Shown here in pieces: positions 1 through 64,000 of a stretch of 64,000 bases of DNA. How positions within the stretch are numbered: position 1 is the first letter of the stretch; every line of letters starts with the position of its first letter. The translations under genes were made by a program, and so were the position numbers. Source of the stretch: a virus (taxonomy: Duplodnaviria; Heunggongvirae; Uroviricota; Caudoviricetes). The notes below the pieces were generated by a model. That model had not been told where the DNA came from and did no database searches. It saw nothing but the letters and a program-made list of their open reading frames with translations. Location: IMG/VR virus record IMGVR_UViG_3300001687_001192; one strand, written 5' to 3'.

Positions 1-718
1 TCAAAAAAGAAATCCAGACGTGTGTGTCCCTGAAGAGCAAAAAATAAAAAAGCGAGCCACGCCGTGGGGAGAGATTACTTATTTAGAGTATAAACACAAA
101 GTGGAATTTCGGAAAAAAGAATATGAATATATAGATATGTACTGCAGAGAAAAGCCGCTTGATTGGTCTGCTTCTGTTTGGGATTTAGACAGCCTTAATT
201 TTATTATAGATTTTGACGTGCCCTTTATTAAAATTGGTTCAGCGATGTTAACCAATAATGATTTAATTATAGAGGCTGCAAAAACTAAAAAACAGCTTAT
301 AGTTTCAACTGGAATGTCGACTTTAGAGGAGATAGATAACTCATTTAATTTAATTCTTAAACACGGGCTTATACCAATTTTGATGCATACAAATGCTAGT
401 TATCCGACTCCACCTGAGGAGCTAAATCTTAAAATAATTCCTATGCTTATAGAGAGGTATAAGTGTGTTGTGGGGTATTCTGGGCATGAAAAAGATCTAG
501 AACCTACTGTGATTGCTGCTGCTCTTGGTGCAAAAGTAATTGAAAGACACATTACCCTTGATCACAACATGTGGGGTACAGACCAAAAAGCAAGTCTAGA
601 AATAATGGGCATGGATATACTTAAAAAAAGAATAGATGCTATAGATACAATTTTGGGGTCCGATGAAAAATATATAACTCCCAGTGAAATATCTATAAGA
701 AAAAAACTCCGAGGTTAA
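1..718 (+). CDS. neuB: N-acetylneuraminate synthase (NeuB/SpsE) family, 5' truncated by window, no C-terminal SAF domain
   Basis: Frame open from base 2 (QKRNPDV...); motifs FIKIGSA, STGMSTLEEI, LMHTNASYP, GYSGHE, IERHITLD. Confidence 0.9.
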   Translation, partial: QKRNPDVCVPEEQKIKKRATPWGEITYLEYKHKVEFRKKEYEYIDMYCREKPLDWSASVWDLDSLNFIIDFDVPFIKIGSAMLTNNDLIIEAAKTKKQLIVSTGMSTLEEIDNSFNLILKHGLIPILMHTNASYPTPPEELNLKIIPMLIERYKCVVGYSGHEKDLEPTVIAAALGAKVIERHITLDHNMWGTDQKASLEIMGMDILKKRIDAIDTILGSDEKYITPSEISIRKKLRG

Positions 719-721
719 AAA

Positions 722-1396
722 ATGAAGATCATTATAACAGGCTCCGAAGGAATAATCGGACAGAAGCTAGTTCCATTACTTACAGGTAATGGTCATAAAA
801 TTGTTAAGTGCGATAGGGATTTGGGGCATGATCTTTCCGATAAAAAATGCGTGGAGAGTTTTTTTGAAACACACCGTGCCGATGCCCTGATAAATCTATT
901 CGCTCTGGATGATAAATTAACAAATAACACAAAATCTGACACGGTCTGGGACTTTTCTTTAGATTTATTCATGGAATATATGGAAACAAATGTAGTATCG
1001 CTTTTTTCTGTGTGCCGAGAATTTGCCAAACATAATGATTCTGGGAGTATAATAAATTTTTCGTCGATTTATGGAGTAGTTTCTCCTGATTATTCGTTAT
1101 ATGAGTTAAACAAACATAAACATATTGGCTATTGTGTGTCTAAAGCAGCAGTTCTTCAAATGTCAAGATATTTAGCAGTTCATTTAGTGCCGTGTAGAGT
1201 AAACAGTATCGTTTGTGGGGCAATTGAAAACAAGCAAGAGTTAAAATTTGTTGAACGTTTTTCCAAGCGAGTTCCAATTGGCAGAATGATGAGTGCCGAT
1301 GAATTGGTTGGTTTGGTAGAATATCTCTGTTCTAATAAGTCATCTTATTGTACTGGCGGAGAATTTACTATTGATGGTGGATATACCATATGGTGA
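722..1396 (+). CDS. Short-chain dehydrogenase/reductase (SDR)
   Basis: IITGSEGIIG Rossmann motif, NFSSIYG, catalytic YCVSK, TGGEFTIDGG C-terminus. Confidence 0.9.
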   Translation: MKIIITGSEGIIGQKLVPLLTGNGHKIVKCDRDLGHDLSDKKCVESFFETHRADALINLFALDDKLTNNTKSDTVWDFSLDLFMEYMETNVVSLFSVCREFAKHNDSGSIINFSSIYGVVSPDYSLYELNKHKHIGYCVSKAAVLQMSRYLAVHLVPCRVNSIVCGAIENKQELKFVERFSKRVPIGRMMSADELVGLVEYLCSNKSSYCTGGEFTIDGGYTIW

Positions 1397-1400
1397 AAAA

Positions 1401-2279
1401 ATGATGAAAGTTTCCGTAGTTATTTCAGTTTGTGATAATCGAACCAATTTTTTTGAGAGATCTCTACATACGTGGTCTAATCAAACTCTACCAAAAAATG
1501 AATTCGAGTTAATTATTGTAGATGATGCCTCACGTGATGATATCAAGGATCTATGTTTTAAATTTCATGAAGAAACCGGCATGCAATTTCAATATATTAA
1601 AATAGATAGCTCTAAGTGTGACGTACCAATAACGACCTTTTTACCCATACTTACTAATAATGTGGGAATTAGAAAATCTAAAGGTGATGTTATCGTGATA
1701 ACTGGACCGGAGACTTTACAGGGAAAAGGAAACTTGCTAATAGCCTCTAGCATGATTGATAGGCGAGAATGCGCATATGGTCTGTGTTATAAATCTAACA
1801 CTGAGTTTGTTGGAGAGTTGGATAAGAACTGGGATAAATATAAAGATTTACATATGTCTGGCTTACTCAGAATGAAGGGGGCTGCTGTTTCTTGTTTGAC
1901 GCGTCCTCCGCATCCACCAGCATATTGGTATATAATGGCAGTAGCAAAGAAACATATAGAGCGGATTGGAGGAGTAGATGAGGCTTTTGGCACTGGTTAT
2001 TGTGCTGAAGATGATGATTTTGCAAATAGAATGCGTATGTCGGGCATAATACCCGTTTTTGAACATAAAATTATAGGTATACATCAAGATCATTCAGCCC
2101 AAGATGCTAAAGATAAAGTACACTCAGTAAGAAACGAGGAAAGGGGAAGACGCCTTAGACAAAAAAATATAGCGCTCATGAGAAAAAACTTACGTGAGGG
2201 AAAAATGATCGCTAATCAAGATCATGTTTGGGGAGATGAAAAAGTCATAACTTTTTCTGAAATGTGGTGTCAAAAATGA
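1401..2279 (+). CDS. Glycosyltransferase family 2
   Basis: VSVVIS, ELIIVDDAS, GGVDEAF..GYCAEDDDFANR; start moved to ATG 1401 after the SDR stop. Confidence 0.85.
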   Translation: MMKVSVVISVCDNRTNFFERSLHTWSNQTLPKNEFELIIVDDASRDDIKDLCFKFHEETGMQFQYIKIDSSKCDVPITTFLPILTNNVGIRKSKGDVIVITGPETLQGKGNLLIASSMIDRRECAYGLCYKSNTEFVGELDKNWDKYKDLHMSGLLRMKGAAVSCLTRPPHPPAYWYIMAVAKKHIERIGGVDEAFGTGYCAEDDDFANRMRMSGIIPVFEHKIIGIHQDHSAQDAKDKVHSVRNEERGRRLRQKNIALMRKNLREGKMIANQDHVWGDEKVITFSEMWCQK

Positions 2280-2845
2280 AATTACATCTAGGGTGCGGCG
2301 CGATACTTTTAAAAGGATATATTAACGTGGATATCGATCCTAAATATTTGACAAAAGACGCACCTTTTGAAATCTTAGAACAAAACATCACTACTATTGA
2401 GAAATATTATAAACACGAATTTTGTAAAGGATCTGGCGTTTGTGTCGCCGACGTTAAAGCAGCCATCGATGATCTTCCGTTTGATGCTGAATCCTGTGAC
2501 GAAGTGGTTCTTATACATGTTCTGGAACATGTCCCTAGTTATAATGTAACTAAGGTTTTAAACGAAATTAATAGAGTACTTAAAAATAAAGGAACATTCC
2601 ATTTAGGTGTGCCCGACTTAAAAGAAACTGCACGAGGCTTAATTAAAGCGAAATCTCCTGAAGAAGAAGATTGGTATATGAGATTGATATATGGTACACA
2701 AAGAAGCGAATGGTCACATCATTATTGTGGGTACACAGAAAGAACTATTAAAAACTTGGTCTTTGATCATGGGTTTGCTGGATATGAGAAATTACCCAAT
2801 ATTAACTTTTATCCTGCTATACATTTTAAAACTTTTAAGGAATAA
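2276..2845 (+). CDS. Class I SAM-dependent methyltransferase-like protein
   Basis: KLHLGCG...GYINVD, LPFDAESCDEV..HVLEH, RVLKNKG; ATGA overlap with GT2. Confidence 0.8.
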   Translation: MKLHLGCGAILLKGYINVDIDPKYLTKDAPFEILEQNITTIEKYYKHEFCKGSGVCVADVKAAIDDLPFDAESCDEVVLIHVLEHVPSYNVTKVLNEINRVLKNKGTFHLGVPDLKETARGLIKAKSPEEEDWYMRLIYGTQRSEWSHHYCGYTERTIKNLVFDHGFAGYEKLPNINFYPAIHFKTFKE

Positions 2846-2957
2846 GGCAACATTCAGTGGGGTCCACAAGAAAATAAACATTATGAAAAATAAGTTATCT
2901 GATGAAGAGTTTATAAAATTATGTTGTTTGGTATCAAAATATTCGGAGAAAAGATAA
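2846..2957 (+). pseudogene. Frameshifted C-terminal relic of a phage HNH endonuclease
   Basis: GGC AAC ATT CAG TGG +G+ GTC CAC AAG reads GNIQW / VHKKINIMKNKLSDEEFIKLC, resembling the phage HNH tail; no start codon. Confidence 0.6.
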
Positions 2958-3898
2958 TGAAAATATTAGTAACTGGTGGTACTGGATTTCTTGGAAAATA
3001 TGTTGTAACGGAAATCGAAAAAAGAAAATATAAAATAAAAGCAATTGGTAGTAATCATGACCTTACTCAGTTTGGTGTGGCTACAAAAATTGTTGACAGT
3101 TACCGCCCAAATGTGATAGTGCATTTGGCAGCTGCGTGTGGCGGAATCAAGGCAAACATAAATTGTCCTGGAAACTTTTTTAGAGATAATATATTAATGG
3201 GGATTAATATAATAGACGCTGCACGTTTATTAAAAGTAGAAAAAATTATATATGTTGGTACAACATGTAGTTATCCTAAAAATACTCCTGTTCCATTTCG
3301 TGAAGAAAACATATGGAGTAATTTCCCAGAAAAAACGAATGCTCCATATGGCATTGCCAAAAGGGCTTTGCTCGTTATGTTACAAGCATATCGAAAACAA
3401 TATGGATTAAATGGTATCTATCTCATACCGTCCAATCTATATGGACCTGGAGACCATTTTGATTTAGAAAATTCTCATGTTATTCCCGCACTTATAAGAA
3501 AGTTTTATGAGGCAAAAATAAATGGGGAAAAGGCTGTGGAGATTTGGGGTACTGGTAATGCTTGTAGAGAATTTCTATACGCAAAAGATGCTGCCACAGG
3601 CATCGTAGATGCGATGGAAAAATATAATGGGAATGATCCTGTTAACTTAGGAACCGGCTGCGAAATTTCAATTCGCGATTTGGTTACACTTATTAAGAAA
3701 AAAGTCGACTTTAATGGCGATATTGAATGGAATACTAAGATGCCAGATGGTCAACCCAGACGTTGCTTGGATGTATCCAAAGCTGCAGAATTTTTTGGTT
3801 TTCGTGCCTCGACCTCTCTTAGTGATGGGCTAGATGAAACAATTCAGTGGTATATTGATAATAGGGAAAATATTTTAAAAGGAGAAACAGAAGCGTGA
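2957..3898 (+). CDS. fcl: GDP-L-fucose synthase
   Basis: GGTGFLG, HLAAACGGIKAN, GTTCSYPK, YGIAK, NLYGPGD, SHVIPALIRK, WGTG, PDGQPRR. Confidence 0.95.
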   Translation: MKILVTGGTGFLGKYVVTEIEKRKYKIKAIGSNHDLTQFGVATKIVDSYRPNVIVHLAAACGGIKANINCPGNFFRDNILMGINIIDAARLLKVEKIIYVGTTCSYPKNTPVPFREENIWSNFPEKTNAPYGIAKRALLVMLQAYRKQYGLNGIYLIPSNLYGPGDHFDLENSHVIPALIRKFYEAKINGEKAVEIWGTGNACREFLYAKDAATGIVDAMEKYNGNDPVNLGTGCEISIRDLVTLIKKKVDFNGDIEWNTKMPDGQPRRCLDVSKAAEFFGFRASTSLSDGLDETIQWYIDNRENILKGETEA

Positions 3899-4908
3899 AA
3901 AAGAAAACTGCATTAATAACTGGCGTTGCTGGACAGGCTGGAAGTTATATGGCTGAGTTTCTTTTGGAAAAAGATTATGAGGTTGTTGGTGTAATTAGAC
4001 GAAACGCAACGAGAAATTTAGGCACTGTAGCCCATTTAGAGAGCGAAATAGATATAGTAGAGGGCGATGTAACAGATATGTCTTCTATGTTGAAGATAAT
4101 ACAGGATGTCCGCCCAAAAGAATTATACAATCTTGCTGCTCAATCTCATGTCCATACAAGTTTTGAACAACCCGTGGCGGCAATAAATATTAATACGCTT
4201 GGGGTAATTAATATATTAGAAACAGTTAAGGTATTAGGGTATTCTACCAGAATATATCAGGCTAGCACTTCTGAATTGTGGGGGTCTTCGCCCCCGCCCC
4301 AAAATGAAGAAACAATAATGCAACCACAATCGCCTTATGCCATAGCTAAACTGGCGGCTCATTGGTTAGTTAAACTTTATAGAAAAGCATATAAAATGTA
4401 TTGTTGCTGTGGCATAACTCACAACTTTGAAAGTCCCAGAAGAGGGCCGCTTTTTGTTACAAGAAAAATTTCGATGGGCGTCGCAAAATGTCTACAAAAT
4501 TCCAAATACAAACTAAAACTGGGCAATTTAAATGCTCAAAGGGATTGGGGATATTGTCCAGATTATGTGAAGGGCTGGTGGCAAATGCTTCAACAAGAAA
4601 CGCCCGATGATTTTGTTTTTGCCACAAACGAAATGCATTCCGTAAAAGAGTTTTGTGAAATAGCGTTTTCACACGTAGGTTTGAACTGGGAAGATTATGT
4701 AGAAGTAGATAGATTTCTTCGGAGACCAGCAGAAGTAGAGGCTTTGTGTGGCGACTATTCTAAAGCTAAAGAAATTTTAGGTTGGGAACCTAAAATAAAA
4801 TTTGAGGAACTGGTTAAAATTATGGTTGAACATGATTGTAAACTTTTAGGAGTATATCCAGATGCGAGTGATAAACACGACTGCGAAACTGAACCTATGT
4901 TTGAATAA
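3895..4908 (+). CDS. gmd: GDP-mannose 4,6-dehydratase
   Basis: ALITGVAGQAGSY, YNLAAQSHV, YQASTSEL, SPYAIAK, FVTRKI, LGNLNAQRDWG, RPAEV. Confidence 0.95.
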   Translation: MKKKTALITGVAGQAGSYMAEFLLEKDYEVVGVIRRNATRNLGTVAHLESEIDIVEGDVTDMSSMLKIIQDVRPKELYNLAAQSHVHTSFEQPVAAININTLGVINILETVKVLGYSTRIYQASTSELWGSSPPPQNEETIMQPQSPYAIAKLAAHWLVKLYRKAYKMYCCCGITHNFESPRRGPLFVTRKISMGVAKCLQNSKYKLKLGNLNAQRDWGYCPDYVKGWWQMLQQETPDDFVFATNEMHSVKEFCEIAFSHVGLNWEDYVEVDRFLRRPAEVEALCGDYSKAKEILGWEPKIKFEELVKIMVEHDCKLLGVYPDASDKHDCETEPMFE

Positions 4909-5164
4909 AAAATTAAAATTCCACCCAGATTATATAAAGTGGTTAAGTACCTGGGACTCAAATATTACTAGAAGTCCAACATTTATAATTCATGATTTTT
5001 GCTTTTCAGATAAGCATAAAGCATTTTGGCTCAGGTTGTATTGCCAAGGACGTACGAAAGATTTGGAATATTGGATTACGCCGGACAATAAAATGTATAT
5101 ATTGCCGGGAGTAACTACATTTTTAAGAAATTATGATGGTAAAGTATTTATAAATACAGAGTAA
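4862..5164 (+). CDS. Hypothetical protein, begins MRVINT
   Basis: 100-aa ORF overlapping the non-conserved tail of gmd; start fits the shared N-terminal motif. Confidence 0.55.
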   Translation: MRVINTTAKLNLCLNKKLKFHPDYIKWLSTWDSNITRSPTFIIHDFCFSDKHKAFWLRLYCQGRTKDLEYWITPDNKMYILPGVTTFLRNYDGKVFINTE

Positions 5165-5168
5165 AGGA

Positions 5169-5432
5169 ATGAAAATTCTAAATACTGATAAATTTAAAGT
5201 AGAGATTGGGGATAAAATAGAATTAAATCACAACTATAAAAAAATTTTAAAGAATTATAAAGATACTTTTTATATTGTAAAAAATATAACATATGTTAAA
5301 GAAGAGTTGTGGTTGGAAGTTTTAGATTCCAGTGGAAAACCATGGTTTATTGATATAACACCAAACAACAGACTTTTGCCGAAAGAAAAGTTCATGAACT
5401 ATAAGGGTAGAGTAATAAGGAAAATAAGGTGA
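5169..5432 (+). CDS. Hypothetical protein, begins MKILNT
   Basis: 87-aa ORF with AAGGA upstream, in operon. Confidence 0.7.
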   Translation: MKILNTDKFKVEIGDKIELNHNYKKILKNYKDTFYIVKNITYVKEELWLEVLDSSGKPWFIDITPNNRLLPKEKFMNYKGRVIRKIR

Positions 5433-5773
5433 AAATTGTAAATCCAAATAGATTTTTAGTACGTGTCGGTGATATGTTAGAATACAATCAAAAAGCAATA
5501 GATTATATTAATGTTTTCAAGAAAAAATTGGGGCATAAAATAATGCCTTCTGCCCCTGAACTTAATAAGCAAAATCCAACTGTTAAAAAATATGAAAAAG
5601 GTGTGGCTAGTAATGGAGAAAAATTTATAGAATTGTGGGTTGAACACAATGATAAATATACTGGATTTTCTGGTGTTGTTTGGGGTCCAAAAACAGATGT
5701 GTGGTGCCTAGATTTAGATGGCAGCATTAATGGATGTCCAGATCCTTTGTTTAAAAGGAAAATTGTAAATTAG
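5429..5773 (+). CDS. Hypothetical protein, begins MKIVNP (GTG start)
   Basis: GTGA overlap with previous ORF; N-terminus similar to ORF 5169 (K.h.N...F.V.hGD.hE). Confidence 0.7.
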   Translation: MKIVNPNRFLVRVGDMLEYNQKAIDYINVFKKKLGHKIMPSAPELNKQNPTVKKYEKGVASNGEKFIELWVEHNDKYTGFSGVVWGPKTDVWCLDLDGSINGCPDPLFKRKIVN

Positions 5774-5783
5774 GGGGAGATTA

Positions 5784-6584
5784 ATGTCTATTGGAATATT
5801 TGTGCCCTGTTTTAATGTGAGACCTTATATTAGAGAATCACTAGAAAGCATTTTAAAACAAACTTACAAAGATTGGGAGCTTGTTATTATAGATGATTGT
5901 TCTACAGATGGTACTTATGAAAAACTTAAAAGTTTTCGTACGTGGCTTTCTGATGATAATTTCTCCATTCATCAAAGAGAAAGTCATTGTGGCTTAATAG
6001 GTAAAGTTAAAAACGAGGCCATCTCCAAGTTTACTAGAGAGCATGAATATATATGTCATGTTGGCTCAGATGATATAATACCAGAATATTGTTTACAAGT
6101 ATGTGTAGATTATATGGATAAACATCCAGAAATAGGAGCGTGCTGTGGAAACTTTGTATGTTTTGACGACCAAGGTAACAAATGGACTTTTCCGCATGTG
6201 GCAAACAGCGGAGACTATGATCCAAGTGTCCTTCTTCGATATATGTGTTTATTTCCCCACAGATTTTATCGTCGGTCTGTGGTAGAACAAGTTGGTGGAT
6301 ATTCAAATGAACTTAGTTCTGCTGTTGATTATGACCTTGCTTTAAAACTAGATGAGGTAACTCAAATACATAGAATAAAAGATCCAATTACATATTATTA
6401 TCGGCAACATGCACAGCAAGTTTCTACAAGAGCGCGACCCGAACAGGATGCAAATGCTAAAAAAGCCTTAAAAGCTGCCCTTGAGAGAAGAAATATAGAT
6501 GCGATTGTTAAAAATGAAAAAATGCCCTTTGAAATTAAATATATAGAAGAAGAACATTTTATATGGGGAGGCGGCGGTGAGTAG
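5784..6584 (+). CDS. Glycosyltransferase family 2
   Basis: FVPCFN, WELVIIDDCSTDGT, SDD, VGGY...VDYDL..KL, YYYRQH. Confidence 0.9.
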   Translation: MSIGIFVPCFNVRPYIRESLESILKQTYKDWELVIIDDCSTDGTYEKLKSFRTWLSDDNFSIHQRESHCGLIGKVKNEAISKFTREHEYICHVGSDDIIPEYCLQVCVDYMDKHPEIGACCGNFVCFDDQGNKWTFPHVANSGDYDPSVLLRYMCLFPHRFYRRSVVEQVGGYSNELSSAVDYDLALKLDEVTQIHRIKDPITYYYRQHAQQVSTRARPEQDANAKKALKAALERRNIDAIVKNEKMPFEIKYIEEEHFIWGGGGE

Positions 6585-7428
6585 AAAGAAAAAGACGAAA
6601 ATCTTAGTGTGTGGGTCGGCCCAGTTTTTGATATCAAATTTTATACGTTACATTTTGTATAGGTCACAAGATTATAACATTGTAAGCGTAGATAATTTAG
6701 AAAAGCCATCCGACATTAAAAGAATTTATTTTCATAAAAATCATAGGTTTTATGTTGGTGATTCATCCGATGAATATTTTATAGATAGGATATTTTATAT
6801 AGAGAGGCCTAATATAATAATATGTGGCGATGAACAGCTTGATTATGAAAAATTATTAAAAACGGCGCAAAATTTAATTAAATTTAATGTGCCTATTATT
6901 ACAATATCTCCAACCGTATGTTGTGGTGAAGGAAATGATTTATATGGGATCTATAGCTCTGTAGATAAATTTATTACAACTAATAGAGGTATGGTAATAA
7001 GGTTACCAAATAGATTTGGAATGCGACAAAGACCAAGTATGCTTGAAAAGCAAGGAGTAAATCTGGCGTATATTATGGGCTGCGTTTTAAATAAAATTTA
7101 TTTTAAAGTTAATAATGTTGAGTTACCTTGGGTATATGCTGAAGATGTTGCATCTTTTCTTTGGTATTCAATAGAGAATTATCAAAAGGGCGAGACCATT
7201 TATATGCCGCCGCTTGGATTGAAGAGTGGTAAAGATATAGTTGAAAAAGTAATTGAAATGTATAACTTAAAGTCTGTTCCACATTGCGTTGAAGAAATTC
7301 CTAATGCAAATTGTGGTAATGAAGTTTATCGTATGGTTGGATGGATTCCAGATTCACAAGATATGGAGCATGCTTTAGAGAAGACTATTAAGTGGTTTGA
7401 TGTTAATAGGTGGGCCTTTAATGAGTAA
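6577..7428 (+). CDS. Degenerate dTDP-glucose 4,6-dehydratase (RmlB)-like NAD-dependent epimerase fold
   Basis: ILVCGSAQFLISNFIRY...VDNL and LEKTIKWF..N.W resemble RmlB termini; GxxGxxG and YxxxK not intact. Confidence 0.65.
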   Translation: MSRKKKTKILVCGSAQFLISNFIRYILYRSQDYNIVSVDNLEKPSDIKRIYFHKNHRFYVGDSSDEYFIDRIFYIERPNIIICGDEQLDYEKLLKTAQNLIKFNVPIITISPTVCCGEGNDLYGIYSSVDKFITTNRGMVIRLPNRFGMRQRPSMLEKQGVNLAYIMGCVLNKIYFKVNNVELPWVYAEDVASFLWYSIENYQKGETIYMPPLGLKSGKDIVEKVIEMYNLKSVPHCVEEIPNANCGNEVYRMVGWIPDSQDMEHALEKTIKWFDVNRWAFNE

Positions 7429-7455
7429 TAAAATATTTTCCTCGCCTCTTCGAAA

Positions 7456-7486
7456 TTGACTTAACTCGGACATCCGGGTTTGTCAA
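7456..7486 (+). promoter_or_regulatory. Intergenic inverted repeat upstream of tubulin gene
   Basis: TTGAC-TTAA-CTCGGA-CA-TCCGGG-TTT-GTCAA hairpin. Confidence 0.4.
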
Positions 7487-7517
7487 GAAAAAAATGCACA
7501 AAGGAGTGAAAAAAATT

Positions 7518-8963
7518 ATGGCTGATGAAAAAACAATTAAAAATCGGGTGGTTGTCACAGACGAAGTCGGTGAGGTGACTCGTGTGAAGTCCGACGCCGA
7601 AATTGTTGAAGAAAACCGACAACTCGAAGAAGCTTTGCGAGCCAAAAAAGAAAAGCCAGAAGTGCCAAAACTAGATCCAAACGTTCTTGCAAAACTAAAA
7701 GAGAAATCAATGGAGGATAATAAAATGAAGGCCGTTACGAAACGTGATAGAAGCCTGTATTTCGGAATAGTCGGATTGGGACAAGCGGGCAGCCGAATCA
7801 CGGAAACGTGTTATGGGTTGGGATATGAGGCATGTGTATTCAATACTGCCACTCAAGACCTTGAACATATTAAACTTCCTGATAACAAAAAAATCTTTCT
7901 ACCATTTGCACTAGGAGGTGCTGGCAAAGAACTGGATAATGGTAGACAGGCAGTAGAACAAAATGGAGAACTTATTCTTCAAAAACTTAATGAGACTTTT
8001 GGCGACGAACAAGAAATGCTGATATTAGCTGTCTCAGGTGGCGGTGGAACGGGCTCAGGCGGCGCAGAAGCGCTTTTAGGGCTGATGGCCTCACTTGGCA
8101 AGCCGATTGGCGTAATTTATGTGCTGCCAATGGAATCTGAAGATGCGCTGAGCAAACATAACTCTGTAGTAACATTGGGTAAATTGGCCAAGATGGCAAG
8201 CACAGACGCCATCACAACGTTAATTGTTGTCGACAATGCTAAAATCGAGCTAATATATCCAGGATTGAGCAAAGCCGATTTTTGGAACACGGCTAACAAC
8301 GCCATCGTTGAGCCTCTGCATTTGTTTAATCATTTGTCTGCTATGCCAACACAATACGATAGTCTAGATTCAATGGATTTTGGAAGGATCTTTACTACAG
8401 GAGACTGCACAATTTATGGGATGTTGGAAGTAGAAGATTATATGGAGACAACAGCTATAGCAGAAGCTGTAGTAGAAAACCTAGAAGCTGGTTTGCTTAC
8501 GAACGATTTTAATCTCAAAGAAACTAGGTTTGGTGGATTTATCGTAACTGGCAGCCCAGAAGTTCTCAGAGAGCTTCCAGCTATGAACATTCATTATGCT
8601 TCCCACATGATTAGTGAAGCATGTGATTCTCCCAGCTTAGTAAGCGGCGTTTATGAAGTTCCAACCAAGGACAATATCGTTAGGGTTTATACGCTTTTTA
8701 GTGGACTTGGCTTACCGTCGGCCAGGATAGAGGCGCTACAAAAAGACGCAGGCGAAAGAATGGCGGTTCTACGAGAAAAGGAAAAATCCCGTGCAGACAA
8801 AATGAACATAGAATATGGATCTGGTGTAGATACCAAATCTAAAGCTCAAGAGGTCCATAGAATGATTCAACAAAAAAAATCAGGCTTTGGAAAATTGACC
8901 GGTAATGCTAGTAAAAAAGTGTCAGGTAGTACAAAGGTAATTAAGGATAGGAGAAAACGATGA
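7518..8963 (+). CDS. Tubulin/FtsZ-family GTPase (PhuZ/TubZ-like) with N- and C-terminal extensions
   Basis: GLGQAGSRI, signature GGGGTGSGG, VVDNAK, LDSMDF; RBS AAGGAG at 7501. Confidence 0.9.
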   Translation: MADEKTIKNRVVVTDEVGEVTRVKSDAEIVEENRQLEEALRAKKEKPEVPKLDPNVLAKLKEKSMEDNKMKAVTKRDRSLYFGIVGLGQAGSRITETCYGLGYEACVFNTATQDLEHIKLPDNKKIFLPFALGGAGKELDNGRQAVEQNGELILQKLNETFGDEQEMLILAVSGGGGTGSGGAEALLGLMASLGKPIGVIYVLPMESEDALSKHNSVVTLGKLAKMASTDAITTLIVVDNAKIELIYPGLSKADFWNTANNAIVEPLHLFNHLSAMPTQYDSLDSMDFGRIFTTGDCTIYGMLEVEDYMETTAIAEAVVENLEAGLLTNDFNLKETRFGGFIVTGSPEVLRELPAMNIHYASHMISEACDSPSLVSGVYEVPTKDNIVRVYTLFSGLGLPSARIEALQKDAGERMAVLREKEKSRADKMNIEYGSGVDTKSKAQEVHRMIQQKKSGFGKLTGNASKKVSGSTKVIKDRRKR

Positions 8964-8991
8964 AAACCAAGGAGAAAACGATGAAAACCAA
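8950..8991 (+). repeat. Perfect 21-nt tandem duplication containing RBS and ATG
   Basis: GGAGAAAACGATGAAAACCAA x2 (8950-8970, 8971-8991). Confidence 0.95.
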
Positions 8992-9340
8992 AATTGAAGA
9001 GTTGGAAGCATATTTTAATATGCAAAGACAAGCTGGTCATACTACAGCTGTAATTCGTGGCGCAGCGGCAGTTGCCGATGATAAAAAAAGAACTATTATA
9101 ATTGCACATAACGAAGAAATGGCCCGCTATATACGTGGAATGATAGCACAAGAATATGCAGAAGCATATGATTACATAAAAGTTATATCAGTTCATAGCC
9201 TGGAAAAACTGCGTGGCATGTCCGGTCCCATGTTGGTTGACAATGCTGTATTTTGTACACTGGCCGCAGAGGCTAGGAAATTAAGAGAAGAAAAAGAACA
9301 GCTAGAAGAAAAGATAGAAGCAATTAAAAAGGTAATATAA
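8960..9340 (+). CDS. Small protein with degenerate P-loop-like motif
   Basis: RQAGHTT (Walker A-like, K to H), IIIAHN, MLVDN; alternative start at 8981. Confidence 0.6.
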   Translation: MKTKEKTMKTKIEELEAYFNMQRQAGHTTAVIRGAAAVADDKKRTIIIAHNEEMARYIRGMIAQEYAEAYDYIKVISVHSLEKLRGMSGPMLVDNAVFCTLAAEARKLREEKEQLEEKIEAIKKVI

Positions 9341-9342
9341 AA

Positions 9343-9567
9343 GTGATTATCACCGGCCAGCACCCCGACGCCAAAAAGATACATGTCTATAATAGATATG
9401 GGCATTTAATATCGAAAATTCTTGAAATAGATACACATAAAATGATTGCTAAAATTAGTAGCGATAACGGGGTAGAAGTAGTAAAAGTATATAAAATAAA
9501 AGGGCCGGGCATCTATTTTAAAAGAAAGCCGCTTAGCTCAAGAACCATAAATACGAGAAAGAAATGA
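9343..9567 (+). CDS. Hypothetical protein
   Basis: 74-aa GTG ORF filling the operon gap, ATGA overlap downstream. Confidence 0.55.
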   Translation: MIITGQHPDAKKIHVYNRYGHLISKILEIDTHKMIAKISSDNGVEVVKVYKIKGPGIYFKRKPLSSRTINTRKK

Positions 9568-11093
9568 CAGTTCAAATTGTTGTTAACAATGTATGGTCCC
9601 GCATACGTGGCCTCAAAAATATTAAAACCGTTGATGCCTTGGATAGGAAAACTAGCTTTTACGTTGAGGGGTACCAATATACCAAAGCTTTCAGAGAAGG
9701 GTTTTATGATCATAAGCGCGGACGCTTTGTACATTGGGACGGGAAAAAGCATTTGTTAACACAGAAGATGGTTTTTCCAACCGGTCTTTTGTCAAGGGTG
9801 CGCAAATTTCTTGAAAAATATGGTGAAGATGTAGAGATTATTGATCAAAGAGGTGATGTAAAGTTAGGTCGAGAAATTAAAATTAAGAAATACACTCCTA
9901 GAAAATATCAGCAGGAAGCTGCAGATGCTGCTATTGCGCAAGGTCGCGGAATTATTAGGGTTGGGACCGGAGGCGGCAAGACGCTGATTTCCGCAATGAT
10001 TACCGCAAAGTACAACGTGCCGACTATGATTTATGTAGTAGGTAAAGATCTGCTTTACCAGTTTCATAAGGAAATGGAAAAGACTTTAGGGATAAAGGTT
10101 GGCATTATCGGCGATGGTCACTGCGACGTTAAAAAGATTAACGTATGTTCTGTCTGGACTGCTATTACAGCCTTTAATTTAAAAACCAAGATATCCTTAG
10201 ATGATGAGGATTGGTCACCAGAAGTTGTCTCTGTCGATAATAAGGGTAAGGCGCGGATCAGAGAAGCCATACAAAAATCAAAATTATCTATCTTTGATGA
10301 AGCTCATTTTTTGGCCACTGATACATTACAATCCATCTTCAAAGCCAGTAAAAATTGCCGCTATTTGTTCGGCCTGTCTGGTACGGACTGGCGAGATGAT
10401 GGCGCAGATCTTTTGCTAGAATCGGTATGCGGTGAGCGCATTTACAATATGCCGTCCTCTAAGCTGATTGAACAGAACTTTTTAGTGCCACCAAATATTG
10501 TTCTACTAGACGTCCCGCAATATGAAGGAGATCTTAACAAAAACTACTCATCTATATACAGCAGATATATTACCAAAAACTCTGTAAGGAACGGCATGGT
10601 AGTAGACTCTGCCCGCAAGTTAATAGATAAGGGTAAAAAGGTACTTATATTGGTACGATATCTTTCCCACGGCAATGCAATAGCAGAAGAGCTTTCAGAT
10701 CTGCCAATATATTTTGTTAATGGTGAAGTAGACGGCAAAACCAGGATCGCTGTGAAACGCGATTTCGAAAATGGCGAGCTTAAATGTCTAATAGCTTCGA
10801 GCGTTTTCGACATCGGAATAAATATACCTAGTTTAGACGCATTAATACTTGCTGGCGGAGGAAAATCAACGGTTCGTACTTTACAACGAATAGGAAGGGT
10901 TATTCGTACATGCGGTAACAAAAAGCGTGCTATTGTAGTAGATTTTATAGATAATGCGAAATATTTGGATAAGCATTCTGCAATAAGAATAGCAGTATAT
11001 GAGACAGAGCCGCTGTTTAAAATGAAATTTCCGAAGAATTTTGACCGATCTGTTCTGAAAGCTCCGAGCAAAATAATCCGAAAAGTAAAATAA
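9564..11093 (+). CDS. Superfamily 2 helicase (UvsW/Rad25-like)
   Basis: GTGGGKT, DEAH, GLSGT, FDIGINIP, QRIGRVIR. Confidence 0.92.
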   Translation: MTVQIVVNNVWSRIRGLKNIKTVDALDRKTSFYVEGYQYTKAFREGFYDHKRGRFVHWDGKKHLLTQKMVFPTGLLSRVRKFLEKYGEDVEIIDQRGDVKLGREIKIKKYTPRKYQQEAADAAIAQGRGIIRVGTGGGKTLISAMITAKYNVPTMIYVVGKDLLYQFHKEMEKTLGIKVGIIGDGHCDVKKINVCSVWTAITAFNLKTKISLDDEDWSPEVVSVDNKGKARIREAIQKSKLSIFDEAHFLATDTLQSIFKASKNCRYLFGLSGTDWRDDGADLLLESVCGERIYNMPSSKLIEQNFLVPPNIVLLDVPQYEGDLNKNYSSIYSRYITKNSVRNGMVVDSARKLIDKGKKVLILVRYLSHGNAIAEELSDLPIYFVNGEVDGKTRIAVKRDFENGELKCLIASSVFDIGINIPSLDALILAGGGKSTVRTLQRIGRVIRTCGNKKRAIVVDFIDNAKYLDKHSAIRIAVYETEPLFKMKFPKNFDRSVLKAPSKIIRKVK

Positions 11094-11098
11094 AAAAC

Positions 11099-11156
11099 GC
11101 ATTTTTCAATGGTTTTCGACGTTTGGCTAAATAATGTCGACAAAAGTTGAGAGTGC
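11099..11156 (+). promoter_or_regulatory. Intergenic imperfect stem-loop
   Basis: GCATTTTTCAA/TTGAGAGTGC outer arms and TTTTCGAC/GTCGACAAAA inner arms. Confidence 0.35.
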
Positions 11157-11183
11157 GCAATAAATCAGGAAAAGAGAGGCAAG

Positions 11184-11999
11184 ATGCCTAAGAAATGCCC
11201 AAAATGTCAAAAACTTAAAGAAAATGATATGTTTTTTCGCAACTCCTCTTAAAAGGATGGGTTATCTTATTGGTGTAAGAAATGTTCCAAAAAGAAAAAA
11301 GAAAACTGTTCATTTTGTGGAAAACGCCGCGCCGTTTACTCTAGAAAACAAAATAGGCCGTACTGTACCAAATGTTATAGGGAAAAATATTCTATAAAAA
11401 CAAAATGTATAAGTTGTGGTAGGTTTTGTTTTCCAGTTTTAAAAGAGGGTATTTGTCAAGCTTGTTATGATTTGCGTCCCAGGGTGTGTCGATGTTCCAT
11501 ATGTAACAAAATGGGGCAAATAAAGTTAAATAATAAAAAAGAAAAAATATGTGTTGCGTGTTATGAAAAAGAACGAAGGCCGCGAAAAAGGTGCATTATG
11601 TGTGGGGAAACCAAAAGGGTGGGAAAATTATTAAAAAATGGCCCTCTATGCATATCTTGTTATGATGCTCAACCAGAAAGAATAATAGCTCGGATTAAAA
11701 CTCATTATAAAAGGAAAAATCAAGATCCATTTGAGCTATCTCCAAACGAATGGTATAATCTAATGGAAGAATTTGACTGGAAATGTTTTTATTGTGGAAG
11801 TTCTATATCTGGGGCAAACAGAACTGTTGATCATATAATTCCAGTATTTAAAGGTGGTATAACCAAATACGAAAATTTAGTTCCAGCTTGTCGCACGTGC
11901 AATGGAAGAAAAGGAACAAAAGATTTTTTAAAATGGTCAAATGAAATGGGCCTGTCGCACTCTAAAGTGCGATACGTTTTAGAAAGGTTTAATAAATGA
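11184..11999 (+). pseudogene. Cys-rich zinc-finger/HNH endonuclease with in-frame TAA at codon 23
   Basis: ATG 11184 is in frame with ORF 11472; MPKKCPKC...RNSS*KDGLSYWCKKC; C-terminal CFYCG..TVDHIIP..GG..NLVPACRTCNGRK. Confidence 0.75.
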
Positions 12000-12694
12000 A
12001 AAAATCTCACAATTGTAAAACGTGCGGCGCACAAAAAGAGGTGGTGTTTGAAGGAGACGGGGTTCAATACCCCGTTTTTTCTTGTCCAGAACATGGCCCA
12101 GACAGTCGCAATGAATGGAAAATATGGTGGGAACAATACCGTGACCGATGGAGAGAAAAGAGATATTGGGATAAGCCGGCGGATAAGTTGTCCTGTATAA
12201 TAGGGTATTTTTGTCATAAATATAAAGAGTTCTATGAATATGACTATACATTTGATTATAGTAATCCAATTCCTTACAAGAGTAAAGATTTTGTAATAGC
12301 AAGAAGGATTCTGGCCATGTTTAATGCGGATGCTAACGATGTGCGAACATACATCAGATGGGTATTTGCTAAGAAACTAAAATCTCAAAAATATAATGTG
12401 ACAAGTTTTGGATTCTTTGCTTCCGCACCATTTGTAAATGAATATAAGGCTGCCAAAGCATATAGCCAAGTTTTAAGAAGGTCTACGAAGTTGCCAGATC
12501 ATTTTCTAAATTGGTGTCGTGCTTATTATCCTGACGTTCTAGAAACACACAGCCTAGAAACCTGGAATGACCTTAATGGGTTGGTCACATTTATTAATAG
12601 CTATGGCAAGGATAATACTGAATATTGTGTAGTTAGAGAGGCGATACATAGGGGTATGCTTCCAGAACATGGATATAGAAGTTTGGAGGACTAA
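11996..12694 (+). CDS. Hypothetical protein in replication cluster, N-terminal CxxC..CxxH
   Basis: 232-aa ORF, coupled overlaps on both sides. Confidence 0.75.
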   Translation: MKKSHNCKTCGAQKEVVFEGDGVQYPVFSCPEHGPDSRNEWKIWWEQYRDRWREKRYWDKPADKLSCIIGYFCHKYKEFYEYDYTFDYSNPIPYKSKDFVIARRILAMFNADANDVRTYIRWVFAKKLKSQKYNVTSFGFFASAPFVNEYKAAKAYSQVLRRSTKLPDHFLNWCRAYYPDVLETHSLETWNDLNGLVTFINSYGKDNTEYCVVREAIHRGMLPEHGYRSLED

Positions 12695-13014
12695 TGCTGC
12701 TACAACACATTTTATCGAAACACGTAGTAATAATAATGAGTAATGGACATGTGGCAAGAGGGTTTGTCCACAGTGAAGAGGATGGTTATCTTAAGCTAAT
12801 AAGAACTGATAATCGTGAAGCAATTATAAAAGTTACGGATATTAGTGTTGCCGAGATCGCGGCCGAGAATCAAATGGCCGACTATCAAGCGTTGGATCGC
12901 CAATATGTCCAATCAGATAACGACTTTTCCATGGTGGCATCGCCTATAGAATCTGACAGTACGTACGCCAGTCAGACCGAGTTCGTTAGGCAGACTCCTA
13001 GAGGTCGAGAATGA
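12694..13014 (+). CDS. Putative Sm/Hfq-like fold protein with acidic tail
   Basis: VVIIMSNGHVARGFVHSEEDGYLKL...IIKVTDIS matches the Sm1/Sm2 pattern by eye. Confidence 0.5.
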   Translation: MLLQHILSKHVVIIMSNGHVARGFVHSEEDGYLKLIRTDNREAIIKVTDISVAEIAAENQMADYQALDRQYVQSDNDFSMVASPIESDSTYASQTEFVRQTPRGRE

Positions 13015-13685
13015 TATCCTATAAAAAGGTAGAGGCAGAAAAAAAGAAAATAATCAGTAACTGTCGTGCGTGCGACGGGAATGGCTGCAACGCGTGTTTT
13101 GGATATGCTGCCTATATTGATAAAATGGCTGCGGCACACATTCCAGTTGATTACTGGTTTCGTGATATGAAGGGTTTTTATGGTGAACAACACTTCAAAG
13201 ATAATGTGTTATCATATATGAATAATTTACATACTGAGTTTAATAATGGATTGACGTTATGTTTTACAGGCGAAAGAGGTCGTGGGAAAACGATGGCCGC
13301 TTGTGCTATACTTAAACAAGCGTTACTTGATAATTATACCGCTTTTTATACGACCATGGTGGAAGCCGTTGACAGGTTAATGACTCCAGATTCTTATGTT
13401 TTTAGAGAAGCCATCAAAAACATTGATTTTTTTGTTATTGATGAAGTGGATCGGCGATTTTTCCCGTCGCGAGGCAGCATGGAGTTGTATGGCAATCACT
13501 TTGAAAGTATGCTTCGAAGTAGGACACAGAATAGGATGCCAACAATCATATGCACAAATTCTCAAGACACTAAACAGATTTTTGGTGGTGAATTTCAGAA
13601 ATCATTTGCATCGCTAGAGTCGCAGTTTTTTAGGATACTGCATGCTGGTGGTAAAGATGCACGAAAAGGCGAGGAAAAGTTATGA
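13011..13685 (+). CDS. DnaC/IstB-like AAA+ ATPase (helicase loader)
   Basis: N-terminal CxxC..CxxC, Walker A GERGRGKT, Walker B FVIDEV, IICTN. Confidence 0.88.
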   Translation: MISYKKVEAEKKKIISNCRACDGNGCNACFGYAAYIDKMAAAHIPVDYWFRDMKGFYGEQHFKDNVLSYMNNLHTEFNNGLTLCFTGERGRGKTMAACAILKQALLDNYTAFYTTMVEAVDRLMTPDSYVFREAIKNIDFFVIDEVDRRFFPSRGSMELYGNHFESMLRSRTQNRMPTIICTNSQDTKQIFGGEFQKSFASLESQFFRILHAGGKDARKGEEKL

Positions 13686-15097
13686 TTCCTGAACTCGATA
13701 TAAGAATCTTAGGATATTTGTTTGCAAACAAATCGTTAACACTAAAAGTAATAAATTCTGTTTCAGTAGAATATTTAAAGCCCAAGTACCAGCCTTTCAT
13801 GCATTTGATTAAAGCATGTACTAAATTATATAATGAAACACCTACTAAACGAATGCTGGAAAGTCAAGAAGCGTGGGACAACAGTCTCGTAGAGTTTTAC
13901 GAGCAGGCATTAGGTTTTAGAGACTCAGAAAATTTCGACCAGGCAGATTTTGCGCTGGACTATGAAGAACTGAAAACTCGATATAACAAGCAGACAATTC
14001 TTGTTATGGGTAAGGAAGTGTTCAAGTCAAATTGGGATGGCAGCGATTTTAAAGATTTAACTGAGGCAAACAGAGCGATCAAAAAAGCTATAGGAACGAT
14101 AGATAGTATACACACCAATGAAGTCTTCAAGGAAGGTTCTTTGTCAGGAACGGCAGCAGAAGCTAGGACACGATATCAGCAGATTAAAGACAATCCGGCA
14201 CTAGCCAGAGGAATCCATGTCGGTATTAGGGAATTTGATAGAATTACAAATGGCCTGCAGCCTGGCGAATTGGTGTTAATTGGCGGTGAATCCAGCGCAG
14301 GCAAATCGGCGCTCGCCATGAATATGGCTATAAACGCGTGGAAGGGTAGTAACCCGTTGCCGGACTCAGCAGATTTTACGTTAGATAATTTTGCGACGGA
14401 CGGCGTAAATGTAATGTATTTTACAATTGAGATGCCGTGGGATCCGTTAAGGCGTCGTGTAGATGCATGTGTGTCTGGTGTTAAATTGTATGGCATACGT
14501 GATGGTACATTGAGCACAGATGAAGAGTCTCGGTTTGAGGCCGGGCTGGAATTTCAGGAACGATATCCGAAAGAATTTCAAATTATTGATATTCCTCGAG
14601 GATGTACAGTTGGCCAGATAGAATCCAAGTACATAGAGTTGTTGTATGATTTCACGCCAGAACTCGTAGTTGTAGATTATATCAGCTTGATGAAGGTTGA
14701 ACATGATATGGCATCCGACTGGCTCAATATTGGAAAACTTGCTGAGATGTTGCATGAATTTTGCAGAACATACAACATTCCATGTGTTACGCCTGTGCAG
14801 CTTAATAGACCTAAACAAGCTGGCGCAGCTGGAGATATCCAACCCCCCGACCAACATAGGGTGGGGAGAAGTATAATGTTACCGCAAAATTGCAACATTA
14901 TGCTCAATATTACTTCTAGACCAGATGAAGATACGCGATCTGATATGCCTATTAATATTGCAAAGATGCGGGACGGCGAAAAAGGGGCTTTCACGTTGTG
15001 GAAAAGGTTCGATATTATGAGGGTTTATAATGATGCTCCTGAAGGATGGAGCCCAGAATCATATGATGCCAGTGCGGAGGACGACGATCATGTCTGA
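13682..15097 (+). CDS. dnaB: Replicative DNA helicase DnaB
   Basis: TNGLQPGELVLIGGESSAGKS, VVVDYISLM, PVQLNR, IAKMRDG; no intein. Confidence 0.93.
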   Translation: MIPELDIRILGYLFANKSLTLKVINSVSVEYLKPKYQPFMHLIKACTKLYNETPTKRMLESQEAWDNSLVEFYEQALGFRDSENFDQADFALDYEELKTRYNKQTILVMGKEVFKSNWDGSDFKDLTEANRAIKKAIGTIDSIHTNEVFKEGSLSGTAAEARTRYQQIKDNPALARGIHVGIREFDRITNGLQPGELVLIGGESSAGKSALAMNMAINAWKGSNPLPDSADFTLDNFATDGVNVMYFTIEMPWDPLRRRVDACVSGVKLYGIRDGTLSTDEESRFEAGLEFQERYPKEFQIIDIPRGCTVGQIESKYIELLYDFTPELVVVDYISLMKVEHDMASDWLNIGKLAEMLHEFCRTYNIPCVTPVQLNRPKQAGAAGDIQPPDQHRVGRSIMLPQNCNIMLNITSRPDEDTRSDMPINIAKMRDGEKGAFTLWKRFDIMRVYNDAPEGWSPESYDASAEDDDHV

Positions 15098-15359
15098 CAT
15101 AGAAATAGCTAAACTTCTTAATGTTAAGGTAGATACCAAGACAGGGCGAGTTTTTTTAGAGATGGAGGTTACAGATCCAACTTGGAAGCAAAAAATCTTA
15201 AGAGAATGGCAAGATGTAGAGGTGAAGCTTGTTATTGAAGAGAAACTTTTTAGTGACGAATTGATAAAAGATTGTGAAGATCGTCTAGAAAAAGGTTTCG
15301 GTAAAGAAGATTTTAAAAATATGTTGAAAAGTATGAAAAATTGGTTTCCTAAAGGATAA
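15090..15359 (+). CDS. Hypothetical protein
   Basis: ATG 15090 with GGAGG upstream. Confidence 0.7.
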   Translation: MSDIEIAKLLNVKVDTKTGRVFLEMEVTDPTWKQKILREWQDVEVKLVIEEKLFSDELIKDCEDRLEKGFGKEDFKNMLKSMKNWFPKG

Positions 15360-15363
15360 TAAC

Positions 15364-15624
15364 ATGCCGTTTTATGAATATAGATGTAAACAATGTAAAC
15401 ATGAATTCGAAGAATTTCAAAAAATGTCGGACGATCCGCTGACCGAATGTCCTGAGTGTAAAGGGATTGTGGTCAGGCTAATTTCTATCGGGATGTGTGA
15501 CGTGAAATATGACGCACGGGAGCTGTATGAGAAGGTAATAAGGCCTGAAGCAAAAGAAATTGCCGACAAGATCAGGAACGGCGATGAAGATGCGGCGGCA
15601 GATATTTTTGGAGAGCCAAAATAG
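15364..15624 (+). CDS. FmdB-family zinc ribbon protein
   Basis: MPFYEYRCKQCKHEFE..Q.MSDDPLTECPECKG. Confidence 0.9.
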   Translation: MPFYEYRCKQCKHEFEEFQKMSDDPLTECPECKGIVVRLISIGMCDVKYDARELYEKVIRPEAKEIADKIRNGDEDAAADIFGEPK

Positions 15625-15628
15625 TTGG

Positions 15629-15657
15629 TTGATTTTACATGCGCTCATACGTATTAT
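15629..15657 (+). promoter_or_regulatory. Sigma70-like promoter upstream of prkA module
   Basis: TTGATT-17 nt-TATTAT in AT-rich intergenic gap. Confidence 0.5.
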
Positions 15658-15755
15658 ATTATATGTGTTTAATTTTACCCTTGTGTATGGGGTTTTAGAA
15701 CGAAGGAGATAAAATGAAGGTTAAAAATTCTAATGGAAGGAAAGGAGAACGGGAA

Positions 15756-17693
15756 ATGAGCGAAATCACAGACATTTTTTCTGCCCTTGCGAAATGTAAT
15801 GTTAAAGAGGATACCACTCCGTGGTCTGGGACTTTGAAAGATTATCTCCCTATGGTTATTGATGACCCAAATCTCAACGAGACTGCGCATGCTAGAATAT
15901 GTAGAATGATTGAAAGTAAAGGGGTAGAGTTTGAAGACGAAGAGAAAAAAGAACACCCGCGCTATAAATTCTTCACTGACGATTTGTTTGGTATTAATCA
16001 TGTAATAGAAAAAACTATGAAGTTTTTTAGAGGTGCGGCAGCAGGATCTGAAGTTAGAAAGAGGATATTGTTACTTTGGGGGCCAACCAGCTCTGGTAAA
16101 AGCGAATTTGTAATTCTATTAAAGAAGGGCTTAGAGGAGTTTTCAAAAACCAAAGAAGGAAGAGTTTTTGCAATAGATGGTTGTCCCATGTTTGAAAATC
16201 CGTTGAATGCTATACCAATTCCGCAGAGGAAACTGCTGAAAGAAAAATATGACCTTGTAATTGAGGGAGAGTTGTGTCCGCGTTGTGCTTATAAATTAGC
16301 ACACGATCCGAAATTTTCTGGTAAGTGGGAAAATATTCCTGTTAAAAGAATATTTCTTTCTGAAATGAATAGAACAGGCATTGGTACTTTTCAACCGGGG
16401 GATAGAAAAAGCCAATCGCAGTCAGAACTTGTTGGCTCTGTGAATTTTGCGCAATTGGAAGAATATGGTGTGGAATCACATCCACTCGCTTATAATTTTG
16501 ACGGAGAATTAAATGTTGCAAACAGAGGCTTAATGGAATTTATTGAGCTATTAAAAGTAGATCCCAAATTCCGACACATACTTTTAACCCTTACACAGGA
16601 GAAGAGAATCAAAGTAGAACGTTTTCCTCTTATTTTTGCTGATTTGTTTCCAATTGCACACAGTAATGAAACCGAATTTGTAAAATTCAAAGCCGATAAA
16701 GCCGAGGAAGCCTTACATGATCGAACCAGTTTAATGAAATTCCCCTACAATCTAATCCTCAACGAAGAAGTAAGAATCTATGAGAAACTTATTTGTCATA
16801 CGCCGGGCTTTAAAAATATTCATATTGCTCCACATACATTAAAAATTGCCTCGATGTTTGCTATTTTGTCCCGACTTACGGAACCAAAAGATAAAAGTAT
16901 TACACTGCTGCAAAAAATGCAACTTTATAATGGGGAAGAAGTAGACGGGTTTAGCAAAGAAAATATAAAGGATCTACAAAAAGAATCAGAGCGGGAGGGG
17001 CTAGATGGTATTTCTCCAAGATATATCGTTAATTGCCTATCTGACTGCTTCGCTAAGCCTGGAGTTACATATGTTACCCCCATAAGTGCTTTGCGTAGTA
17101 TAAAAGAGAACCTTCCAACTAATGCGAAACTAGAAAATGATGAAGTGTCTAGACTTGAGAATTTAATTTCAGATTGCATCGTTGAATATAATAAAATTGC
17201 AACCAACGAGGTACAAAAAGCGTTTTTCGTGAATTTTGAGCGCGAAATTAAAAACTTATTAGAGAACTATTTGGATAATGTTGGTGCCTACTTAGATGAC
17301 CACAAGACGAAGAACGAGTGGGGTGATATGGTGGATCCAGATGAAAACCTGATGAGAAGTGTTGAAGAAAAGGTAGAAATTACTAACCCTGGTAAAGACT
17401 CATTCCGTGAAGAGGTTTATCGTAAAATGTTGGAATCTAAGAATAAAACTGGTGAATATGGTTATCAAAATCATCCAAAACTAAGGGAAGCGCTGGAAAA
17501 ACAATTGTTTGACGAACGTGCAGATGTAATACGTCTTACAGTATCTTCGAGAAATCCAGACCCTGAAGCTTTAAGAAAGCTTAATGAAGTGATCGATGCG
17601 CTGGTTGTACATTATGGATATAATGCGGACAGTGCTAATGAGTTATTACGATATGTAAATAATATTATGTCCAAGACCGCTAACAAGGGGTAA
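15756..17693 (+). CDS. prkA: PrkA/YeaG-family AAA+ serine protein kinase
   Basis: LLLWGPTSSGKS, GELNVANRG.MEF.E..K, AHSNE, LHDR, GISPRY; RBS AAGGAG. Confidence 0.92.
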   Translation: MSEITDIFSALAKCNVKEDTTPWSGTLKDYLPMVIDDPNLNETAHARICRMIESKGVEFEDEEKKEHPRYKFFTDDLFGINHVIEKTMKFFRGAAAGSEVRKRILLLWGPTSSGKSEFVILLKKGLEEFSKTKEGRVFAIDGCPMFENPLNAIPIPQRKLLKEKYDLVIEGELCPRCAYKLAHDPKFSGKWENIPVKRIFLSEMNRTGIGTFQPGDRKSQSQSELVGSVNFAQLEEYGVESHPLAYNFDGELNVANRGLMEFIELLKVDPKFRHILLTLTQEKRIKVERFPLIFADLFPIAHSNETEFVKFKADKAEEALHDRTSLMKFPYNLILNEEVRIYEKLICHTPGFKNIHIAPHTLKIASMFAILSRLTEPKDKSITLLQKMQLYNGEEVDGFSKENIKDLQKESEREGLDGISPRYIVNCLSDCFAKPGVTYVTPISALRSIKENLPTNAKLENDEVSRLENLISDCIVEYNKIATNEVQKAFFVNFEREIKNLLENYLDNVGAYLDDHKTKNEWGDMVDPDENLMRSVEEKVEITNPGKDSFREEVYRKMLESKNKTGEYGYQNHPKLREALEKQLFDERADVIRLTVSSRNPDPEALRKLNEVIDALVVHYGYNADSANELLRYVNNIMSKTANKG

Positions 17694-17695
17694 TA

Positions 17696-18877
17696 ATGAG
17701 TGATGATTTTAAAGATATTTGGAGTTTGCGCAAACCTGGCGCTAAAGATTCAAAGCGTCATAAAGAGCGCATACGGGAAGCTATAAAAGAAAATCTTCAC
17801 GATCTCATCTCTGAGGAAAATATTATTTCGTCAAGCGGTGGAAAGAAAGTCAAGGTACCAATAAAATACCTCGACATGTGGCGGTTTAAATTCGGGAAAA
17901 ATAACAAGCATAAGGGTGTTGGACATGGTAAGGGCGCACCAGGCGATGTTATTTATAAAGAGGACCCAATGAGTGGGCAAGGAAAAGCTGGTGATAAGGC
18001 CGGTGAAGAGGTATACGAAGAAGAAGTAGAAATCGAAGAAATCATAGAGATGATGCTCGAAAACCTAGATTTGCCATGGATGGAAGAAAAGGAAAACGTT
18101 AGGGAAATAGAAACTGAAGAAACAGTATTCCAAGATATAGCTGAAAGGGGGTTGCCAGCAAACATAGATAAGAGAAGAACAATTTTGCGCAATCTTAAAC
18201 GAAATGCACTTAAGGGCAAAATGCGAATTGGTGGTTTTGCCCTAGACGATCTGCGCTACAGGGTGTGGGAGCAAGTCATAGAAAAACATTCAAATGCCGC
18301 TGTGTTTTTATTGATGGATAGATCTGGGAGTATGACATCCGAAAAAAAATATATAGTAAAATCTTTTTTCTGGTGGATGGTGAAATTTCTAGAGAGAAAA
18401 TATGAAAACGTTGAGTTGATTTTCATTGCACATGATACAGAGGCGCATGAGGTCGAAGAAGAGAACTTTTTTAAAATTTCACACGGCGGTGGCACAATGG
18501 TCAGCTCCGCGTTTAAACTGGCTCAGACCATTATTGAAGACAGATATTCTCATAAAACCTGGAACAATTATGTGTTTGCATTTTCTGATGGCGACAATTG
18601 GCCCGAAGATAATGTAAGATGTGTTCAGTCCATAAAGGACATTTTACCGTTTTGTCAGGCCGTCGGCTATGGAGAGGTTGATATAAACGACAGTTTTTAC
18701 AAATGGGGCAGTTCTACCAGTTCTTCAATGTGGTCTAATTTGGCGCAAATTTTTGAAAAAGATACAGAATTATCTGAAAATGAAAGGTTTATAGTGGCAA
18801 CAATAGAGAAGCGAGAAGATATCTACGCCGGCCTTAGAAAGTTTTTGAAAGGAGTCGATAAACAAAATGAAAGATAG
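17696..18877 (+). CDS. yeaH: YeaH/YhbH (DUF444) vWA-domain protein
   Basis: RHKERIREAIK, DLRYR, MIDAS DRSGSM, GGTMVSSA, FSDGDNW. Confidence 0.9.
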   Translation: MSDDFKDIWSLRKPGAKDSKRHKERIREAIKENLHDLISEENIISSSGGKKVKVPIKYLDMWRFKFGKNNKHKGVGHGKGAPGDVIYKEDPMSGQGKAGDKAGEEVYEEEVEIEEIIEMMLENLDLPWMEEKENVREIETEETVFQDIAERGLPANIDKRRTILRNLKRNALKGKMRIGGFALDDLRYRVWEQVIEKHSNAAVFLLMDRSGSMTSEKKYIVKSFFWWMVKFLERKYENVELIFIAHDTEAHEVEEENFFKISHGGGTMVSSAFKLAQTIIEDRYSHKTWNNYVFAFSDGDNWPEDNVRCVQSIKDILPFCQAVGYGEVDINDSFYKWGSSTSSSMWSNLAQIFEKDTELSENERFIVATIEKREDIYAGLRKFLKGVDKQNER

Positions 18878-20297
18878 AATGGAAGAAATTTTACGGCTTG
18901 CAAAAAATCTCGGGCTAGATCCTTATCCAATTGTATATGAAACTGTAGAAAGAACTACAATGTTCAACGTATGTGCATACGGTCTTCCGACTAGGGCTAG
19001 ACATTGGAGCTATGGACGATCTTATGATCATCAAAAAACACACGGCGAAATGGGGCTATCAAAAGTCTATGAAATTATTTTGAATAATGACCCCTCATAC
19101 GCATTCCTGTTAGATACCAACAGTGAGGTCCAGAATCTTTTTATTGCTGCGCATTGCATCGGTCACTCGGATTTTTTTAAAAATAACTGTATGTTTGCAG
19201 GTTCTAATCGAAATATGATACGACATGCCGCACAACATGCTGGAAGAATTGAAGAATATATAGAACGATTTGGTTTCGAAAAGGTTGAGCACATTATGGA
19301 TATAGGTTTTGCACTTGATAACAATATCGACTGGAACAAGGGGTTGCACAGAAAGCCATATGGACAAAAGCATGTCGTGACCAAATACCGCAAGCGCGGA
19401 GAGTTTGATGATTTATTATATAGAGAGCAAAAGCCGACTGTAATTAGGAAGACGGTAAATGACAAGTTCCCGCCGCGTCCCGAACAAGATTTGCTATGGT
19501 TTTTAGTTAACTACGCTCCGCTTGATGATTGGGAGCGCGACGTTCTAGATATTATCAGAGAAGAATCGTTTTATTTTTATCCACAAAAAATGACTAAAAT
19601 TATGAACGAAGGTTGGGCTAGTTATTGGCACGCGGAGTTAATGTTCAGATACGAAGGTCTTACTCCCGAAGAGCATATGGATTTTGTGCGCGACCATGAA
19701 AAAGTTGTTCAGCCTGGCATGAACCCGTTTAGAATAAATCCGTATTTTCTTGGATACAGAATTTTTAAGGATATAGAAAAGAGATGGGATGCAAAACATG
19801 GGAAAGGAGCTGGCCGCGAAAAAATGTTTCAGGTTAGGTGTGAGGATGATGACATTTCGTTTCTGAGAAACTATCTTACTACAGAACTGGTCGAAGAATT
19901 AGAGCTATTCACGTATGGATATATGAAAGATTATCCCAAGGACCACGGCGGTTCAAAATATATCATAATTAAGGAAAGGCTCAGGGATGAAATCGTTGAA
20001 AGCATGATTAAACCGCTGTATAATGGCGGAGCCCCCAAAATTTCAATAACAGGGGTTGGTCAAGAGGGCGAGCTAATTTTAAAACACGAGAGTGAAGAAA
20101 TATGTACATTGGATTTTCGCTTTGCTGAAAAAACTATTGAGTATTTGTGGGATTTGTGGGCCGCTCCCATCGAACTGCATGTAAAAGACGATCCTGGTGA
20201 TGACGTCGTGTTGTGTTTTGATGAAGCGGGTTTCTACCAAAAAGAGCGGATAGATGAGCTTAATTTTGGTGAAGAAGACATAGAGTTGGAGATATAA
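18867..20297 (+). CDS. spoVR: SpoVR/YcgB family protein
   Basis: GLPTRARHWSYG, AHCIGHSDFFKNN, TKIMNEGWASYWH, NPYFLG, DDISFLRNYLT. Confidence 0.92.
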   Translation: MKDRMEEILRLAKNLGLDPYPIVYETVERTTMFNVCAYGLPTRARHWSYGRSYDHQKTHGEMGLSKVYEIILNNDPSYAFLLDTNSEVQNLFIAAHCIGHSDFFKNNCMFAGSNRNMIRHAAQHAGRIEEYIERFGFEKVEHIMDIGFALDNNIDWNKGLHRKPYGQKHVVTKYRKRGEFDDLLYREQKPTVIRKTVNDKFPPRPEQDLLWFLVNYAPLDDWERDVLDIIREESFYFYPQKMTKIMNEGWASYWHAELMFRYEGLTPEEHMDFVRDHEKVVQPGMNPFRINPYFLGYRIFKDIEKRWDAKHGKGAGREKMFQVRCEDDDISFLRNYLTTELVEELELFTYGYMKDYPKDHGGSKYIIIKERLRDEIVESMIKPLYNGGAPKISITGVGQEGELILKHESEEICTLDFRFAEKTIEYLWDLWAAPIELHVKDDPGDDVVLCFDEAGFYQKERIDELNFGEEDIELEI

Positions 20298-20309
20298 GGG
20301 GATATAATT

Positions 20310-20873
20310 ATGGTAAAAATAGCAATTACCGGACACAGGCCTGACGCGTTCTTGGTGTCACACTATGCACCAGAAACAGTAATGCGAATCGCAGATGATC
20401 TGGTTGTGCAATTACAAAGAGAATACAAACATGAGCTATGTCTTAATCTCGGCGGCGCAATTGGTGTTGATCAATGGGTGGGGACAGCTTGTATGGCGCA
20501 CGAAGTTAAATTTCATTTATACCTCCCGTTTCACCCAAGCGTTCAGGCAAAATATTGGTCCGATGAACAGAAAGCAGAGTTGGACAAACAAATGCAATAT
20601 GCCGCCGGTATAAATATCGTAGAACCAAACCCGGAAGCTCCATATAATGTAGCATTATATCAAGAGAGAAATAGGAAAATGGTCGACGATGCCAATTTTA
20701 CGATTGCTTTTTGGGTGGGCAAAAAGAGAGGCGGCACAGTAAATGCTATTAAATATTCTTTAAAACAATCGAAATTTGTGTTAAATGCTATGGATGGCCT
20801 ACGTCCACTTTTCAAAGAGGATATTAAAAATGGTTGGACGCCCCCTACAACAAAGGGTTTTAAAGATGAGTAA
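20310..20873 (+). CDS. SLOG family (YspA/DUF1273-like) protein
   Basis: IAITGHRP, GGAIGVDQW, RNRKMVD, GGT.N. Confidence 0.8.
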   Translation: MVKIAITGHRPDAFLVSHYAPETVMRIADDLVVQLQREYKHELCLNLGGAIGVDQWVGTACMAHEVKFHLYLPFHPSVQAKYWSDEQKAELDKQMQYAAGINIVEPNPEAPYNVALYQERNRKMVDDANFTIAFWVGKKRGGTVNAIKYSLKQSKFVLNAMDGLRPLFKEDIKNGWTPPTTKGFKDE

Positions 20874-21501
20874 AAAAGACAATTCAAAATGGAACAAGTA
20901 TTACGTCAACAATCACGAAGCTCTGGCGTTGGTAAAAATTTGGAAAACAAGCTCCGCTAAGAATAGAGCAGCTGTAGAGAGACATATAGTTCGAAGATTG
21001 TCATATTTAGTGTGTGCTAGAATTCGTCATTATAGAAGTCAGTCTTATTACGAAGATTTGTTGCAGGAAGGGAAAGCGGGGTTGATAGAATCGATAAGAA
21101 GATTTGATTCAAGTCGTGGCATTAATTTTTTTAAATTTGGTAATTGGTATATCAAAAATAAAGTAAATAGGTATCTTAAATCATGCAGAAAATATAATAG
21201 GTTCGAGGTACTTAGCGGTGAGATAAGTTGTATTCCAGAAGGTCGTCGTATCAACCCAGACGCATGGTACGAAATGGAAGAGGGTAAGAGGATTTTAAGG
21301 TCTGCGCTCAATTCTTTGCCGGATATTGACAGGCAAATAGTATCAATGCGGTTTGGCATGGACGGCAATGGTAGCCGTACTTATCAGCAGATAGGGGATG
21401 TGTTTTCTGTATCGCGTCAATATGCAGAACAGGTCACTTCGCGGGCCATTGCATCTCTTAGAAAAAACAATCAGGTTAAAAATTTCTTTTGTGAATTATA
21501 A
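20866..21501 (+). CDS. Sigma-70 family RNA polymerase sigma factor
   Basis: Region 2 EDLLQEG..GL..SI.RFD..RGINF..F..WYI; region 4 L....R.I...RFG......T.QQIG..F.VSRQ...Q...RA...LR. Confidence 0.9.
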   Translation: MSKKDNSKWNKYYVNNHEALALVKIWKTSSAKNRAAVERHIVRRLSYLVCARIRHYRSQSYYEDLLQEGKAGLIESIRRFDSSRGINFFKFGNWYIKNKVNRYLKSCRKYNRFEVLSGEISCIPEGRRINPDAWYEMEEGKRILRSALNSLPDIDRQIVSMRFGMDGNGSRTYQQIGDVFSVSRQYAEQVTSRAIASLRKNNQVKNFFCEL

Positions 21502-21514
21502 ATACGGTGGTGAA

Positions 21515-23890
21515 ATGGAGCTTATTTATCTGACCGACGATATAGATGCGGTAGTGGAACGAATTCTTTCGGACAATGAACTTGATAATTGTGGACTTGG
21601 TAAAAGAAAAGTAACAAGATGTTTAAAATCTTTCAGTGGTGATGAAATTGCATGTTCCGTCTTTTTTAAAAAATATGCTTTAAGAGACGAAAATAATATT
21701 ATACTGGAGTCTACACTTGAGGAGGCTAAGGAAAGGTGGGCAAAAACTGTGTCCGAGGCGGAGAACTTATTTAAAAGAAAAAAGGGGCGCTTTCTGAAAC
21801 CAAGTCCATATGAGTATTTTAGAGAGTTGTACGAATATTTTTTGCCAGCTGGAAGGCAGATGTTTGCGTTGGGCAACACTTATGTGACCAAAGCCACTTA
21901 TACAAACTGTTATGTTACAAAAATCGAGGAAGACAGCATAGAAGGCATATTTAATGCTGCTAAAAAAATTGCTCGCACATATTCGTACGGCGGAGGTATT
22001 GGTTTGTGTATAGGAGAGCTAAGACCTGCTCAATCTAAAGTTTCCAATAGTGCTAAATTTTCCACTGGAGCTGTCAGTTTTATGGAATTATACTCCAGAA
22101 CTACGGGGCTGATAGGACAACTTTCTCGTCGAGGGGCTTTGATGATTACTTTGCCAGTGAGTCATCCAGATATAGAAGAATTTATAGAAATTAAACATAA
22201 TAATATTGACAAAGTAAAACATGCAAACCTTAGTGTTAAGATGACCGATGACTTTATGCACGCCGTGATGGATAATAAAGATTTTACATTAAAATTTGTT
22301 ACTCAACACGAAACGCTGGAAAAAACTATTAAAGCTCGTGAACTTTGGAACAAAATTGTAAAATCAGCTCGCGACTCCGCAGAACCTGGCATTCTGTTTT
22401 GGGACAGGGCCGTAGAAACATCTCCGTCAGAAGTTTACCCAAGTCTGCGAATTCACTCAACAAATCCATGTGGAGAAGAAATTTTGGAGCCCGGCGGCGC
22501 TTGTATGTTGTCTTCTTTATTATTACACAAATTTGTTAAAAAGCCATTTACAAATGAAGCTCAATTTGATTACGAATTATTTAGCGAAATGGTTAAAAGA
22601 GGAGTTCGTCATTTAGATAATATTGTTGAGCTAAATATGGATAGACATGGCTTAGAAGAACAAAAAAAGGCTTCTCAACTTGGTCGCAGAATAGGTTTGG
22701 GTGTTACTGGTTTGGGCGACATGTATATAGCCCTGGGGGTCAAGTATGATTCCGCAGAGGCATTAAAGTTGGCCGAGCAAATTATGGATACAAAAAGACG
22801 TGCAGAATATGGTGCTTCTATAGACTTATCAATAGAACGAGGGCCATTTCCACTCTTTGACCCGAATAAACATTTTACTAGGGGGTTTGCTGCCACTTTG
22901 CCAGAAGAGCTTATAAAGATGGCTAAACTTCATGGTTTAAGGAACGTAGCTATATCCACAGTGGCTCCAAACGGATCGTTGTCAATTATAGCCCAATGTT
23001 CAAGTGGAATAGAACCAATATTTGCATTGAAATATCGTAGATTTGTTGAGATGGGCCAAAAAGAAAAGAAAAGGTTTATAATTCTACATCAAGGATTGGC
23101 CAGGTTTCTTGAAGTACATCCAAGTAATAGTAACGGTGACAGTTGGTCAACTGATTTATCAGATTTACCAAATTATTGGGTTGTTGCACATGAGATAGAT
23201 TACAAAAATAGAGTTAAGTTGCAGGGAATTATACAAAAATATACAGATGCAGGTATAAGTAGTACAATTAACTTACCTAGAGACATTGATGCTGAGACTG
23301 TGGGACAAATATATATAGATGCTTGGAAAGAAGGCTTAAAAGGTATCACGGTATATAGAGAGGGTTCTCGTGAGGGCATTCTTTTAACGGATGAGTTTGC
23401 TAAGCTGGCTGGGTCACCTACCATGGATACAGCTATATATTGCGTACGTGCTGAGGGCGGCGACAAATTTTATATAATGATCTCTTACAAAAACAAAGAT
23501 ATTAAAAATCCGTATCAGGTTTTTGTGTTAAATTATAAAAGGTCCGAGCACGATTCTTTTATAAAAATAAGCAACAGTCTGATAAAAATGCTTTTGGAAA
23601 GTGGCGTCCCGCAAAAAAGGGTGGATAAGTATATAACAAGGAGCACAAATTCGTTGGCCAAACTCACTAGATTTATATCACTTTCAATGAAAACGGAGAA
23701 TTTAGAAAAAGCTGTAGATATTCTCGAAGACCATGCATTTGTCGGCACTTTGGCTTACCAACTGCATGACATATTAAGTAAAAGTGTGGCAGTAAAGTCA
23801 GTTGTATGCAGAAATTGCGGCGGCTCTAACATGAGGATGGAGGAAGGATGTATGCGGTGTCTTGATTGTGATTGGGCCGGGTGCACATGA
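21515..23890 (+). CDS. nrdJ: Class II (adenosylcobalamin-dependent) ribonucleotide reductase
   Basis: PAGRQM, TNCY, GGGIG, TNPCGE, RRIGLG..GL.D, TVAPNG, SSGIEP, C-terminal Zn ribbon; no intein. Confidence 0.88.
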   Translation: MELIYLTDDIDAVVERILSDNELDNCGLGKRKVTRCLKSFSGDEIACSVFFKKYALRDENNIILESTLEEAKERWAKTVSEAENLFKRKKGRFLKPSPYEYFRELYEYFLPAGRQMFALGNTYVTKATYTNCYVTKIEEDSIEGIFNAAKKIARTYSYGGGIGLCIGELRPAQSKVSNSAKFSTGAVSFMELYSRTTGLIGQLSRRGALMITLPVSHPDIEEFIEIKHNNIDKVKHANLSVKMTDDFMHAVMDNKDFTLKFVTQHETLEKTIKARELWNKIVKSARDSAEPGILFWDRAVETSPSEVYPSLRIHSTNPCGEEILEPGGACMLSSLLLHKFVKKPFTNEAQFDYELFSEMVKRGVRHLDNIVELNMDRHGLEEQKKASQLGRRIGLGVTGLGDMYIALGVKYDSAEALKLAEQIMDTKRRAEYGASIDLSIERGPFPLFDPNKHFTRGFAATLPEELIKMAKLHGLRNVAISTVAPNGSLSIIAQCSSGIEPIFALKYRRFVEMGQKEKKRFIILHQGLARFLEVHPSNSNGDSWSTDLSDLPNYWVVAHEIDYKNRVKLQGIIQKYTDAGISSTINLPRDIDAETVGQIYIDAWKEGLKGITVYREGSREGILLTDEFAKLAGSPTMDTAIYCVRAEGGDKFYIMISYKNKDIKNPYQVFVLNYKRSEHDSFIKISNSLIKMLLESGVPQKRVDKYITRSTNSLAKLTRFISLSMKTENLEKAVDILEDHAFVGTLAYQLHDILSKSVAVKSVVCRNCGGSNMRMEEGCMRCLDCDWAGCT

Positions 23891-24237
23891 GCGAAACTAT
23901 CATTTTAGCTGATCGAGGAGATCAGAATAGAGTTATCGCAGAAGAAAAGCGAGAATGGCTGGTCAATGTTTTGTTGGCGCTCGGAGTCAGGGAAGAGGCA
24001 TTAGAGCTTGGGTCACACGAGCTTGTAAAATATCTTTCTATGGCAGGTATAGAGGTGTGGAGTAATTGTGACGGGTCATTGGACATATATAGGTTCGATG
24101 GAGAAGACAACAAGAAAATTGTCGCCCAATGGAAAGTGCCAGATTTGATATTGATTAAAGATACACCACGAAAATGGTACTATGAAATACATCTAAACGA
24201 ATGGGCCCTGCCGTTTCAGATGAAAAATAGGAGATAG
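23887..24237 (+). CDS. Hypothetical protein
   Basis: ATGA overlap with nrdJ. Confidence 0.7.
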   Translation: MSETIILADRGDQNRVIAEEKREWLVNVLLALGVREEALELGSHELVKYLSMAGIEVWSNCDGSLDIYRFDGEDNKKIVAQWKVPDLILIKDTPRKWYYEIHLNEWALPFQMKNRR

Positions 24238-24238
24238 C

Positions 24239-24700
24239 ATGTCAGAGTTTTATATGAAAAACGCAGATGGTAAATATATACCAATAAGTTTTAAGCAAAT
24301 TATTACCAAAGATTGGGAAAATAAACTGATCGTTGTGCGAATAGGTAGCGATGAGTGCCCGGCCGAGGAATCAGAAATTGAGGAGACGTTAGATAGTTTA
24401 AACGACGCTGACGCTCTAGAAAGTCTAGAGAATACTAGTTTTCTAATTACAATGCATAGCTTAAGTTTTGAAGTGCTAGACAGTGTAAAGGATGTGGCTT
24501 CTAAATGTGTAGCAGTTAAAGTTACCGGAGACGATGACCTTTCTCGCTTAGGAAAGTTGCAAAAAAAAGCTAGAGAACAGTTGAGAGGGAAGGCAAAGAA
24601 GGTTGTTGTATTACCTACTCCGCTAACAGTTGATGAATATAATAAAATTATGGATATAAAAAAGAGGTGCGACACAAGAAGGAGCAGAAGGGGTAGTTAG
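24239..24700 (+). CDS. Hypothetical protein
   Basis: 153-aa ORF with GGAG RBS. Confidence 0.7.
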   Translation: MSEFYMKNADGKYIPISFKQIITKDWENKLIVVRIGSDECPAEESEIEETLDSLNDADALESLENTSFLITMHSLSFEVLDSVKDVASKCVAVKVTGDDDLSRLGKLQKKAREQLRGKAKKVVVLPTPLTVDEYNKIMDIKKRCDTRRSRRGS

Positions 24701-24762
24701 ACTACTAATATTTTTGTATAATACCAGCCGCAAGAAACCTACCTACAGGAGGCTAGTACATT

Positions 24763-26049
24763 TTGAAAAAATTTATTTTGGATGCGAATGTTTTGTTACA
24801 CGATCCAAAAGCCCTCCAGGTGTTCGACGACAATGAGGTCGTCATTCCCGTCTCAGTACTAGATGAACTCGACAATGCTAAAACAAGACCAGATGAGCGC
24901 GGAAGAAACGCCAGGGCAGTAGTGCGCCTTTTGGATAAGTTGAGGGCAAGTGGATCTTTAAGCGAAGGGGTCAAGTTACATGAATCAATAATTAAAGTGG
25001 AATTGAATCACAGGGGTAATGTACCTCGAGGATTGTCGTCTGATAAGACAGATAATCGCATTATTAGCACTGCATTAGGGCTTAAAGCGGAGTGCGATTG
25101 CCCTGTGATAGTCGTATCTAAAGACATTAATCTGAGAGTAAAATGTGATGCCCTCAGCATAGAGGCGCAAGACTATGTTAAAGATAAAATTACTACAGAT
25201 TTAGAGTCCATTTATAGTGGAGTTAAGACAGTCAGAGTTACTCCGCGTACCATAGACCAATTGTACGATGAGGGGTATCTTGAAGGAGATCCTGGGTACG
25301 GCAAATGTTATCCCAATCAATTTGTCATACTAAAATCCCATAATAATCAATCTGGTATAGCAAGATGTGTAGGATCTAATAGGTTTGAGAAGTTTAACCC
25401 ACCACAAGAGATTTGGGACATTAGGCCAAGAAACGTGGAGCAAAAGTGCGCCATGGAACTTTTGATGGATCCCAATATCAAGCTGGTAACTCTCATAGGA
25501 CGCGCTGGAGCTGGGAAAACATTGCTTGCCGCCGCTGCTGCTCTTCACCATATCCTTAATAATTCTGGCACGTTCCAAAGAGCGCTAATTTCTAGGCCAA
25601 TACAACCTATGGGTAGAGATATAGGTTTCCTTCCTGGCGACCTGGAAGACAAACTTAAACCGTGGATGCAACCTATTTACGATAATTTGGAGTTTCTATT
25701 AGGCTCTGATTATCAGATGCTTAATGAATATAAGTATAATGGACTTATTCAGGTTGAACCACTTACCTACATAAGAGGCAGAAGCATACCTAAGTCCTTC
25801 ATATTATTGGATGAAGCTCAAAATTTAACCGCCAAGGAAATCAAGACCGTTATTACGCGCATTGGCCAAGATAGTAAGATTGTCATAACTGGGGATATCG
25901 AGCAGATTGACAATCCTTACGTAGACTTTGCCGACAACGGACTGACGCATGTTGTTGAAAGGTTTAAGGATAAGGCTGTTGCTGGCCACGTAACCTTGCG
26001 AAAAGGTGAGAGATCTGAGCTTGCCACCCTTGCCTCTGAAATCCTCTAA
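24763..26049 (+). CDS. phoH: PhoH family protein with N-terminal PIN domain (PhoH2/YlaK type)
   Basis: FILDANVLLHDP, DNRII, SKDINLR, GRAGAGKT, IRGRS, DEAQN, TGDIEQID. Confidence 0.92.
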   Translation: MKKFILDANVLLHDPKALQVFDDNEVVIPVSVLDELDNAKTRPDERGRNARAVVRLLDKLRASGSLSEGVKLHESIIKVELNHRGNVPRGLSSDKTDNRIISTALGLKAECDCPVIVVSKDINLRVKCDALSIEAQDYVKDKITTDLESIYSGVKTVRVTPRTIDQLYDEGYLEGDPGYGKCYPNQFVILKSHNNQSGIARCVGSNRFEKFNPPQEIWDIRPRNVEQKCAMELLMDPNIKLVTLIGRAGAGKTLLAAAAALHHILNNSGTFQRALISRPIQPMGRDIGFLPGDLEDKLKPWMQPIYDNLEFLLGSDYQMLNEYKYNGLIQVEPLTYIRGRSIPKSFILLDEAQNLTAKEIKTVITRIGQDSKIVITGDIEQIDNPYVDFADNGLTHVVERFKDKAVAGHVTLRKGERSELATLASEIL

Positions 26050-26145
26050 GATATCATAAATATATTAATAATGTCACATTTATACGGATATCTATGGTAT
26101 CCTTATTAGGATACGTGTAAATAAAATAGATGGGGTTATAACGAT

Positions 26146-27399
26146 ATGGCTGGTAGTAGAAGATTTCTTAATTTTCTGTATCCTGGTGGCACTTTTAATC
26201 ATTATACGATAATTAATAGAATAATTGTGGAATTCGCCACGCAGGTGTTGGGGTGGACCCTCTATGATTCAAGTGGGTCTGGTTGGACTAGTGTTGTAGC
26301 TAGCGGGTCTTCTGCTGATACCACCTCATATCCTGATACGCTTGATATGACCGGTTCTGGCAGGTCATGGTCTGCAGGTGATGAAGACATGCTTATTACA
26401 TTAACCGGCGTATCTGGCGCAGATGCTGCAGAAGAACAGTGCAATGGTATTTATAGAATTAAGGAAGTGGTTGATTCAAACACAATTAAGGTTAATATAC
26501 AGCGTGGCGTCCATAGCGATGGCCTAATTGATGGTTACACAAATTTGAGCTGGCGTTTATTCGATCCTGAAAACTCTTCTTACAGTCCATCCGCTGCCGA
26601 TTGGGCAGTCATTAGGTCTTCTTATTCACATGCGCCGTCGGAGCCGAATTTTGATATTAGAATAGAAGTGGGCCCTAATGATAATACTTGGAAAATGTTG
26701 CCGCGATTTGAAATGGGACCATACGGAACTTGGGATAGCGGCAGTCATTCGTGGGGCGACAGCAGAAATACAGGACAACTTTTGCGGGGATCAAGCACCG
26801 CACTCGCAGCTAACGGCGTCGATTCGGTGTTTGCGTTTGGCGATAGTGATCATATATGGATGTGGTGGAACCACGGCACTACCACAACATATTGGCATTG
26901 TCTCGGGTTAGGCCAGATAATTGACCCCTTTAACCCCAACGAAGATACAAACCCAGGATCTATTTACTATGCGCATGATAGCATGACATTACCTGATCAG
27001 ATGGTCGGAATTGAGTCTGGCGGGACCAACTTTACGGACAAAGGTTATATGTTAGCCGAAGATGATGCAACTTCAATCGTTTTTTATACGATGATTCCTT
27101 CTTGTCCTCCAGTAAATCACGCGGAATCTGCGATACCAATTTGGCATGGATACCAAAGACGAATCTCGAGAAGAGGGAATGGGTATTTTAGAGCAGAAAT
27201 ATTAGCCGAGTCCATTACAGCTTCGCATATGGAAATTAGAGGGAGATTGGTTGATATGTGGGTGGGCGGGGCCTATCCGCCATTTGGGCGCCCATTTGGA
27301 AACTCATATATTCATTTGTTTAGCGGATTAAGCCATCCGTGGCATAATAGTGATGTACTTTATTTAGTGCCATATTCTTTTGATTGGCCGACTACGTAG
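26146..27399 (+). CDS. Putative virion structural protein (Gly/Ser/Trp-rich)
   Basis: 417 aa, beta-rich composition, similar architecture to next ORF; function inferred only. Confidence 0.6.
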   Translation: MAGSRRFLNFLYPGGTFNHYTIINRIIVEFATQVLGWTLYDSSGSGWTSVVASGSSADTTSYPDTLDMTGSGRSWSAGDEDMLITLTGVSGADAAEEQCNGIYRIKEVVDSNTIKVNIQRGVHSDGLIDGYTNLSWRLFDPENSSYSPSAADWAVIRSSYSHAPSEPNFDIRIEVGPNDNTWKMLPRFEMGPYGTWDSGSHSWGDSRNTGQLLRGSSTALAANGVDSVFAFGDSDHIWMWWNHGTTTTYWHCLGLGQIIDPFNPNEDTNPGSIYYAHDSMTLPDQMVGIESGGTNFTDKGYMLAEDDATSIVFYTMIPSCPPVNHAESAIPIWHGYQRRISRRGNGYFRAEILAESITASHMEIRGRLVDMWVGGAYPPFGRPFGNSYIHLFSGLSHPWHNSDVLYLVPYSFDWPTT

Positions 27400-27410
27400 G
27401 AGTGTGAGTT

Positions 27411-28643
27411 ATGGCGATACATTGGACTAGAGAACTAATACATACTGCAGGCGAGCCACGTAATGGATTTTCTTTGTGGGTTAAGCAAATTGTTATGATG
27501 ATGTACCATATCGGTGGTTTCACTAATTTTAGCGAGTCGGTCAGTGGGGGCACTTGGGATCCAACAAGCTTTACCAAAAGCGGATCAGACGGCTATTTTA
27601 CCGGCTCTGACAAACGGTTCACGGACAATGTGGCGTCGTCTTTTACGGTAACCGACACCGGGTCTTATATATTAATTAAGGATACTACCTATCCTAGAAA
27701 TTCTGGCTGGTATAAAATGACTTACGTTGATTCTAGCAATATAGATCTTGACTTTCGTAGTGGTGCAACTGAGTATCCAGACGCTTCCGGCGGCTTATCT
27801 TGGTGGACACTAGATAAACTTAGCGGTTTTCCAGCTGGAAATGGCGATTATTGCAGAATACGTGGAGATACTGGTTGGGAAATTGAATTTAAAAACTATT
27901 ATCACGTAGGTCAGTGGCAAAGAACAAATATAGACATTAGAGTGAGTATGGATGGTGATTGGTCTGGTAGCGGCAAAATTGTCGGGAGCTGGAGATATGG
28001 AACAGGCAGTACGTATGAAACCGATATTTCTGCGGAACAAGTGCGCTATATGATTGTTGATACAGATGCAAGTACAATAATATTTTGGCAAGAATTTAGT
28101 GTGGATGGTGGCAATATTGGCTTCGCTCATGTGCCTGTAATACCTTATGAATCGATTCCACCCAGAGACAACACTGAAAAATATGCTATGGCTGGGTCAG
28201 GATATGGCCCAACGGTTATTGGTACCAATCTAATTTCCATTACTTGGGCTCAGAGCGGTAATCGCTATTGGGGAGATGGTGTTCGCCACTGGAACGAACA
28301 AAATGGAGGTAACGATCGTGAATTGTGGCCGATAGATTATTCAAGATGGGCTAGTGCACAAGGACTAATTGGATGGACCGGCAGAGAGATTAATGCCCGA
28401 AGTGGTAGATGGGATGTGTTAAATGGCATACCAATGTGGGCAGATATTAGTAACTCTAATAATGAACATACGCCTTTCGCTTCTATGGGCGAGATTAACA
28501 ATCTAATGTTTACTATACCAGGGTGGTCTGTTGCCGTATCTCCGCGCGCCGCGCTTGATATAGATTCTGCCGATGGTTATGCTTTTCATATTAGTTATGG
28601 CATTGGTGTGATCTGGCCGCTCAACATTACACCGCAGTATTAA
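27411..28643 (+). CDS. Putative virion structural protein, possible paralogue of ORF 26146
   Basis: 410 aa; shared layout (SG.W, K...Y.RN.G.Y.h..V, C-terminal H...G....W). Confidence 0.6.
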   Translation: MAIHWTRELIHTAGEPRNGFSLWVKQIVMMMYHIGGFTNFSESVSGGTWDPTSFTKSGSDGYFTGSDKRFTDNVASSFTVTDTGSYILIKDTTYPRNSGWYKMTYVDSSNIDLDFRSGATEYPDASGGLSWWTLDKLSGFPAGNGDYCRIRGDTGWEIEFKNYYHVGQWQRTNIDIRVSMDGDWSGSGKIVGSWRYGTGSTYETDISAEQVRYMIVDTDASTIIFWQEFSVDGGNIGFAHVPVIPYESIPPRDNTEKYAMAGSGYGPTVIGTNLISITWAQSGNRYWGDGVRHWNEQNGGNDRELWPIDYSRWASAQGLIGWTGREINARSGRWDVLNGIPMWADISNSNNEHTPFASMGEINNLMFTIPGWSVAVSPRAALDIDSADGYAFHISYGIGVIWPLNITPQY

Positions 28644-28649
28644 ATTATT

Positions 28650-29978
28650 ATGGCATCGTTTTCGGCTAATATAACTACAGAACAACTAGAAGACCCCAAG
28701 CTGGTGGCGGTCCACGAATACCAAGGATCGAATCAGGCAGCTTTGTGGCGAAACTCAGATTTTGGGTGGGATTTATTTGATCCACAACCTTCTTGGCGTA
28801 CGGATTCTCAAGCCCAGGCTGTGTGGAGCGATGGATATGGGCGAATCGTAGTCCATGACTCTATTTCAACTAACCGTTTTATGCATTATGACGGATACTC
28901 CTGGTCAAATGTGTTAGGATTTCTACCGGACGCTTGGGTATGTGAAGCTTTGGGTGGCATGAGTATGTCAGAATTGTGGGCTGGCGGTGATGGTTATGTG
29001 GGATTTTATGATGGCTATTCGTGGACGGAAGCGCTAGGGCCTTTAGATGAACTGGTTCCAGTATACAGCATATGGTCCAAACGCTCTGAAATGATTACCA
29101 AAACGTGGGTAGTTGGCGGGTCCGCTGGTAATGAGGGCGTATATTACTACGATGGCTATTCATGGACTAATTTCTATTCAGATATAGAGCTAGTTGACGA
29201 ATATGTTGGTGTTCCGATGGCAGTTTGGGGCAGTTACTTAGCAGATGATGTTTGGGTTGCCTTTGATCTTTGTGATAATCCTACCGTAAGTGGCCGAGTG
29301 GCTCATTATAATGGTGTAAGTTGGTCTATTATAGGTGGCGTGTTAGACGAGGGTCAACAAGTGTTGTGGGGCTTAACTTTTACTGCCAACGAATTATGGT
29401 CGGCAGGAGATGACAGCGCCGGTATCGCTCCTATCGTAGTTGGCTGGAATGGTTCAACCTGGGACAATAAACTAACTGGCGATTATGTAGCACGTCGTAT
29501 GCTCGGGCTTCAATCAGGACTAAGTAACGGCGTATATCTTGCTACTGGTACCGGTGCTACCTCTAATGGCGCGGTTTACAGACGATGGGATCGCAGCGGG
29601 TTAGACGGGGAACATGTATGGCTTTCAGATCAAGTTATACCTCGGCAGTGGCGTGATTTGGCGGTTCTAGAAGATGCGCCAGTACAACCGTATTTTTATA
29701 TGGAAATAGAGGAGGGGTATGGTTTAGGATATGAGACAGCTTTCGACGGTTATTTCTTGCCGCCATTTGAAAATTCTACCGTTACGTTTAGCGATGCTGA
29801 CGGCTGGCAAGGTTACGATATTGAAATCATAAAAGATTCTTATTGGGATCTGGGAAGAATCACTATGGATATAACCATTGATGCGTACAACAACCCAGTC
29901 AATTTAGAGCCAGAGCCTGGGTCTTTTGATCGAAGCAGAGACTCTGTGGTTAGATTTCGTTTAAGAAAAACGCCTTAG
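28650..29978 (+). CDS. Repeat (beta-propeller-like) protein with YDGYSW repeats
   Basis: Repeats HYDGYSWS, FYDGYSWT, YYDGYSWT, HYNGVSWS, GWNGSTWD separated by xxWG/WA motifs. Confidence 0.7.
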   Translation: MASFSANITTEQLEDPKLVAVHEYQGSNQAALWRNSDFGWDLFDPQPSWRTDSQAQAVWSDGYGRIVVHDSISTNRFMHYDGYSWSNVLGFLPDAWVCEALGGMSMSELWAGGDGYVGFYDGYSWTEALGPLDELVPVYSIWSKRSEMITKTWVVGGSAGNEGVYYYDGYSWTNFYSDIELVDEYVGVPMAVWGSYLADDVWVAFDLCDNPTVSGRVAHYNGVSWSIIGGVLDEGQQVLWGLTFTANELWSAGDDSAGIAPIVVGWNGSTWDNKLTGDYVARRMLGLQSGLSNGVYLATGTGATSNGAVYRRWDRSGLDGEHVWLSDQVIPRQWRDLAVLEDAPVQPYFYMEIEEGYGLGYETAFDGYFLPPFENSTVTFSDADGWQGYDIEIIKDSYWDLGRITMDITIDAYNNPVNLEPEPGSFDRSRDSVVRFRLRKTP

Positions 29979-30077
29979 GAGATTTTGTAGAGCCAGAAGC
30001 TGGCTCATATGACCAGCCAAAAGGTTCGGTGATCAAATTTCGGTTAAGAAGTGTTTAATTGTGGAGTGCCTATATAA

Positions 30078-32546
30078 ATGGTAACTTACTTATCAGATAA
30101 ATTATTTTTGGATGGATACGCAACAAATGACGTATCATTTGGTTCCGACAACTCTCCTTGTCAAGGGTGGAGTGATAGGCCGTTATGTCTTGCTGGCAAA
30201 ACCATGGTCGGTGGTAGTCCAACCAAAGATACTTCACGAGGCGAGTTGGATGTCTGGAACTGGAATTCGGCTCTTGATACCTGGGTACGCAAGCATCACA
30301 TTACCCACCCAGATGATGCTCCAAATACTTTGTTCGGGTTTCATGTCGCTATGGACAAGACAATGCTGGTGCCGCTCGTCCTCGTCGTCGGGTGTTTCGG
30401 ATACGCGACACAGACAGGTCGCGTCTACGTCTTTGAACGTGCCGACATCAACTCCGACTTCAGCTTGGTCACCAAGTTGGAGGCCAGCGACAAAGGGGCG
30501 AACGACCAATTCGGGTGGCGAGTCGCAGTAGACGAGATCAACGGTATCATTGCTGTGACCGCCAGGGGCTGGGACGATCCAACGTACAGCAATGCCGGGA
30601 AGATCTACCTGTTCGAAAAGGACGGTGACTCGTGGCCTGGTAGTGTGGTTACCCCCGGCACCGAGGATGCCTCCGTTGTTCTGCCTGGTAGTGAGTTGCT
30701 CGGTGGTAACTACTATCTTGGCATCGGCCTAGCACTCCGCAATGGGCACTTGCTCGCAACTGGTGGGGGGCAAGCGTACAAGAAGGTCAACTACTGGTTA
30801 AGGTCGTCTAAGACCAGCTGGCCACATCAGCAAACGCTTGACTACAGCACCGATGTTGGATTGACAGACGTCGATATGGATGCCACCGCCACCTATGCTG
30901 TGACCGGCGTTGATGACAGCGATAGGATTCGTTTATTGAAGCGTACCGGATCCGGGTCCTCAACGTGGGAAGAGAAGGACGTCGAGACCCGGGACGGCGG
31001 CGGTGGGGCGGGTTGGTTCGGCGTGATCGTCAAGTTGGCTCCAGATGGTACAAGCGTGGCAACGTCCGCAGGTTTTTACGATGACGCTTACAACGAGCAG
31101 GGCCGAGCTTGGATTATCCCGATTGTTTCCGATGCTTTTGATACAGGCAATGAGGAGATTTTTGCAGCAGCGGATGCAGAAGACTATCATTATTTTGGCA
31201 GTTCTCTTGATTGGAATGGCCACCACATAGCAATTGGCGCGTGCGGCGATGATGAAGCTGCCGAGAATGCTGGAGCGTTATATTATGATCTGGCAGGCGA
31301 AGATTATCCAGGAGGCGGTTTTTTGGATAATCAAGATCCACCGCACGATTCTTACGGGGCTCTGCCGTCTACGAACATATCTACGGACATATTAGGTCTG
31401 TACACGGGTATAAATCTCAACACAATAGATGCATATGTTAACGGAGCCTTAGCATTTACCGGTCCGTCAACCTTTATATCGCCATACAACGGACCCTCAT
31501 CTTCAATTACTGCCACCACTGTGGACGGCTATGATGGTTATAACATAGTATTCGACAATACAACCGATTTCAGTATAGGCTCGGCCGTTACTACTAGAAT
31601 CGTATGTCAAGATAACTATGGAGCTTCTATAGATGAAAGTTGGACATTTCATATAGCACAAACCGTACTTTCATTGGTGCACGGCCCTTATGAAATTACC
31701 TTTGATATTACTTTTTCTGGCGAAGTATCCTCTAGTGCGCTAAATCCTGCTTACTATTTGTTTGATAATGGAATGTATGCCAGATTAGTAGAGCACATGG
31801 AAAACGATACGTATAGGCTGTGGACAGAACTTTATGAGGGTGATTCAACATTTAGCCTAACTGTTTCGCCCAATCTAAAAGACAGTTACGGCGGTTCTAT
31901 ATATACGGATCCCATAACTACCACACCTTTTTATTCTTCTGCCGATATGAGTAATTATGATGGAAAAGTTAGATCGTGGCGTCAGAGCAATTTGATAAGC
32001 GCAGATAGTCAGAGAATTTATTTAGCTGGCACAAGAGGAATAGATGTTTTTCGTAAAGTTACTGAAGTAAATCCAGTAAGATGGGGTCAAATATTAGACG
32101 AATACGGTATTAACGCCATGTTTGTGGCCAATTACACTAGCGACTTAGTGATTACTGATACAGTGCCGCCATACGTAACAGATCAGGATCCGCCGGCCTC
32201 GGGCACTTCTTACACTTCAGATCCTATATTGTTTACGGTTACAGACGTTTCTTCAGCGGTGGAAATCCCTTCCACCACCGTATATGTCAACGATGTCATA
32301 GCTTTTAATGGTGGCGACGGCGGCTGGGATAATGGATATACTGGCACTATTACAGTGGAGTTTAGGAGACTTGATTTTGTTATAAACCCACCTGTACCAT
32401 TCACTCCAGAGTCCACTGTAAGAGTTAGAGTGGTGGCATCAGATTTGCTCGGAAATCTTTTAGACATCACATATTCATTCACGGTTACTTCCACTACCGG
32501 GTTTGGGTTTTCAATATACGGCACGTCGTCATTTGGAGGGGTATAA
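30078..32546 (+). CDS. FG-GAP repeat beta-propeller plus Ig-like modules; putative tail/receptor-binding protein
   Basis: LFGFHVA, DQFGWRVA, WFGVIV, YFGSSLD..IAIGA..DD...NAGA; two DNQDP/DQDP-type Ig-like modules. Confidence 0.75.
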   Translation: MVTYLSDKLFLDGYATNDVSFGSDNSPCQGWSDRPLCLAGKTMVGGSPTKDTSRGELDVWNWNSALDTWVRKHHITHPDDAPNTLFGFHVAMDKTMLVPLVLVVGCFGYATQTGRVYVFERADINSDFSLVTKLEASDKGANDQFGWRVAVDEINGIIAVTARGWDDPTYSNAGKIYLFEKDGDSWPGSVVTPGTEDASVVLPGSELLGGNYYLGIGLALRNGHLLATGGGQAYKKVNYWLRSSKTSWPHQQTLDYSTDVGLTDVDMDATATYAVTGVDDSDRIRLLKRTGSGSSTWEEKDVETRDGGGGAGWFGVIVKLAPDGTSVATSAGFYDDAYNEQGRAWIIPIVSDAFDTGNEEIFAAADAEDYHYFGSSLDWNGHHIAIGACGDDEAAENAGALYYDLAGEDYPGGGFLDNQDPPHDSYGALPSTNISTDILGLYTGINLNTIDAYVNGALAFTGPSTFISPYNGPSSSITATTVDGYDGYNIVFDNTTDFSIGSAVTTRIVCQDNYGASIDESWTFHIAQTVLSLVHGPYEITFDITFSGEVSSSALNPAYYLFDNGMYARLVEHMENDTYRLWTELYEGDSTFSLTVSPNLKDSYGGSIYTDPITTTPFYSSADMSNYDGKVRSWRQSNLISADSQRIYLAGTRGIDVFRKVTEVNPVRWGQILDEYGINAMFVANYTSDLVITDTVPPYVTDQDPPASGTSYTSDPILFTVTDVSSAVEIPSTTVYVNDVIAFNGGDGGWDNGYTGTITVEFRRLDFVINPPVPFTPESTVRVRVVASDLLGNLLDITYSFTVTSTTGFGFSIYGTSSFGGV

Positions 32547-32576
32547 AACTATAAGGAGATGAGTTTTTAAAAAAAC

Positions 32577-34157
32577 ATGCCCACTTGGTATTTTGAAACA
32601 GGCAACCCGCCTTTCTATGATAATCAAAGTCCTCAAGATGGCTACTCTAATGTGGACAAGTTTACACTTGTTTCCATAGATGTTGCAGACGCAGAATCTT
32701 ACGTAGATTTATCAACGCTTGATGCGTATGTCAACGGTGCTGATGCTTATAGAATTGGCGTTGGGTTTGTAGCTCCTTATGATGGATATTTTTCCAGCAT
32801 TACACCTACGATTCTAGATGGTTATGATGGATATACTATTACCTTTGATAGAACTGGATATTATCCTCCGCTATCTTACGTTACTTTTCGCATTGTGGTT
32901 GATGATTACGGCGGCAATACGCTGGACGAGTCATGGACTTTTCAAATTGAGACGTCATTAGATCCGTTTGTTGATAATGAGAGTCCTGCTAGAAATGCCA
33001 CTGGCGTGTCTCAGTCGTCACTCATTTCCTTTGACGTGCTGGATCCAGAGGGCGAGATGGGCTCGGATACTATAAATATATATGTAGAAGGAAATCTTGC
33101 GTACGGTGGCGGTACATTTATATCGCCGTATGACGGTGTTAGCTCTTATGTTTCCTTTACGAGTCAGCCCGGTGGAGATGGCTATCATGTTGTTATTGAT
33201 AAAACCTCTGCGCTCGATGCTATAGTACCGGTCAGAGTTATAGCTAGCGACCCAACCGGCGGCACCCTAGACGACTCCTGGGGTTTTACAACACTTTTTG
33301 AAAATATCAATGTCATCTATTACTCTGATGGGTATGGCATAAAGAAAATATATATTGCCAATATAGCTGGAGAAAGTCAGAGTCAAGCCGTTACGATTTT
33401 GGATTATCCGCTGATACCATCAAATAACGTAATCTCGCTTTCTGGTAATTTCATATCCAGCAATTCTTATCTGGTTTCTTGCTATGACGACTATGGAGGT
33501 GTAATAGATGCTTATGGTATGGCTGACGATGCGTACGGAGTATCTGTCATACGTAATGAGGCCGGTGTCACACAGTATTTAGATGGGTACAGCACCAATG
33601 ACGGTGCTATAACTGATAAAGGAATTTTATATGTAATAAATAGAAATCTTAACAGAATAGAAGTCTACTATGGGGCTCATTTCAGAAGCGGCAGTAGAGG
33701 TCCAGACTTTATTTACAATACCGCGTCTTCACCGTCTTTGTTTCCAGGAGAAATTCTATGTATGCATGTAGAAGATGGGAATTCAGTTGTGCTAAGCGGT
33801 GGTGCTAGACTATTTGTTGGGACATCTCTGGGTATGACTCGCATTGATACATATGATCAGCAAACGGTAGACGGATATAGCGACGGATATGATGGGTATG
33901 GTCTTGCCACAACATTTGGCATAATAGGAAGCGGCGCCGAATATGAATCAATTGGTGGAACAATTCCGAGGGTTACGGCCGTGTCCTCAGACGAATTGTC
34001 GACTATTTTCGTCGTAACGAATGATGGATATGGTGATGGCGGTTTAACACAAATCGCTATTTCTGGAAATCGCAGATTGGCATTTTTGACGGAGGCCACC
34101 GGTTTTGTGCCGTCAAATGATATAAGAGATATTTTTGGTAAGAATTTTAGTAATTAA
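32577..34157 (+). CDS. Ig-like module protein, DGY-rich; putative virion protein
   Basis: Two modules (PPFYDNQSP...DESWTF; DPFVDNESP...DDSWGF) homologous to those in ORF 30078. Confidence 0.7.
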   Translation: MPTWYFETGNPPFYDNQSPQDGYSNVDKFTLVSIDVADAESYVDLSTLDAYVNGADAYRIGVGFVAPYDGYFSSITPTILDGYDGYTITFDRTGYYPPLSYVTFRIVVDDYGGNTLDESWTFQIETSLDPFVDNESPARNATGVSQSSLISFDVLDPEGEMGSDTINIYVEGNLAYGGGTFISPYDGVSSYVSFTSQPGGDGYHVVIDKTSALDAIVPVRVIASDPTGGTLDDSWGFTTLFENINVIYYSDGYGIKKIYIANIAGESQSQAVTILDYPLIPSNNVISLSGNFISSNSYLVSCYDDYGGVIDAYGMADDAYGVSVIRNEAGVTQYLDGYSTNDGAITDKGILYVINRNLNRIEVYYGAHFRSGSRGPDFIYNTASSPSLFPGEILCMHVEDGNSVVLSGGARLFVGTSLGMTRIDTYDQQTVDGYSDGYDGYGLATTFGIIGSGAEYESIGGTIPRVTAVSSDELSTIFVVTNDGYGDGGLTQIAISGNRRLAFLTEATGFVPSNDIRDIFGKNFSN

Positions 34158-34167
34158 GGAGAACAAC

Positions 34168-34440
34168 ATGGTAGTTGAAAAGCTTTCACTCACAGAGCTA
34201 TTACTAACGAGACAATGGCTAATAATGGTCGGAAATTCGCGCGATTCTTGTGGCATGAAGAAAGAGCAGGCCGCAAAGGTTAGCCTTAGAATTCGTGAAG
34301 TAGATGCTGAATTAACTCGCAGAGTTATAGACGGCGACTTCAGTGTTATCTGGTTTAATGACCCAGATTTTGAAAACACATTGCAAGAATTAAGAGAAAA
34401 TAGGGAGATGTCTGAAGGAGATTCAGATGATGGAACATGA
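34168..34440 (+). CDS. Hypothetical protein
   Basis: ATG 34168 after AAGGAG. Confidence 0.7.
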   Translation: MVVEKLSLTELLLTRQWLIMVGNSRDSCGMKKEQAAKVSLRIREVDAELTRRVIDGDFSVIWFNDPDFENTLQELRENREMSEGDSDDGT

Positions 34441-34708
34441 TAAAATAGTAGCCGCCATTTTGAAGGAAAAAATGGACCTGGAAAAAAATGGTTTCAAACC
34501 TAGAATTATTTTGCTTGGAAGCGAAATACATCAAATGATAGAAGATGAATGGATTGAATCCGTAAAAGAGCTTCCTTGGGGCGATACATTAATATATGAA
34601 ATGGAGCAAAAACGAGCTATTGGCAAAAATGTTTTTTTGGGCGATGGGTCTATGTTTGGCTTGTGGGTAATAAGAGTTGACACCATTGACAACTTTAAGG
34701 TTTATTGA
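34427..34708 (+). CDS. Hypothetical protein
   Basis: AAGGAG RBS, overlap with previous ORF. Confidence 0.7.
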   Translation: MMEHDKIVAAILKEKMDLEKNGFKPRIILLGSEIHQMIEDEWIESVKELPWGDTLIYEMEQKRAIGKNVFLGDGSMFGLWVIRVDTIDNFKVY

Positions 34709-35464
34709 ATGATAGTTTATATAAAAGATAGAGAAGATATAGAAAATTTTAAATTGGTTGGCAAATGCACTGCGGAAATACTTTCAATATTACTTAACAA
34801 AGCAAAAGAAGGAGTAACTACTAGAGAACTTGATTCAGTGGCACAAACAGAATGCCAAAATCGCGGCGTCACGCCGGCATTTTTAAACTATCGCGGCTTC
34901 CCGGCCGCGATTTGCACATCTGTCAATAAAACTTTGGTGCACGGGGTTCCTGATGATACGGCCCTTGTAAACGGTGACATATTGTCGATAGATATTGGTG
35001 TAGAAAAACAAGGATATATAGGAGACTCAGCTGAGTCCATTATCGTGGGCGGCGAACCAAATGATTTGATAGAGAAATGTAGGATCGCTTTAAAAAATGG
35101 AATTGACAAGGTTAGGGCTGGCAACAGACTGAGCAACATATCACAAGCAATTTATGACGTTTCTAGAAAAGCTGGATATTCGATAGCGCGTGGATATGGG
35201 GGGCATGGGATTGACAGACACCGTTTACATGCGGATCCCTTTGTGTCGAACATTCCAGTTGAAGATGAAGACGACATAAAGTTGCGTCCAGGTATGATTA
35301 TTGCCATAGAACCAATGTTAATCGCTTATAATAATGGAAAGACACGTGTGTCGGATCAAGACAACTGGTCCGTTATCGCAAGTGGCATGGCTGCTCATTG
35401 TGAACATACTATTTTAGTAACAGACGGGAAGCCATTTATTTTAACAGATAGGAGTAATAATTGA
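34709..35464 (+). CDS. map: Methionine aminopeptidase type I
   Basis: GFPAAICTSVN...HGVP, GDILSIDIG, GYIGDSA, GGHGI, IAIEPM, AHCEHTI. Confidence 0.95.
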   Translation: MIVYIKDREDIENFKLVGKCTAEILSILLNKAKEGVTTRELDSVAQTECQNRGVTPAFLNYRGFPAAICTSVNKTLVHGVPDDTALVNGDILSIDIGVEKQGYIGDSAESIIVGGEPNDLIEKCRIALKNGIDKVRAGNRLSNISQAIYDVSRKAGYSIARGYGGHGIDRHRLHADPFVSNIPVEDEDDIKLRPGMIIAIEPMLIAYNNGKTRVSDQDNWSVIASGMAAHCEHTILVTDGKPFILTDRSNN

Positions 35465-36507
35465 TATCTCTAGATTCTTTGTTGTTGACCCCAAGCGGAG
35501 CCAAAAGGGCTGAAGAGATAGGGCCTGGAGATGACGTCTATATTTATAGGGGATCTAATATGGGTGTACAAGCTGTTACTTTTGTGAAAAGTGTTTCAAG
35601 TGAAGCCGTCGCTATAAAATATTACTCTAAAAACATATGCGTGGTGCCAAAAACAGCAAAAGTGATTGTTAGTGACGACAGAAGAAAACACTTATCAAAG
35701 GAAAAACAAGTGTCGGATGTTGGCCGGCATGACCTTGTTCATAGGAAATTCGTAGATATTAGTATGGGCACAGCTGACGAGCCGCATGCCTATTCCATTG
35801 GCGCTTTACTCGGAGACGGTTGTTGTTGTGAAGGAAAAAACGCAATATACATTAGCTCAGATAGCCGGCACATACCACAGTTTGTTGGAGAACAGCTAGG
35901 TGCCAAACATATAAGAAAACAAAGGGGAGATAACTACACATATATTATAAGCAATGGCATAGGGTGTGCGGGTAATGTGGGGCATCCGGCCGTTATTTGT
36001 CATCACTATAATAAGTGGTGTAAAAACAGAAAAGCACATCAAAAAATTGTTAACCTAGACATAATTAAGACATGGAATAGGGATAGCTGTATAAGATTTC
36101 TTTCCGGACTGTTGGACACAGACGGATCAATAGAAGTTGATGATATGCGCATTACCGTTAATTGGTTTAGTCAGTCGAAATCCATCATAGATGGTATATA
36201 TTTTATAATTTTGTCGCTATGGCAGACTGAACCACTTATTTGTGTAGATGGAAGGAGCAAATATGTGAACGGACCAGTGTACAAAATATATGTAAGGAAA
36301 AATTTATTCTCAAAAAGAATACTAGAGGAGTGTTCTCCACACCTATTAAAAAAGAAATGCGGTGAATTTGTCGGTAGGACACACAAAGCCTGTTATGGGT
36401 TTATAAAACCACAATTTATTTGTCAAGGCGAACAGCGTTTTTTAGATTTTGGCTTTGACGGCTTTTTTATAACTTCAAACCAAGGTGTTTTGGTGAGGGG
36501 AGATTAA
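35461..36507 (+). CDS. Free-standing intein-derived protein: degenerate Hint blocks flanking a dodecapeptide LAGLIDADG endonuclease
   Basis: N-term ISLDSLLLTPSGAKRAEEIGPGDDVY (block A-like); IGALLGDG and LSGLLDTDG; C-term FLDF...NQGVLVRGD (block F/G-like). Confidence 0.75.
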   Translation: MISLDSLLLTPSGAKRAEEIGPGDDVYIYRGSNMGVQAVTFVKSVSSEAVAIKYYSKNICVVPKTAKVIVSDDRRKHLSKEKQVSDVGRHDLVHRKFVDISMGTADEPHAYSIGALLGDGCCCEGKNAIYISSDSRHIPQFVGEQLGAKHIRKQRGDNYTYIISNGIGCAGNVGHPAVICHHYNKWCKNRKAHQKIVNLDIIKTWNRDSCIRFLSGLLDTDGSIEVDDMRITVNWFSQSKSIIDGIYFIILSLWQTEPLICVDGRSKYVNGPVYKIYVRKNLFSKRILEECSPHLLKKKCGEFVGRTHKACYGFIKPQFICQGEQRFLDFGFDGFFITSNQGVLVRGD

Positions 36508-37172
36508 TGAAACCATTATTTATTTCTTTTGAAGGTATAGACGGGAGTTCTAAAACTACACAAGCAGAGTTGCTTTCAGGATGGATGGGTGAACGTGCTA
36601 TTGGACACGTTTTAACTAAAGAACCAGGTACTCCGTATATAGTGGAGTGCAAGGTTATAAGAAACTTACTACTTAGCCCAGAATATAATCTTTCGGATAA
36701 GTCAGAATTATTTTTATTTCTAGCAGATAGGTCGCAACATGTACACAGTCTCATTAGACCGTCGCTAGATGCAGGAAAGCATGTAATATGCGATAGATAT
36801 TCAGATTCAACACGAGTATATCAGTGTGCTAGAGGATTAAGCAGGGATAAGGTAGATATACTTTTAGACTTCGCTACTGATGGTTTGCTGCCAGACCTAA
36901 CTTTTGTTTTAGACATTCCTGTGGATGTTGGGTTGGCAAGAGCAAAGGCCAAGAGCATTTACAAGGAAGGGGACAGGATGGAAAAGGCCGGTACCAAATT
37001 CCATGAAGATGTGCGGTACGGTTTCCTAAAGCTGGCGGAAAGCATCAAGGAACAACATAGATTTCAAATAATTAACGCCGCGCCCCCAAAGACCATAGAG
37101 CAGATCCATGATGAAATAGTTGAACACATCTCAAAAAGAATATGGATAACTAATGTGATGGAGGAGGCATGA
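36507..37172 (+). CDS. tmk: Thymidylate (dTMP) kinase
   Basis: FEGIDGSSKTTQ, TKEPG, LFLADRSQH, CDRYSDS..YQ, PDLTFVLD, DRME. Confidence 0.95.
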   Translation: MKPLFISFEGIDGSSKTTQAELLSGWMGERAIGHVLTKEPGTPYIVECKVIRNLLLSPEYNLSDKSELFLFLADRSQHVHSLIRPSLDAGKHVICDRYSDSTRVYQCARGLSRDKVDILLDFATDGLLPDLTFVLDIPVDVGLARAKAKSIYKEGDRMEKAGTKFHEDVRYGFLKLAESIKEQHRFQIINAAPPKTIEQIHDEIVEHISKRIWITNVMEEA

Positions 37173-38206
37173 ACACATCTATTGTCGTTTGTGGGAAGAA
37201 ATACGATATAGGGACAAGGGTTGTTTTATGGGATGAACCTGGCGGGCTAAATGCGTATGATACCTCCAAATATACCTACACTCAAACCGTACAGGATAGA
37301 AAAACCGGCAAAGAAAAGAAAAAGAAGGTAACGGTATCTGGGGTTAGATATAGTAGGAGAAACAAACTCAAGAAAAATTTATCGTTGAAACAGTTGCAGG
37401 GAATGGTAGACCAGTTTTTTTTACACCATTCTGGTCTATATAGAGCAGAAGATACATTTCATGTGCTACACCGACAGAGAAGACTATCCGTACATTTTAT
37501 TTTGGACGATGATGGGATATTATATCAGACGTTAGATCTTAGAGAAAAGGCGTGGCATGGAGGGAAAAATAACCCCCAGTCTGTAGGCATTGAGATAGAT
37601 TCTAGAGCGCATGCGGAAAGGTTTCCCAACGCCTATGATGAAGCCCATCAGAAGAAACATAGGGTGGGAAGTAGAAAGAAAAGAATCGATTTCGTCGGCA
37701 ATCGTTGGATTTTGGGCTACGAATATAATGACAAACAATATATTACACTGATGCGGTTAGGAATTGTATTAAAGAAAACATTCCCGCTCATGAGTGGCTC
37801 TGCTGTTGGAACTTATATGGATTTTCCAAGAAATTCGAAAGGAAGGATTATCACATCGGAGCTTAAAAAACCTCATAAACATAGTGGCCTTATCTGTCAT
37901 TATAACAACAGCGCAACCAAAAACGATCCTATATCTTTAGACCACTACAGGTTAATTAAAGGCATCATGAATGATAATCCATATCAATCATCGACTTTTA
38001 TGCGAACTGATAATTGGCGTGACAGACAAAAATGGTTAGCAGCGGTTGGTTATGATCCTGGGCCCGTTGATGGTGATTTTGGGCCAAAAACAAAAGTTGC
38101 TTTGCAAAAGTTTCAGAAGGATAATAAATTAAGCCCCGATGGAGTTTGGGGAGCAAAAACTGAGTACATGTTGGATTTAGTAACGAAAGAAAAAGGAGTA
38201 AGATAG
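37169..38206 (+). CDS. N-acetylmuramoyl-L-alanine amidase with C-terminal peptidoglycan-binding domain (endolysin)
   Basis: FLHHS, SVHFI.DDDG..YQ......AWHGG..N..SVGIE, CH......DP; GPVDGDFGPKT..A...FQ.......DG..G..T. Confidence 0.88.
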   Translation: MNTSIVVCGKKYDIGTRVVLWDEPGGLNAYDTSKYTYTQTVQDRKTGKEKKKKVTVSGVRYSRRNKLKKNLSLKQLQGMVDQFFLHHSGLYRAEDTFHVLHRQRRLSVHFILDDDGILYQTLDLREKAWHGGKNNPQSVGIEIDSRAHAERFPNAYDEAHQKKHRVGSRKKRIDFVGNRWILGYEYNDKQYITLMRLGIVLKKTFPLMSGSAVGTYMDFPRNSKGRIITSELKKPHKHSGLICHYNNSATKNDPISLDHYRLIKGIMNDNPYQSSTFMRTDNWRDRQKWLAAVGYDPGPVDGDFGPKTKVALQKFQKDNKLSPDGVWGAKTEYMLDLVTKEKGVR

Positions 38207-38208
38207 CT

Positions 38209-39084
38209 ATGGACGGCAGTAGACAAGGAATTATAGATGCAATTGAACACGAGGCTGATCTAAAAAAGAAATATTTAAATTCTCAAATTGGGTGTCTGGA
38301 CAAAGGGTTTGTGCGACTGGTGGACTTCATGGGTTCTGACGCCTCAGTTGTCCAAGCAGCGCGAGTTAGCACTAATAAAGGAACAACTGATAAGAAAAGA
38401 GATGAAATGCTGATTAGATATTTAATGCGTATGCGTCATACAAGTCCTTTTGAACAAGTGGAGTTTAAGTTTCATTGTAAATTGCCAATTTTTTGTGCTC
38501 GACAAATGGTGCGACATAGAACTGCCAGTTTGAATGAAATGAGCGGCCGGTATTCGCAAATGCCTGAAGAATATTACATACCAGAAATTGACAGGCTGCG
38601 AACACAAGATAAGGTAAATCTACAGGGTAGTGGCGAAGAGCAAATAGAAGAGGCCACTTGGATACAAGATTCTTTCAAGGATGAATGTAAACTGTCGTTC
38701 GAGAATTATAATAGTTACTTAAAATGCGGATTGGCTAGAGAAATAGCACGTATTAATCTTCCGCTTTCTACCTACACCCAGTGGTATTGGAAGATGGATT
38801 TACATAATCTTTTTCATTTTCTTGCACTTAGACTGCATCCGCACGCCCAGTATGAAATGCGGCAATACGCTAAAGCGATTTTCGCATTGATACAACCAAT
38901 TGTTCCAGTGTCTTGTCAGGCCTTCGCAGAATATAAATTGAATGCTAGAACGTTTTCTGGCAAAGAAATGAATATTATAAAGGGGTTACTCAATAAAATT
39001 CATCCAAATGACATTTCTACGATGCTATGTGATAGCGGGCTCAGTAAACAAGAGCAGGAAGAATTACTGGATAAAATAACATAA
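38209..39084 (+). CDS. thyX: FAD-dependent thymidylate synthase
   Basis: RHTSPFEQ, RQMVRHRTASLNEMSGRY, GLAREIAR..LP, HAQYEMR. Confidence 0.95.
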   Translation: MDGSRQGIIDAIEHEADLKKKYLNSQIGCLDKGFVRLVDFMGSDASVVQAARVSTNKGTTDKKRDEMLIRYLMRMRHTSPFEQVEFKFHCKLPIFCARQMVRHRTASLNEMSGRYSQMPEEYYIPEIDRLRTQDKVNLQGSGEEQIEEATWIQDSFKDECKLSFENYNSYLKCGLAREIARINLPLSTYTQWYWKMDLHNLFHFLALRLHPHAQYEMRQYAKAIFALIQPIVPVSCQAFAEYKLNARTFSGKEMNIIKGLLNKIHPNDISTMLCDSGLSKQEQEELLDKIT

Positions 39085-39172
39085 ATGTAACTAATAATTG
39101 TCGACTACGCCCGTTATTCTGGAATATATTGTTTTTATAGAAGGGAAATAATAATTTGAGGTATTTATCAAA

Positions 39173-39454
39173 TTGCCGTTTGATTTTCTAGATGAATATA
39201 AAAAGATAAAAGTTGGCGGATTAGTGAGAATTAAGAACAAGTATCTTCCGCCAAATCATATACTCACTGGAGTGGTACCGGTGCATTCTGATTTTGTGGA
39301 TTATATATTGAAGAATGAAAATGTATTTACCATTACGTGTATCCAAGAATATTACGATGACGTATTAATTTCTGTATTTGAACTTAAACACGTTTTGGAA
39401 TATTATCAAGTATCTCCATTTAGCAGACGGGTGTTAAATTGGCACAAAACATGA
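39173..39454 (+). CDS. Hypothetical protein
   Basis: TTG start after GAGG; ATGA overlap downstream. Confidence 0.55.
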   Translation: MPFDFLDEYKKIKVGGLVRIKNKYLPPNHILTGVVPVHSDFVDYILKNENVFTITCIQEYYDDVLISVFELKHVLEYYQVSPFSRRVLNWHKT

Positions 39455-39663
39455 CAAAAGAAAAAATATTAAAATTCGAAGACGAAAGTTTTTTACGAGT
39501 AACAATAGAAGAAAACGGGGCAACAACTATTACTTTGCAGGCTAAGCATCTGGGAAGCAATATTAAAACCACATCGGCTACTATAAATTTAAAGCCGGAT
39601 GAAGTTATTGAGTTGGTTGCCTGGATGGGTCAGGAGTTAACGGATGAATGCTCAAATGGTTGA
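39451..39663 (+). CDS. Hypothetical protein
   Basis: 70-aa ORF in operon. Confidence 0.65.
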   Translation: MTKEKILKFEDESFLRVTIEENGATTITLQAKHLGSNIKTTSATINLKPDEVIELVAWMGQELTDECSNG

Positions 39664-40363
39664 ACGTGATTATTTGCCCATGTTGAGGCAGCTTGAAGAA
39701 AAAATCAAGAAAAATGTCCCAACATATGAGCTACGTTTTAAAAATGAAAGCACACTTATGAAAATAATGAGTAAAATTCTTTTTTTTAACAAGGGCTTTA
39801 TGACGAAAGTTAAAACTGTGCTTGGTACGAAAGTATATTGGACAAGTAGGGAAGATTATGACCGAAACCCGCGCGAGACTTTTGGATCATTGGCACACGA
39901 ATTCGTACATGTTATGGACTATAAAAGAAACCCAGTGAAATTTGCACTGGGTTATCTTTTTCCGCAAATTCTAGCTACGCCCGCACTATTGTTTGTGTTG
40001 TTGTCTCCCATATTGATTCCTTTGATTGTCTTCGGCGTGGTACCTGCTTGTGTACTGTGGGTGTTGCTTACAGCATTGTTCCTGGCACCAATACCATCTC
40101 TTGGTAGAAAATGGGCAGAAATGAGGGGCTACGGAATGAACATTAAACTTATGGTGTGGCTCTATGGCTTGTTTCCTAAACATTATAGAGAATGGTATGT
40201 CAGGCATTTTACGGGGCCAACATATTATTATATGTGGCCTTTCAAAAGAAGCATAGAAGAAGAAATAGATAAGTGGTCAGATCCATTTAATTTAGATTGT
40301 CTTGATGATACAAACCCAGCATACAGGGAAGTATATGACTTGTTGTTTCAACTAAGAGCATGA
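39644..40363 (+). CDS. Membrane protein with HExxH zinc-metallopeptidase motif
   Basis: LAHEFVH, long hydrophobic hairpin, downstream E in RKWAEMRGY. Confidence 0.7.
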   Translation: MNAQMVERDYLPMLRQLEEKIKKNVPTYELRFKNESTLMKIMSKILFFNKGFMTKVKTVLGTKVYWTSREDYDRNPRETFGSLAHEFVHVMDYKRNPVKFALGYLFPQILATPALLFVLLSPILIPLIVFGVVPACVLWVLLTALFLAPIPSLGRKWAEMRGYGMNIKLMVWLYGLFPKHYREWYVRHFTGPTYYYMWPFKRSIEEEIDKWSDPFNLDCLDDTNPAYREVYDLLFQLRA

Positions 40364-41481
40364 AAATATTCGATTTAATTATCATAGGCTCAGGACCTGC
40401 CGGGACTGCTGCCGCCAAGGTTGTTTCATCAAAAGGCATGTCAGTTCTTTTAATAGAACGTGGGAAAGATTTAAATAGGCGAAGAGACCTAACTTGCGGG
40501 TGGTTTGGGCACGGTTTGTACGCCATGAATCGACTGGAATTGGAAGACCCAGTACTTCAAAATGCTAAAGCTATCAGAGAAGCGTTCAAAATAGTACAAA
40601 ACGTTTCCCTAGAGAGACCTACAGTCCTAAAAGCCAAGGGTTTTGGAGAGGGGAAATATTGTGTTCTTCCCGATGGTTTTGGCAGAGAGTTAGCGACATA
40701 TTTTTTTAATGCCATTTCGAGAAATGGAACCATCGCATTTAACACAGATGCCGAGAAAATTACTCGCGATGGCAACGTATTCTACATAAAGACAAACAGA
40801 GGTACATATGCTGGGTCCAGGTGTTTAATAACCACGGGCAAAAACTCCCTGGAATGGTTAGAAAAAATATGTGTCCAATTCGGCATCGAGCCAGTTGAGC
40901 AGCCGGTGAGAATTGGCGTAAGAGTTGAAGTTCCAACGTTCAGGATGCGCAAAGTAATATCTGAGATTGGAGATATAAAATTAGATTGCGGTGAGGCAAG
41001 TACAGACGACGCTCGTCTCAATGCTTTCGTTGGTGAGTGGGAAGACTCTAATTTACTGTCTGCTTTCGGGCATTGCATGCCGGGTAAAAAATCTGAAAGG
41101 ACCAATTTTATGGTTGGGCTTGACTCGGATGAAGAAGGTATCAGGGACGCACGGATTGCTAATGTATTATCTAATGATAAAATCCGCCCAGAGAGAGTTA
41201 GTGAATATGTAGAAGGAAGATCGGCACTTGAACACATAAATACATTTCGAATGCTTAGAGAAGCGTTCAGAAATTTAGAGAAAGTGTTTCCTGCATTTAT
41301 GTCATACGCAATAATGTATGCGCCGGAGATACGATTAAGGGGCATACTGGATGTTGATCAATATATGAAAACCAAGGTGCCAGGCCTATATGGGGCCGGA
41401 GAGTGCACTTCTAGAGTAAGCTCTTTAATAGGAGCCATAGCGTCTGGCTTAATTGTCGGGCGAACTATATTAAAGGAGTAG
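40360..41481 (+). CDS. FAD-dependent oxidoreductase (HI0933/COG2509-like)
   Basis: IIIGSGPAG, IERG, IGVRVEVP, YAPEI, TKVPGLYGAGE. Confidence 0.8.
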   Translation: MKIFDLIIIGSGPAGTAAAKVVSSKGMSVLLIERGKDLNRRRDLTCGWFGHGLYAMNRLELEDPVLQNAKAIREAFKIVQNVSLERPTVLKAKGFGEGKYCVLPDGFGRELATYFFNAISRNGTIAFNTDAEKITRDGNVFYIKTNRGTYAGSRCLITTGKNSLEWLEKICVQFGIEPVEQPVRIGVRVEVPTFRMRKVISEIGDIKLDCGEASTDDARLNAFVGEWEDSNLLSAFGHCMPGKKSERTNFMVGLDSDEEGIRDARIANVLSNDKIRPERVSEYVEGRSALEHINTFRMLREAFRNLEKVFPAFMSYAIMYAPEIRLRGILDVDQYMKTKVPGLYGAGECTSRVSSLIGAIASGLIVGRTILKE

Positions 41482-41486
41482 AAAAA

Positions 41487-42209
41487 ATGAGTAATGAAGA
41501 AGCTGTGAAGGCAGCTAAAAAAGCTGAAGAAGCACTGAATAAAGTTAGAGAAGCCGAGGCTGCTAAATTACAAGCTGAATTGGCATTTGAGGCCGCCAAG
41601 CTAGAGGCGAAAGCAGCTGCTGAAGCTGCTAAATTGGCTGGCAAAAAGAAAACTGAAGAAGCGCCCGCAACAAAGCTGGCGGATCCACCTGAAGAAGCGG
41701 TGGTTTTGGAAAAAGCTGATCCCAGGGAAATATTTGAGAACAACGAACCATTAATTACGGACATTGAAGAGGTTCCAGAAGATAAAGATGTTGTAGAAGC
41801 TTCAAAAGAGACCAGTGGCGCAGATAAAAAGTTGGTCTTAGCTTTTCTACAGAAAAAATCCTGGGATTTAAGAAAAACAATTCCTGGTGTTGTAGATATA
41901 AGATTTGAGGATGATCCGCCTAGAGTAATTTTTGCTGCAGCGTCGTCTGAAGTTAAAATACCTGAGCTTGAGTATAACGGCGTTAAAATAGATTCTGAGC
42001 TTGAGGTAAGAGCGGCAACCAAAACTGGAACAGTTTCCGTAGGAGAAGACGGCAGCGAAGATGGCGCATATCATAGAAGCATTTCTGGCGAAGGAGCGAA
42101 AGTGTTGGGAGTTACAGAGGCTATGGGCCCACATTCTAGCAAAGAAGCTAAACAACGAGCAGCATATGAAGCGTGGCTGAAGAGGCATCCTGGTATTAAG
42201 AGGTCGTAA
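41487..42209 (+). CDS. Hypothetical protein with Ala/Glu/Lys-rich helical N-terminus
   Basis: 240-aa ORF, AAGGAG RBS. Confidence 0.75.
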   Translation: MSNEEAVKAAKKAEEALNKVREAEAAKLQAELAFEAAKLEAKAAAEAAKLAGKKKTEEAPATKLADPPEEAVVLEKADPREIFENNEPLITDIEEVPEDKDVVEASKETSGADKKLVLAFLQKKSWDLRKTIPGVVDIRFEDDPPRVIFAAASSEVKIPELEYNGVKIDSELEVRAATKTGTVSVGEDGSEDGAYHRSISGEGAKVLGVTEAMGPHSSKEAKQRAAYEAWLKRHPGIKRS

Positions 42210-42211
42210 AA

Positions 42212-42409
42212 ATGGTTGATTTTACTACCCTCATGAATCGCGGTCATAGAAGATTCCTAGCACACCAAAAGAAAAGAAATTTTGGGCCATGCGAAGATTG
42301 CGGGGAATATTCTTTGCTTCTAGAATATAAAGACCCTACAGATAAAGATGCGAACTGGCTCGTCTGCGATTATTGTTACAAAAAACTGGAAACTGACGAG
42401 GATGAATAA
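42212..42409 (+). CDS. Small CxxC...CxxC zinc-binding protein
   Basis: CEDC...CDYC. Confidence 0.65.
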   Translation: MVDFTTLMNRGHRRFLAHQKKRNFGPCEDCGEYSLLLEYKDPTDKDANWLVCDYCYKKLETDEDE

Positions 42410-42420
42410 AAGGCGGAGTT

Positions 42421-42720
42421 ATGAAATTGGTTAATAGCAAAGATATTAAACAAATCGTTGATGATAAATCCGATCCAGGAGATCTATACGATTTTTTAGA
42501 AGAAGAATTAAAAAGCCCCTGCTGGGAAGTTAATGTTGACTGGGAGAACGGCAAGCTTAGATTTCTAATTGATTCCAGGGAGCTAATGAATTATCCGTTA
42601 TCTAAGCTTAATAAAGACGATATTAATTTACCCAACATATATGAGTGGCTTCAGATACTTAAGACCGAGGATATAAAGCTGCTTAGAAATACACTAAAAA
42701 CTTTCGAGAAAAGGAAATGA
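42421..42720 (+). CDS. Hypothetical protein, begins MKLVNS
   Basis: GGAG RBS. Confidence 0.7.
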   Translation: MKLVNSKDIKQIVDDKSDPGDLYDFLEEELKSPCWEVNVDWENGKLRFLIDSRELMNYPLSKLNKDDINLPNIYEWLQILKTEDIKLLRNTLKTFEKRK

Positions 42721-43199
42721 AGGATAAAATCATGGCAAAAGAAGGAAATGCGTTAGTTAGTAAGACTATATTGATAGTGTCACTGTGTGTGCTTGGGCTT
42801 GTTGCAGCGGTAGCCGGCGGATATTTATTGTGTGATCATCTCTGGGCTGGTGCGACTTGCAGCGAAGAAAGTCGTATACAATTATCAGCAAAGATGATAA
42901 CAGATTTTGAGCAAGGCAAAGCGTTGTTTTGTGATTTATCAGAAGACGAAAGATTTGCGATTTGTCCCACTTATAGACTAACTGAGAAGTTTGACGATGG
43001 TGGTACAATTACAACGTACATATGTAGCCATACCACAGCGTATGCAGAGACGCGCGATTTGGGTACGGAATCTAGGGCTAAGATTAATGAAAAATTAGAA
43101 CTTTTTAGAGAAGTGGCAGATATCGAGGCTCATTGTACTACTAAAAGAGGAGTGGTGTACAAAATTGTCCAAGATGCACAAGAACCGACATTATACTAA
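42717..43199 (+). CDS. Hypothetical protein with N-terminal transmembrane segment
   Basis: ILIVSLCVLGLVAAVAGGYLL; several Cys. Confidence 0.7.
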   Translation: MKDKIMAKEGNALVSKTILIVSLCVLGLVAAVAGGYLLCDHLWAGATCSEESRIQLSAKMITDFEQGKALFCDLSEDERFAICPTYRLTEKFDDGGTITTYICSHTTAYAETRDLGTESRAKINEKLELFREVADIEAHCTTKRGVVYKIVQDAQEPTLY

Positions 43200-43473
43200 T
43201 GATTCGACGGGCCAGATACCACAAATACTCGAGAGTCTAATGAAAGCTCTGCACGATTTAGAAGTTGTGATGGAAAATTCTGCAGTTAAGGATAACCCAA
43301 GAGTGCAAGCTGCTAGAGAGAAACTGATCGAAACCATAAGGAAAGAAGTAGTTGCCACAGCAGACTTGGCCGCGTCAATTAAATTGGCCTATCCGCTATT
43401 AGAGCAACTGCAGAATGTTATGCCGGTCTCGTTTCCGTTTTCTAAAAAGGAAGATGATGAGGATAAATCCTAA
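43165..43473 (+). CDS. Hypothetical protein
   Basis: 102-aa ORF; exact start uncertain. Confidence 0.6.
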   Translation: MSKMHKNRHYTNDSTGQIPQILESLMKALHDLEVVMENSAVKDNPRVQAAREKLIETIRKEVVATADLAASIKLAYPLLEQLQNVMPVSFPFSKKEDDEDKS

Positions 43474-43493
43474 CAGGGAGTGTCTACGGGATT

Positions 43494-43907
43494 TTGAAAA
43501 AAATCTTTCCGGCGCACAAGCCAAAACAATTGGAGTTTATTCAGCAGCGACATACCAAGGATTGTGGTGTGGCTTGCGCAGCTATGCTCGCAGATCGAAT
43601 GTATAAAGAGATAGAAGCTATTTTCCATATTTTAGAGAAATCTACAAGAAGCATATATCCCGATGATGTATTTGAAGTGTTGGATGAAATTGGCTATGAC
43701 TATGATGAGGTGGCTCATCTGCCAAAAAGAGGCAGAGCGCTCGTAGCCATAGAATGGAAAAATGAAGGTTTTACTGGCCATTATGTCGTTTGGGATAGTT
43801 CAAGGGGTCAATTTTTAGATCCCTTGCACGGTGTAATGGGCAAAAGAGAGATGCTGAAGTATGCTTCTATTGATTATATATGGAGAATAATAAGGAGAAA
43901 GAAGTGA
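43494..43907 (+). CDS. Peptidase C39-like cysteine peptidase
   Basis: QQRHTKDCGVACAAM, GHYVVWD, FLDP. Confidence 0.8.
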   Translation: MKKIFPAHKPKQLEFIQQRHTKDCGVACAAMLADRMYKEIEAIFHILEKSTRSIYPDDVFEVLDEIGYDYDEVAHLPKRGRALVAIEWKNEGFTGHYVVWDSSRGQFLDPLHGVMGKREMLKYASIDYIWRIIRRKK

Positions 43908-44155
43908 AGCTGCTTAACGTAAAAAAATTGAAAAAAACCTCTGAGTATTCGATCTCTACGGCGAGTCCAATATTCAGGATAAAGGTTGTTAAGAAAGAAC
44001 CATTAAAAATGCCCACAGCCTTCTCTTTTTTTATTCAGTATGTGTATGGCGTGGAGATCATACCATCATATAGAACTATACAAAAGAGCCAACGGGCTCT
44101 GAACAGAAAAGGTATGGGTAATATAGATGAGATTAATAAATACGAAAAAAGGTAA
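43904..44155 (+). CDS. Hypothetical protein, begins MKLLNV (GTG)
   Basis: AAGGAG RBS, GTGA overlap with C39 stop. Confidence 0.65.
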   Translation: MKLLNVKKLKKTSEYSISTASPIFRIKVVKKEPLKMPTAFSFFIQYVYGVEIIPSYRTIQKSQRALNRKGMGNIDEINKYEKR

Positions 44156-44711
44156 TCAACAACTCATAAGGCTCGTTGGACTGACCCCGGGAACTAGACT
44201 GGGCATATATTATGCCGATGCTATTGGCAGCGATAGAATTTTGTACACAGAATTTGCGGTCGGAAATATTGGAGATTATAATACGGCTCAAAGTAAAATA
44301 GTTCTTCTAAAAGATTACTTTAGAAGTGTGAGTCCGCTTCCCAGGGACATACCAAAAAAAGGCGTCCTGAGAATTAGAAACCCTGACTCTGGTGCGTATA
44401 TGAGGTTCCCGTATTGGTCAGTAAACAGGGCATCTAATATATTTTTTCTTAATAATGCTATCGGAAATATAACTGGTGGCAAAGATTTAGTAGAGGGACG
44501 CGAAGTGTTCATACCGTTTGTTGAACAACAAATCGTTGAAGGGTCAGAAATATCTTATACAATTCAAAACGATGGCCAAGATATATCTGTGGTTATTAGG
44601 GCTAGAAAAAAAGGTTATCTCCCCATGCAACGGATAGCTTCCGCATCAACATATATGCTCTTGAACCAACAAATCGACCCGATCTTTGAGCCGCTTGACA
44701 ACCGCTCGTAA
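44127..44711 (+). CDS. Hypothetical protein, begins MRLINT
   Basis: 194-aa ORF. Confidence 0.7.
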   Translation: MRLINTKKGNQQLIRLVGLTPGTRLGIYYADAIGSDRILYTEFAVGNIGDYNTAQSKIVLLKDYFRSVSPLPRDIPKKGVLRIRNPDSGAYMRFPYWSVNRASNIFFLNNAIGNITGGKDLVEGREVFIPFVEQQIVEGSEISYTIQNDGQDISVVIRARKKGYLPMQRIASASTYMLLNQQIDPIFEPLDNRS

Positions 44712-44741
44712 AGACTTATGTTATTAAGACTATAACATAAG
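44695..44741 (+). promoter_or_regulatory. Sigma70-like promoter with overlapping 10-bp inverted repeat
   Basis: TTGACA-16-TATGTT; CTTATGTTAT-7 nt-ATAACATAAG overlapping -10 and the TAAGGAGG RBS. Confidence 0.6.
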
Positions 44742-44751
44742 GAGGCAAGAA

Positions 44752-45492
44752 ATGATGATGAAAATTAATAATATAGAACAAGCTCTTGAGATTATTGCAG
44801 AAAGTATCAGGCAGTCAACAGTGAGTGTAGAAATTCTCGCACCAGGTGCTAGTTCAAAAGAACAGCTGCTACATATCGTACATCAAATCAAGAAAGAAAT
44901 ATTCTGGAAAAGCATACGGTTAATGGCTTTTGGTGTGTTATTCCCAGACAAAATATATCGCTCTAAAAAGAAAGAGTTCAAGAAAATCAAACGAGCCTGC
45001 AAGTTTATACTTAAATATAAGGGCTTGGACGAATATTTAGGAAAATTATCATGGACGCATTTATTCGAGTTTGGCCCGTTTGCAAATGTTAGTTGGGTGC
45101 TTAAATACTATAGTTCTGGTGATTTACAAAGATCACAATCCAAATATAGAAGTGCAGATTCTAAAGGGCGTCCGCTTTTTGGTGGGTGTTTTGAGCGTTC
45201 TGGAGCAAAGTTAAAAGAGAATGAAACATACAGAGTGATCAGAATTGTTGATGAAAAAACAGGCCAAGACACATTTACAGTAGAAAAAAGGGAAAAGACA
45301 CCGATAGAACAGAGACTTAAGATGCTTCCGATGTCTGCAACTATAGTAGTGTCCGAAAACGATAATATAATGATTGTCAAAAACATCTTAGAAGAGACAC
45401 TAAAACAACTAAATCTGGAGCTTAATAAAGATTCAGAAGAAAAAATTGTCAAAAATGTGAGCAAAAAGATGGGGTTTCATGAAGATGAATGA
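44752..45492 (+). CDS. Hypothetical protein
   Basis: 246-aa ORF, AAGGAGG RBS. Confidence 0.75.
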   Translation: MMMKINNIEQALEIIAESIRQSTVSVEILAPGASSKEQLLHIVHQIKKEIFWKSIRLMAFGVLFPDKIYRSKKKEFKKIKRACKFILKYKGLDEYLGKLSWTHLFEFGPFANVSWVLKYYSSGDLQRSQSKYRSADSKGRPLFGGCFERSGAKLKENETYRVIRIVDEKTGQDTFTVEKREKTPIEQRLKMLPMSATIVVSENDNIMIVKNILEETLKQLNLELNKDSEEKIVKNVSKKMGFHEDE

Positions 45493-45790
45493 TAGGCTTA
45501 AAGAGTGGTTTGATACGAAAGGAAGAAGACTGGCTGAACTAAAAGCTGCTGGCGGCCAGGAGTATATGATTTTGGGGTACACGGAAAAGCTCACTAAAAA
45601 AGAGCTTGAAGAATTTAAGACTCTTGGAATACAAATGGATGCGCTTATCTGGGCGTTCATGCCGGACAATCTCGATGATCAAGAAAATTATATCCTAGAA
45701 ATTAAAGAATTCTTTTCTGATATAGAAGATCCGTATTTTAAAGCAAAAGAGATTGTGAAAGGCAAAAAACTACCTAGAGGATACGCTTAA
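45479..45790 (+). CDS. Hypothetical protein
   Basis: 103-aa ORF. Confidence 0.65.
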   Translation: MKMNDRLKEWFDTKGRRLAELKAAGGQEYMILGYTEKLTKKELEEFKTLGIQMDALIWAFMPDNLDDQENYILEIKEFFSDIEDPYFKAKEIVKGKKLPRGYA

Positions 45791-45979
45791 ATGGCAAAAG
45801 TCATAAATTCTAAGGAGATAAGGGCCAAAAAACTTGTTGATGCTCTTATCAAATCTATATCAAGACACTTCCAAAAACATCTGAATAAGTGTGTTGGTGA
45901 TATCGCCACTGATCCCAACGGAAATTTTGATGTTTTCACCGATCCTATTTTACCCAAAAATAATAATAAAAAGTTATAA
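45791..45979 (+). CDS. Hypothetical protein, begins MAKVINS
   Basis: Abuts the previous stop. Confidence 0.6.
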   Translation: MAKVINSKEIRAKKLVDALIKSISRHFQKHLNKCVGDIATDPNGNFDVFTDPILPKNNNKKL

Positions 45980-46001
45980 ACATTGAGGAGGGTTATGGAA
46001 T

Positions 46002-46223
46002 TTGACAACTGTAATCAATAGTTCACAAAAAATATCTTATAAGGTTTATGTAAGAGGTGTGGGCATGCGAATGGTTACGTTTGAGACGCTCCGGGTACCA
46101 TGGTGGTACCGCATATTTCGGAAGCCAAATGGCAGGTTAATAGCGCTCGAAGAAATGGATGAGGGTTATCGAAGAGGGTGGAGCTTCGTGGCTTCGATCT
46201 TGATACCAGACGAATTAAAATGA
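46002..46223 (+). CDS. Hypothetical protein, begins MTTVINS (TTG)
   Basis: ATGA-coupled to next ORF. Confidence 0.55.
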   Translation: MTTVINSSQKISYKVYVRGVGMRMVTFETLRVPWWYRIFRKPNGRLIALEEMDEGYRRGWSFVASILIPDELK

Positions 46224-46384
46224 AATTATTAAATGCGGGCAAACCATTGCTAATACATGAGTTAAAACAATGCCATGAATGCAAGCATATCTTTGTTTAC
46301 AGTAGAAACATTATCAACCCCAAGCTAAATAAAATACTAATATATTGTCCAAATTGTGGGTATAAGATACGCATTTATCTATGA
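46220..46384 (+). CDS. Small zinc-ribbon protein, begins MKLLNA
   Basis: CHEC...CPNC; ATGA overlaps at both ends. Confidence 0.65.
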   Translation: MKLLNAGKPLLIHELKQCHECKHIFVYSRNIINPKLNKILIYCPNCGYKIRIYL

Positions 46385-46644
46385 GATGTTTTAATCCAAA
46401 TAATAAAAACAGAGCCATAGTAAAAGAATTTTTCTGGACTTCTCAGTTTAATTGGCAGGGCAATAGGTATGTCAGCGCGGGTTCACATACGTTTACAGTA
46501 AAGTATCTTTGCCCCCGCTGTCGGTATCGGTCAGTGCAGATTACAGAATATGATGACGATGGGCCGTGGGAAATCGAATGCCCGCACTGTGGTCTTGATG
46601 TATTTATTCCGGCATCCGCCGAATTGACTAATAGGAAAAGATAA
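46381..46644 (+). CDS. Small zinc-ribbon protein, begins MRCFNP
   Basis: CPRC...CPHC. Confidence 0.7.
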   Translation: MRCFNPNNKNRAIVKEFFWTSQFNWQGNRYVSAGSHTFTVKYLCPRCRYRSVQITEYDDDGPWEIECPHCGLDVFIPASAELTNRKR

Positions 46645-46985
46645 TGAAAGAAAAGAATAGCAACGACATATATATCAAAAAGATATCTGACAATCCAATA
46701 CAAAATGGGCCAGATGAAAAGGATGCTTCGGATTTATATGTTACTTCTCCGTATCCATGGACACCAGTGTATGATATAGGCTCCTCAAAGGCAGAATATG
46801 TGCCCAGATGTGTTTCAATAAAGTTGCAGTTTTATTGTCCTACATGCTTTTCTATGTTTGTAATAGAACGTTCATATTTTAGGACAACTGATAAAATGAC
46901 TTGTTTTTGTGGGACTAAGCTAAAATTTGAGAAGGCGCAGTGTTTTCGTATGAGGAACGAGGAGTTTTTTTATGAAATTGCTTAA
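46644..46985 (+). CDS. Zinc-ribbon protein
   Basis: CPTC...CFCG; TAATG overlap. Confidence 0.65.
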   Translation: MKEKNSNDIYIKKISDNPIQNGPDEKDASDLYVTSPYPWTPVYDIGSSKAEYVPRCVSIKLQFYCPTCFSMFVIERSYFRTTDKMTCFCGTKLKFEKAQCFRMRNEEFFYEIA

Positions 46986-47157
46986 TGCAAAACGGAAATC
47001 TGAGAAATATGAAAGATTAGAAAAAAGTCTAAATATGTTAGTGGAAGACGGTTATATAAAGGGCTGGAAAGATCTAAAGATTGATGGTAACGGTATATCG
47101 TATACAATAGTGCCTGTCGAACCTGTGAAATTCTGGGTATGTGACATAAAACTGTGA
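46972..47157 (+). CDS. Hypothetical protein, begins MKLLNA
   Basis: GAGGAG RBS. Confidence 0.65.
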   Translation: MKLLNAKRKSEKYERLEKSLNMLVEDGYIKGWKDLKIDGNGISYTIVPVEPVKFWVCDIKL

Positions 47158-47314
47158 GATTACTAAACTCCAGAGGCGGAACAGTAGTTGTGTCGCTTGC
47201 GAAAAATGTGCAGCAGCATTATATTTTTATATACGCCGGAATTATAAAAATGCAAGCACATCTGTTTTTTGTCCATCTTGTGGGCAAGATTTGCTTGTGA
47301 CCATAAAATCATGA
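47154..47314 (+). pseudogene. Frameshifted small zinc-ribbon gene
   Basis: GTG 47154 MRLLNSRGGTVV in one frame; ACEKC...FCPSCG..TIKS* in the -1 frame, ending TGA 47312-47314 over the next ATG. Confidence 0.6.
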
Positions 47315-47523
47315 GGGTTTTGAATAAAAAAACAAAAGTCCTGACATTTGACGAAGAACAAGACGATCCGCCTAATGGATTCCATTTTTTCTTGTCATGT
47401 CATTGTTTCCATTGTGCAGAAATGATTTATATCTACTGCAATAAAACGAAGCCGCGAAGATTTAATACGAATTGCCCATCTTGCGGGGCGGCAGCAAGTT
47501 GGTTTACTTCCCATGGATCATGA
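47311..47523 (+). CDS. Zinc-ribbon paralogue 1, begins MRVLNK
   Basis: GF.F...CFHC..MIYIYC...CPSC. Confidence 0.7.
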   Translation: MRVLNKKTKVLTFDEEQDDPPNGFHFFLSCHCFHCAEMIYIYCNKTKPRRFNTNCPSCGAAASWFTSHGS

Positions 47524-47774
47524 AGATATTAAATAGCAAAATAAAAGTTCTGTCTTTCGTTAGCACAATTACAACTCACGAAGGTTTCTTTTTTTGGGGT
47601 AGTTGGACGTGTGACAGCTGCGATAAGAAAATGTTTATATACTGTAGTCACAAGGGTCCTCATAAGTGGCTAAAAACACAATGCCCGCATTGCTCCGAGA
47701 AAGTATTTATAATGACGGTTCATGGGATTTTCGATGCACTTTCCACCAAGCTGGCCAAAACGCACAAATTATGA
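47520..47774 (+). CDS. Zinc-ribbon paralogue 2, begins MKILNS
   Basis: GFFF...CDSC.KKMFIYC...CPHC. Confidence 0.7.
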   Translation: MKILNSKIKVLSFVSTITTHEGFFFWGSWTCDSCDKKMFIYCSHKGPHKWLKTQCPHCSEKVFIMTVHGIFDALSTKLAKTHKL

Positions 47775-47962
47775 AACTCCTGAACTCAAAAGTAAAAATT
47801 ACGGTATTCGCAAAAAGAAAAACTCCATATCACGGCTTTCGACTTATCTGGGCCAGCAAATGTTGGGGCTGCAAAAAAGAAATGTACGTCTACTGTAACA
47901 AGAAATGCTCCTCGCCTTTTTGGTTTAATTGTCCCCATTGCAACTTCCCTTATTACGTATAA
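47771..47962 (+). CDS. Zinc-ribbon paralogue 3, begins MKLLNS
   Basis: GFRL...CWGC.KEMYVYC...CPHC. Confidence 0.7.
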   Translation: MKLLNSKVKITVFAKRKTPYHGFRLIWASKCWGCKKEMYVYCNKKCSSPFWFNCPHCNFPYYV

Positions 47963-47973
47963 CCTATTAATAA

Positions 47974-47993
47974 CCTAGCATAATTATGCTAGG
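47974..47993. promoter_or_regulatory. Perfect 20-bp palindrome
   Basis: CCTAGCATAATTATGCTAGG. Confidence 0.8.
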
Positions 47994-48027
47994 AGTATAT
48001 TAATATTACGGCTGGTGGATTTAAATA

Positions 48028-50685
48028 ATGGTTTTTTACATCTCTAAAAGAGCTGGGGAAGTTGTTGAATTCCCTGAGAAAACACAACAAATGCATCGTT
48101 TCAGGACGGCTCCAGATACTAGTATTCACAAGTATTTTCACCCAGAAAATTTTACAACATGGGATGACTACCTGACAGACGACCCTAAAATGGATCCTGC
48201 TGAATATATACATACATGGAAGGTATTTCATTTTGCAGATGGCACTGTAGCTGCGTCTCTTAACGTGCGCGGCGACCAAAAAACGTTCTCTTTGTATCTG
48301 CAATGGCCTGATTTCTTTGGGAAAGCTTTTCCGGCTGCCCAGACTAGAGATGATACTTATATCATAAATTTTGAAAATCAGCCGATTTACATGCTCCCTG
48401 TTCTGTTAAAGAGTTTAAACCCTCTCCTGCGGGCTGTCAGCGCCTATGAGGCATATGTGGAAGAGGATGATGAGTATGAAGCGGACGATGATACAGCAAA
48501 GTCAGATCTTACAGATCTCAGAAAATATTTCCCCGTTTCTACTTTTGCTACCATGGACGCCGATAAACCAGAATGGTTTATTAACAAATATGAAGCGAAT
48601 GAAATCAAAGCACGTTTGCGTTTCGAAGAAGGAGACGTTACGTTTATCGTTGCAAGAGCTATTTTCTCAGATATATTCGGTTTTCGACTCGCATGGCCGC
48701 AATCTTTTCGAATGGGCGGTTTTAAAGAAAATGAATCACAAAGTAGTGTGTTTCATGGCACTAGCCTTAAAAAAGAAGAGTTCGAAGAACTCCTGCCGCA
48801 AATTTACGATTTGATTGGTGAATTTACATTGAAAAAAGAGCTGGAACGCCCACAGCGTCCAGTTCAACGACTAGAATCGCTTTTACCCAAGGAATTGTTT
48901 AGAGGATGGGATTTTGTAGAGTATTATAGCCACGTGTTGAATGCTTCTATTTCCCGCCCTACCTTTCACTTATTAATAACATATGAACCAAAAATGTTAA
49001 GCGTGCCTGGCTTTTATGAAATCCGAGTCGGGCCGGCAGCACATAATATCTGGACAGAAACAGAAGATGAGTTCCCTTCAGAAAAATTGCTCAAATTAAT
49101 AAAAACAAAAGGCGAAGAAAATCAGCCGGTAAAACTACAAAATCAGCATTTTCCAATATCTAAGCGCGCTAAATCAAAATATATCGAAAAAAAAGAAGAA
49201 GAATCCGGCAATATAACATATATCTACTCGGAAAAACACATCAAAGAAAGAAATAAGAAAAAAGCTAAGAAAATCTTGGAACTAGAAAAATCTATCAAAG
49301 ATGTGAGAAAACAGGTCCAAAAAGATATCTCATCCAAAGAACCTGTGCTCGAAGATATAGCCGCCGTCGTTGGACTGATCGATGATACATACGAAAGAGT
49401 GGGAAACCCAAGCTCCGCTAAAGAAGATCACCACGGCGTTACAACCTGGAGAAAGAAACACGTCACGTTCTCCAAAGGAAAAGCTACTATTAAATATGTA
49501 GGAAAATCCGGCGTCAAACAAGAAAAAATTGTGGAATCAAACCCCCTCGTCGCTGCTCTTAAAAGAGCTATAAAAGATAAAAAACCAAATGATGAAATAT
49601 TTCCTGATATTAATGGCAGACTGGTAAACCTTTACCTTAAACCTTATAATATAACTGCCAAAGATATAAGAGGATTCCACGCCAACGAAGAGATGAAAAA
49701 AGCTCTTAAATCAAATAGGAATGGAACTCTACCAAAAGATCAAAAGGAGAAAGAGAAGAAGCTTAAAGAAGAGTTCAAAGAAGCTTTAGAAATAGCCGCA
49801 AAAAAAGTAGGACACGAGCCCGCTACCCTTAAAAACCAATATCTTATCCCATCTATAGAAGAACATTATCTAACTTCCGGCAAAATTAAAGTGCAAGCAC
49901 AACTTAAACTTGCCCAAGAATTAGACCTCAGAAAATTGTTCCCACCGGCAACATTTGGAAGTATGGGAGGAGATAAAATCTGGAAATTTGTGATTTTTGA
50001 GCCAAATGCGGTAGTTACCAACTTATTTACGAAACATGGCTCAATGGAGTTTTATGTAAAGCTCTCAACCCACGAGAATAAATATATTCTACATATTGAT
50101 TGGCCCAAACATTACGATATTAAAGGATTAAAAACGCTACCACTAAAACCGGATGAGTCCAAAATAGGACAGAGGCTCTTCGGACCACAAGGCTGGGTCC
50201 AAATTGATGACTATATAACACAAGATCAATTGTTGAACCTTGTCCCAGAAATCCATGAACTTATTGGATCTTTAACGCTTGAAACAGAAAAAGAGCTAGA
50301 ACATGTCGAAAATATGATCGAAAGAGTATTTCCTCATAATGTTTTCGAAGGTTGGAGCTTAATATATGATAAACTAGCACATAGATATACATTGTCAGGA
50401 AATACTTTTTCTCCAACATGCCACTTTTCTATATCAGAATTTCCAAGCCGCGATGCGTTCTATGTCTCGATAAGTTGGCCAAGAGATTTGGGAAGACTCC
50501 TAGTACCCACTAGTAGATCAAAACATGAGTTTACATCTGGTGGATATATGTCGTTCGACGACGAAGATAAATTAGATAAGCTTAAGAAAGTGATCAAATA
50601 CCTTGGAGATTTGGCTAAAGCAAATACCCTAGATCTACCAGAACCAGAACCGCTTCAACAGGAGAACCCTGAACCAGAACAATGA
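48028..50685 (+). CDS. Multidomain protein: type IB DNA topoisomerase core embedded between copies of an uncharacterised repeated domain
   Basis: Topo IB residues ERVGN (R), YVGKSGV (K), KDIRGFHAN (R), GHEPATLKNQY (H and Tyr 9 apart) at about 49170-49900; ISKRA at the start and just before the topo core. Confidence 0.85.
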   Translation: MVFYISKRAGEVVEFPEKTQQMHRFRTAPDTSIHKYFHPENFTTWDDYLTDDPKMDPAEYIHTWKVFHFADGTVAASLNVRGDQKTFSLYLQWPDFFGKAFPAAQTRDDTYIINFENQPIYMLPVLLKSLNPLLRAVSAYEAYVEEDDEYEADDDTAKSDLTDLRKYFPVSTFATMDADKPEWFINKYEANEIKARLRFEEGDVTFIVARAIFSDIFGFRLAWPQSFRMGGFKENESQSSVFHGTSLKKEEFEELLPQIYDLIGEFTLKKELERPQRPVQRLESLLPKELFRGWDFVEYYSHVLNASISRPTFHLLITYEPKMLSVPGFYEIRVGPAAHNIWTETEDEFPSEKLLKLIKTKGEENQPVKLQNQHFPISKRAKSKYIEKKEEESGNITYIYSEKHIKERNKKKAKKILELEKSIKDVRKQVQKDISSKEPVLEDIAAVVGLIDDTYERVGNPSSAKEDHHGVTTWRKKHVTFSKGKATIKYVGKSGVKQEKIVESNPLVAALKRAIKDKKPNDEIFPDINGRLVNLYLKPYNITAKDIRGFHANEEMKKALKSNRNGTLPKDQKEKEKKLKEEFKEALEIAAKKVGHEPATLKNQYLIPSIEEHYLTSGKIKVQAQLKLAQELDLRKLFPPATFGSMGGDKIWKFVIFEPNAVVTNLFTKHGSMEFYVKLSTHENKYILHIDWPKHYDIKGLKTLPLKPDESKIGQRLFGPQGWVQIDDYITQDQLLNLVPEIHELIGSLTLETEKELEHVENMIERVFPHNVFEGWSLIYDKLAHRYTLSGNTFSPTCHFSISEFPSRDAFYVSISWPRDLGRLLVPTSRSKHEFTSGGYMSFDDEDKLDKLKKVIKYLGDLAKANTLDLPEPEPLQQENPEPEQ

Positions 50686-51623
50686 TTAAATATATCTCGC
50701 AAAAATTGTCCATACCAGAAAGATATCTGAAAACTCTATCCCAACAACAATTAAAGAATATCAAGATCCTAGTGGACCTGAATAAACTAAAAGAGGCTAG
50801 AGACCTATATGTCAAATATCAGATCCAAAACTACCGACAGAAAAAAGCCATGTCTAAACGAGCAATAGAAGTTGTTAATGTTACTCGTAAAATGCCAGAA
50901 GAAGTCGAAGAACAAGAAAAAGAAATGGAAGAATGGTCTCAACAAAAAGGCTTCGACCTAAGAGAATTGTTCCCAAAAGAAGCATTCGTTATGCCTCAAT
51001 GGGAATTTGCAGTTTTTAATACATACCAAGTATGGGCAGATACCATCGGAGGCCTTAGCCCATCTAAAGATCCAGAATACAATATACATAAAAGAATCGA
51101 ATTTCTGGCGGAAGCTACATCGCCGTCCCGACAACCATACCCTAAAAATGCTACGTTTATGATATATATGAGCTTTCCCAAAATAGCTAATATGGAAAGT
51201 AGTGTGTTCGAAATAGAAAAAGGATACGCAGGAATAGAATTTGTCCGCATCGAAGACCTTAATTTAGAACAATTGAAAAAACTGGCGCCCTATATATTGA
51301 ATTTCATTAATAAAGCTAGCTCTCGTGTTCTTGCAGTAAAAGCATATAAGGATTTCCCGCTGTCTAAACGAGCAGGAGAAATAATACCCTTCCCAACAAA
51401 AGAAACCGAAACCATACAATCCGAACCCGCTCAAATTCTGCCCCTACCAAAAATTAAACAGAAAAAACTCAAAGGTTTCATGGATCTAACTATCGATTAC
51501 CTGAAATCTATTATAGATAAATACCAGAGCGGAGAAATGTCAGCAGCAGAATTCGCTAGCAGATTGACGTACCTCGCCGCCGAAACCCAAGAACATATGT
51601 TTGATGAACCTATAAAAACATGA
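50682..51623 (+). CDS. Protein with one copy of the repeated domain bounded by two SKRA motifs
   Basis: MSKRA...DLRELFPKEAF...LSKRAGEIIPFP. Confidence 0.75.
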   Translation: MIKYISQKLSIPERYLKTLSQQQLKNIKILVDLNKLKEARDLYVKYQIQNYRQKKAMSKRAIEVVNVTRKMPEEVEEQEKEMEEWSQQKGFDLRELFPKEAFVMPQWEFAVFNTYQVWADTIGGLSPSKDPEYNIHKRIEFLAEATSPSRQPYPKNATFMIYMSFPKIANMESSVFEIEKGYAGIEFVRIEDLNLEQLKKLAPYILNFINKASSRVLAVKAYKDFPLSKRAGEIIPFPTKETETIQSEPAQILPLPKIKQKKLKGFMDLTIDYLKSIIDKYQSGEMSAAEFASRLTYLAAETQEHMFDEPIKT

Positions 51624-53209
51624 GATTATCTAAACGAGACTTCTACCTCTCAAAACGAGCGGCAGACAACATGGATCTAACTCAAATACTACCTAAACAA
51701 ATATTCGGCGGAATGGGTGGAGCTGGAGCAGCAATCCCCTGGACAATACTACAATATACGCCAAAATCAATAGCAGCTTATCTAAATACTACACAACCAT
51801 CAAACTCGCCAATAACAGAAACCAGAAAAATATTCTTTAAAACAGAATTATATCAAAATGCCTTCATAGTTGTCATCTCATGGCCTCCAAAATATAAAAT
51901 AGATACAAACCTGGAAGTAAAGTACAAAATAGAAGACAATGATGAAGATTACTCAGATTTTCTAGAGGAATACCAAGACGAAGTACTATATGTGTCCCAA
52001 ACAGTTACAAAAGAAGAACTAATGGCCCTAAAAGATGAAATAGCATATATATTGGGACAACTTAATCATCAACTAAATCAAGAACTTGAGGAGTTTCAGC
52101 CACCAAGCGTTGTTGAAAGAATTTTCCCCAGAAGCTTGTTTTCAGGATGGGATTTCCTGGAATTACATGAAGATGAAGGGTTTACAACTATACACGCCGA
52201 AGCATTTTTCAATAGCATTAAAAGTATTGATGTTAGCTTGGTCATACAAGAAAAATTGAACGACGAAATAGGTTTCTATATTCACCATAAAAACGATTCC
52301 GTAGAATACGATATCTCATTAGATGATGAAAACAAACTAAACGAGCTAAAACAATGGATTAAAGAAATAGGAGAAGAAAACCAACGAAGCAAAGTGGCTC
52401 CCATTACACACCTCTCAAAACGAGCACAACAAGATGTTAACCTTTTTCAAATATTTCCTAAAGATAAGTTCCCTAATTGGATAGAATCTCGGATCTCTAA
52501 GCCAGATAATCTCTATAGACAACTGCCCTTGCCACCAGGAATAAATGACGCCGGATTCCGAGCTGAACTAATACCAGACCCAACAAAAGATATCCATGAT
52601 TACGATATCTTCCAAGAAGGTATGTACGAAGAAGAATACCAAGAAGCAATGAATACCTTTAAACCACCAAAAACACACGCGGAAGTGTCCCTGTACTACG
52701 ACCCAACCATTAGTTCGTACGAAGAAAAAGATTTCATAAAAATTACAAAACCAGAAGAAAATTGGGAAAGTAAATGGAAAGAATTCAAAGAAATCGTAAC
52801 TATAGAAGAATTACCAGCACTGGCTAACAAAATTATGCCACTAATAGAACACCTGTCAGAAATATACTACACCATGCAAGATAAATTCGAAGAATCCCTT
52901 CCAGTAGATTCGCCATACAGAATATTGCCTCCGCAAATATTCCCAGGATGGAAAACACACATAACACCAAATGAAAAAATGCTCGTCGCCGGCATGGAAA
53001 CTAAAAAACGATTCCAAATCATCCAAACAAGATTGACTATAGAAAATGACCAAGCAACACTAGAACTACTCTGGCCTGAAGAATTCCTCCATAGAGCAGG
53101 ACTCAAACAAACAAAAATAACCGCGCCAATAAATAATATCCCAAACCTACAACGTATAGTAGATACTATCAAATTTATAGGACAACAAAAATTGAAAGGA
53201 AATATATAA
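51620..53209 (+). CDS. Protein with four copies of the repeated domain and SKRA motifs
   Basis: MRLSKRDFYLSKRA; DLTQILPKQIFGGMGG; ERIFPRSLFSGWDF; LSKRAQQDVNLFQIFPKDKFPNW; YRILPPQIFPGW. Confidence 0.78.
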   Translation: MRLSKRDFYLSKRAADNMDLTQILPKQIFGGMGGAGAAIPWTILQYTPKSIAAYLNTTQPSNSPITETRKIFFKTELYQNAFIVVISWPPKYKIDTNLEVKYKIEDNDEDYSDFLEEYQDEVLYVSQTVTKEELMALKDEIAYILGQLNHQLNQELEEFQPPSVVERIFPRSLFSGWDFLELHEDEGFTTIHAEAFFNSIKSIDVSLVIQEKLNDEIGFYIHHKNDSVEYDISLDDENKLNELKQWIKEIGEENQRSKVAPITHLSKRAQQDVNLFQIFPKDKFPNWIESRISKPDNLYRQLPLPPGINDAGFRAELIPDPTKDIHDYDIFQEGMYEEEYQEAMNTFKPPKTHAEVSLYYDPTISSYEEKDFIKITKPEENWESKWKEFKEIVTIEELPALANKIMPLIEHLSEIYYTMQDKFEESLPVDSPYRILPPQIFPGWKTHITPNEKMLVAGMETKKRFQIIQTRLTIENDQATLELLWPEEFLHRAGLKQTKITAPINNIPNLQRIVDTIKFIGQQKLKGNI

Positions 53210-53499
53210 TGCAAAAACTCTACCCAATCCAATCAACCTTTAATTGGCCAAATGAATATAAAATCTATGAATCTATCACCACAAAACAAGATATATTAAA
53301 CGTACTGCCAAAACATGATGTGACGCATGGAGTTAAAACCCTCTATCGTGAAAAACCGAAAAAATATTACCCCACAGTAAGATCTATGCAAAAAGCTGTA
53401 CACATCCCGCGACTGCCAAAAAAAGAGCTAGAGAAAATAATAGCCAAAGTTAGAAAGAAATATCCACAACAATTAACCCTCCCAGGCTATAAAATATAA
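53209..53499 (+). CDS. Basic hypothetical protein
   Basis: 96 aa, TAATG overlap. Confidence 0.65.
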   Translation: MQKLYPIQSTFNWPNEYKIYESITTKQDILNVLPKHDVTHGVKTLYREKPKKYYPTVRSMQKAVHIPRLPKKELEKIIAKVRKKYPQQLTLPGYKI

Positions 53500-53830
53500 T
53501 CAGATTTATCTGACCCAAACGTACTAATATCATTACACTTTTTAAGCCTAAATACCCCCTCTGCAACTAACCAATATCATTAAAGAAATATACATACAAA
53601 TATTATACAAGAACCCACCACAAAGGTATCCATAAATATCCAAATAAAGAGCATATAAAAAAGACATTACATACACACATAAGAGTAATATATACTACCA
53701 CTACTCCCATTATCACTTACTTATACTAACTATAAGAATAAAATACTACAACATTACCCTAAAATAACTCATGATGTGAAATAACATTACCCAAAATAGC
53801 TCTATAATATGAAACTCTATACAAAATTCC
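53500..53830. other. A/C-rich, G-poor non-coding spacer with short repeats, at a compositional boundary
   Basis: AATATCATTA x2 (53526, 53573); AACATTACCC(T)AAAATA x2 (53750, 53783); followed by CCCTT-TTCG-GGGGG hairpin. Confidence 0.6.
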
Positions 53831-54016
53831 CTTTTCGGGGGGGGCCGTGCGCGGTGGGGACACTGTGCTTTTATGGCACCCGTGAAGAATTTGCAACAAG
53901 TGTGAAATTAATTCACTAAACTTAACGTTGCGAAATCATTAAACTTCCAAGAACGTGAAGCTTTTCCGCTTTCAGGGGTTGAAGGCATCGCTCTGTCTGC
54001 GACGGGCGGTGGTTTC

Positions 54017-54049
54017 CTATGGCAAGGATCGTGCCATCCTTGACCATAG
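54017..54049 (+). promoter_or_regulatory. Leader hairpin upstream of ORF 54104
   Basis: CTATGG-CAAGGAT/ATCCTTG-A-CCATAG. Confidence 0.45.
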
Positions 54050-54103
54050 TATGGGCTTGTTGTGTCTCCTTCTGGATACTAACATCCAACAAGGAGAATC
54101 GCA

Positions 54104-54511
54104 ATGGCGAGCAACAACGAGAACGGCGAGAAGAGGGTCCCCGTCATGATCAACGCGACGGTGGCACTCGAGGGGTCGAAGGCTTTCTTCGCGGGGATGG
54201 ATACCCTCCCCAAGGACTTCGAACAGTTGGACGAGAAGGGCCAGGAGCGGGCGTTGACCGAGGCCGACAAGGTCGGCCAGAAGAGGAAGGCCGCGACCCA
54301 GAAGAAGATGGACGAGTTGGAGGCGAAGGGCCAGCAGTTCGTGCTGACCATCAACATCAACGGCCAGCTCGTCAGCGGCGCCGTCGACTGGAATTCGGAG
54401 AAGACCGGTCTCCGGGCCAGGATCAACCTCGGCCGCACGACCGCCAAGCAGGCGGTGGCCAAGGCGACCGCCAAGAAGAACAACAACCTCCGCACCTTCC
54501 TGGGTCTCTAG
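54104..54511 (+). CDS. Hypothetical protein with strongly G/C-ending codons
   Basis: AAGGAG RBS; 135 aa. Confidence 0.8.
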   Translation: MASNNENGEKRVPVMINATVALEGSKAFFAGMDTLPKDFEQLDEKGQERALTEADKVGQKRKAATQKKMDELEAKGQQFVLTININGQLVSGAVDWNSEKTGLRARINLGRTTAKQAVAKATAKKNNNLRTFLGL

Positions 54512-54556
54512 AGACCCATCACCCACAGGAGGAGCACGCAAGACCATCCGGTACAA

Positions 54557-54628
54557 GGGACATGGACGCTGGGCGTCCCATATACATCCGTGTATGTGGT
54601 GCTGTGTTCGATACCAGGTGTCCCTCTA
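54557..54628 (+). ncRNA. tRNA-shaped RNA, degenerate (4-nt anticodon-position loop)
   Basis: GGGACAT/GTGTCCC acceptor; GGACG/CGTCC arm; CATATAC/GTGTATG arm; TTCGATA loop in a bulged T-stem. Confidence 0.5.
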
Positions 54629-54729
54629 ATGCTGTGTCTTTATACGCATTTGCGTAAATGACGCAGTGGGTCTAACAAGGTTTTGCTCCTAGAGAAGTTG
54701 GGAGGAGGAGTCGTGGGCTTTGCCCACAT

Positions 54730-54830
54730 GGACGTATAGCTCAATGGTAGAGCACTCGTGGGACCTATGTGTGATCGATTACACATAGGTTTTCTCCAGG
54801 AGGATATAGGTTCGATTCCTATTGCGTTCG
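54730..54830 (+). ncRNA. tRNA-shaped RNA with anticodon arm replaced by a long hairpin
   Basis: GGACGTA/TGCGTTC; TAGCTCAATGGTAGAGC D-arm; ATAGG-TTCGATT-CCTAT; ACCTATGTGTGAT/ATTACACATAGGT insert. Confidence 0.7.
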
Positions 54831-55103
54831 CCGCTAGAGGCGTAATAGGCAAAAGCCTCTAGTTTCAATGGGTTTGAGCGAAAGGAGGGTTGTTGGAGAT
54901 CGCAATGACTCTCCCCGTCTGTATCTCAGGGACGGGGAGTCGCATATAACTGGGTGGGTACTTATGTTCTTGTGTACCCGTAAGTGCCTGTAATAGTAGG
55001 GTTCTGCGTGAAACTTGTGTTGTGATGACATGGGGATTAGCGTGGAGACATGCTATTGGGATTTTCCCCCAGACGGCTTACGAAGGTCGCGCAACAAGAA
55101 CGT

Positions 55104-55219
55104 GGTATAGATCTCGGCTAGGTGGTTGACCTTAGCAGGTTGATCAAACTCGCAGGACAGAGATCTGGATTGGTTTGGGCCACCGATCTTTGTGGGTTCG
55201 ACTCCCACATGTACCGCCA
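55104..55219 (+). ncRNA. 116-nt tRNA-like RNA with multibranch body and encoded CCA
   Basis: GGTATA/TGTACC-G-CCA; GTGGG-TTCGACT-CCCAC; AGATCTC/GAGATCT; GGATTGGT/ACCGATCT. Confidence 0.6.
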
Positions 55220-55598
55220 AGCTCTCGTGTGTTGTGTATCCATGATACACACCTGGATGGTGAAAGCCAAGGTGAATACACGAGAACTTTTTAGCCGCCC
55301 TATGGCTTGAGATGAAGGGCGGAAGAATGCAAAGCCGCACACGTACACATATAGGCGGTACGCATCTTCTTAGCCCTAAATCAACAGAGTACTGCGTGGC
55401 TAAATGTCTTGGAGCGTCAGGCTGTAGAGGATCTTGGCCAAGTACGTACCTCTGATCCTTACAGTGGAAGAACTTATCTAAGCTTGGTACACTTAGGTGA
55501 AAAGAGCTATGCTGACGTATGTGAAGGTAGGCGGGGACCTTTACCTTGGCCCTACAAGAGCGGCTAAATAATGCATGTTTCTAATGCTTTAAACATCT

Positions 55599-55672
55599 TG
55601 CCCCATAGCTCAACGGTAGAGCAAGCGGCTTATAACCGTTAGATCCAGGTTCAACTCCTGGTGGGGCGACCA
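55599..55672 (+). tRNA. tRNA-Ile(TAT)
   Basis: Full cloverleaf, loop CT-TAT-AA, ends ACCA. Confidence 0.9.
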
Positions 55673-55674
55673 AT

Positions 55675-55751
55675 GGATCCTTAGCTCAGTTGGTTAGAGC
55701 TGCCGGCTCATAACCGGTCGGTCGCTGGTTCGAATCCAGCAGGGTCCACCA
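55675..55751 (+). tRNA. tRNA(CAT), most like Ile2 (lysidine type); elongator Met not excluded
   Basis: GGATCCT/AGGGTCC, loop CT-CAT-AA, GGTCGCTGGTTCG, ends ACCA; no initiator features. Confidence 0.85.
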
Positions 55752-55760
55752 AACACCAAT

Positions 55761-55836
<76 letters not shown>

Positions 55837-56116
55837 AATATGATCCAGCGCCATTGGCGCTCATCACCATGAAAGATCTACCATATATACATACACTTAT
55901 GTGTGTGATCCTAGATCCGAAGCGAGGGTGGGTGCCGTAAACCTGTGAATTTAAAGCGTTATATGAGGGCACCGGGGGGGCTCTCGTGCTATACGTAAAA
56001 ATTCCCAAAATGGCGTATAAGTTCTTGGGAATACTGGTGTTATGGCTCTTAAGCCTATTATCTCCTTCCCCGATGAATAGGGGATTCGGCCCAAGAGGGC
56101 CGTAAAAGGAGATAGC

Positions 56117-56353
56117 ATGATTAAGACGGCAAAGGAACTGAGAGACTCGGGTCTCGGCACGGCTGAGGTCCGAAGCAACCTGGACGCTTCTGGCTGGACC
56201 CTTCTGCATACAGAAGTCGTCAGGTACTGTCACGACGATGGTAGCCCTGTGGGCTACCAGTGGTGGCGGAACCCGTCCGCCGAGATCGTACACACGCGTC
56301 TAACGTGTGTGGGAGTAATCGCAGCCTCGGCAGTGGCCGTGCTGCAGTTGTAG
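56117..56353 (+). CDS. Hypothetical protein
   Basis: AAGGAG RBS. Confidence 0.65.
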   Translation: MIKTAKELRDSGLGTAEVRSNLDASGWTLLHTEVVRYCHDDGSPVGYQWWRNPSAEIVHTRLTCVGVIAASAVAVLQL

Positions 56354-56430
56354 CAACTAGAAGCCGAACAGCAGGTAACACCTGGTAAGGAAGAGAGCTG
56401 TCTAGCACTGCCAGGGGCTTCTATGAAGAG

Positions 56431-56538
56431 TTGCAATACATTTCCTTGCAACTTAGGGAAACTCCTACATAAACATGGTGGTAGGGGCTCAGCCCAGGGC
56501 GTTAGCCAAGCCTTAAGTTGTAGGGAAATGTGTTGTAG
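56431..56538 (+). ncRNA. Long stem-loop RNA (about 27 bp with several G-U pairs)
   Basis: TTGCAATACATTTCCTTGCAACTTAGG / CCTTAAGTTGTAGGGAAATGTGTTGTAG. Confidence 0.55.
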
Positions 56539-57176
56539 AGTTTTAAGATCCCGATTTTGTTCTGGAAAAAATTTTTCTGGAACAGGCGTATAACTTTTTG
56601 TTATGTAGTACGGAAGAGAGACGATGGATTAGGTTGGTGCTCAAGTGTCCAGAGTGTGGGCATCACCTTTGTTAGTTTTAGCTTATGGGCTGAGGTGTTA
56701 CAAGGACCTACTGGTCCTCCATCTCTCATGGACCCCTGCGTGAACGGGCACGTAGGGAGAGATGTAAAGGCTCCATGTAGTCTGTATAGGATAGGTGGGA
56801 GGCTCCTGCCGAGCTTGGAATACCACCCTGACTTATTGGGGCGAGGAGCGAGGCTAATAGGAGACTTGGCACCTCAACTCATAAGTGTAATACAACTCCA
56901 ACAATCTGAGGGCGTTGGCGTAGTTAGGCATGCCATGTTGACGCGCTTGGTCTTTCCTACCTCGGGCAACCAAGGAGACTTGGGCAACAACGAAGTAGAT
57001 GTGGCCATGGTGATACGTGTCCATGGTTTAGGGGAATTGTGAGACCTCGCAAACCTACACAGCGTTCCCGGTCCTCATTGTCTTGCTCCCATTTGAGCGG
57101 GGATGAGGGTGAGAAAGAGAGGCTGAGTTATAGATCTTCTTTGCTTGGGAATCCGGAACTCAAGCAAGGAGGAGCA

Positions 57177-57740
57177 ATGGAGATTCGACGTATGTGGACC
57201 ATGATCGCTACGATCTGTTGTCTTTCTAAGCGTGGCGATAAGTGGGTTGCCAAGGTATCGGAAGGGAGCAAGGTAATCCTCTTGGACAAAAGCTCTCGTC
57301 ATTCTGTCGAGCCGGGCATGAAGGTGCCTGTGGACATCGCCAAGGAGATCGAGAGTTGCATGTTCGGTCGCATCGAGACCGGCATCTTCATCAACGGTCG
57401 CGGGGTCTGGCTTCCCCTCGATATCGAATTCGAGAATGACAGAGCGGTCCTAGAGGCTGCCAAGGTCATCAAGAAGAAGTGGGACGAAGACGCCGAGAAG
57501 CACAAGGCGGAAGCGGCGAAGTATGCTGCTGAGCAGGCCGAACGAAAGCTAGTGGTCGAAAGACTGCTGGACTTGGCGACTCGAAAGCCTGCTGGCAATT
57601 ACATGAGTCGCATTCAGAAGAGGGACAAGGCTCCCTTGACTTCTGAGGAGAAGGAGACGATCCGAGCGTATTTCCAGCTGCCGCCGTGGGGAGTGACCGA
57701 TCGCGGCGAATTCATCGTCACGGACTCTTGCACTGACTAG
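57177..57740 (+). CDS. Hypothetical protein
   Basis: AAGGAGGAG RBS before ATG 57177; GC3-rich codons. Confidence 0.75.
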   Translation: MEIRRMWTMIATICCLSKRGDKWVAKVSEGSKVILLDKSSRHSVEPGMKVPVDIAKEIESCMFGRIETGIFINGRGVWLPLDIEFENDRAVLEAAKVIKKKWDEDAEKHKAEAAKYAAEQAERKLVVERLLDLATRKPAGNYMSRIQKRDKAPLTSEEKETIRAYFQLPPWGVTDRGEFIVTDSCTD

Positions 57741-57747
57741 AGTTCAA

Positions 57748-57823
57748 GAAACCTAACCTGCTCTGGGCAGGCTCCATGATAAGGACATGGAGGAAAGCGG
57801 TTCGAATCCGCTAGGTTTCGCCA
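57748..57823 (+). ncRNA. Non-canonical tRNA (7-bp anticodon stem, loop AT-AAG-GA, 5-nt D-loop), encoded CCA
   Basis: GAAACCT/AGGTTTC-G-CCA; CCTGC/GCAGG; CTCCATG/CATGGAG; AGCGG-TTCGAAT-CCGCT. Confidence 0.75.
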
Positions 57824-57839
57824 TCAACAAGGAGGAGGC

Positions 57840-58052
57840 ATGGAGGTCGAGCGTTTCAAGTGCCCAGGGTGTGGGGCACTAAACGCTCCTGAGATGCAAT
57901 TGGAAAAGCATCGCGGGAGATTGGGCTTTTTGTTGTACCGCAAAGAGCCCGGTCGTGATGGGTTATACGGTGATGAGGACTGCGCTTTTGTGGCGTGGTG
58001 CGATAAGTGCCAGGCGACTCATCATGACGGGCGTTACTCTGCGCCGAAGTAA
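57840..58052 (+). CDS. Small CxxC...CxxC protein
   Basis: AAGGAGGAGG RBS; CPGC, CDKC. Confidence 0.7.
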   Translation: MEVERFKCPGCGALNAPEMQLEKHRGRLGFLLYRKEPGRDGLYGDEDCAFVAWCDKCQATHHDGRYSAPK

Positions 58053-58069
58053 CAACTAAGGAGGAGGTG

Positions 58070-58189
58070 GTGTACCACGTTTACATCGTATATTGCATCT
58101 TGGTATGGATGGAGTACACGATCACATCCATCATTCCTGGCGGTAGGACTTTGGCGATCATCGATGCAATCTTCAAGAAACTTCTGTAG
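58070..58189 (+). CDS. 39-aa hydrophobic peptide (not in ORF track)
   Basis: AAGGAGGAGG RBS, GTG start; MYHVYIVYCILVWMEYTITSIIPGGRTLAIIDAIFKKLL. Confidence 0.55.
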   Translation: MYHVYIVYCILVWMEYTITSIIPGGRTLAIIDAIFKKLL

Positions 58190-58202
58190 CCCGGATTTCA
58201 AC

Positions 58203-58278
58203 GAGACCTAGCCCATATGTTGGTGGGGACCGGCGATCTTTGATCGCGGTTGTGGTGGTTCGACTCCATCAGGTTTCG
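58203..58278 (+). ncRNA. Non-canonical tRNA-shaped RNA with TTT at the anticodon position
   Basis: GAGACCT/AGGTTTC-G; CCCA/TGGG; ACCG(G)CGA/TCGCGGT around TC-TTT-GA; GGTGG-TTCGACT-CCATC. Confidence 0.65.
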
Positions 58279-58297
58279 CTGCCGAAAGGAGACGGTA

Positions 58298-58408
58298 ATG
58301 GAGTGTCCAGTGTGCAAAGGTAAGGGAGAAGTCTACAGCGCACTCCATGGTAAGAAGACGTGTCCTTGCTGCTTTGGGCGCGGGCATGTGAAGAAGCGTA
58401 ACAGATAA
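58298..58408 (+). CDS. 36-aa DnaJ-type zinc-finger mini-protein (not in ORF track)
   Basis: AAGGAG RBS; CPVCKGKG...CPCCFGRG. Confidence 0.7.
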   Translation: MECPVCKGKGEVYSALHGKKTCPCCFGRGHVKKRNR

Positions 58409-58422
58409 AAGGAGGTATCCGT

Positions 58423-58629
58423 ATGGACAGACTAATCCGGTCTCTCGGATGGCAACTTGGAAAGAAGTTGCCACAGGGACCCTTGTGGTCCGAAGAGCCT
58501 CACCAGGAGGACTTGGGAAGGCTCCGCGACCTGCTTGGCCGCGAGCCGACCCTTGATGAGGCGGAGACCTTTTCCTGGGAGTTCAGGCTTTCCAGGAGAA
58601 GGCAGCAGGCGACGGCGTACCGGGGGTAG
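58423..58629 (+). CDS. Hypothetical protein
   Basis: AAAGGAGGT RBS. Confidence 0.7.
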   Translation: MDRLIRSLGWQLGKKLPQGPLWSEEPHQEDLGRLRDLLGREPTLDEAETFSWEFRLSRRRQQATAYRG

Positions 58630-58719
58630 AGTACAGCGACCGGCTAGCATGGTGGTCTTGGGACCAAGCTGGTCGCGCCGGGTGCAGCAAATCAATCTGC
58701 CTTTAAAACAGGCTTCCAC

Positions 58720-58969
58720 GCGCAAAATTGTGAGATCGCGCACAGTGTGGAAGTGCGCTAGAGTTCGGTTGCTGCATGGTAAAGTGGGAGGGTGCTTTAC
58801 CAATCTATTGGCACCGGCGCGTTAGACTCTGCTCGTCTTTGGACGGCGTGAGGTGTGCCCTCGAAAGGGGTTTACAAGAGAAGGCTAACGCAGGTGGGAT
58901 CGCAGGAAGTGGGGCATCTCACCAACTTTTAGTTTTGGGTATAATGTAATTCGGCGTGGCAATTTGCGC
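58720..58969 (+). ncRNA. Putative 250-nt multi-stem RNA
   Basis: Closing GCGCAAAATTG/CAATTTGCGC; inner GCGCAC/GTGCGC, GGTAAAG/CTTTACC, GCGTTAG/CTAACGC, GGTGGGAT/ATCTCACC, GAAA-capped hairpin. Confidence 0.5.
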
Positions 58970-58986
58970 ATACTAGTATGCATTAT

Positions 58987-59063
58987 CGACCCTTAGCGCA
59001 GTCCGGTAGCGCAGGCGTCTTATAAGCGTCAGGTCCCGGGTTCGAATCCCGGAGGGTCGACCA
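58987..59063 (+). tRNA. tRNA-Ile(TAT), second copy, divergent body
   Basis: CGACCCT/AGGGTCG, loop CT-TAT-AA, ends ACCA. Confidence 0.88.
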
Positions 59064-59076
59064 AAAGGAGGACAGG

Positions 59077-59337
59077 ATGAAGTACACTATCTTGCTGATA
59101 ATTCTTGCCATTCGTTGGGCGGGTCGAGAGGAGGGCTTCGAACTGCCGAATCTCATTTCCTATATCCTCACGGATATGCACTACCCTATTTCTCCACCAG
59201 AGGTGGGAAAGTTGTTGGGTGAGTTGGAGAGAGACGGGCTGATAGAAGAGGCTTCTGGGCGGCCGGATCTCACTAGCAAAGGGGATGAGTACCTCTCAGA
59301 CAAGTTAAAAGAGAGGGCTCTACGTCTACACAGATAA
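59077..59337 (+). CDS. Small protein, possible winged-helix fold
   Basis: AAAGGAGG RBS; ISPPEVGKLLGELERDGLIE...DLTSKG. Confidence 0.65.
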   Translation: MKYTILLIILAIRWAGREEGFELPNLISYILTDMHYPISPPEVGKLLGELERDGLIEEASGRPDLTSKGDEYLSDKLKERALRLHR

Positions 59338-59341
59338 AGAT

Positions 59342-59440
59342 GGGCCTGTAGCTCAATTGGTAGAGGGGAAACATGGGGTGACCGCAATGCCTAGTGGCCC
59401 CGCTGGGAGGTTGCCGGTTCGAATCCGGCCAGGTCCACTA
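59342..59440 (+). ncRNA. tRNA-shaped RNA with expanded non-canonical anticodon region
   Basis: GGGCCTG/CAGGTCC-A-CTA; TAGCTCAATTGGTAGAG; GCCGG-TTCGAAT-CCGGC. Confidence 0.65.
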
Positions 59441-59640
59441 CAAAGAAATTAACGGTTCCCACACGGATGATCCCTAGATCCTCATCTAACGTGGGTGTGT
59501 GTACAAAGGGTGCGCGATACAGGCAGCGTTGTTGGCGCATTGGCAGGCTCGGAGCTGTCCTGACACTTGCAGGTAGAGATCTTCCATTCTAGGGCTCTGG
59601 AAGCTCTACTATTGTTATTTTCCGTATAAGGAAGTGATTC

Positions 59641-59946
59641 ATGTGTAAGGATGGAACGACCGAGAGTGTCGAGCAGCTAAGGGACGAAGTGGTGAGACTA
59701 CGTAAGTTGGAGTCTGACACCTGGAACTCTTACAAGAAACTGTGGAATACCTACAGCCAGCTCAAAAAACATAACGACGAGGTGTGGGAAGCCTATGAGA
59801 AATCGCACCACGCGCATTGCAGTGATTTGGATGAGCTGAGTGAGCTACATGCTAAGCAAAGGCGGCAGTGGTTATTTTTTGCGCTGGGTCTCTCAGTGTT
59901 CTGGGCCATCATCAACTTGCTAACGATATGGTATTATAGCTGCTAG
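59641..59946 (+). CDS. Coiled-coil protein with C-terminal transmembrane segment
   Basis: Heptad-like N-terminus; WLFFALGLSVFWAIINLLTIW. Confidence 0.7.
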   Translation: MCKDGTTESVEQLRDEVVRLRKLESDTWNSYKKLWNTYSQLKKHNDEVWEAYEKSHHAHCSDLDELSELHAKQRRQWLFFALGLSVFWAIINLLTIWYYSC

Positions 59947-59975
59947 CTTTTTCACCCGACAACAAGGAGAGCATA

Positions 59976-60254
59976 ATGCTCATCAAAATTCCTAGCAGCA
60001 GACGTGGACACAGATGCGACTGCTGTCAGGTCGCAATTGCGACTCTTAAACATACTTCTGGCATCTTTGTCCAGTTGGTGTGTGATGGGTGCAAGCAGCG
60101 CTATTGGTGGAGGTTTGGGATAGAGGACGTGGTGTCGGAAGACACGGAGTCCGTGTACCTCCGCAGCCCTGGGCTGCTAGGACTTAACGGAAGGACATAC
60201 CGTTGCTGCAAGAAGTGCTGCAAGCGGTGGGAGAATTGTAGTTGTAGGAGGTAG
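59976..60254 (+). CDS. Cys-rich hypothetical protein
   Basis: AAGGAG RBS. Confidence 0.65.
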   Translation: MLIKIPSSRRGHRCDCCQVAIATLKHTSGIFVQLVCDGCKQRYWWRFGIEDVVSEDTESVYLRSPGLLGLNGRTYRCCKKCCKRWENCSCRR

Positions 60255-60255
60255 C

Positions 60256-60516
60256 GTGCGAGAGATACCGGAAAAACTTTGGACTACGTCCGACTGTTTA
60301 ACATGTCGACACATAGGACGTTGGCCAGATGGGAACGTTGAAGTGCCAAGGATCTACGTCTACGCGGGCTGGATACGATGTGGTAGGTGGCGCAGTCCTG
60401 GACGCTGGGCATATCCAAACTCGCATGATGTGAAGTGGAACAGCGGGCCATGCGGGGACTATGAGCGTTCTAGATGGGCCGCTTTTAGAAAGTGGCTTAA
60501 AACGATACTTAAGTAG
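60256..60516 (+). CDS. Cys/Trp-rich hypothetical protein
   Basis: AGGAGGT RBS, GTG start. Confidence 0.6.
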   Translation: MREIPEKLWTTSDCLTCRHIGRWPDGNVEVPRIYVYAGWIRCGRWRSPGRWAYPNSHDVKWNSGPCGDYERSRWAAFRKWLKTILK

Positions 60517-60522
60517 CAGTAT

Positions 60523-60594
60523 GGCCCTGTGGTCCAGCGGTCAGGACATCGGTCTTTCACGCCGATAACCCGAGTTCGACTCTCGGCAGGGTCA
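60523..60594 (+). tRNA. tRNA-Glu(TTC), CCA not encoded
   Basis: GGCCCTG/CAGGGTC, loop CT-TTC-AC, followed by CTA. Confidence 0.88.
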
Positions 60595-60614
60595 CTAAGG
60601 AAAGGAGGTACATC

Positions 60615-60833
60615 ATGTTTGACAGAGTGGATCTGCACGTGATGCATCCCGATGGAATGATGGAGCGAGTGGTTGTGCTTCATCAGGAGGCCGATTTCTT
60701 TGGTTTGGTGGCCAGGGAAATCGCCTTGCAAAAGAGGCGCGGTTGTGTCGTCAGGGGAGTTTCGACGGAGCAACATGCGCTCATCCCGCCGATGCTCATG
60801 CCGGGAAGACTTCCGGTTGGAGCCTTGAGATGA
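60615..60833 (+). CDS. Hypothetical protein
   Basis: AAAGGAGGT RBS. Confidence 0.7.
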   Translation: MFDRVDLHVMHPDGMMERVVVLHQEADFFGLVAREIALQKRRGCVVRGVSTEQHALIPPMLMPGRLPVGALR

Positions 60834-60894
60834 GTTTCTCCGTTCTCTAAAAACGGAGTGGTGGAGGAGCGACGGGGAAACCTGTCGCCCCCTT

Positions 60895-60995
60895 GGGCCA
60901 AAGATGCTGGTGCATCACGACCTCCGTAACGGGTCGTATGGAGTTCGATTCTCTTTAGCCTTGGAGGTGTGCAGGTTCGATCCCTGCTTGGCCCA
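60895..60995 (+). ncRNA. Non-canonical tRNA-shaped RNA, GTA at the anticodon position, second T-loop-like hairpin
   Basis: GGGCCAA/TTGGCCC-A; GATGC/GCATC; ACGACCT/GGGTCGT around CC-GTA-AC; GGAG-TTCGATT-CTCT; GCAGG-TTCGATC-CCTGC. Confidence 0.7.
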
Positions 60996-61052
60996 CGGCC
61001 CTCCCGTTAGCGACGGGGTCAGGGAATTACGAGCCGGTTAGCGACCGGCGCT

Positions 61053-61203
61053 GGTCGATTCTCGTGCTTCATGGTTTTTGGGACTTATTGTGTCCGCTGC
61101 AAGTTCTAGGCTATGACAGCAGGGAGAGCGCCTCTAGGATAGGCGGAGTTCTTGGCACTAGCCATGTGCAAACGGTGCGCAGGTTCAATTCCTGCATCGA
61201 CCA
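61053..61203 (+). ncRNA. 151-nt RNA with tRNA acceptor/T-arm and multibranch insert
   Basis: GGTCGAT/ATCGACC-A; GCAGG-TTCAATT-CCTGC; CATGGTT/AGCCATG; CGCCT/AGGCG. Confidence 0.55.
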
Positions 61204-61206
61204 CTG

Positions 61207-61303
61207 AAGCTGGCAGGTAAGATGCTGAAGGTGTCCATAAGAAAGTACCAGCCTTTAGCAGGACGGAGTAGGACTTAAATCGGGCAGTTCCGCTGCCAGC
61301 TTC
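61207..61303 (+). ncRNA. Structured element immediately 5' of tmRNA
   Basis: GAAGCTGGCAG/CTGCCAGCTTC 11-bp closing stem then TTTT; TGCTGAAGG/CCTTTAGCA. Confidence 0.45.
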
Positions 61304-61307
61304 TTTT

Positions 61308-61657
61308 GGGCTCGACAAGGTTTCGACGTGGGTGATGGAGCATAGGGATGCAAGCCGGGGATGGTTACAGCCTCGTTAAAAAGTGACCACACAATAACTT
61401 CCAACGAAGTTGAATTCAGAGCTGCTGCATAGCAGTTCCGTTCTACCAGCTCTCCCGTCTGTGACGGCTGGATAGAGCGACGACGGACAGGCTGGGCGCT
61501 AGCAATCTCGGCTAGCTAGCGCTAAGATTCAGTCGGGAAACGAAGTCAAGAAGCCTGCTGCTGGGCGTCTCGGTGGGTATACAAAACATCAGCTAAGCTT
61601 GTAGAATCTCGTGTGAAGCACTTGCGGACCCGGGTTCGATTCCCGGCGAGTCCACGA
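61308..61657 (+). ncRNA. ssrA: tmRNA, tag (A)SNEVEFRAAA
   Basis: GGGCTCG/CGAGTCC with G3-U70; GGTTTCGAC; ATAACT then tag 61400-61432; CCGGG-TTCGATT-CCCGG. Confidence 0.92.
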
Positions 61658-61778
61658 TGCGGTGTCGCTCTATGAGGGCACGCAGAAGTCCCACAGCCGT
61701 TTAGTCCGAGGTCTTCTATCCGTGACGGGATGGAAGTCGCTGTGGGCGTCAATTTTCGTACAACCAAAAGGAGGTCGC

Positions 61779-61982
61779 ATGGATACGAGGAAGCGTAGAA
61801 GACGCAACCAGCGTAGACGGGAGAGACGTCGTAAGCAGAGGGAGAGTCAGGGTCCGAAGAAGCTGACCAAGGGCCAGCGGAAGGCCCGCCTGCAGCAGTC
61901 GATGAAGCAGAGGCGCAAGTATCAGCGGCCAGACGGTGCTGACTACATCGTGTTGCTCGAAAGGCGGGCGTCGAAAGCGTAG
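61779..61982 (+). CDS. Arg/Lys-rich basic protein
   Basis: AAAGGAGGT RBS; MDTRKRRRRNQRRRERRRKQR. Confidence 0.7.
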   Translation: MDTRKRRRRNQRRRERRRKQRESQGPKKLTKGQRKARLQQSMKQRRKYQRPDGADYIVLLERRASKA

Positions 61983-62076
61983 TAGCGCATGGCGGTAGGT
62001 CTACCACGGCAAGTGCGAGGCACTTTGCCCTGAGAAGTTCCAGCCCAAATCCACCTTTGAATTTCCAGAGGAATAA

Positions 62077-62235
62077 ATGGACGCATACAGAGACTATTTG
62101 CGCCTGTTAAAACAATTACATAGACTAGATCGCAAAGGTAAGCTCGACTCTGACCAGGCAGAAGCTATTAGAGAAAAGATGGATGGCTTGTGGAGGGAGT
62201 TGAGCAACGAGGAGCGAAAGCGTGCTGGACGTTAG
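62077..62235 (+). CDS. 52-aa helical hypothetical protein (not in ORF track)
   Basis: GAGGA RBS; MDAYRDYLRLLKQL...KRAGR. Confidence 0.6.
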   Translation: MDAYRDYLRLLKQLHRLDRKGKLDSDQAEAIREKMDGLWRELSNEERKRAGR

Positions 62236-62251
62236 TCGGCGAAGCTTTCTG

Positions 62252-62295
62252 AGGGCGATTAGCTCAGTTGGAAGGGCGATTAGCTCAGTTGGAAG
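62252..62295 (+). repeat. 21-nt tandem duplication of the tRNA-Val 5' end
   Basis: AGGGCGATTAGCTCAGTTGGA x2. Confidence 0.95.
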
Positions 62296-62346
62296 AGCAA
62301 TTGGTTTACACCCAATAGGTCGTAGGTTCGAGCCCTGCATCGCCTA
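62274..62346 (+). tRNA. tRNA-Val(TAC), CCA not encoded
   Basis: GGGCGAT/ATCGCCT, loop TT-TAC-AC, followed by CCG. Confidence 0.9.
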
Positions 62347-62370
62347 CCGACTCTAGCCAGGAGGATGAAA

Positions 62371-62538
62371 ATGAGTCGCATTGTGGCATTGATGAAGATG
62401 GCCATGTTCGCCATGAGGCAGATTCCTCGCCAGCTTCCTGAGCCTCGCGTAATTTCTCGCGAGGTTGTTGCGCAGGACAGCGATGGTCTGCGGCGCGTCG
62501 AGTTCAAGGAGACGAGGGTCTTGACCCTTTATTTCTAG
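62371..62538 (+). CDS. 55-aa hypothetical protein (not in ORF track)
   Basis: AGGAGG RBS; MSRIVALMKMAMFAMRQ... Confidence 0.55.
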   Translation: MSRIVALMKMAMFAMRQIPRQLPEPRVISREVVAQDSDGLRRVEFKETRVLTLYF

Positions 62539-62677
62539 GCTTGCGTCGTACCCTAGCCGGCAGGTTGGGGAAAGCGTCTGGGCTTTGGTTTGGACATTTT
62601 CCCCAATCTGCAAGCATAATGCTCTCTGGCCCCCCTGGGTAACAGTGCCCAGGGGGGCAGTAACAGTGGAGGCTTTT

Positions 62678-62923
62678 ATGCTAATGAGAACTTTAAACAA
62701 CGGCAATTCTGAGTGGCTGCCAGAGAAGGCATGTCGCATGGCTTATTGGAATCCTACGGCGGGGACCTTAATCCTTTCTGGTCCTGGTCCAGACAGCGGA
62801 GGCGAGGTCGTATCAAGATGCTACAAAGCGCCGGCTGACTGGGAAGGTCGCCCTCATAAGGTTGTCCGCGCATGGATGACCTATGGTCATTTGCCGCTTC
62901 GTCCTTGGCGTAGAGCGATATAG
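62678..62923 (+). CDS. Hypothetical protein
   Basis: GGAGG RBS before ATG 62678. Confidence 0.6.
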   Translation: MLMRTLNNGNSEWLPEKACRMAYWNPTAGTLILSGPGPDSGGEVVSRCYKAPADWEGRPHKVVRAWMTYGHLPLRPWRRAI

Positions 62924-62932
62924 GAGACAGTC

Positions 62933-63292
62933 ATGGTTCCTAAGAAAGGAGATATAGTTAGATTTAGTCCGGAATTCATCAAGTATTTGGAAGACCGTGG
63001 GGACTCTAGCTGGTTTGAGCGATGGTATACGGACCTAGAGATAGAGAGCTGTTGGCGCAGAACAAATGGCGACTATAGAGTGGCTTGGAAGAAGATAGCC
63101 GGCAAAGATAGCGACGATATTAACTATATAGGCCTTGATGAGAATGGGGTTGGTACACACTCTGGCGTTGTGATATTCGTCCCGGTCCATGCGTCGTCTT
63201 GCGCCACAGATCCTATCTGCACTGATTGCAACGTTCCAATGGAGTACGTGAACTTTGCTTACAAGTGCCCGCGATGTTGGAAGCGAGCTTAG
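62933..63292 (+). CDS. Hypothetical protein with C-terminal zinc ribbon
   Basis: AGGAG RBS; CTDC...CPRC. Confidence 0.7.
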   Translation: MVPKKGDIVRFSPEFIKYLEDRGDSSWFERWYTDLEIESCWRRTNGDYRVAWKKIAGKDSDDINYIGLDENGVGTHSGVVIFVPVHASSCATDPICTDCNVPMEYVNFAYKCPRCWKRA

Positions 63293-63791
63293 GCTTCATA
63301 AGCTAGAGCGAACAGGAAAATTCTTAGAGTGCTGGTGCCTTTTTTCCGTTCTTTTGAACTAAAGACGGGTAAGCGCACATTCATCGTGCCGCCGAAGGAG
63401 AACGCGAAACAAGAACCTGGCACATACTGAGTTTCTTTTTTGCTTTAGCTTATGAGGCTTATATCTAGCGCGGTACAGTGCGGCTGAGGTCGCAGACATA
63501 TGTCTATGCTCTGCCAGCCCTTTGGGCCATGAGAAGAGAGCTATACGGCTAGGATATAATAGCGGTTGAGGGTAAGTAAGTGTCCCCACAAAGAAGCGTC
63601 ATTGGCTTTGTACCAGGCGTGAGAATGGTACGCACAACCGTGATGGGGTAGATCCGCTATATAAATAAACCCTACGAAGAGTTCAAGTGTTCATAGTTGC
63701 CCCAGATCAGAGTGGTGCGCCTCTTAAACCGGGTGCGGCAGTGAGCGATGGCGGAAGACTCCATGCCGGATGATAGCCTAGACCGGCAATT
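63291..63791 (+). ncRNA. Putative large structured RNA (four consecutive closed domains)
   Basis: 20-bp stem 63293-63312/63439-63458; ATATCTAGC/GCTAGGATAT; ATAGCGG/CCGCTAT; AGTTGCC/GGCAATT. Confidence 0.55.
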
Positions 63792-63805
63792 TTTAGGAGA
63801 GTGTG

Positions 63806-64000
63806 ATGGCTAAGAGACATTATTTTAGGATGTTGCGAACGGATACACAGATTGCTTCGATGTGGTCTTTATGTGGTATGGCTGCCGGTTATTCTGATGG
63901 AGCTAGTCACGTGGCCACAGATATAGAAAACACAGATTGTAAGACGTGTATTCGTATTTATAATAAAGATAAACAAAGTACAGTTCATTATTTAGTTGGT
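63806..64000 (+). CDS. Hypothetical protein, runs off window end
   Basis: AGGAG RBS; frame open to 64000. Confidence 0.55.
   Translation, partial: MAKRHYFRMLRTDTQIASMWSLCGMAAGYSDGASHVATDIENTDCKTCIRIYNKDKQSTVHYLVG

What the first reader, a model, noticed from the sequence alone, without database searches (positions are those of the whole stretch)
4862..47962. Shared N-terminal leader M-[KR]-h-h-N on about 15 otherwise unrelated small proteins
Seen: MRVINT (4862), MKILNT (5169), MKIVNP (5429), MKLVNS (42421), MKLLNV (43904), MRLINT (44127), MKLLNA (46220), MRCFNP (46381), MKLLNA (46972), MRLLNS (47154), MRVLNK (47311), MKILNS (47520) and MKLLNS (47771). MAKVINS (45791) and MTTVINS (46002) are offset variants. 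Codons differ (AAA/AAG/AGA/AGG/CGA; AAT/AAC), so conservation is at protein level. No enzyme or structural gene here starts this way. Known: T4 internal proteins share a short N-terminal capsid-targeting sequence. Inference: this is an undescribed sorting tag for capsid loading, ejection, compartment import or proteolysis.
Basis: partly seen in the sequence, partly recalled or inferred. Interest (0 to 1): 0.8.

Follow-up and report, generated by a model that had tools for sequence, protein, structure and literature searches.

The report
Shared six-residue start on phage mini-proteins
A group of uncultured giant phages begins dozens of otherwise unrelated small proteins with the same six amino acids (Met-Lys-hydrophobic-hydrophobic-Asn-Ser/Thr), which behaves like a portable address label kept by selection on the protein, although what reads the label is still unknown.

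Summary
Thirteen small + strand genes in the window start with M-[KR]-h-h-N, against about 0.05 expected. Two more carry it one residue later. No gene over 200 aa has it. The 15 proteins fall into about 11 unrelated groups, including two paralog trios.

The fuller consensus is M-K-[LIV]-[LIVF]-N-[ST], followed by a polar or basic stretch. Selection acts on the protein: 14-15 different codons encode each hydrophobic position, and Ser6 uses both codon families. The motif persists in relatives from 32 to 61% GC and is nearly absent from gene starts in T4 and phage G.

Syntenic relatives yielded 60 tagged proteins in 36 sequence clusters, none with a Pfam family. In a complete 442-kb relative the tag is confined to about 15 kb, the variable gene array beside a C39-like peptidase gene and topoisomerase IB. 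Relatives whose conserved 99-aa gene lacks the tag have no tagged neighbours. AlphaFold places the tag outside the folded core in two families.

My best reading is a short N-terminal docking or address tag read by one shared partner, with capsid loading as in T4 the favoured job. Degron, peptidase leader and translation effects are not excluded. The scan noted the same motif earlier in another genome (e1-5390283).

The parts
4862..5164 (+). Tagged ORF, 100 aa, MRVINT. It overlaps the end of the upstream dehydratase-like gene by 47 nt, and an AGGAG lies upstream.
   Evidence: Likely a paralog of 5169.
5169..5432 (+). Tagged ORF, 87 aa, MKILNT.
5429..5773 (+). Tagged ORF, 114 aa, GTG start overlapping the upstream stop, MKIVNP.
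42421..42720 (+). Tagged ORF, 99 aa, MKLVNS. It is the one tagged family conserved across the clade.
   Evidence: M1, K2 and N5 are among the best-kept columns. AlphaFold gives the core (30-99) pLDDT >90 and residues 1-5 <50.
43904..44155 (+). Tagged ORF, 83 aa, GTG start overlapping the stop of the C39-like gene, MKLLNV.
   Evidence: AAGGAG lies upstream.
44127..44711 (+). Tagged ORF, 194 aa, MRLINT. It is an ORFan.
45791..45979 (+). Offset variant, 62 aa, MAKVINS. After the expected Met removal, Asn is again residue 5.
   Evidence: The Met-aminopeptidase rule is established knowledge, so the spacing is an inference.
46002..46223 (+). Offset variant, 73 aa, TTG start, MTTVINS.
46220..46384 (+). 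Tagged ORF, 54 aa, MKLLNA. It is a zinc-ribbon mini-protein.
   Evidence: An ortholog in L042 is also tagged.
46381..46644 (+). Tagged ORF, 87 aa, MRCFNP, with a zinc ribbon.
   Evidence: Tagged orthologs occur in L037, L042 and L043.
46972..47157 (+). Tagged ORF, 61 aa, MKLLNA.
47154..47300 (+). Tagged ORF, 48 aa, GTG start, MRLLNS. It may be a decayed copy.
   Evidence: It has no homolog and was not called by the public gene callers.
47311..47523 (+). Tagged ORF, 70 aa, MRVLNK. It belongs to the zinc-ribbon paralog family.
47520..47774 (+). Tagged ORF, 84 aa, MKILNS. It belongs to the zinc-ribbon paralog family.
47771..47962 (+). Tagged ORF, 63 aa, MKLLNS. It belongs to the zinc-ribbon paralog family.
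   Evidence: N5 is invariant like the four Cys ligands. Residues 1-9 are coil in the AlphaFold model.
43494..43907 (+). Context, not a tagged gene. This is a stand-alone C39-like cysteine peptidase of 137 aa with a TTG start, sitting at the head of the variable tagged array. It is a candidate reader, and the link is unproven.

Best explanation
M-K-[LIV]-[LIVF]-N-[ST], followed by a polar or basic spacer, is a portable short linear tag at the free N terminus. It has been placed on many unrelated, fast-turning-over mini-proteins of one accessory-gene array in a clade of huge phages. I infer that one shared partner recognises it in trans and measures from the N terminus, because Asn is always residue 5 of the expected mature chain.

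Shown here: selection at the protein level, separability from the protein body, restriction to a clade and to one locus, all-or-none presence among neighbouring genes, and predicted lack of structure.

Inferred: that a reader exists, and what it does. My favoured job is routing these small proteins to a common destination, most likely the capsid interior for delivery with the DNA, as the T4 capsid-targeting sequence does. In this window the tagged proteins are mostly basic and often zinc-ribbon proteins. I put the capsid sub-case alone at about 0.25. The confidence below is for 'a tag read in trans by a shared partner, other than a degradation or C39 cleavage signal'.
For: 1. Enrichment and position. 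13 are observed against about 0.05 expected. The motif occurs only at gene starts, only on genes of 200 aa or less, and only on the coding strand. It is nearly absent from T4 and phage G gene starts.

2. Protein-level selection. Codon third and first positions are free, and Ser6 uses both codon families. The motif is kept in relatives from 32% to 61% GC.

3. Portability. 60 non-redundant tagged proteins from 13 related contigs fall into 36 BLAST clusters once the first 9 residues are removed. None of 59 has a Pfam family. Non-homologous genes occupy the same array in different phages, yet all carry the tag.

4. Separability. The conserved 99-aa family exists with the tag in 31 of 67 cluster representatives. 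In the rest the tag is absent or decayed, and the protein begins at the following helix.

5. System-like behaviour. The three syntenic relatives whose copy of that family lacks the tag (L052, L077, L081) have no tagged neighbour among about 35 small genes. Every relative with a tagged copy and a sequenced array has 1-11 further tagged genes.

6. Structure. In two unrelated families the tag is the best-conserved segment but lies outside the confident fold. In the 99-aa family residues 1-5 have pLDDT <50 against >90 for the core. In the zinc-ribbon family residues 1-9 are coil, while N5 is as invariant as the Cys ligands.

7. Spacing. The +1 offset variants have A, T or G as residue 2, so Met excision would restore Asn to position 5 (inference).

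8. Capsid sub-case. [quoted passage not shown] The bodies of the window's tagged proteins are basic, median pI 9.1 against 5.4 for untagged small proteins (p = 0.009). The array of a tagless relative holds a Tad3 anti-defence domain and ankyrin proteins, which suggests an accessory or counter-defence island.
Against: No reader was identified.

The tag lacks the protease site that ends the T4 capsid-targeting sequence and comparable leaders. There is no conserved Glu, and positions 7-10 are K/S/N/R.

The genes sit among nucleotide-metabolism and topoisomerase genes, not head genes. No expression timing is available.

The basic-pI signal is not significant over all 59 tagged proteins (p = 0.17).

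The all-or-none pattern rests on few, phylogenetically clustered tagless contigs.

Six residues is short for a specific docking motif.
Confidence: 0.5

Rival explanations
1. N-terminal degron. The tag makes these accessory proteins short-lived by presenting an unstructured N terminus to a host AAA+ protease such as ClpXP, limiting them to a window of the infection cycle.
For: [quoted passage not shown] 2003). The tag sits strictly at the free N terminus and is predicted to be unstructured. Phage regulators degraded by host proteases are well known (my own knowledge).
Against: Position 5 is an invariant Asn, where the ClpX motif requires a hydrophobic residue. No ClpX zinc-finger gene was found in three related phage records; one has a ClpP-like gene. 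A degron would not obviously need to be restricted to a clade and a locus.
Confidence: 0.15
2. Co-translational or translational effect. The first six codons, or the nascent hexapeptide, tune initiation, re-initiation after the overlapping upstream stop, or early elongation for genes of this tightly coupled operon.
For: Most tagged genes overlap or abut the upstream stop (ATGA or GTGA), which forces codon 2 to begin with A. AAA is the commonest codon 2, in 37 of 53. The motif never occurs away from a start.
Against: Conservation is of amino-acid class, not of RNA sequence. It persists at 54-61% GC. Highly expressed or large genes do not carry it. An invariant Asn5 followed by Ser/Thr6 has no known role in initiation. 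Untagged genes in the same operon are coupled in the same way.
Confidence: 0.12
3. Cleavable leader or recognition handle for the neighbouring stand-alone C39-like cysteine peptidase (43494-43907). This would resemble C39 domains removing a common leader from many variable bacteriocin precursors, or Prp removing one N-terminal motif from L27 and from non-homologous phage proteins.
For: The peptidase gene heads the tagged array in every tag-bearing contig, although those contigs were retrieved through that gene. Its Gln, Cys, His and Asp are invariant in 13 homologs and align with the ComA C39 domain. A homolog has an unmarked precomputed Pfam C39 hit. Prp is a precedent for one protease acting on a shared N-terminal motif of unrelated proteins (PMC5744158).
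Against: C39 enzymes cut after Gly-Gly at the end of a 15-30-residue leader. Here only six residues are conserved and there is no Gly-Gly. Tagless relatives L052, L077 and L081 keep an intact peptidase gene. The first tagged cluster in the window lies 38 kb away. The peptidase may instead act on the h-S-K-R-A sites in the genes downstream (see Noticed in passing).
Confidence: 0.08
4. Inheritance only. All tagged genes descend from one ancestral mini-gene by tandem duplication. Their bodies diverged beyond recognition, while the first residues were kept for a reason internal to each protein.
For: Two paralog trios exist in the window. The genes are clustered in tandem. About a third are zinc-ribbon proteins.
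Against: The bodies have different predicted architectures: a helix plus three-strand and two-helix domain, against an all-beta zinc ribbon. Lengths range from 40 to 194 aa. In both models the tag is not part of the fold, so no internal structural reason is visible. One conserved family occurs with and without the tag.
Confidence: 0.08

Closest known systems
Capsid targeting sequence (CTS) of the T4 / T-even internal proteins IPI, IPII, IPIII and Alt
   Same: A short shared N-terminal leader on a hypervariable set of otherwise unrelated, often basic, accessory or counter-defence proteins that are clustered in the genome (PMC3012670).
   Different: The CTS is about 10 residues long and ends in the prohead-protease site (L/I-x-E). 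This tag is 6 residues, has an invariant Asn and no acidic residue. Packaging is not shown. The phage is not T4-like: it has a 341-aa HK97-type major head protein.
Prp-cleaved N-terminal motif shared by ribosomal protein L27 and the capsid, scaffold and tail proteins of staphylococcal phages
   Same: One short N-terminal motif on non-homologous proteins, read by a single cysteine protease (PMC5744158).
   Different: That motif is 13-14 residues long and ends in F|A. No F-A site occurs here and no Prp gene was examined. The neighbouring peptidase is C39-like, not Prp.
[quoted passage not shown]
   Same: The first four positions are identical in class. Both sit strictly at the N terminus and in an unstructured context.
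   Different: Position 5 is an invariant Asn rather than a hydrophobic residue. Degradation was not tested.
Double-glycine leaders processed by C39 peptidase domains (bacteriocin and RiPP precursor arrays)
   Same: One conserved leader on many variable cargo sequences, encoded next to a C39-type peptidase.
   Different: The leader here is far shorter and has no Gly-Gly. The cargo is folded proteins of 40-194 aa. No ABC transporter is fused to the peptidase.

Membership tests
T4-type capsid targeting sequence | Shared N-terminal leader on otherwise unrelated proteins of a hypervariable locus | tested here: met
   36 sequence clusters carry the tag. Non-homologous genes fill the same array in different phages.
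T4-type capsid targeting sequence | Leader ends in the prohead-protease cleavage motif (L/I-x-E) | tested here: not met
   The logo of 60 tags shows positions 7-10 dominated by K, S, N and R, with no conserved Glu.
T4-type capsid targeting sequence | Tagged proteins are present inside the capsid and the leader is removed | not testable with these tools
   The phage is uncultured and no proteome is available.
ClpX N-motif 2 degron | NH2-Met-basic-phi-phi at positions 1-4 | tested here: met
   54 of 60 tags have K/R at position 2, and all have hydrophobic residues at positions 3-4. Motif definition from PMC7857536.
ClpX N-motif 2 degron | Hydrophobic residue at position 5 | tested here: not met
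   Asn in 60 of 60.
ClpX N-motif 2 degron | ClpXP-dependent degradation | not testable with these tools
   Needs half-life measurements.
Double-glycine (C39-processed) leader | 15-30-residue leader ending in Gly-Gly, Gly-Ala or Gly-Ser | tested here: not met
   Conservation stops after residue 6-10. No conserved Gly pair occurs.
Peptidase C39 (for the neighbouring gene 43494-43907) | Gln (oxyanion hole), Cys, His and Asp in the family's order and spacing | tested here: met
   Q18, C24, H96 and D109 are invariant in 13 homologs. They align to the Q-x5-C, H and DP positions of the ComA peptidase domain.
Peptidase C39 (for the neighbouring gene 43494-43907) | Score above Pfam's curated threshold | tested here: inconclusive
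   The window protein scores 21.4 bits against a cut-off of 22. The precomputed hit for the L077 homolog is unmarked, meaning E <= 1e-5. The PDB profile match has E = 0.035.
Sec, Tat or lipoprotein signal peptide | Hydrophobic core of about 7-15 residues after a basic N-region (plus a lipobox Cys or twin Arg) | tested here: not met
   Only two hydrophobic residues occur, followed by Asn-Ser/Thr and a basic or polar stretch.

The most novel reading that the evidence does not exclude
A clade of huge phages has its own N-terminus-reading system. A six-residue label, counted from the free amino end with Asn at position 5, is put on a rapidly exchanging set of mini-proteins, which are candidate counter-defence or host-takeover factors. 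A dedicated reader, still unidentified, uses it to deliver, process or time them. This would be a second, mechanistically distinct solution beside the T4 capsid-targeting sequence, because it has no protease site.
Probability: 0.4. Interest if true: 0.75.

Novelty: new variant of a known kind. Interest (0 to 1): 0.62.

Why it matters
If the tag is an address label, it does three things.

- It gives a simple sequence rule for picking out the variable 'cargo' or effector set of a large uncultured group of phages. More than 1,700 major-capsid homologs were found in public data.
- It points to an unknown reader.
- It offers a minimal six-residue handle that could be tested for routing foreign proteins, as the T4 capsid-targeting sequence has been.

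It also shows that many huge-phage ORFans are organised as one functional class, not as unrelated orphans.

Tried and rejected
1. Structure prediction of the C39-like peptidase with the conserved tagged 99-aa protein gave no verdict (ipSAE 0.00-0.01). It counts neither for nor against binding.

2. I considered the conserved 65-aa zinc protein just upstream (42212-42409) as a marker or reader. It is present in all tag-bearing contigs and absent from tagless L052, L077 and L080. However, it is present in tagless L081 and L082, so I rejected it.

3. I considered the major head protein as the model for the tag. In the relatives it starts MS[LM]F[NS]T in about 115 of 120 representatives, which resembles h-h-N-T. 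It has no K/R, the spacing is one short after Met removal, and N/S does not co-vary with the tags (G003: capsid MSLFST, tags MKLINS). I left this as an unexplained resemblance.

4. The sigma-70 promoter scan of 39-48.2 kb found 32 sites against 26.5 expected, which is uninformative.

5. Foldseek of the 99-aa family model against PDB gave no match with E<0.1. The ESM Atlas search for the 194-aa tagged protein gave nothing above chance.

6. No relatives were found in the INPHARED phage collection by DNA. By protein, only phage G tubulin matched, at 24% identity. The 194-aa tagged protein has no homolog in 5.8 billion proteins.

7. L001 and L002 turned out identical to the window, so no strain-level dN/dS was possible.

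8. A literature search for six spellings of the hexapeptide found nothing.

9. Only tag-bearing large contigs are reachable.

Full report
WHAT THE WINDOW IS

The 64-kb window is part of an uncultured phage of about 461 kb. The contig length comes and from earlier notes of this scan. Nearly all genes lie on the + strand. They include:
- a tubulin/FtsZ-like protein (7494-8963)
- a UvsW-like helicase and a DnaB-like helicase
- a PrkA kinase
- ribonucleotide reductase
- a eukaryotic-type topoisomerase IB (48028-50685)

No whole genome is held for the window. The INPHARED phage collection holds no close relative. Identical DNA occurs in at least two other public samples.

THE OBSERVATION

A six-frame scan for a start codon followed by [KR]-h-h-N gives 17 hits. 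Thirteen are the starts of closely packed + strand ORFs, in two clusters at 4862-5773 and 42421-47962. None lies inside a large gene.

Against a 70-gene set, about 0.04-0.07 are expected. The split is 13 of 35 genes of 200 aa or less against 0 of 35 larger genes.

In AT-rich control phages, 50 kb of phage G has none at a gene start and 50 kb of T4 has one. The refutation proposed in the finding ('frequency as expected for AT-rich phage starts') therefore fails.

At the DNA level only the middle T of codons 3 and 4, the AA of codon 5 and the A-rich codon 2 are fixed. Fifteen and fourteen different codons encode the two hydrophobic positions. Ser6 is written with both AGY and TCN codons. Upstream, only a Shine-Dalgarno-like G run is conserved. 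Selection is therefore on the peptide.

HOW UNRELATED THE PROTEINS ARE

Without their first eight residues, 47311/47520/47771 are clear paralogs. 46220 and 46381 are weakly similar zinc-ribbon proteins. 4862/5169/5429 are probably a second paralog trio. The rest show nothing in common. The fifteen proteins represent about eleven groups. No Pfam or PHROG family explains any of them.

RELATIVES

Topoisomerase IB homologs led to syntenic contigs of other huge phages. A conserved gene inside the cluster led to many more.

That gene (43494-43907) encodes a 137-aa stand-alone C39-like cysteine peptidase. Its Gln, Cys, His and Asp are invariant, and it has a conserved TTG start.

In these relatives, small genes in the same array carry the same start. 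Their GC content ranges from 32 to 61% and their peptidase is 45-71% identical. Contig L039 has eleven such genes in 6.6 kb. All are on the coding strand and none on the opposite strand.

Pooling the data gave 60 non-redundant tagged proteins. They fall into 36 BLAST clusters once the first nine residues are removed. None of 59 has a Pfam family at E<=0.001 beyond two marginal zinc-ribbon hits.

The logo is M (58/60), K/R (54/60), L/V/I, L/I/V/F, N (60/60) and S/T (48/60). A K/S/N/R-rich stretch follows to about residue 10, and nothing is conserved after that.

Between phages the array genes are mostly not homologous, yet they keep the tag.

WHERE THE TAG IS AND IS NOT

I fetched a complete 442-kb relative (G002) in full. 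Plausible tagged gene starts lie only between 249 and 264 kb, next to the peptidase and topoisomerase genes. The tag therefore marks one accessory-gene region, not the proteome.

One tagged family, the 99-aa protein at 42421, is conserved across the clade. In it M1, K2 and N5 are among the best-kept columns at 27-49% overall identity.

A profile search of 1.84 billion cluster representatives found 67 members. Thirty-one are tagged. Thirty-six lack the tag or carry decayed versions such as MKLNT, MKTINT, MKLANS and MKFFTT, or begin directly at the helix that follows.

Three syntenic relatives have a copy of this family without the tag: L052, L077 and L081. All three keep the peptidase gene, but none of their roughly 35 neighbouring small genes is tagged.

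Every relative with a tagged copy and a sequenced array has further tagged genes. This all-or-none pattern is what a tag depending on a shared reader predicts. The tagless contigs are few and partly related to each other, so the evidence is limited.

STRUCTURE

AlphaFold2 on the 99-aa family gives a confident core (residues 30-99, pLDDT above 90) and an unconfident N-terminal 29 residues, with residues 1-5 below 50.

In the zinc-ribbon family residues 1-9 are coil and the first strand starts at residue 10, while Asn5 is as invariant as the four cysteines.

In both families the most conserved segment is not part of the fold. That is typical of a linear recognition motif.

The three +1 offset variants (MAKVINS, MTTVINS, and MGRIINS in L086) have a small second residue. 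Methionine aminopeptidase would remove the Met and restore Asn to position 5 of the mature chain. This is an inference from the known specificity of that enzyme.

WHAT IT DOES

No reader could be identified, so the mechanism is inferred.

I favour a trans-read address or docking tag (0.5). Capsid loading is the single most likely job (about 0.25), for these reasons:
- The closest known system has the same logic. [quoted passage not shown]
- The bodies of the window's tagged proteins are markedly basic, median pI 9.1 against 5.4 for untagged small proteins (p = 0.009). This is not significant over the whole pooled set (p = 0.17).
- The corresponding array in a tagless relative contains a Tad3 anti-defence domain and ankyrin proteins, so the array looks like a counter-defence island.

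Against the capsid reading:
- The tag has no protease-site ending.
- The genes are not near head genes.
- Nothing is known about expression timing.

RIVALS

- Degron. The tag matches the ClpX N-motif 2 at four positions but not at the fifth (PMC7857536). No ClpX zinc-finger gene was found in three related phage records, and one has a ClpP-like gene.
- Leader for the adjacent C39-like peptidase. Adjacency and intact catalytic residues speak for it. Prp is a precedent for one protease reading one N-terminal motif on non-homologous proteins (PMC5744158). Against it, there is no Gly-Gly, the conserved part is very short, and the peptidase persists in tagless relatives. A complex prediction gave no verdict.
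- Translational or nascent-peptide effect. Start-stop overlaps explain part of the K/R preference. They do not explain Asn5-Ser/Thr6, the freedom of codons, or the restriction to one locus.
- Pure inheritance from one ancestral mini-gene. This is disfavoured by the different predicted architectures and by the tag lying outside the fold.

COMPARISON AND NOVELTY

The class is known: a short N-terminal leader shared by diverse phage accessory proteins (T4 CTS, and Prp motifs in staphylococcal phages).

This motif differs in several ways. It is shorter, has an invariant Asn and no cleavage-site signature, and is confined to one array in a clade of huge phages with a 341-aa HK97-type capsid protein. 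I found no description in print.

The same motif was noted earlier in this scan on another genome (e1-5390283). That is not independent evidence, but my tests agree with it.

Noticed in passing
window 43494-43907; homologs in L004, L006, L009, L036-L054, L077, L081: A stand-alone C39-like cysteine peptidase of about 135 aa, with invariant Gln, Cys, His and Asp and a conserved non-ATG start (TTG in 12 of 14 relatives, GTG in one, possibly CTG in L004). It is always placed at the head of the variable small-gene array. Its substrate is unknown.
   Followed up: partly
window 48028, 50682, 51620; L006 16960 and 17250; L077 7953 and 8265; L086 13260 and 17235: A second N-terminal motif, (M)-x-x-[IL]-S-K-R-A, starts several larger proteins just downstream of the tagged array, here and in relatives (for example MKLSKRA). 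It could be a processing site and an alternative substrate for the C39-like peptidase. It is the subject of another first-stage note (e1-5431101).
   Followed up: no
G002 372770-373795 (L031:14573-15595:-); G003 187659-192111 (L073-L076): The 341-aa major head protein of the clade (phrog_2522) starts MS[LM]F[NS]T in about 115 of 120 cluster representatives, which resembles the tag. In G003 the gene is split into four pieces separated by 1-2.7 kb, which suggests introns, inteins or homing-endonuclease insertions. A LAGLIDADG endonuclease gene follows the G002 copy.
   Followed up: partly
L052 8379-9705: In a tagless relative the array holds three tandem paralogs of about 150 aa. They share a conserved C-terminal end (…H-x-G-M-[VI]-Y-N-x-Y-[ST]-x-x-W-x-[FW]-L-stop) instead of an N-terminal tag.
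   Followed up: no
L077 4906-5376, 7258-8855: The equivalent array of another tagless relative encodes a Tad3-domain protein (PF25185), a DUF4326 protein and two ankyrin-repeat proteins. This suggests the array is a counter-defence or host-interaction island.
   Followed up: no
window 48028-50685 and homologs P0005-P0121: In huge-phage contigs the topoisomerase IB core is fused to many different partners: CCA/poly(A) polymerase with HD, SET, ASCH, NUDIX, 2H phosphoesterase, GNAT, RNA ligase and superoxide dismutase.
   Followed up: no
window 47154-47962: Public gene callers missed or mis-called the four small tagged ORFs here; one called a 50-aa ORF on the opposite strand instead. Paralogy and conserved Cys ligands show that at least three of the ORFs are real.
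   Followed up: yes
window 34709-35464: A phage-encoded M24 (methionine-aminopeptidase-like) peptidase, 52% identical in relative L006. It could matter for N-terminal processing of phage proteins.
   Followed up: no
window 42212-42409: A conserved 65-aa protein with two Cys pairs lies immediately upstream of, and often overlaps, the tagged 99-aa gene in most relatives. It is much better conserved (40-63% identity) than its neighbours.
   Followed up: partly

Follow-up and report, generated by a model that had tools for sequence, protein, structure and literature searches.

A conserved SKRA peptide at module borders of polyprotein-like genes in huge phages: very probably an address and/or cutting signal

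Background

The internal proteins IPI-III and Alt of phage T4 bear a capsid-targeting sequence, a short peptide that addresses unrelated proteins to the prohead and is cut by gp21. The head and inner-body proteins of phiKZ, 201phi2-1 and SPN3US are processed by a gp175-type protease, and the head protease of T4 and of phiKZ cuts capsid and scaffold at the same motif as the cargo. Peptidases of the C39 family classically cut after Gly-Gly. Polyvalent proteins, which carry embedded peptidases, have been established bioinformatically, and proteolytic release of their domains and delivery along with the DNA have been predicted (Iyer, Burroughs, Anand, de Souza, Aravind 2017, PMC5512222). The polyvalent and polyprotein-like proteins of large phages have so far been a bioinformatic concept whose processing code is undefined, and a conserved, easily mutated delimiter would provide a direct handle on it.

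We have analyzed a 64-kb stretch of DNA (the window) from an uncultured phage of ~461 kb, in which three linked genes, here called A, B and C, carry a common peptide tag with the consensus Phe-x-Leu/Ile-Ser-Lys-Arg-Ala, placed at protein starts and at most of the module borders.

Results and Discussion

Copies of the tag in the window

The seven copies first picked out from the sequence lie exactly at the positions originally given for them: ISKRA at 48040 and 49156, MSKRA at 50850, LSKRA at 51360, 51647 and 52412, and LSKRD at 51626. Six-frame translation of the whole window yields six SKRA, all of them within the three consecutive ORFs 48028-50685, 50682-51623 and 51620-53209 (A, B and C), and none elsewhere in the six frames. 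By their composition, the 1,727 residues of A, B and C should hold 0.02 SKRA, against the six observed; none of 20,000 shuffles of these residues reached six (the shuffle maximum was two), and SKRA is the only 4-mer present more than twice. The codons differ between copies (TCT/TCA; AAA/AAG; AGA/CGC/CGA; GCT/GCA/GCG), although five of the seven share TC[TA] AAA CGA G; CGA is a minor Arg codon, at 13%, in the window's genes. These results bear out the sequence-only reading as to the positions of the motif, its confinement to three consecutive ORFs and its varied codons. The placement that it described, at protein starts or domain junctions, also holds: copies stand at the N-termini of A and C, before the topoisomerase, on both sides of the B module and between the C units.

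Gene A (48028..50685, on the + strand, as are all features described here; 885 aa) is composed of a tag, an N-terminal module, a two-module unit, a second tag, a type IB topoisomerase core, a further two-module unit and an acidic tail. The first tag (ISKRA, aa 5-9, 48040..48054, context MVFYISKRAGEVVEFP) precedes a single module (approximately aa 30-150, 48115..48477) that is a paralogue of the repeated modules, followed by a two-module unit (aa ~159-375, 48502..49152) with no tag in front. The second copy (ISKRA, aa 377-381, 49156..49170, HFPISKRAKSKYIEKK) stands immediately before the topoisomerase core, 23 residues ahead of the Pfam match (PF01028, aa 404-603, 49237..49836), which scores 104 bits against a cut-off of 23.7. 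The R, K, R, H and Y of the core align with variola R130, K167, R223, H265 and Y274, and this catalytic pentad is invariant in four phage homologues; the catalytic Tyr is aa 605 (49840-49842), within TLKNQY. The C-terminal two-module unit (aa ~627-870, 49906..50637) is joined to the core without a tag, by an LKLAQE remnant; DF[SP]LSKRA is seen at that joint in the related loci L003 and L006. Two junctions inside A lack the motif and show possible remnants only, at aa ~155 (..DDTAKSDLTDL..) and aa ~620 (..QLKLAQELDL..). Altogether the gene combines a topoisomerase IB, the sole recognisable enzyme of the three window genes, with five copies of an unknown module.

Gene B (50682..51623, 313 aa) overlaps A by ATGA and consists of an N-terminal segment, a tag (MSKRA, aa 57-61, 50850..50864), one module (aa ~90-225, 50949..51356), another tag (LSKRA, aa 227-231, 51360..51374, DFPLSKRAGEIIPFP) and an 85-aa C-terminal domain (51360..51620). 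A separate 84-aa gene in locus L004, which starts MKLSKRS, corresponds to B aa 227-309 with 45% identity. The C-terminal domain of B is there a gene of its own that starts at the tag, so that the gene is split exactly at this point.

Gene C (51620..53209, 529 aa) in turn overlaps B by ATGA. It opens with a double tag, the variant LSKRD (aa 3-7, 51626..51640) and LSKRA (aa 10-14, 51647..51661), followed by unit 1, made of two alpha+beta modules (51662..52405), a third tag (LSKRA, aa 265-269, 52412..52426) in the linker of the two units, and unit 2 (52427..53206). Unit 2 is 59% identical to aa 9-285 of the orthologue P0003, which is without unit 1 and has the N-terminal double tag fused straight to unit 2. 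An AF2 model of C predicts aa 1-11 to be disordered (pLDDT <50) and the N-terminal tag to form a short low-confidence helix; aa 259 closes the last helix of unit 1, ahead of the linker tag, and unit 2 begins at aa 275 (NLFQIFP). Among 1.84 billion cluster representatives, the repeated alpha+beta unit that dominates the window has only 11 related proteins, none of them outside a small clade of phages, and no known fold could be assigned to it.

Conservation of the tag among related phages

The tag is kept in at least 11 related huge-phage loci with GC contents of 30-50%. A census of six-frame ORF segments from the window and 11 related loci (~124,000 residues) found 41 SKRA, every one on the coding strand of its locus, and 40 of them preceded by L, I or M. 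The Ser, Lys and Arg of the tag are invariant, and Tyr never follows it. The positions of high information are -3 (F), -2 (P), -1 (L/I) and SKRA; directly after Ala the information is at background level, as is typical of a leader or of a site that a protease recognises on the non-prime side. The serine codons belong to both the TCN and the AGY families and other synonymous codons vary too, which points to selection on the tag at the protein level.

With a spacer of 1 to ~35 residues, the tag stands before topo IB, SET/topo, CCA-adding+HD, LigT, LigD-PE (phosphoesterase), PTPase, ferritin-like and HExxH domains as well as alpha+beta units. Asking whether the motif lies inside folded domains, we found no copy within any Pfam match, and the CCA enzyme with its three domains is unsplit. 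The copies sit only at N-termini and module borders; the linkers that hold them are flexible, and the tag is there a free linear stretch and no part of a fold. Relatives harbour multidomain chains such as SET+topo+CCA/HD (L011), topo+LigT+PTPase (L010), ASCH+HExxH+topo (L008) and ligase+PrimPol+DJ-1+LigD-PE (L010/L019). In L003, L006 and L010 the topoisomerase is a stand-alone, N-terminally tagged protein, and in L008, L011, L012 and the window it is internal. Internal copies are conserved as well as N-terminal ones, among phages with 20-30% unit identity and GC of 30-50%, and L007 has degenerate junction tags (LSIRA/LSIRE). In these arrangements the tag is the exact point at which genes are split or fused and modules are gained or lost. 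Stand-alone proteins carry it 2-8 residues from the Met (2 residues in MKLSKRA, for example), and tandem N-terminal tags are found in C (LSKRD-FY-LSKRA) and in P0006, which has three copies. As stand-alone proteins retain the N-terminal tag, it is more than a domain separator or cut site.

Genomic context

Within the complete 442-kb genome of one relative (G001), tag-pattern matches number 10 on the coding strand versus 2 on the other strand, with controls at 2/2. Strict copies in frame ([L/I/M/F]-SKRA, with serine codons of either family) were seen in two polyprotein loci only, and capsid and scaffold are thus evidently without the strict tag. Portal-region ORFs are not enriched in relaxed variants, and Pfam capsid models gave no match in the relatives, a result that is weak for Gp23, whose control matched nowhere. 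One of the two tagged loci of G001 begins one gene past terminase and portal. The gene order in G001 and G002 is TerL, portal, one gene, then tagged ligase/DJ-1/LigD-PE/LigT/ferritin/PTPase polyproteins, and the topoisomerase polyprotein of G002 is in the same block, ~14 kb after the portal. The 64-kb window contains no portal or terminase (TerL) gene. Neighbours of the window locus are Tmk, ThyX, FAD oxidoreductase, zinc-ribbon and tRNA genes (nucleotide metabolism). The proposal of virion-packaged precursors draws contextual support from G001 and G002 and none from the surroundings of the window locus itself. Elsewhere in the window, an operon of PrkA, DUF444 and SpoVR occupies 15714-20297.

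Candidate proteases

A C39-like papain-fold cysteine peptidase of 137 aa (43494..43907; DCGVAC...GHYVVWD...DPLHG) is a candidate tag protease. It is conserved in relatives at 47-60% identity, with Q18, C24, H96 and D109 invariant in four orthologues; the window protein scores 21.4 bits against a Pfam cut-off of 22, and its 60%-identical orthologue in L003 scores 31.3 bits. Among the loci and genomes in which both were located, the gene lies 2-5 kb upstream of the topoisomerase polyprotein in L003, G001, G003 and G004, and ~190 kb away in G002. There is no Gly-Gly in or beside the tag.

Further candidates are the HExxH domain of the relatives or an unrecognised head protease. The HExxH domain, absent from the 64-kb window and found only in relatives, has the invariant signature HExxHxxQ...PHxLRDxE. 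In G001, G003, G004, L004 and L006 it is part of a tagged polyprotein or its neighbour, and the G002 copy is ~190 kb from the topoisomerase locus; C39-like and HExxH genes are present in the records of all four relatives (G001-G004). The domain matched no Pfam model, MPTase included, and its AF2 model is poor (pLDDT 57). The search for the prohead protease that the sequence-only reading had called for did not yield one: the Pfam families S77 and S78 had no match in G001 or G003, a result that carries no weight for S77, whose control was silent in every control genome; a divergent protease may be present.

Function of the tag

That SKRA is a functional signal at module borders, neither chance nor a fold element, is strongly supported by comparison of the loci, and the tag is very probably an address and/or cutting signal. 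This much of the earlier proposal is upheld by conservation in distant relatives, by fission, fusion and loss at the tag, and by its position in linkers clear of Pfam domains; the detailed analogy with T4 gp21 and phiKZ gp175 is not. We hold with moderate confidence that it may serve polyvalent virion-cargo proteins as address label and cutting site in one, with cleavage, packaging and protease all inferred. [F/hydrophobic]-[P/x]-[L/I]-S-K-R-A would then be a portable mark at the start of each independently working module in one clade of huge phages. A common handler would recognise it, most likely while the head assembles, and the chain would be cut at or just past the tag; the sharp drop in conservation after Ala suggests a scissile bond after Arg or Ala. 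The modules would each become a polypeptide of its own, either carried inside the virion or set free from it. Predicted products of the window genes are a topoisomerase IB core that keeps one unit, several non-catalytic alpha+beta units and the 85-residue domain.

Packaging need not be involved if a C39-like and/or HExxH zincin-like domain of the phage cuts at the tag in the cytoplasm, so that DNA/RNA-repair enzymes and accessory modules are freed in equimolar amounts to work inside the cell. We consider such processing possible, if somewhat doubtful. It would suit the window locus, which lies amid metabolic, early-type genes and no head genes, and the positions of the C39-like gene 2-5 kb upstream of the topoisomerase polyprotein and of HExxH embedded in or adjoining tagged polyproteins of the relatives named above; the CCA-adding enzyme, LigT, LigD-PE and PTPase resemble a tRNA/DNA end-repair kit, beside a tRNA array. 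However, it leaves unexplained the N-terminal tag of stand-alone proteins and the tandem copies, does not account for the portal-adjacent tagged polyproteins of G001 and G002, and involves C39 enzymes, which normally require Gly-Gly.

Those same N-terminal and tandem copies, in MKLSKRA only 2 residues past the Met, are compatible with docking without cleavage. The tag might bind a repeated receptor (capsid interior, scaffold, portal or DNA) as encapsulin cargo-loading peptides do, with multiple copies conferring avidity on intact chains. A ferritin-like domain is among the tagged cargo, and the tag has been lost without apparent harm at aa ~155 and ~620 of A and has degenerated in L007. One copy per chain would be enough for loading, yet the tag is kept at nearly every border in distant relatives; its conservation ends abruptly after Ala, as at a scissile site, and fusion and fission exactly at the tag indicate modules that work as separate polypeptides. 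We regard a purely uncleaved tag as unlikely.

It is very improbable that the tag is a passive relic, the leftover N-terminus of head-to-tail gene fusions, or a microhomology for module shuffling with no present protein function: the shared TC[TA]AAACGAG, used despite its minor Arg codon, and two copies that bound module indels would fit, but internal copies are conserved like N-terminal ones across such divergent phages, codons vary freely to the point of a switch in serine codon family, and a relic should decay, as is visible at a few junctions. Least credible is a modification site (the invariant Ser being phosphorylated or otherwise modified, with Lys and Arg invariant too and a PrkA-type kinase/protease operon encoded at 15714-20297) or a mimic of the S-K-x-x-Y active-site strand of type IB topoisomerases (SISKRAY in the poxvirus enzyme), given that no Tyr ever follows the tag, many non-topoisomerase domains are preceded by it, the phage topoisomerase has its own active site in TLKNQY, and nothing connects PrkA with the tag locus.

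Returning to the combined address and cleavage tag, a bolder version, which we offer as speculative and rather unlikely as a whole, is that the seven residues Phi-P-[L/I]-S-K-R-A form a "zip code", a universal exchangeable module header that would load a changeable DNA/RNA-repair and binding kit into the capsid and be cut by a non-canonical protease (free C39-like or embedded HExxH zincin) and not by the head-maturation protease, its coding sequence serving also as a joint for module swaps.

From the tag one can predict exactly where mature products would begin and end, among them a minimal type IB topoisomerase with its carrier unit, and it supplies a sequence rule for finding cargo proteins in uncultured huge phages. 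Simple co-expression could test the two candidate proteases named here. Should the tag prove to be an address label, foreign proteins might be loaded into phage heads with it.

Comparison with known systems

The proposed logic of the tag is like that of the T4 capsid-targeting sequence, and the locus resembles the T4 and phiKZ head systems in having a short N-terminal or internal peptide common to unrelated proteins, and paralogous non-catalytic families. The motifs differ, being L/I-x-E or S/A/G-x-E there and hydrophobic-S-K-R-A with no conserved Glu here, and the strict tag was seen in polyprotein loci only (G001), the window locus lying outside any head module. We also weighed these proteins as substrates of a gp21/gp175-type prohead protease, which finds no support in detail, as they do not have the motif for cleavage after Glu and, in G001, evidently share no strict tag with capsid and scaffold.

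Double-glycine leaders with their C39 peptidases resemble the tag in that a short N-terminal leader is conserved and the sequence after it is unconstrained, and in that a gene for a C39-like papain-fold peptidase lies close by. The tag differs in having no Gly-Gly and in being internal as well, and the peptidase is a free 137-aa protein with no ABC-transporter domain. Compared with poxvirus and bacterial type IB topoisomerases (PDB 2h7f, 1a41, 2f4q), the core of A aligns, its five catalytic residues complete, to residues 62-281 of variola TopIB; nothing in A corresponds to the first ~60 residues of the poxvirus N-terminal domain, and the phage core is embedded between tag-delimited modules and has the strand TLKNQY instead of SKRAY.

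Polyvalent proteins (PMC5512222) are likewise long phage chains of unrelated enzymatic and binding domains, mosaic and rapidly reshuffled, with a peptidase embedded or adjacent (for which HExxH, in relatives only, would be the candidate here). Several unrelated domains per polypeptide are found in the multidomain chains of the relatives, and linkage to head genes is present in G001 and G002 and absent in the window. No conserved delimiter peptide is described in that study, and the domain sets differ: MPTase, ParB, MTase and ART there, and here topo IB, LigD ligase/PrimPol/PE, LigT, CCA-adding enzyme, PTPase, DJ-1, ferritin-like, SET and a new alpha+beta unit.

Tag copies in three chained genes

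The window is included in a 460,921-bp uncultured phage contig (ENA ERZ27279932), and the same genes are also present on a 49.6-kb Logan contig. All genes of the window lie on the + strand. Three of them, A (48028-50685), B (50682-51623) and C (51620-53209), are linked through ATGA overlaps and encode proteins of 885, 313 and 529 aa. A short peptide, Phe-x-Leu/Ile-Ser-Lys-Arg-Ala (the tag, with SKRA as its core), is found at protein starts and at module borders. Six-frame translation of the 64 kb gave six SKRA, each within ORF A, B or C, against 0.02 expected from residue composition; 20,000 shuffles never produced more than two, and SKRA was the only 4-mer to occur more than twice. The sequence-only reading had quoted seven tag positions, one of them an LSKRD variant, and each was exact on re-check. 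Internal translation starts at the [L/I/M] codon were ruled out, this codon being CTC, CTA, CTT or TTA in most copies. Five of the seven window copies (48040-52426) have the sequence TC[TA]AAACGAG in common, although CGA makes up only a minor share (13%) of Arg codons in genes of the window; the shared stretch may reflect recent duplication, or may be microhomology for module exchange.

Protein architecture

Protein A contains a type IB topoisomerase core (aa 404-603, Pfam 104 bits). Its five catalytic residues can all be aligned with variola TopIB and do not vary among four phage homologues; the Tyr is aa 605, in TLKNQY. The rest of A, B and C consists of a repeated ~240-residue unit built of two similar ~120-residue modules, with the patterns DLRKxFPxxxF...WP...EEL..L..I..LIG.L (module a) and ERhFPxxhFxGW...WP...DDE.KL..L..IK.hGE (module b). 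There are a single module and two units in A, one module in B and two units in C. An AF2 model of C aa 1-262, made from a 12-row family alignment, was usable (pLDDT 78, pTM 0.73); each module combines a 4-5-stranded antiparallel sheet with a long C-terminal helix and with short helical turns at the N-terminus that bear FP..F. For this fold Foldseek found no match in the PDB at E<=0.001, hits in the ESM Atlas did not exceed TM 0.41 by query, and the best VIA-align Z scores (7.4 for Mediator Med17C, 6.5 for TriTu immunity, 6.4 for frataxin and 6.3 for PsiB) are all in the noise range of the tool. When 1.84 billion cluster representatives were searched with a profile, no more than 11 proteins came up, one of them spurious. 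The unit is limited to a small clade of phages.

The tag is a free linear peptide outside any fold. In the AF2 model residues 1-11 of C are disordered and the tag at aa 10-14 is at most a low-confidence helical turn, while the internal tag of C (aa 265-269) falls after the last helix of unit 1, which ends at aa 259, and before unit 2, which starts at aa 275. The spacer from tag to domain ranges from 1 residue (topoisomerase core) to about 35 (B aa 61-95 and the homologous proteins P0006, P0008 and P0011). These variable spacers, and the presence of the tag ahead of unrelated domains, rule it out as an element of a domain fold. Checked against Pfam, the motif keeps clear of matched domains: no copy lies inside a match, and a three-domain CCA enzyme stays unsplit. 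The active-site strand of poxvirus topoisomerase IB (PDB 2h7f_X ~268-274) reads S-I-S-K-R-A-Y, identical to a junction tag plus Tyr; the phage enzyme has T-L-K-N-Q-Y at this position (window 49825-49842). Mimicry of the active site was set aside, the tag having no following Tyr, and the identity is probably a coincidence, yet an unexplained one.

Conservation among related phages

Word-indexed search found no close relatives of protein C, protein search of IMG/VR none of A or C, and blastn and tblastn none among GenBank phages. With the topoisomerase-core alignment as query, five IMG/VR contigs of 25 to 442 kb were recovered, with ORFs from 1,013 to >2,789 residues. Remote homologues carry the tag at N-termini and junctions, for example as MKLSKRA..., as ASFLISKRA (twice in P0005), and as DFPLSKRA and DFSLSKRA flanking the core in P0011; the topoisomerase gene of the related huge-phage locus L006 has three copies. 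The domains parted by the tag in the ORFs of the five contigs are SET, topoisomerase IB, CCA-adding enzyme with HD, LigT 2H phosphoesterase, DSP-type phosphatases, LigD 3'-phosphoesterase, ATP-dependent ligase/PrimPol/DJ-1 blocks, ferritin-like, ASCH and HExxH. Right behind one SKRA tag, the LigD 3'-phosphoesterase domain of an ORF of >2,789 aa is split by an intein with a LAGLIDADG endonuclease (L009:6900-8369, IMGVR_UViG_3300034152_000949).

In the window and eleven loci (GC 30-50%), ~124,000 residues of six-frame ORF segments contain 41 SKRA, all on the coding strand of the tagged genes. The preceding residue is L, I or M in 40 of the 41 (L in 20, I in 19), with P at -2 in 18 and F at -3 in 23; internal copies often have the upstream extension KKAS-x-[D/N]-F. 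Position-wise information is high at -3 to -1 and at background level directly after Ala. Codons differ at every position, Ser being AGT in two copies from relatives and TCN in the rest; selection therefore acts on the peptide.

Genes split and fuse precisely where the tag stands. In L004 the C-terminal 85 residues of B (LSKRA at 51360 onwards) correspond to an 84-aa gene of their own, starting MKLSKRS (45% identity). P0003, the C orthologue of a relative whose A-, B- and C-like genes encode 918, 148 and 285 aa, has the N-terminal double tag of C fused straight to unit 2 (59% identity over aa 264-529); unit 1 is thus present or absent between two tag copies. The topoisomerase core stands alone with an N-terminal tag in L003, L006 and L010, and is internal with the tag ahead in the window, L008, L011 and L012. 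The tag is lost at a few junctions (A aa ~155 and ~620; LSIRA/LSIRE in L007), so the tag can decay, and constraint acts on the copies that are conserved. Without a tag at aa ~620 of A, the topoisomerase core would remain joined to the C-terminal unit.

Gene neighbourhood and head-gene context

The window encodes a PhuZ-like tubulin, helicases, DnaB, a PrkA-DUF444-SpoVR operon, RNR, PhoH, Tmk, an amidase-type endolysin, ThyX, a membrane HExxH protein and an FAD oxidoreductase, and has numerous small zinc-ribbon genes; then come A, B and C and, after them, a GC-rich array of tRNA and tRNA-like genes. The tubulin match is weak (7494-8963) and the phage-encoded PrkA/DUF444 (YeaH)/SpoVR operon is complete (15714-20297). 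Between PhoH and Tmk, a block of raised GC (26146-34157; GC 0.42-0.48) encodes five large proteins (410-822 aa) that match no family and no PHROG; FG-GAP repeats occur in one of them, and the five may have a structural role. An HEFVH-containing protein of 239 aa (39644-40363), with a hydrophobic stretch in its L003 homologue that probably spans the membrane, precedes the FAD/pyridine-nucleotide oxidoreductase (40360-41481), an order kept in L003, L011 and L012. Between C and the tRNA array lies a 135-aa protein (54104-54511; MASNNENGEKR...) without family match, with 46% identity to one at the equivalent place in L004. Many small proteins (4862-47962) have an N-terminal leader M-[K/R]-h-h-N, also seen on small genes adjoining tagged genes in relatives (L004:2476-2955; L006:440-1390; L016:8751-11311); it has only 'MKL' in common with MKLSKRA.

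A DNA pattern for [L/I/M/F]-S-K-R-A was scanned over four relatives' genome records (G001-G004). The complete 442-kb genome, G001, gave 10 matches on the coding strand and 2 on the opposite strand (controls 2 and 2). The in-frame copies located lie in the topoisomerase locus and in another block (389-395 kb), where a pattern with AGY serine added one further copy; thus the strict tag is not proteome-wide and is evidently absent from capsid and scaffold proteins. This second block follows the terminase large subunit, the portal and a 422-aa gene of unknown function. Most of its products carry the tag; they are an ATP-ligase/DJ-1 giant, a LigD-PE/LigT protein, a phosphatase and a ferritin-like protein. 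In G002 the topoisomerase polyprotein comes about 3.6 kb after the same portal-proximal giant, which there has ~2,900 aa and extends over L019 and L010. The G002 portal (L019:4138-8343) has 1,402 aa, about 350 more than that of G001, and internal PHROG matches to endonuclease and thymidylate-synthase families, a sequence pattern that suggests an inserted element or intein. In G001, G003, G004 and the window the topoisomerase locus lies in a syntenic Tmk-endolysin-ThyX-HExxH(TM)-FAD oxidoreductase block. Neither portal nor terminase was found in the 64-kb window, and the head-cargo reading therefore rests on the relatives and the shared tag. The capsid Pfam models PF05065 and PF07068 had no match in the relatives; the Gp23 model matched none of its controls either, which makes that result weak.

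Candidate proteases

Two proteins are candidates for a protease acting at the tag. The first is a 137-aa C39-like papain-fold peptidase (43494-43907, + strand), with Gln, Cys, His and Asp invariant in four orthologues. Its Pfam score is 21.4 bits against a cut-off of 22, and that of the L003 orthologue is 31.3 bits. It is found at 47-60% identity in all four relatives' records and L003, usually 2-5 kb upstream of the topoisomerase polyprotein; the repeated units of the tagged proteins are less conserved among related huge phages (20-31%). The G004/L012 copy has in-frame stops (one TAG and two TAA) and is either a pseudogene or subject to recoding. Complex prediction of the peptidase with tag-centred 41-mers scored 0.00, which weighs neither way on binding.

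The second is an HExxH family (HExxHxxQ...PHxLRDxE) within or adjoining tagged polyproteins in L004, L006, G001, G003 and G004, and also encoded in G002; this domain is absent from the 64-kb window. The L012 member bears its own N-terminal tag, disordered in an AF2 model of pLDDT 57, and a fold search with it returned helical-hairpin matches only (among them a cyanophage A4 pre-ejectosome chain, Z 7.8, not significant). Pfam prohead proteases had no match in the relatives, one control being uninformative, and the post-portal 422-aa protein of G001, considered as a possible head protease, matched neither Pfam nor PHROG models and gave no usable Atlas result.

Function of the tag and comparison with known systems

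In stand-alone proteins the tag lies 2-8 residues from the Met, and some N-termini have two or three copies in tandem. It is therefore more than a separator of fused domains: something must recognise the tag itself, as a docking signal or an address. That the fused chains are meant to separate at the tag is argued by its retention at nearly every internal border, by conservation that stops abruptly after Ala and by the free interchange of fused and split forms. We propose that a common tag would address the proteins and that the chain would be cut at the tag. This combined reading fits the evidence for both recognition and separation, and we give it about an even chance. Processing in the cytoplasm with no packaging is unlikely, and a docking tag that is left uncleaved is slightly less likely still; relic, recombination-joint and modification readings share the rest.

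Full-text literature search for LSKRA returned nothing relevant, papers on polyvalent proteins and jumbo phages do not mention the motif, and no description of it was found in the searchable literature. The combined address and cleavage tag agrees with the published concept of polyvalent proteins (PMC5512222). It is like the T4 capsid-targeting sequence in logic, although unlike it in sequence. The proteins would thus be of a known kind, polyvalent or virion-cargo proteins, here with a defined delimiter peptide.

Follow-up and report, generated by a model that had tools for sequence, protein, structure and literature searches.

The window analysed here (the whole 64-kb stretch of DNA) belongs to an uncultured 461-kb phage, a megaphage, whose tRNA island contains three elements that we call E1, E2 and E3 (Table 1). 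They are tRNA-shaped genes in which the D arm is reduced and the anticodon arm extended. All three are intergenic, flanked at 7–20 nt by small open reading frames (ORFs) on the same strand, and directly 3' of both E1 and E2 lies an RBS followed by an ORF. A promoter and terminator scan around E1–E3 gave background levels, with none convincing of their own. Frames with 7/7 acceptor and 5/5 T-stem pairs number 11 in the 10 kb of the island vs 1 in the remaining 54 kb. Six canonical tRNAs (fold z-scores -1.4 to -3.2) also lie in the island, among them a tRNA-Lys(UUU) at 55761. A sister element at 54556 has, in its predicted fold, a loop of only 4 nt (AUCC) and thus no anticodon; on this model the zipped scaffold occurs in the island also without a decoding loop. 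Expanded anticodon arms characterize two further island elements, at 54730 and 59342. Searches of ten island ORFs against Pfam and PHROGs returned nothing informative, and no tRNA enzyme was found in the 64-kb window.

Table 1. Positions of E1–E3, their parts and the sister element in the window
Feature	Position	Strand	Description
Sister element	54556-54625	+	predicted fold: E1-type scaffold, D hairpin GGACGC-UGG-GCGUCC abutting 7-bp stem
E1, 76-nt zipped-core tRNA-like gene	57748-57823	+	ARAGORN tRNA-Leu(aag); cloverleaf fold
E1 acceptor stem	57748-57754 / 57813-57819	+	7 bp
E1 A8A9	57755-57756	+	
E1 D hairpin	57757-57771	+	CCUGC-UCUGG-GCAGG (5 bp, 5-nt loop) or 6 bp with 3-nt loop
E1 anticodon stem	57772-57778 / 57786-57792	+	7 bp, fully Watson-Crick
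E1 loop AUAAGGA	57779-57785	+	AAG at 57781-57783; U33, G37
E1 variable loop GAA	57793-57795	+	3 nt
E1 T arm	57796-57812	+	5-bp stem, 7-nt loop
E1 3' end	G73 57820; CCA 57821-57823	+	encoded GCCA
E2, 76-nt tRNA-like gene	58203-58278	+	ARAGORN tRNA-Lys(ttt)
E2 acceptor stem	58203-58209 / 58271-58277	+	includes G3:U70
E2 AG	58210-58211	+	
E2 D arm	58212-58227	+	5 bp with 6-nt loop or 4 bp with 8-nt loop
E2 second arm	58229-58250	+	bulged G
E2 loop UCUUUGA	58237-58243	+	UUU at 58239-58241; C33
E2 T arm, 3' end	58254-58270; G73 58278	+	CCA not encoded
E3, 101-nt tRNA-like gene	60895-60995	+	not called by ARAGORN
E3 acceptor stem	60895-60901 / 60988-60994	+	7 bp
E3 D hairpin	60903-60916	+	GAUGC-UGGU-GCAUC, 5 bp, loop UGGU
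E3 anticodon stem	60917-60923 / 60931-60937	+	7 pairs: 6 Watson-Crick + 1 G-U
E3 loop CCGUAAC	60924-60930	+	GUA at 60926-60928; C33
E3 33-nt extra region	60938-60970	+	holds T-arm-like hairpin GGAG-UUCGAUU-CUCU at 60940-60954
E3 T arm, 3' end	60971-60987; A73 60995	+	

Shared architecture

The acceptor (7/7 bp) and T stems (5/5 bp) are complete in each element, and the T loops fit UUCRANY (UUCGAAU in E1, UUCGACU in E2, UUCGAUC in E3). A8 replaces U8 in all three, D loops of 3–6 nt sit on 5–6-bp stems, and the second arm has about seven layers. None of E1–E3 has the canonical combination of U8, an 8–11-nt D loop on a 3–4-bp stem, a 5-bp anticodon stem and U33. A mini D hairpin with a GG-containing loop is present in E1 and E3 and borderline in E2. 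Only E1 carries U33, with C33 in E2 and E3; position 73 is G in E1 and E2 and A in E3.

Fold z-scores of -2.9 to -4.0 are equal to or better than those of the six canonical tRNAs of the island. Two abutting perfect hairpins (D plus anticodon) arose 4 times when the E1 core was shuffled 200,000 times and 13 times in as many shuffles of the E3 core, so the structures exceed chance, with shuffle odds of ~1e-5 to 1e-4. All three stay below the Rfam gathering scores (29 bits for tRNA, RF00005; 47 bits for tRNA-Sec, RF01852): the best match of E1 (22.2 bits) and of E3 (23.9 bits) is tRNA-Sec, and E2 has a tRNA score of 22.1 bits. For E1 and E3, overlapping tRNA matches with lower scores were suppressed within the clan, which caps their RF00005 scores at 22.2 and 23.9 bits. 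Under a covariance model built from E1 alone, canonical tRNAs did as well as E2, so this model does not detect the architecture, and a MAFFT alignment of E1–E3 yielded no structural alignment. We rejected a recent duplication giving rise to E1 and E2: outside a near-identical acceptor stem their similarity is only 64%, no greater than to other tRNAs. An 8/4 allo-tRNA or tRNASec-like fold was also rejected: E1 alone could form one (A8 pairing with U65), E2 and E3 cannot.

Folds and identity elements of the individual genes

The minimum-energy fold of E1 is the cloverleaf (z = -3.96), with the D hairpin passing into the anticodon stem without a linker and pair probabilities of 0.99–1.0 for each anticodon-stem pair. 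Its loop has the properties of compact tRNAs (7 nt, U33, a purine at 37, a stem of 5–7 layers), and E1 has U33, G37 after G36 and an encoded CCA, as do four of the six canonical island tRNAs. The identity elements clash with leucine: bacterial tRNA-Leu has a class II build, which E1 does not, and position 73 is G; the wobble position is A34. G73 is an antideterminant for LeuRS (PMC9976931), which argues against leucine.

The second arm of E2 (fold z = -2.86) reaches seven pairs only when one G bulges (4 bp + bulge + 3 bp). Its loop flanks are complementary (U32-A38 and C33-G37, p ~1.0 in the minimum-energy fold), which leaves a UUU triloop as the predicted loop, the closed form lying at -32.3 kcal/mol and the open 7-nt loop at -28.3 or -26.9. 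The fit to lysine identity elements is doubtful, as U35 and U36 are present but so are G73 and G3:U70.

In E3 (fold z = -3.41), a competing fold that pairs CCUCC with GGAGG is predicted as the minimum at -43.8 kcal/mol, vs -41.9 for the fold with the 7-bp arm (difference 1.9), and the 7-bp arm makes up ~2% of the ensemble. Judged from sequence, its identity elements fit tyrosine: E3 carries the bacterial set of G1-C72, A73, G34, U35 and a long extra arm. We considered E3 as a clean tandem copy of its 3' half and rejected this, the two T-arm-plus-acceptor segments matching at only 11 of 25 positions.

An earlier note on this DNA had described three compact non-canonical tRNAs, with 7-nt loops on 7-bp stems, and proposed that they are nuclease-resistant or decoy versions of leucine, lysine and tyrosine tRNAs. 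Its coordinates and loop triplets (AAG, TTT, GTA) are correct, the 3' strand AGGTTTC-G is indeed common to E1 and E2, and non-canonical tRNA-shaped genes showing AAG, UUU and GUA are supported. The loop-and-stem geometry is exact in E1 and holds in part in E2, which needs the bulged G and has a loop predicted closed, and in E3, where the pairs are present and the competing fold is favoured. "Compact" does not describe E3, with its 101 nt and 33-nt extra region. As for the proposed identities, tyrosine suits E3, lysine is questionable for E2, and leucine is disfavoured for E1 (G73, not class II). On the reading favoured below, E1–E3 are not a coordinated Leu/Lys/Tyr decoder trio.

Relatives and the possibility of decay

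A blastn search against 50,697 phage records matched only canonical tRNAs or T-arm fragments and no relative of E1–E3. No match was found in IMG/VR with the upstream protein, the exact E1 segment, a degenerate E1/E2 pattern or the tmRNA 5' segment, nor in JGI metagenomes with the degenerate pattern, and neither flanking protein had a homologue but itself among 5.8 billion proteins. The only other contig found, from sample ERZ27275805 (L001), is identical in sequence over E1.

The lack of relatives that would show constraint is in line with E1–E3 being decaying tRNA gene duplicates with no present function, as are C33 in two of three loops, the bulge in E2, the sub-threshold Rfam scores and the second, weaker T-like hairpin of E3, which may be a relic of partial duplication. 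Decay breaks pairs, however, whereas the stems of E1–E3 are extended and essentially perfect; z-scores as good as or better than those of the neighbouring canonical tRNAs, the low shuffle odds and selection on the same design in other phages also speak against decay, which we consider unlikely.

Compact tRNAs of cultured phages and decoding

The nearest analogues of E1–E3 are the zipped D-arm tRNAs of phiCbK-like Caulobacter phages, Pseudomonas phage phiK7A1 and Phaeobacter phage MD18. Compact His and Ala genes are annotated in CcrBL10 (MH588544), and compact Thr, His, Ala, Ser(GCU) and Asn(GUU) genes are present but unannotated in phiCbK (JX100813). In these cultured-phage tRNAs, compensatory changes preserve both the zipped D arm (A8A9 + 6 bp + 3-nt loop; 9 pairs with double-sided changes) and the anticodon arm of seven layers (12 such pairs), with 96.5–97% of cells paired vs 30–53% in slid controls. 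This pattern points to selection on both arms in other phages, where the tRNAs are probably working. Identity elements match the anticodon in the phiCbK compact tRNAs (Ala G3:U70 and A73; Asn and Ser G73). Rfam places this type at or below gathering (Ala 23.2 bits; His, Asn and Thr without a listed match). One otherwise canonical phiCbK tRNA-Ile has C33.

The build itself is no argument against decoding, because both unusual features occur in these conserved, probably working tRNAs. E1–E3 might be working decoders, zipped-core tRNAs for CUU, AAA and UAY (the codons for AAG, UUU and GUA, common in the phage's AT-rich genes), with remodelled arms and loop flanks that make them poor substrates for host defence nucleases that cleave tRNA, the resistant half of what the earlier note proposed. 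The compensatory changes and similarly low Rfam scores of the cultured-phage tRNAs agree with such a role, as do the codon fit, the U33, G37 and encoded CCA of E1, the tyrosine identity set of E3, the phiCbK precedent for C33 and the escape of phage tRNA variants from AriB through anticodon-stem changes (PMC12409363). Each element nevertheless has features that weigh against it: G73, A34 and no class II build in E1; a closable loop, C33 and a bulged stem in E2, with a canonical tRNA-Lys(UUU) already in the island; C33, the 33-nt extra arm and the competing fold in E3. Moreover, we found no example in which a D stem of 5–6 bp and a linker of two nucleotides occur together with an anticodon stem of 7 bp. 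Overall, we regard decoding by E1–E3 as somewhat unlikely.

Proposed nature of the elements

We tentatively favour a reading in which E1–E3 are stable mimics of tRNAs that differ in their capacity to decode, which is mostly doubtful, and form the tRNA-like end of a graded island family that would run on to anticodon-less elements. They would derive from tRNAs and have a "zipped-core" build: the half that accepts the amino acid (7-bp acceptor, 5-bp T stem, canonical T loop) is intact, the D arm is collapsed to a short hairpin with a GG mini loop, A8 stands in place of U8 and the anticodon arm has about seven layers. Because the ORFs lie so close on one strand and neither promoter nor terminator is convincing at the elements themselves, E1–E3 would most likely be excised from a polycistronic transcript by RNase P and 3' tRNA-processing enzymes, and this excision would also separate the mRNAs. 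Their capacities would differ: E1 has a credible anticodon loop but the wrong leucine identity elements, the loop of E2 is predicted to zip shut, and E3 has a tyrosine-like identity set but also C33, a competing fold and the 33-nt extra arm.

The retention of 7-nt loops on very stable stems, while identity elements are off, could also be expected of dedicated decoys, that is, uncharged mimics showing Leu, Lys and Tyr loops that titrate anticodon nucleases or other tRNA-binding factors outside translation; some viral tRNAs may, on overexpression, inhibit AriB, as has been raised as a possibility (PMC12409363). Yet the loop of E2 would be undisplayed if closed, sister elements have no loop to display, and AriB also reads the D loop and anticodon-stem sequence (PMC12409363), both remodelled in E1–E3. 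We consider this role quite improbable.

A bolder hypothesis, to which we give little weight, is that the megaphage rebuilt several tRNA bodies (hairpin D arm, A8, two additional anticodon-arm pairs, C33) that still serve in translation or bind defence nucleases, yet are uncuttable by nucleases that read the anticodon arm and D loop. If true, escape or decoy by a rebuilt body would be a structural route, as opposed to the point-mutation route of T5. If the rebuilt tRNAs decode, bacterial translation would have a wider structural tolerance, and new orthogonal tRNA scaffolds would become available; if they do not, large phages would put the tRNA shape to non-decoding use (RNA processing, or mimics in tRNA-centred host–phage conflict). 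Phage tRNA repertoires are under-counted, because standard tRNA finders and Rfam miss or under-score the zipped-core build.

Comparison with known systems

The earlier note had set these genes against tRNA-targeting defence, and its background is right: AriB of PARIS cleaves tRNA-Lys(UUU) and T5 variants escape (PMC11464382, PMC12409363), and Eco7 PtuAB depletes tRNA-Tyr (PMC11555353). Mycobacteriophage tRNAs are also predicted to be nuclease-insensitive (PMC10264068). The T5-type variants that bypass PARIS or retron Eco7 are phage Lys and Tyr tRNAs with an anticodon arm unlike that of the host. They keep the canonical cloverleaf, differ by point changes and are proven decoders, whereas in E1–E3, known from sequence alone, the whole core is rebuilt.

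That altered arm lengths can function, as the note also held, is borne out by tRNAPyl, tRNASec and mt-tRNASer(UCN) (PMC7609411) and by the conserved compact phage tRNAs. In tRNAPyl and mammalian mt-tRNASer(UCN), too, the anticodon stem is elongated and the D loop small, and the variable loop has 3 nt (PMC7609411); M. alvus tRNAPyl has a broken anticodon stem, as does E2, and tRNAPyl has G73 and G1:C72, as does E1. By contrast, their anticodon stem has 6 bp, not 7, and their acceptor–D linker one or no nucleotide; tRNAPyl is also without G18G19 and the T-psi-C motif and carries CUA, and no PylRS is known here. In tRNASec (RF01852), the best Rfam match of E1 and E3, the D stem is 6 bp long and carries a 4-nt loop, the anticodon stem also measures 6 bp, and the extra arm is long. 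We rejected E1 and E3 as tRNASec on score (22–24 bits vs 47), stack (7/5, not the 13-bp 8/5 or 9/4) and anticodon (AAG and GUA, not UCA).

The phiCbK-type tRNAs have, like E1–E3, an intact 7/5 acceptor/T stack and a canonical T loop, and their D arm is a 4–7-bp hairpin with a 3–4-nt GG loop. The Asn type has the AA linker of E1 and, like it, a D hairpin of 6 bp with a 3-nt loop. In the His and Ala types the anticodon arm has seven layers and the variable loop 2–3 nt, and the Ser type joins a class II build to a zipped D arm, as does E3. They differ in having U33 and anticodon-matched identity, whereas E2 and E3 have C33 and E1 a mismatched identity. Their 7-layer arms go with a 0–1-nt linker and a 4-bp D stem, unlike the two-nucleotide linker, 5–6-bp D stem and Watson-Crick 7-bp stem of E1, and the 33-nt extra arm of E3 sets it apart from them. 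Conservation is documented for these comparators, whereas E1–E3 come from one island with no relatives found. As the nearest analogues, the cultured phiCbK-type phages offer an immediate experimental system.

The RNA-rich island

The window comes from an uncultured phage contig of ~461 kb (ENA sample ERZ27279932). Its first 53.8 kb have 34–48% GC and carry jumbo-phage genes, including an intact PrkA, DUF444 and SpoVR triad. The GC content then steps from ~36% to ~52% within a few tens of bases (53800–53860, at ~53.83 kb), and from here to the window end everything lies on the + strand. This RNA-rich island comprises a tmRNA, six canonical tRNAs (Ile-UAU twice, Met-CAU, Lys-UUU, Glu-UUC, and Val-UAC), several unusual elements of tRNA shape, and orphan ORFs that are short and have strong ribosome-binding sites. 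The small ORFs prefer AAG, GAG, and GUG/GUC, a codon usage unlike that of the AT-rich remainder of the phage. Because composition and small-ORF codon usage both differ from this remainder, the sequence suggests that the whole tRNA/tmRNA island may be a foreign module. The tmRNA tag predicted by ARAGORN, VPFYQLSRL, is not a recognised tag.

Features of the window and of the phiCbK tRNA cluster (L005, bases 44000–58000 of JX100813)
Feature	Sequence	Coordinates	Strand	Characteristics
Ribonucleotide reductase, tubulin-like protein	window	within 1–53.8 kb		
UvsW-like helicase, DnaB-like helicase	window	within 1–53.8 kb		
PhoH-PIN, ThyX, topoisomerase IB	window	within 1–53.8 kb		
PrkA, DUF444 (YeaH-like), SpoVR	window	15714–20297 (within 1–53.8 kb)		
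E1-type scaffold	window	54556–54625	+	6-bp D hairpin, UGG loop, abutting 7-bp stem; 4-nt loop, T arm off-register
tRNA frame	window	54730–54830	+	expanded anticodon arm; Rfam tRNA 46.9 bits, above threshold
116-nt element	window	55104–55219	+	acceptor stem 6/7 pairs, perfect T arm, GCCA, large non-tRNA interior
Canonical tRNA-Lys(UUU)	window	55761	+	
E1	window	57748–57823	+	triplet AAG
E2	window	58203–58278	+	triplet UUU
tRNA frame	window	59342–59438	+	expanded anticodon arm; Rfam tRNA 40.6 bits, above threshold
E3	window	60895–60995	+	triplet GUA
Hairpin pair	window	60996–61075	+	shared 7-nt loop UUAGCGA (CCCG...CGGG, GCCGG...CCGGC)
tmRNA	window	61308–61657	+	Rfam 165 bits
Thr(GGU)	L005	5956–6028		compact, unannotated
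His(GUG)	L005	6608–6675		unannotated; 4-bp D stem, 4-nt loop, 7-layer anticodon arm
Ala(UGC)	L005	6684–6755		unannotated; G3:U70, A73, CCA; 7-layer arm with one constant mismatch
Ser(GCU)	L005	6943–7025		unannotated; class II, 7-bp D stem, UGG loop, G73
tRNA-Ile	L005	7791–7866		otherwise canonical, C33
Asn(GUU)	L005	8233–8307		unannotated; AA linker, 6-bp D stem, AGG loop, G73, CCA

Structure of E1–E3

The three tRNA-like elements E1, E2, and E3 had been described as compact tRNAs, each with a 7-nt loop on a 7-bp anticodon stem. For E1 this description was fully borne out: the cloverleaf is both the minimum-energy and the centroid structure (z = −3.96), and every pair of the long stem has a probability of 0.99–1.0. 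A 7-bp acceptor stem leads into A8A9 and a 5–6-bp D hairpin (loop of 5 or 3 nt), directly abutted, with zero linker, by an all-Watson–Crick 7-bp stem that bears the loop AUAAGGA. The 3′ part consists of a variable loop of 3 nt, a T stem of 5 bp closing the loop UUCGAAU, and G73, and it ends in a CCA that is encoded in the DNA. E2 has the acceptor stem of E1 except for A3 to G3, which gives G3:U70, and G73 is common to both. The G3:U70 pair is an alanine determinant, a major one in tRNA identity, and also occurs in the tmRNA acceptor stem. The D arm of E2 has 5 bp and a 6-nt loop. Its second arm does contain seven pairs, but only with one bulged G, and because the flanks of its loop UCUUUGA are complementary (U32-A38, C33-G37), the loop is predicted to close into a UUU triloop atop a 10-pair helix (−32.3 kcal/mol, vs −28.3 or −26.9 when an open loop is imposed). 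E3 combines perfect acceptor and T arms with a D hairpin (GAUGC-UGGU-GCAUC) and a 7-pair stem with the loop CCGUAAC. Stem and loop are thus present as described, but a competing fold is favoured by 1.9 kcal/mol, leaving the described fold ~2% of the ensemble, and ARAGORN made no tRNA call. A 33-nt extra region 3′ of this stem holds a second T-arm-like hairpin (GGAG-UUCGAUU-CUCU) and brings E3 to 101 nt; "compact" suits the core of the elements, but not their length. The UUAGCGA-loop hairpins neighbour each other in the interval between E3 and the tmRNA, close to the 3′ end of E3.

None of the three reached the Rfam gathering score. E2 scored 22.1 bits as tRNA (gathering score 29), and the best match of E1 (22.2 bits) and E3 (23.9 bits) was tRNA-Sec because their D stems are long and their D loops short. 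One reading is that E1–E3 are decaying duplicates. Two perfect hairpins that abut (a D hairpin of 5 bp or more and a second stem of 7 bp or more closing a 7-nt loop) arose in only 4/200,000 shuffled cores for E1 and 13/200,000 for E3; the 10-kb island has 11 frames that pair 7/7 in the acceptor and 5/5 in the T stem, vs 1 in the other 54 kb; and fold z-scores (−2.9 to −4.0) equalled or exceeded those of the six canonical island tRNAs (−1.4 to −3.2). E1–E3 are maintained structures, and decay is improbable. Searches of cultured phages, IMG/VR, and JGI metagenomes found no relatives, the sole other contig found was identical in sequence over E1, and a search of 5.8 billion proteins left both flanking proteins as orphans.

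Other island elements share parts of this build. The frames at 54730 and 59342 have a long hairpin or expanded loop of ~44 nt, instead of 15, in place of the anticodon arm. Because of these expanded arms, and of the 4-nt loop at 54556–54625, the zipped scaffold (a short D hairpin and a lengthened anticodon arm) is also used in the island without a decoding loop.

Decoding capacity and possible roles

The codons read by these triplets would be CUU, AAA, and UAY, which account for 20% of Leu, 74% of Lys, and all Tyr codons in the AT-rich phage genes; A-ending codons are likewise read by the canonical island tRNAs. E1 has U33, G37 after G36, and CCA in favour of decoding; against decoding as Leu stand A34, the absence of class II features, and G73, an antideterminant for LeuRS (PMC9976931). 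E2 presents the LysRS anticodon determinants, against which stand G73, C33, G3:U70, and the predicted loop closure; the island also has a canonical tRNA-Lys(UUU) at 55761. E3 carries the tyrosine identity elements of bacteria (G1-C72, A73, G34, and U35, together with a long extra arm), but C33, the very great length of that arm, and the competing fold speak against Tyr decoding.

All three elements are intergenic. E1 and E2 start 7–13 nt past a stop codon and end 16–20 nt ahead of the next start codon, and a scan for promoters and terminators gave background levels. The elements may be co-transcribed with the ORFs and excised by RNase P together with the enzymes of 3′ tRNA processing; this would separate the mRNAs as well. 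We tentatively favour the reading that the released RNAs are tRNA mimics whose capacity to decode is mixed and for the most part doubtful. A less likely reading is that they are functional zipped-core decoders, which may evade tRNases. The nuclease background of the earlier note (cleavage of tRNA-Lys(UUU) by AriB of PARIS, depletion of tRNA-Tyr by retron Eco7, and T5 tRNAs that counter both) agrees with the literature. AriB cleaves the anticodon stem between positions 40 and 41 and recognises the D loop as well (PMC12409363). These are the regions rebuilt in E1–E3, an overlap that is suggestive only; that the RNAs are dedicated nuclease decoys is the least probable reading. E1–E3 are real, non-canonical, tRNA-derived genes, and the roles named above for their RNAs are candidate ones.

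Comparison with compact tRNAs of cultured phages

The tRNA cluster of phiCbK contains five compact genes without annotation in gaps between annotated tRNAs. Across five phiCbK-like phages, pairing reached 96.5% in the His and Ala genes (slid controls, 37–52%) and both partners had changed in 9 pairs; the CcrBL10 record annotates these genes as tRNA-His and tRNA-Ala. The Asn type also occurs in Pseudomonas phage phiK7A1 and Phaeobacter phage MD18 (97% pairing and 12 pairs changed on both sides across three distinct sequences). These compact tRNAs fall at or under the Rfam threshold (Ala 23.2 bits, the others not listed). The two phiCbK tRNA-Lys genes are 87–91 nt long with long extra arms. Because these conserved compact tRNAs show a hairpin D arm, a lengthened anticodon arm, and low scores, and an otherwise canonical phiCbK tRNA-Ile has C33, each of the two arm features is compatible with function, and neither a low Rfam score nor C33 is disqualifying. 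The exact combination in E1 (two-nucleotide linker, 5–6-bp D stem, and fully paired 7-bp stem) was not seen among the compact tRNAs examined. E1–E3 add a new form to a phage tRNA build that has seldom been described and is only partly annotated in GenBank records; the identity elements of the compact phiCbK tRNAs match the anticodon, whereas in E1–E3 they are mixed.
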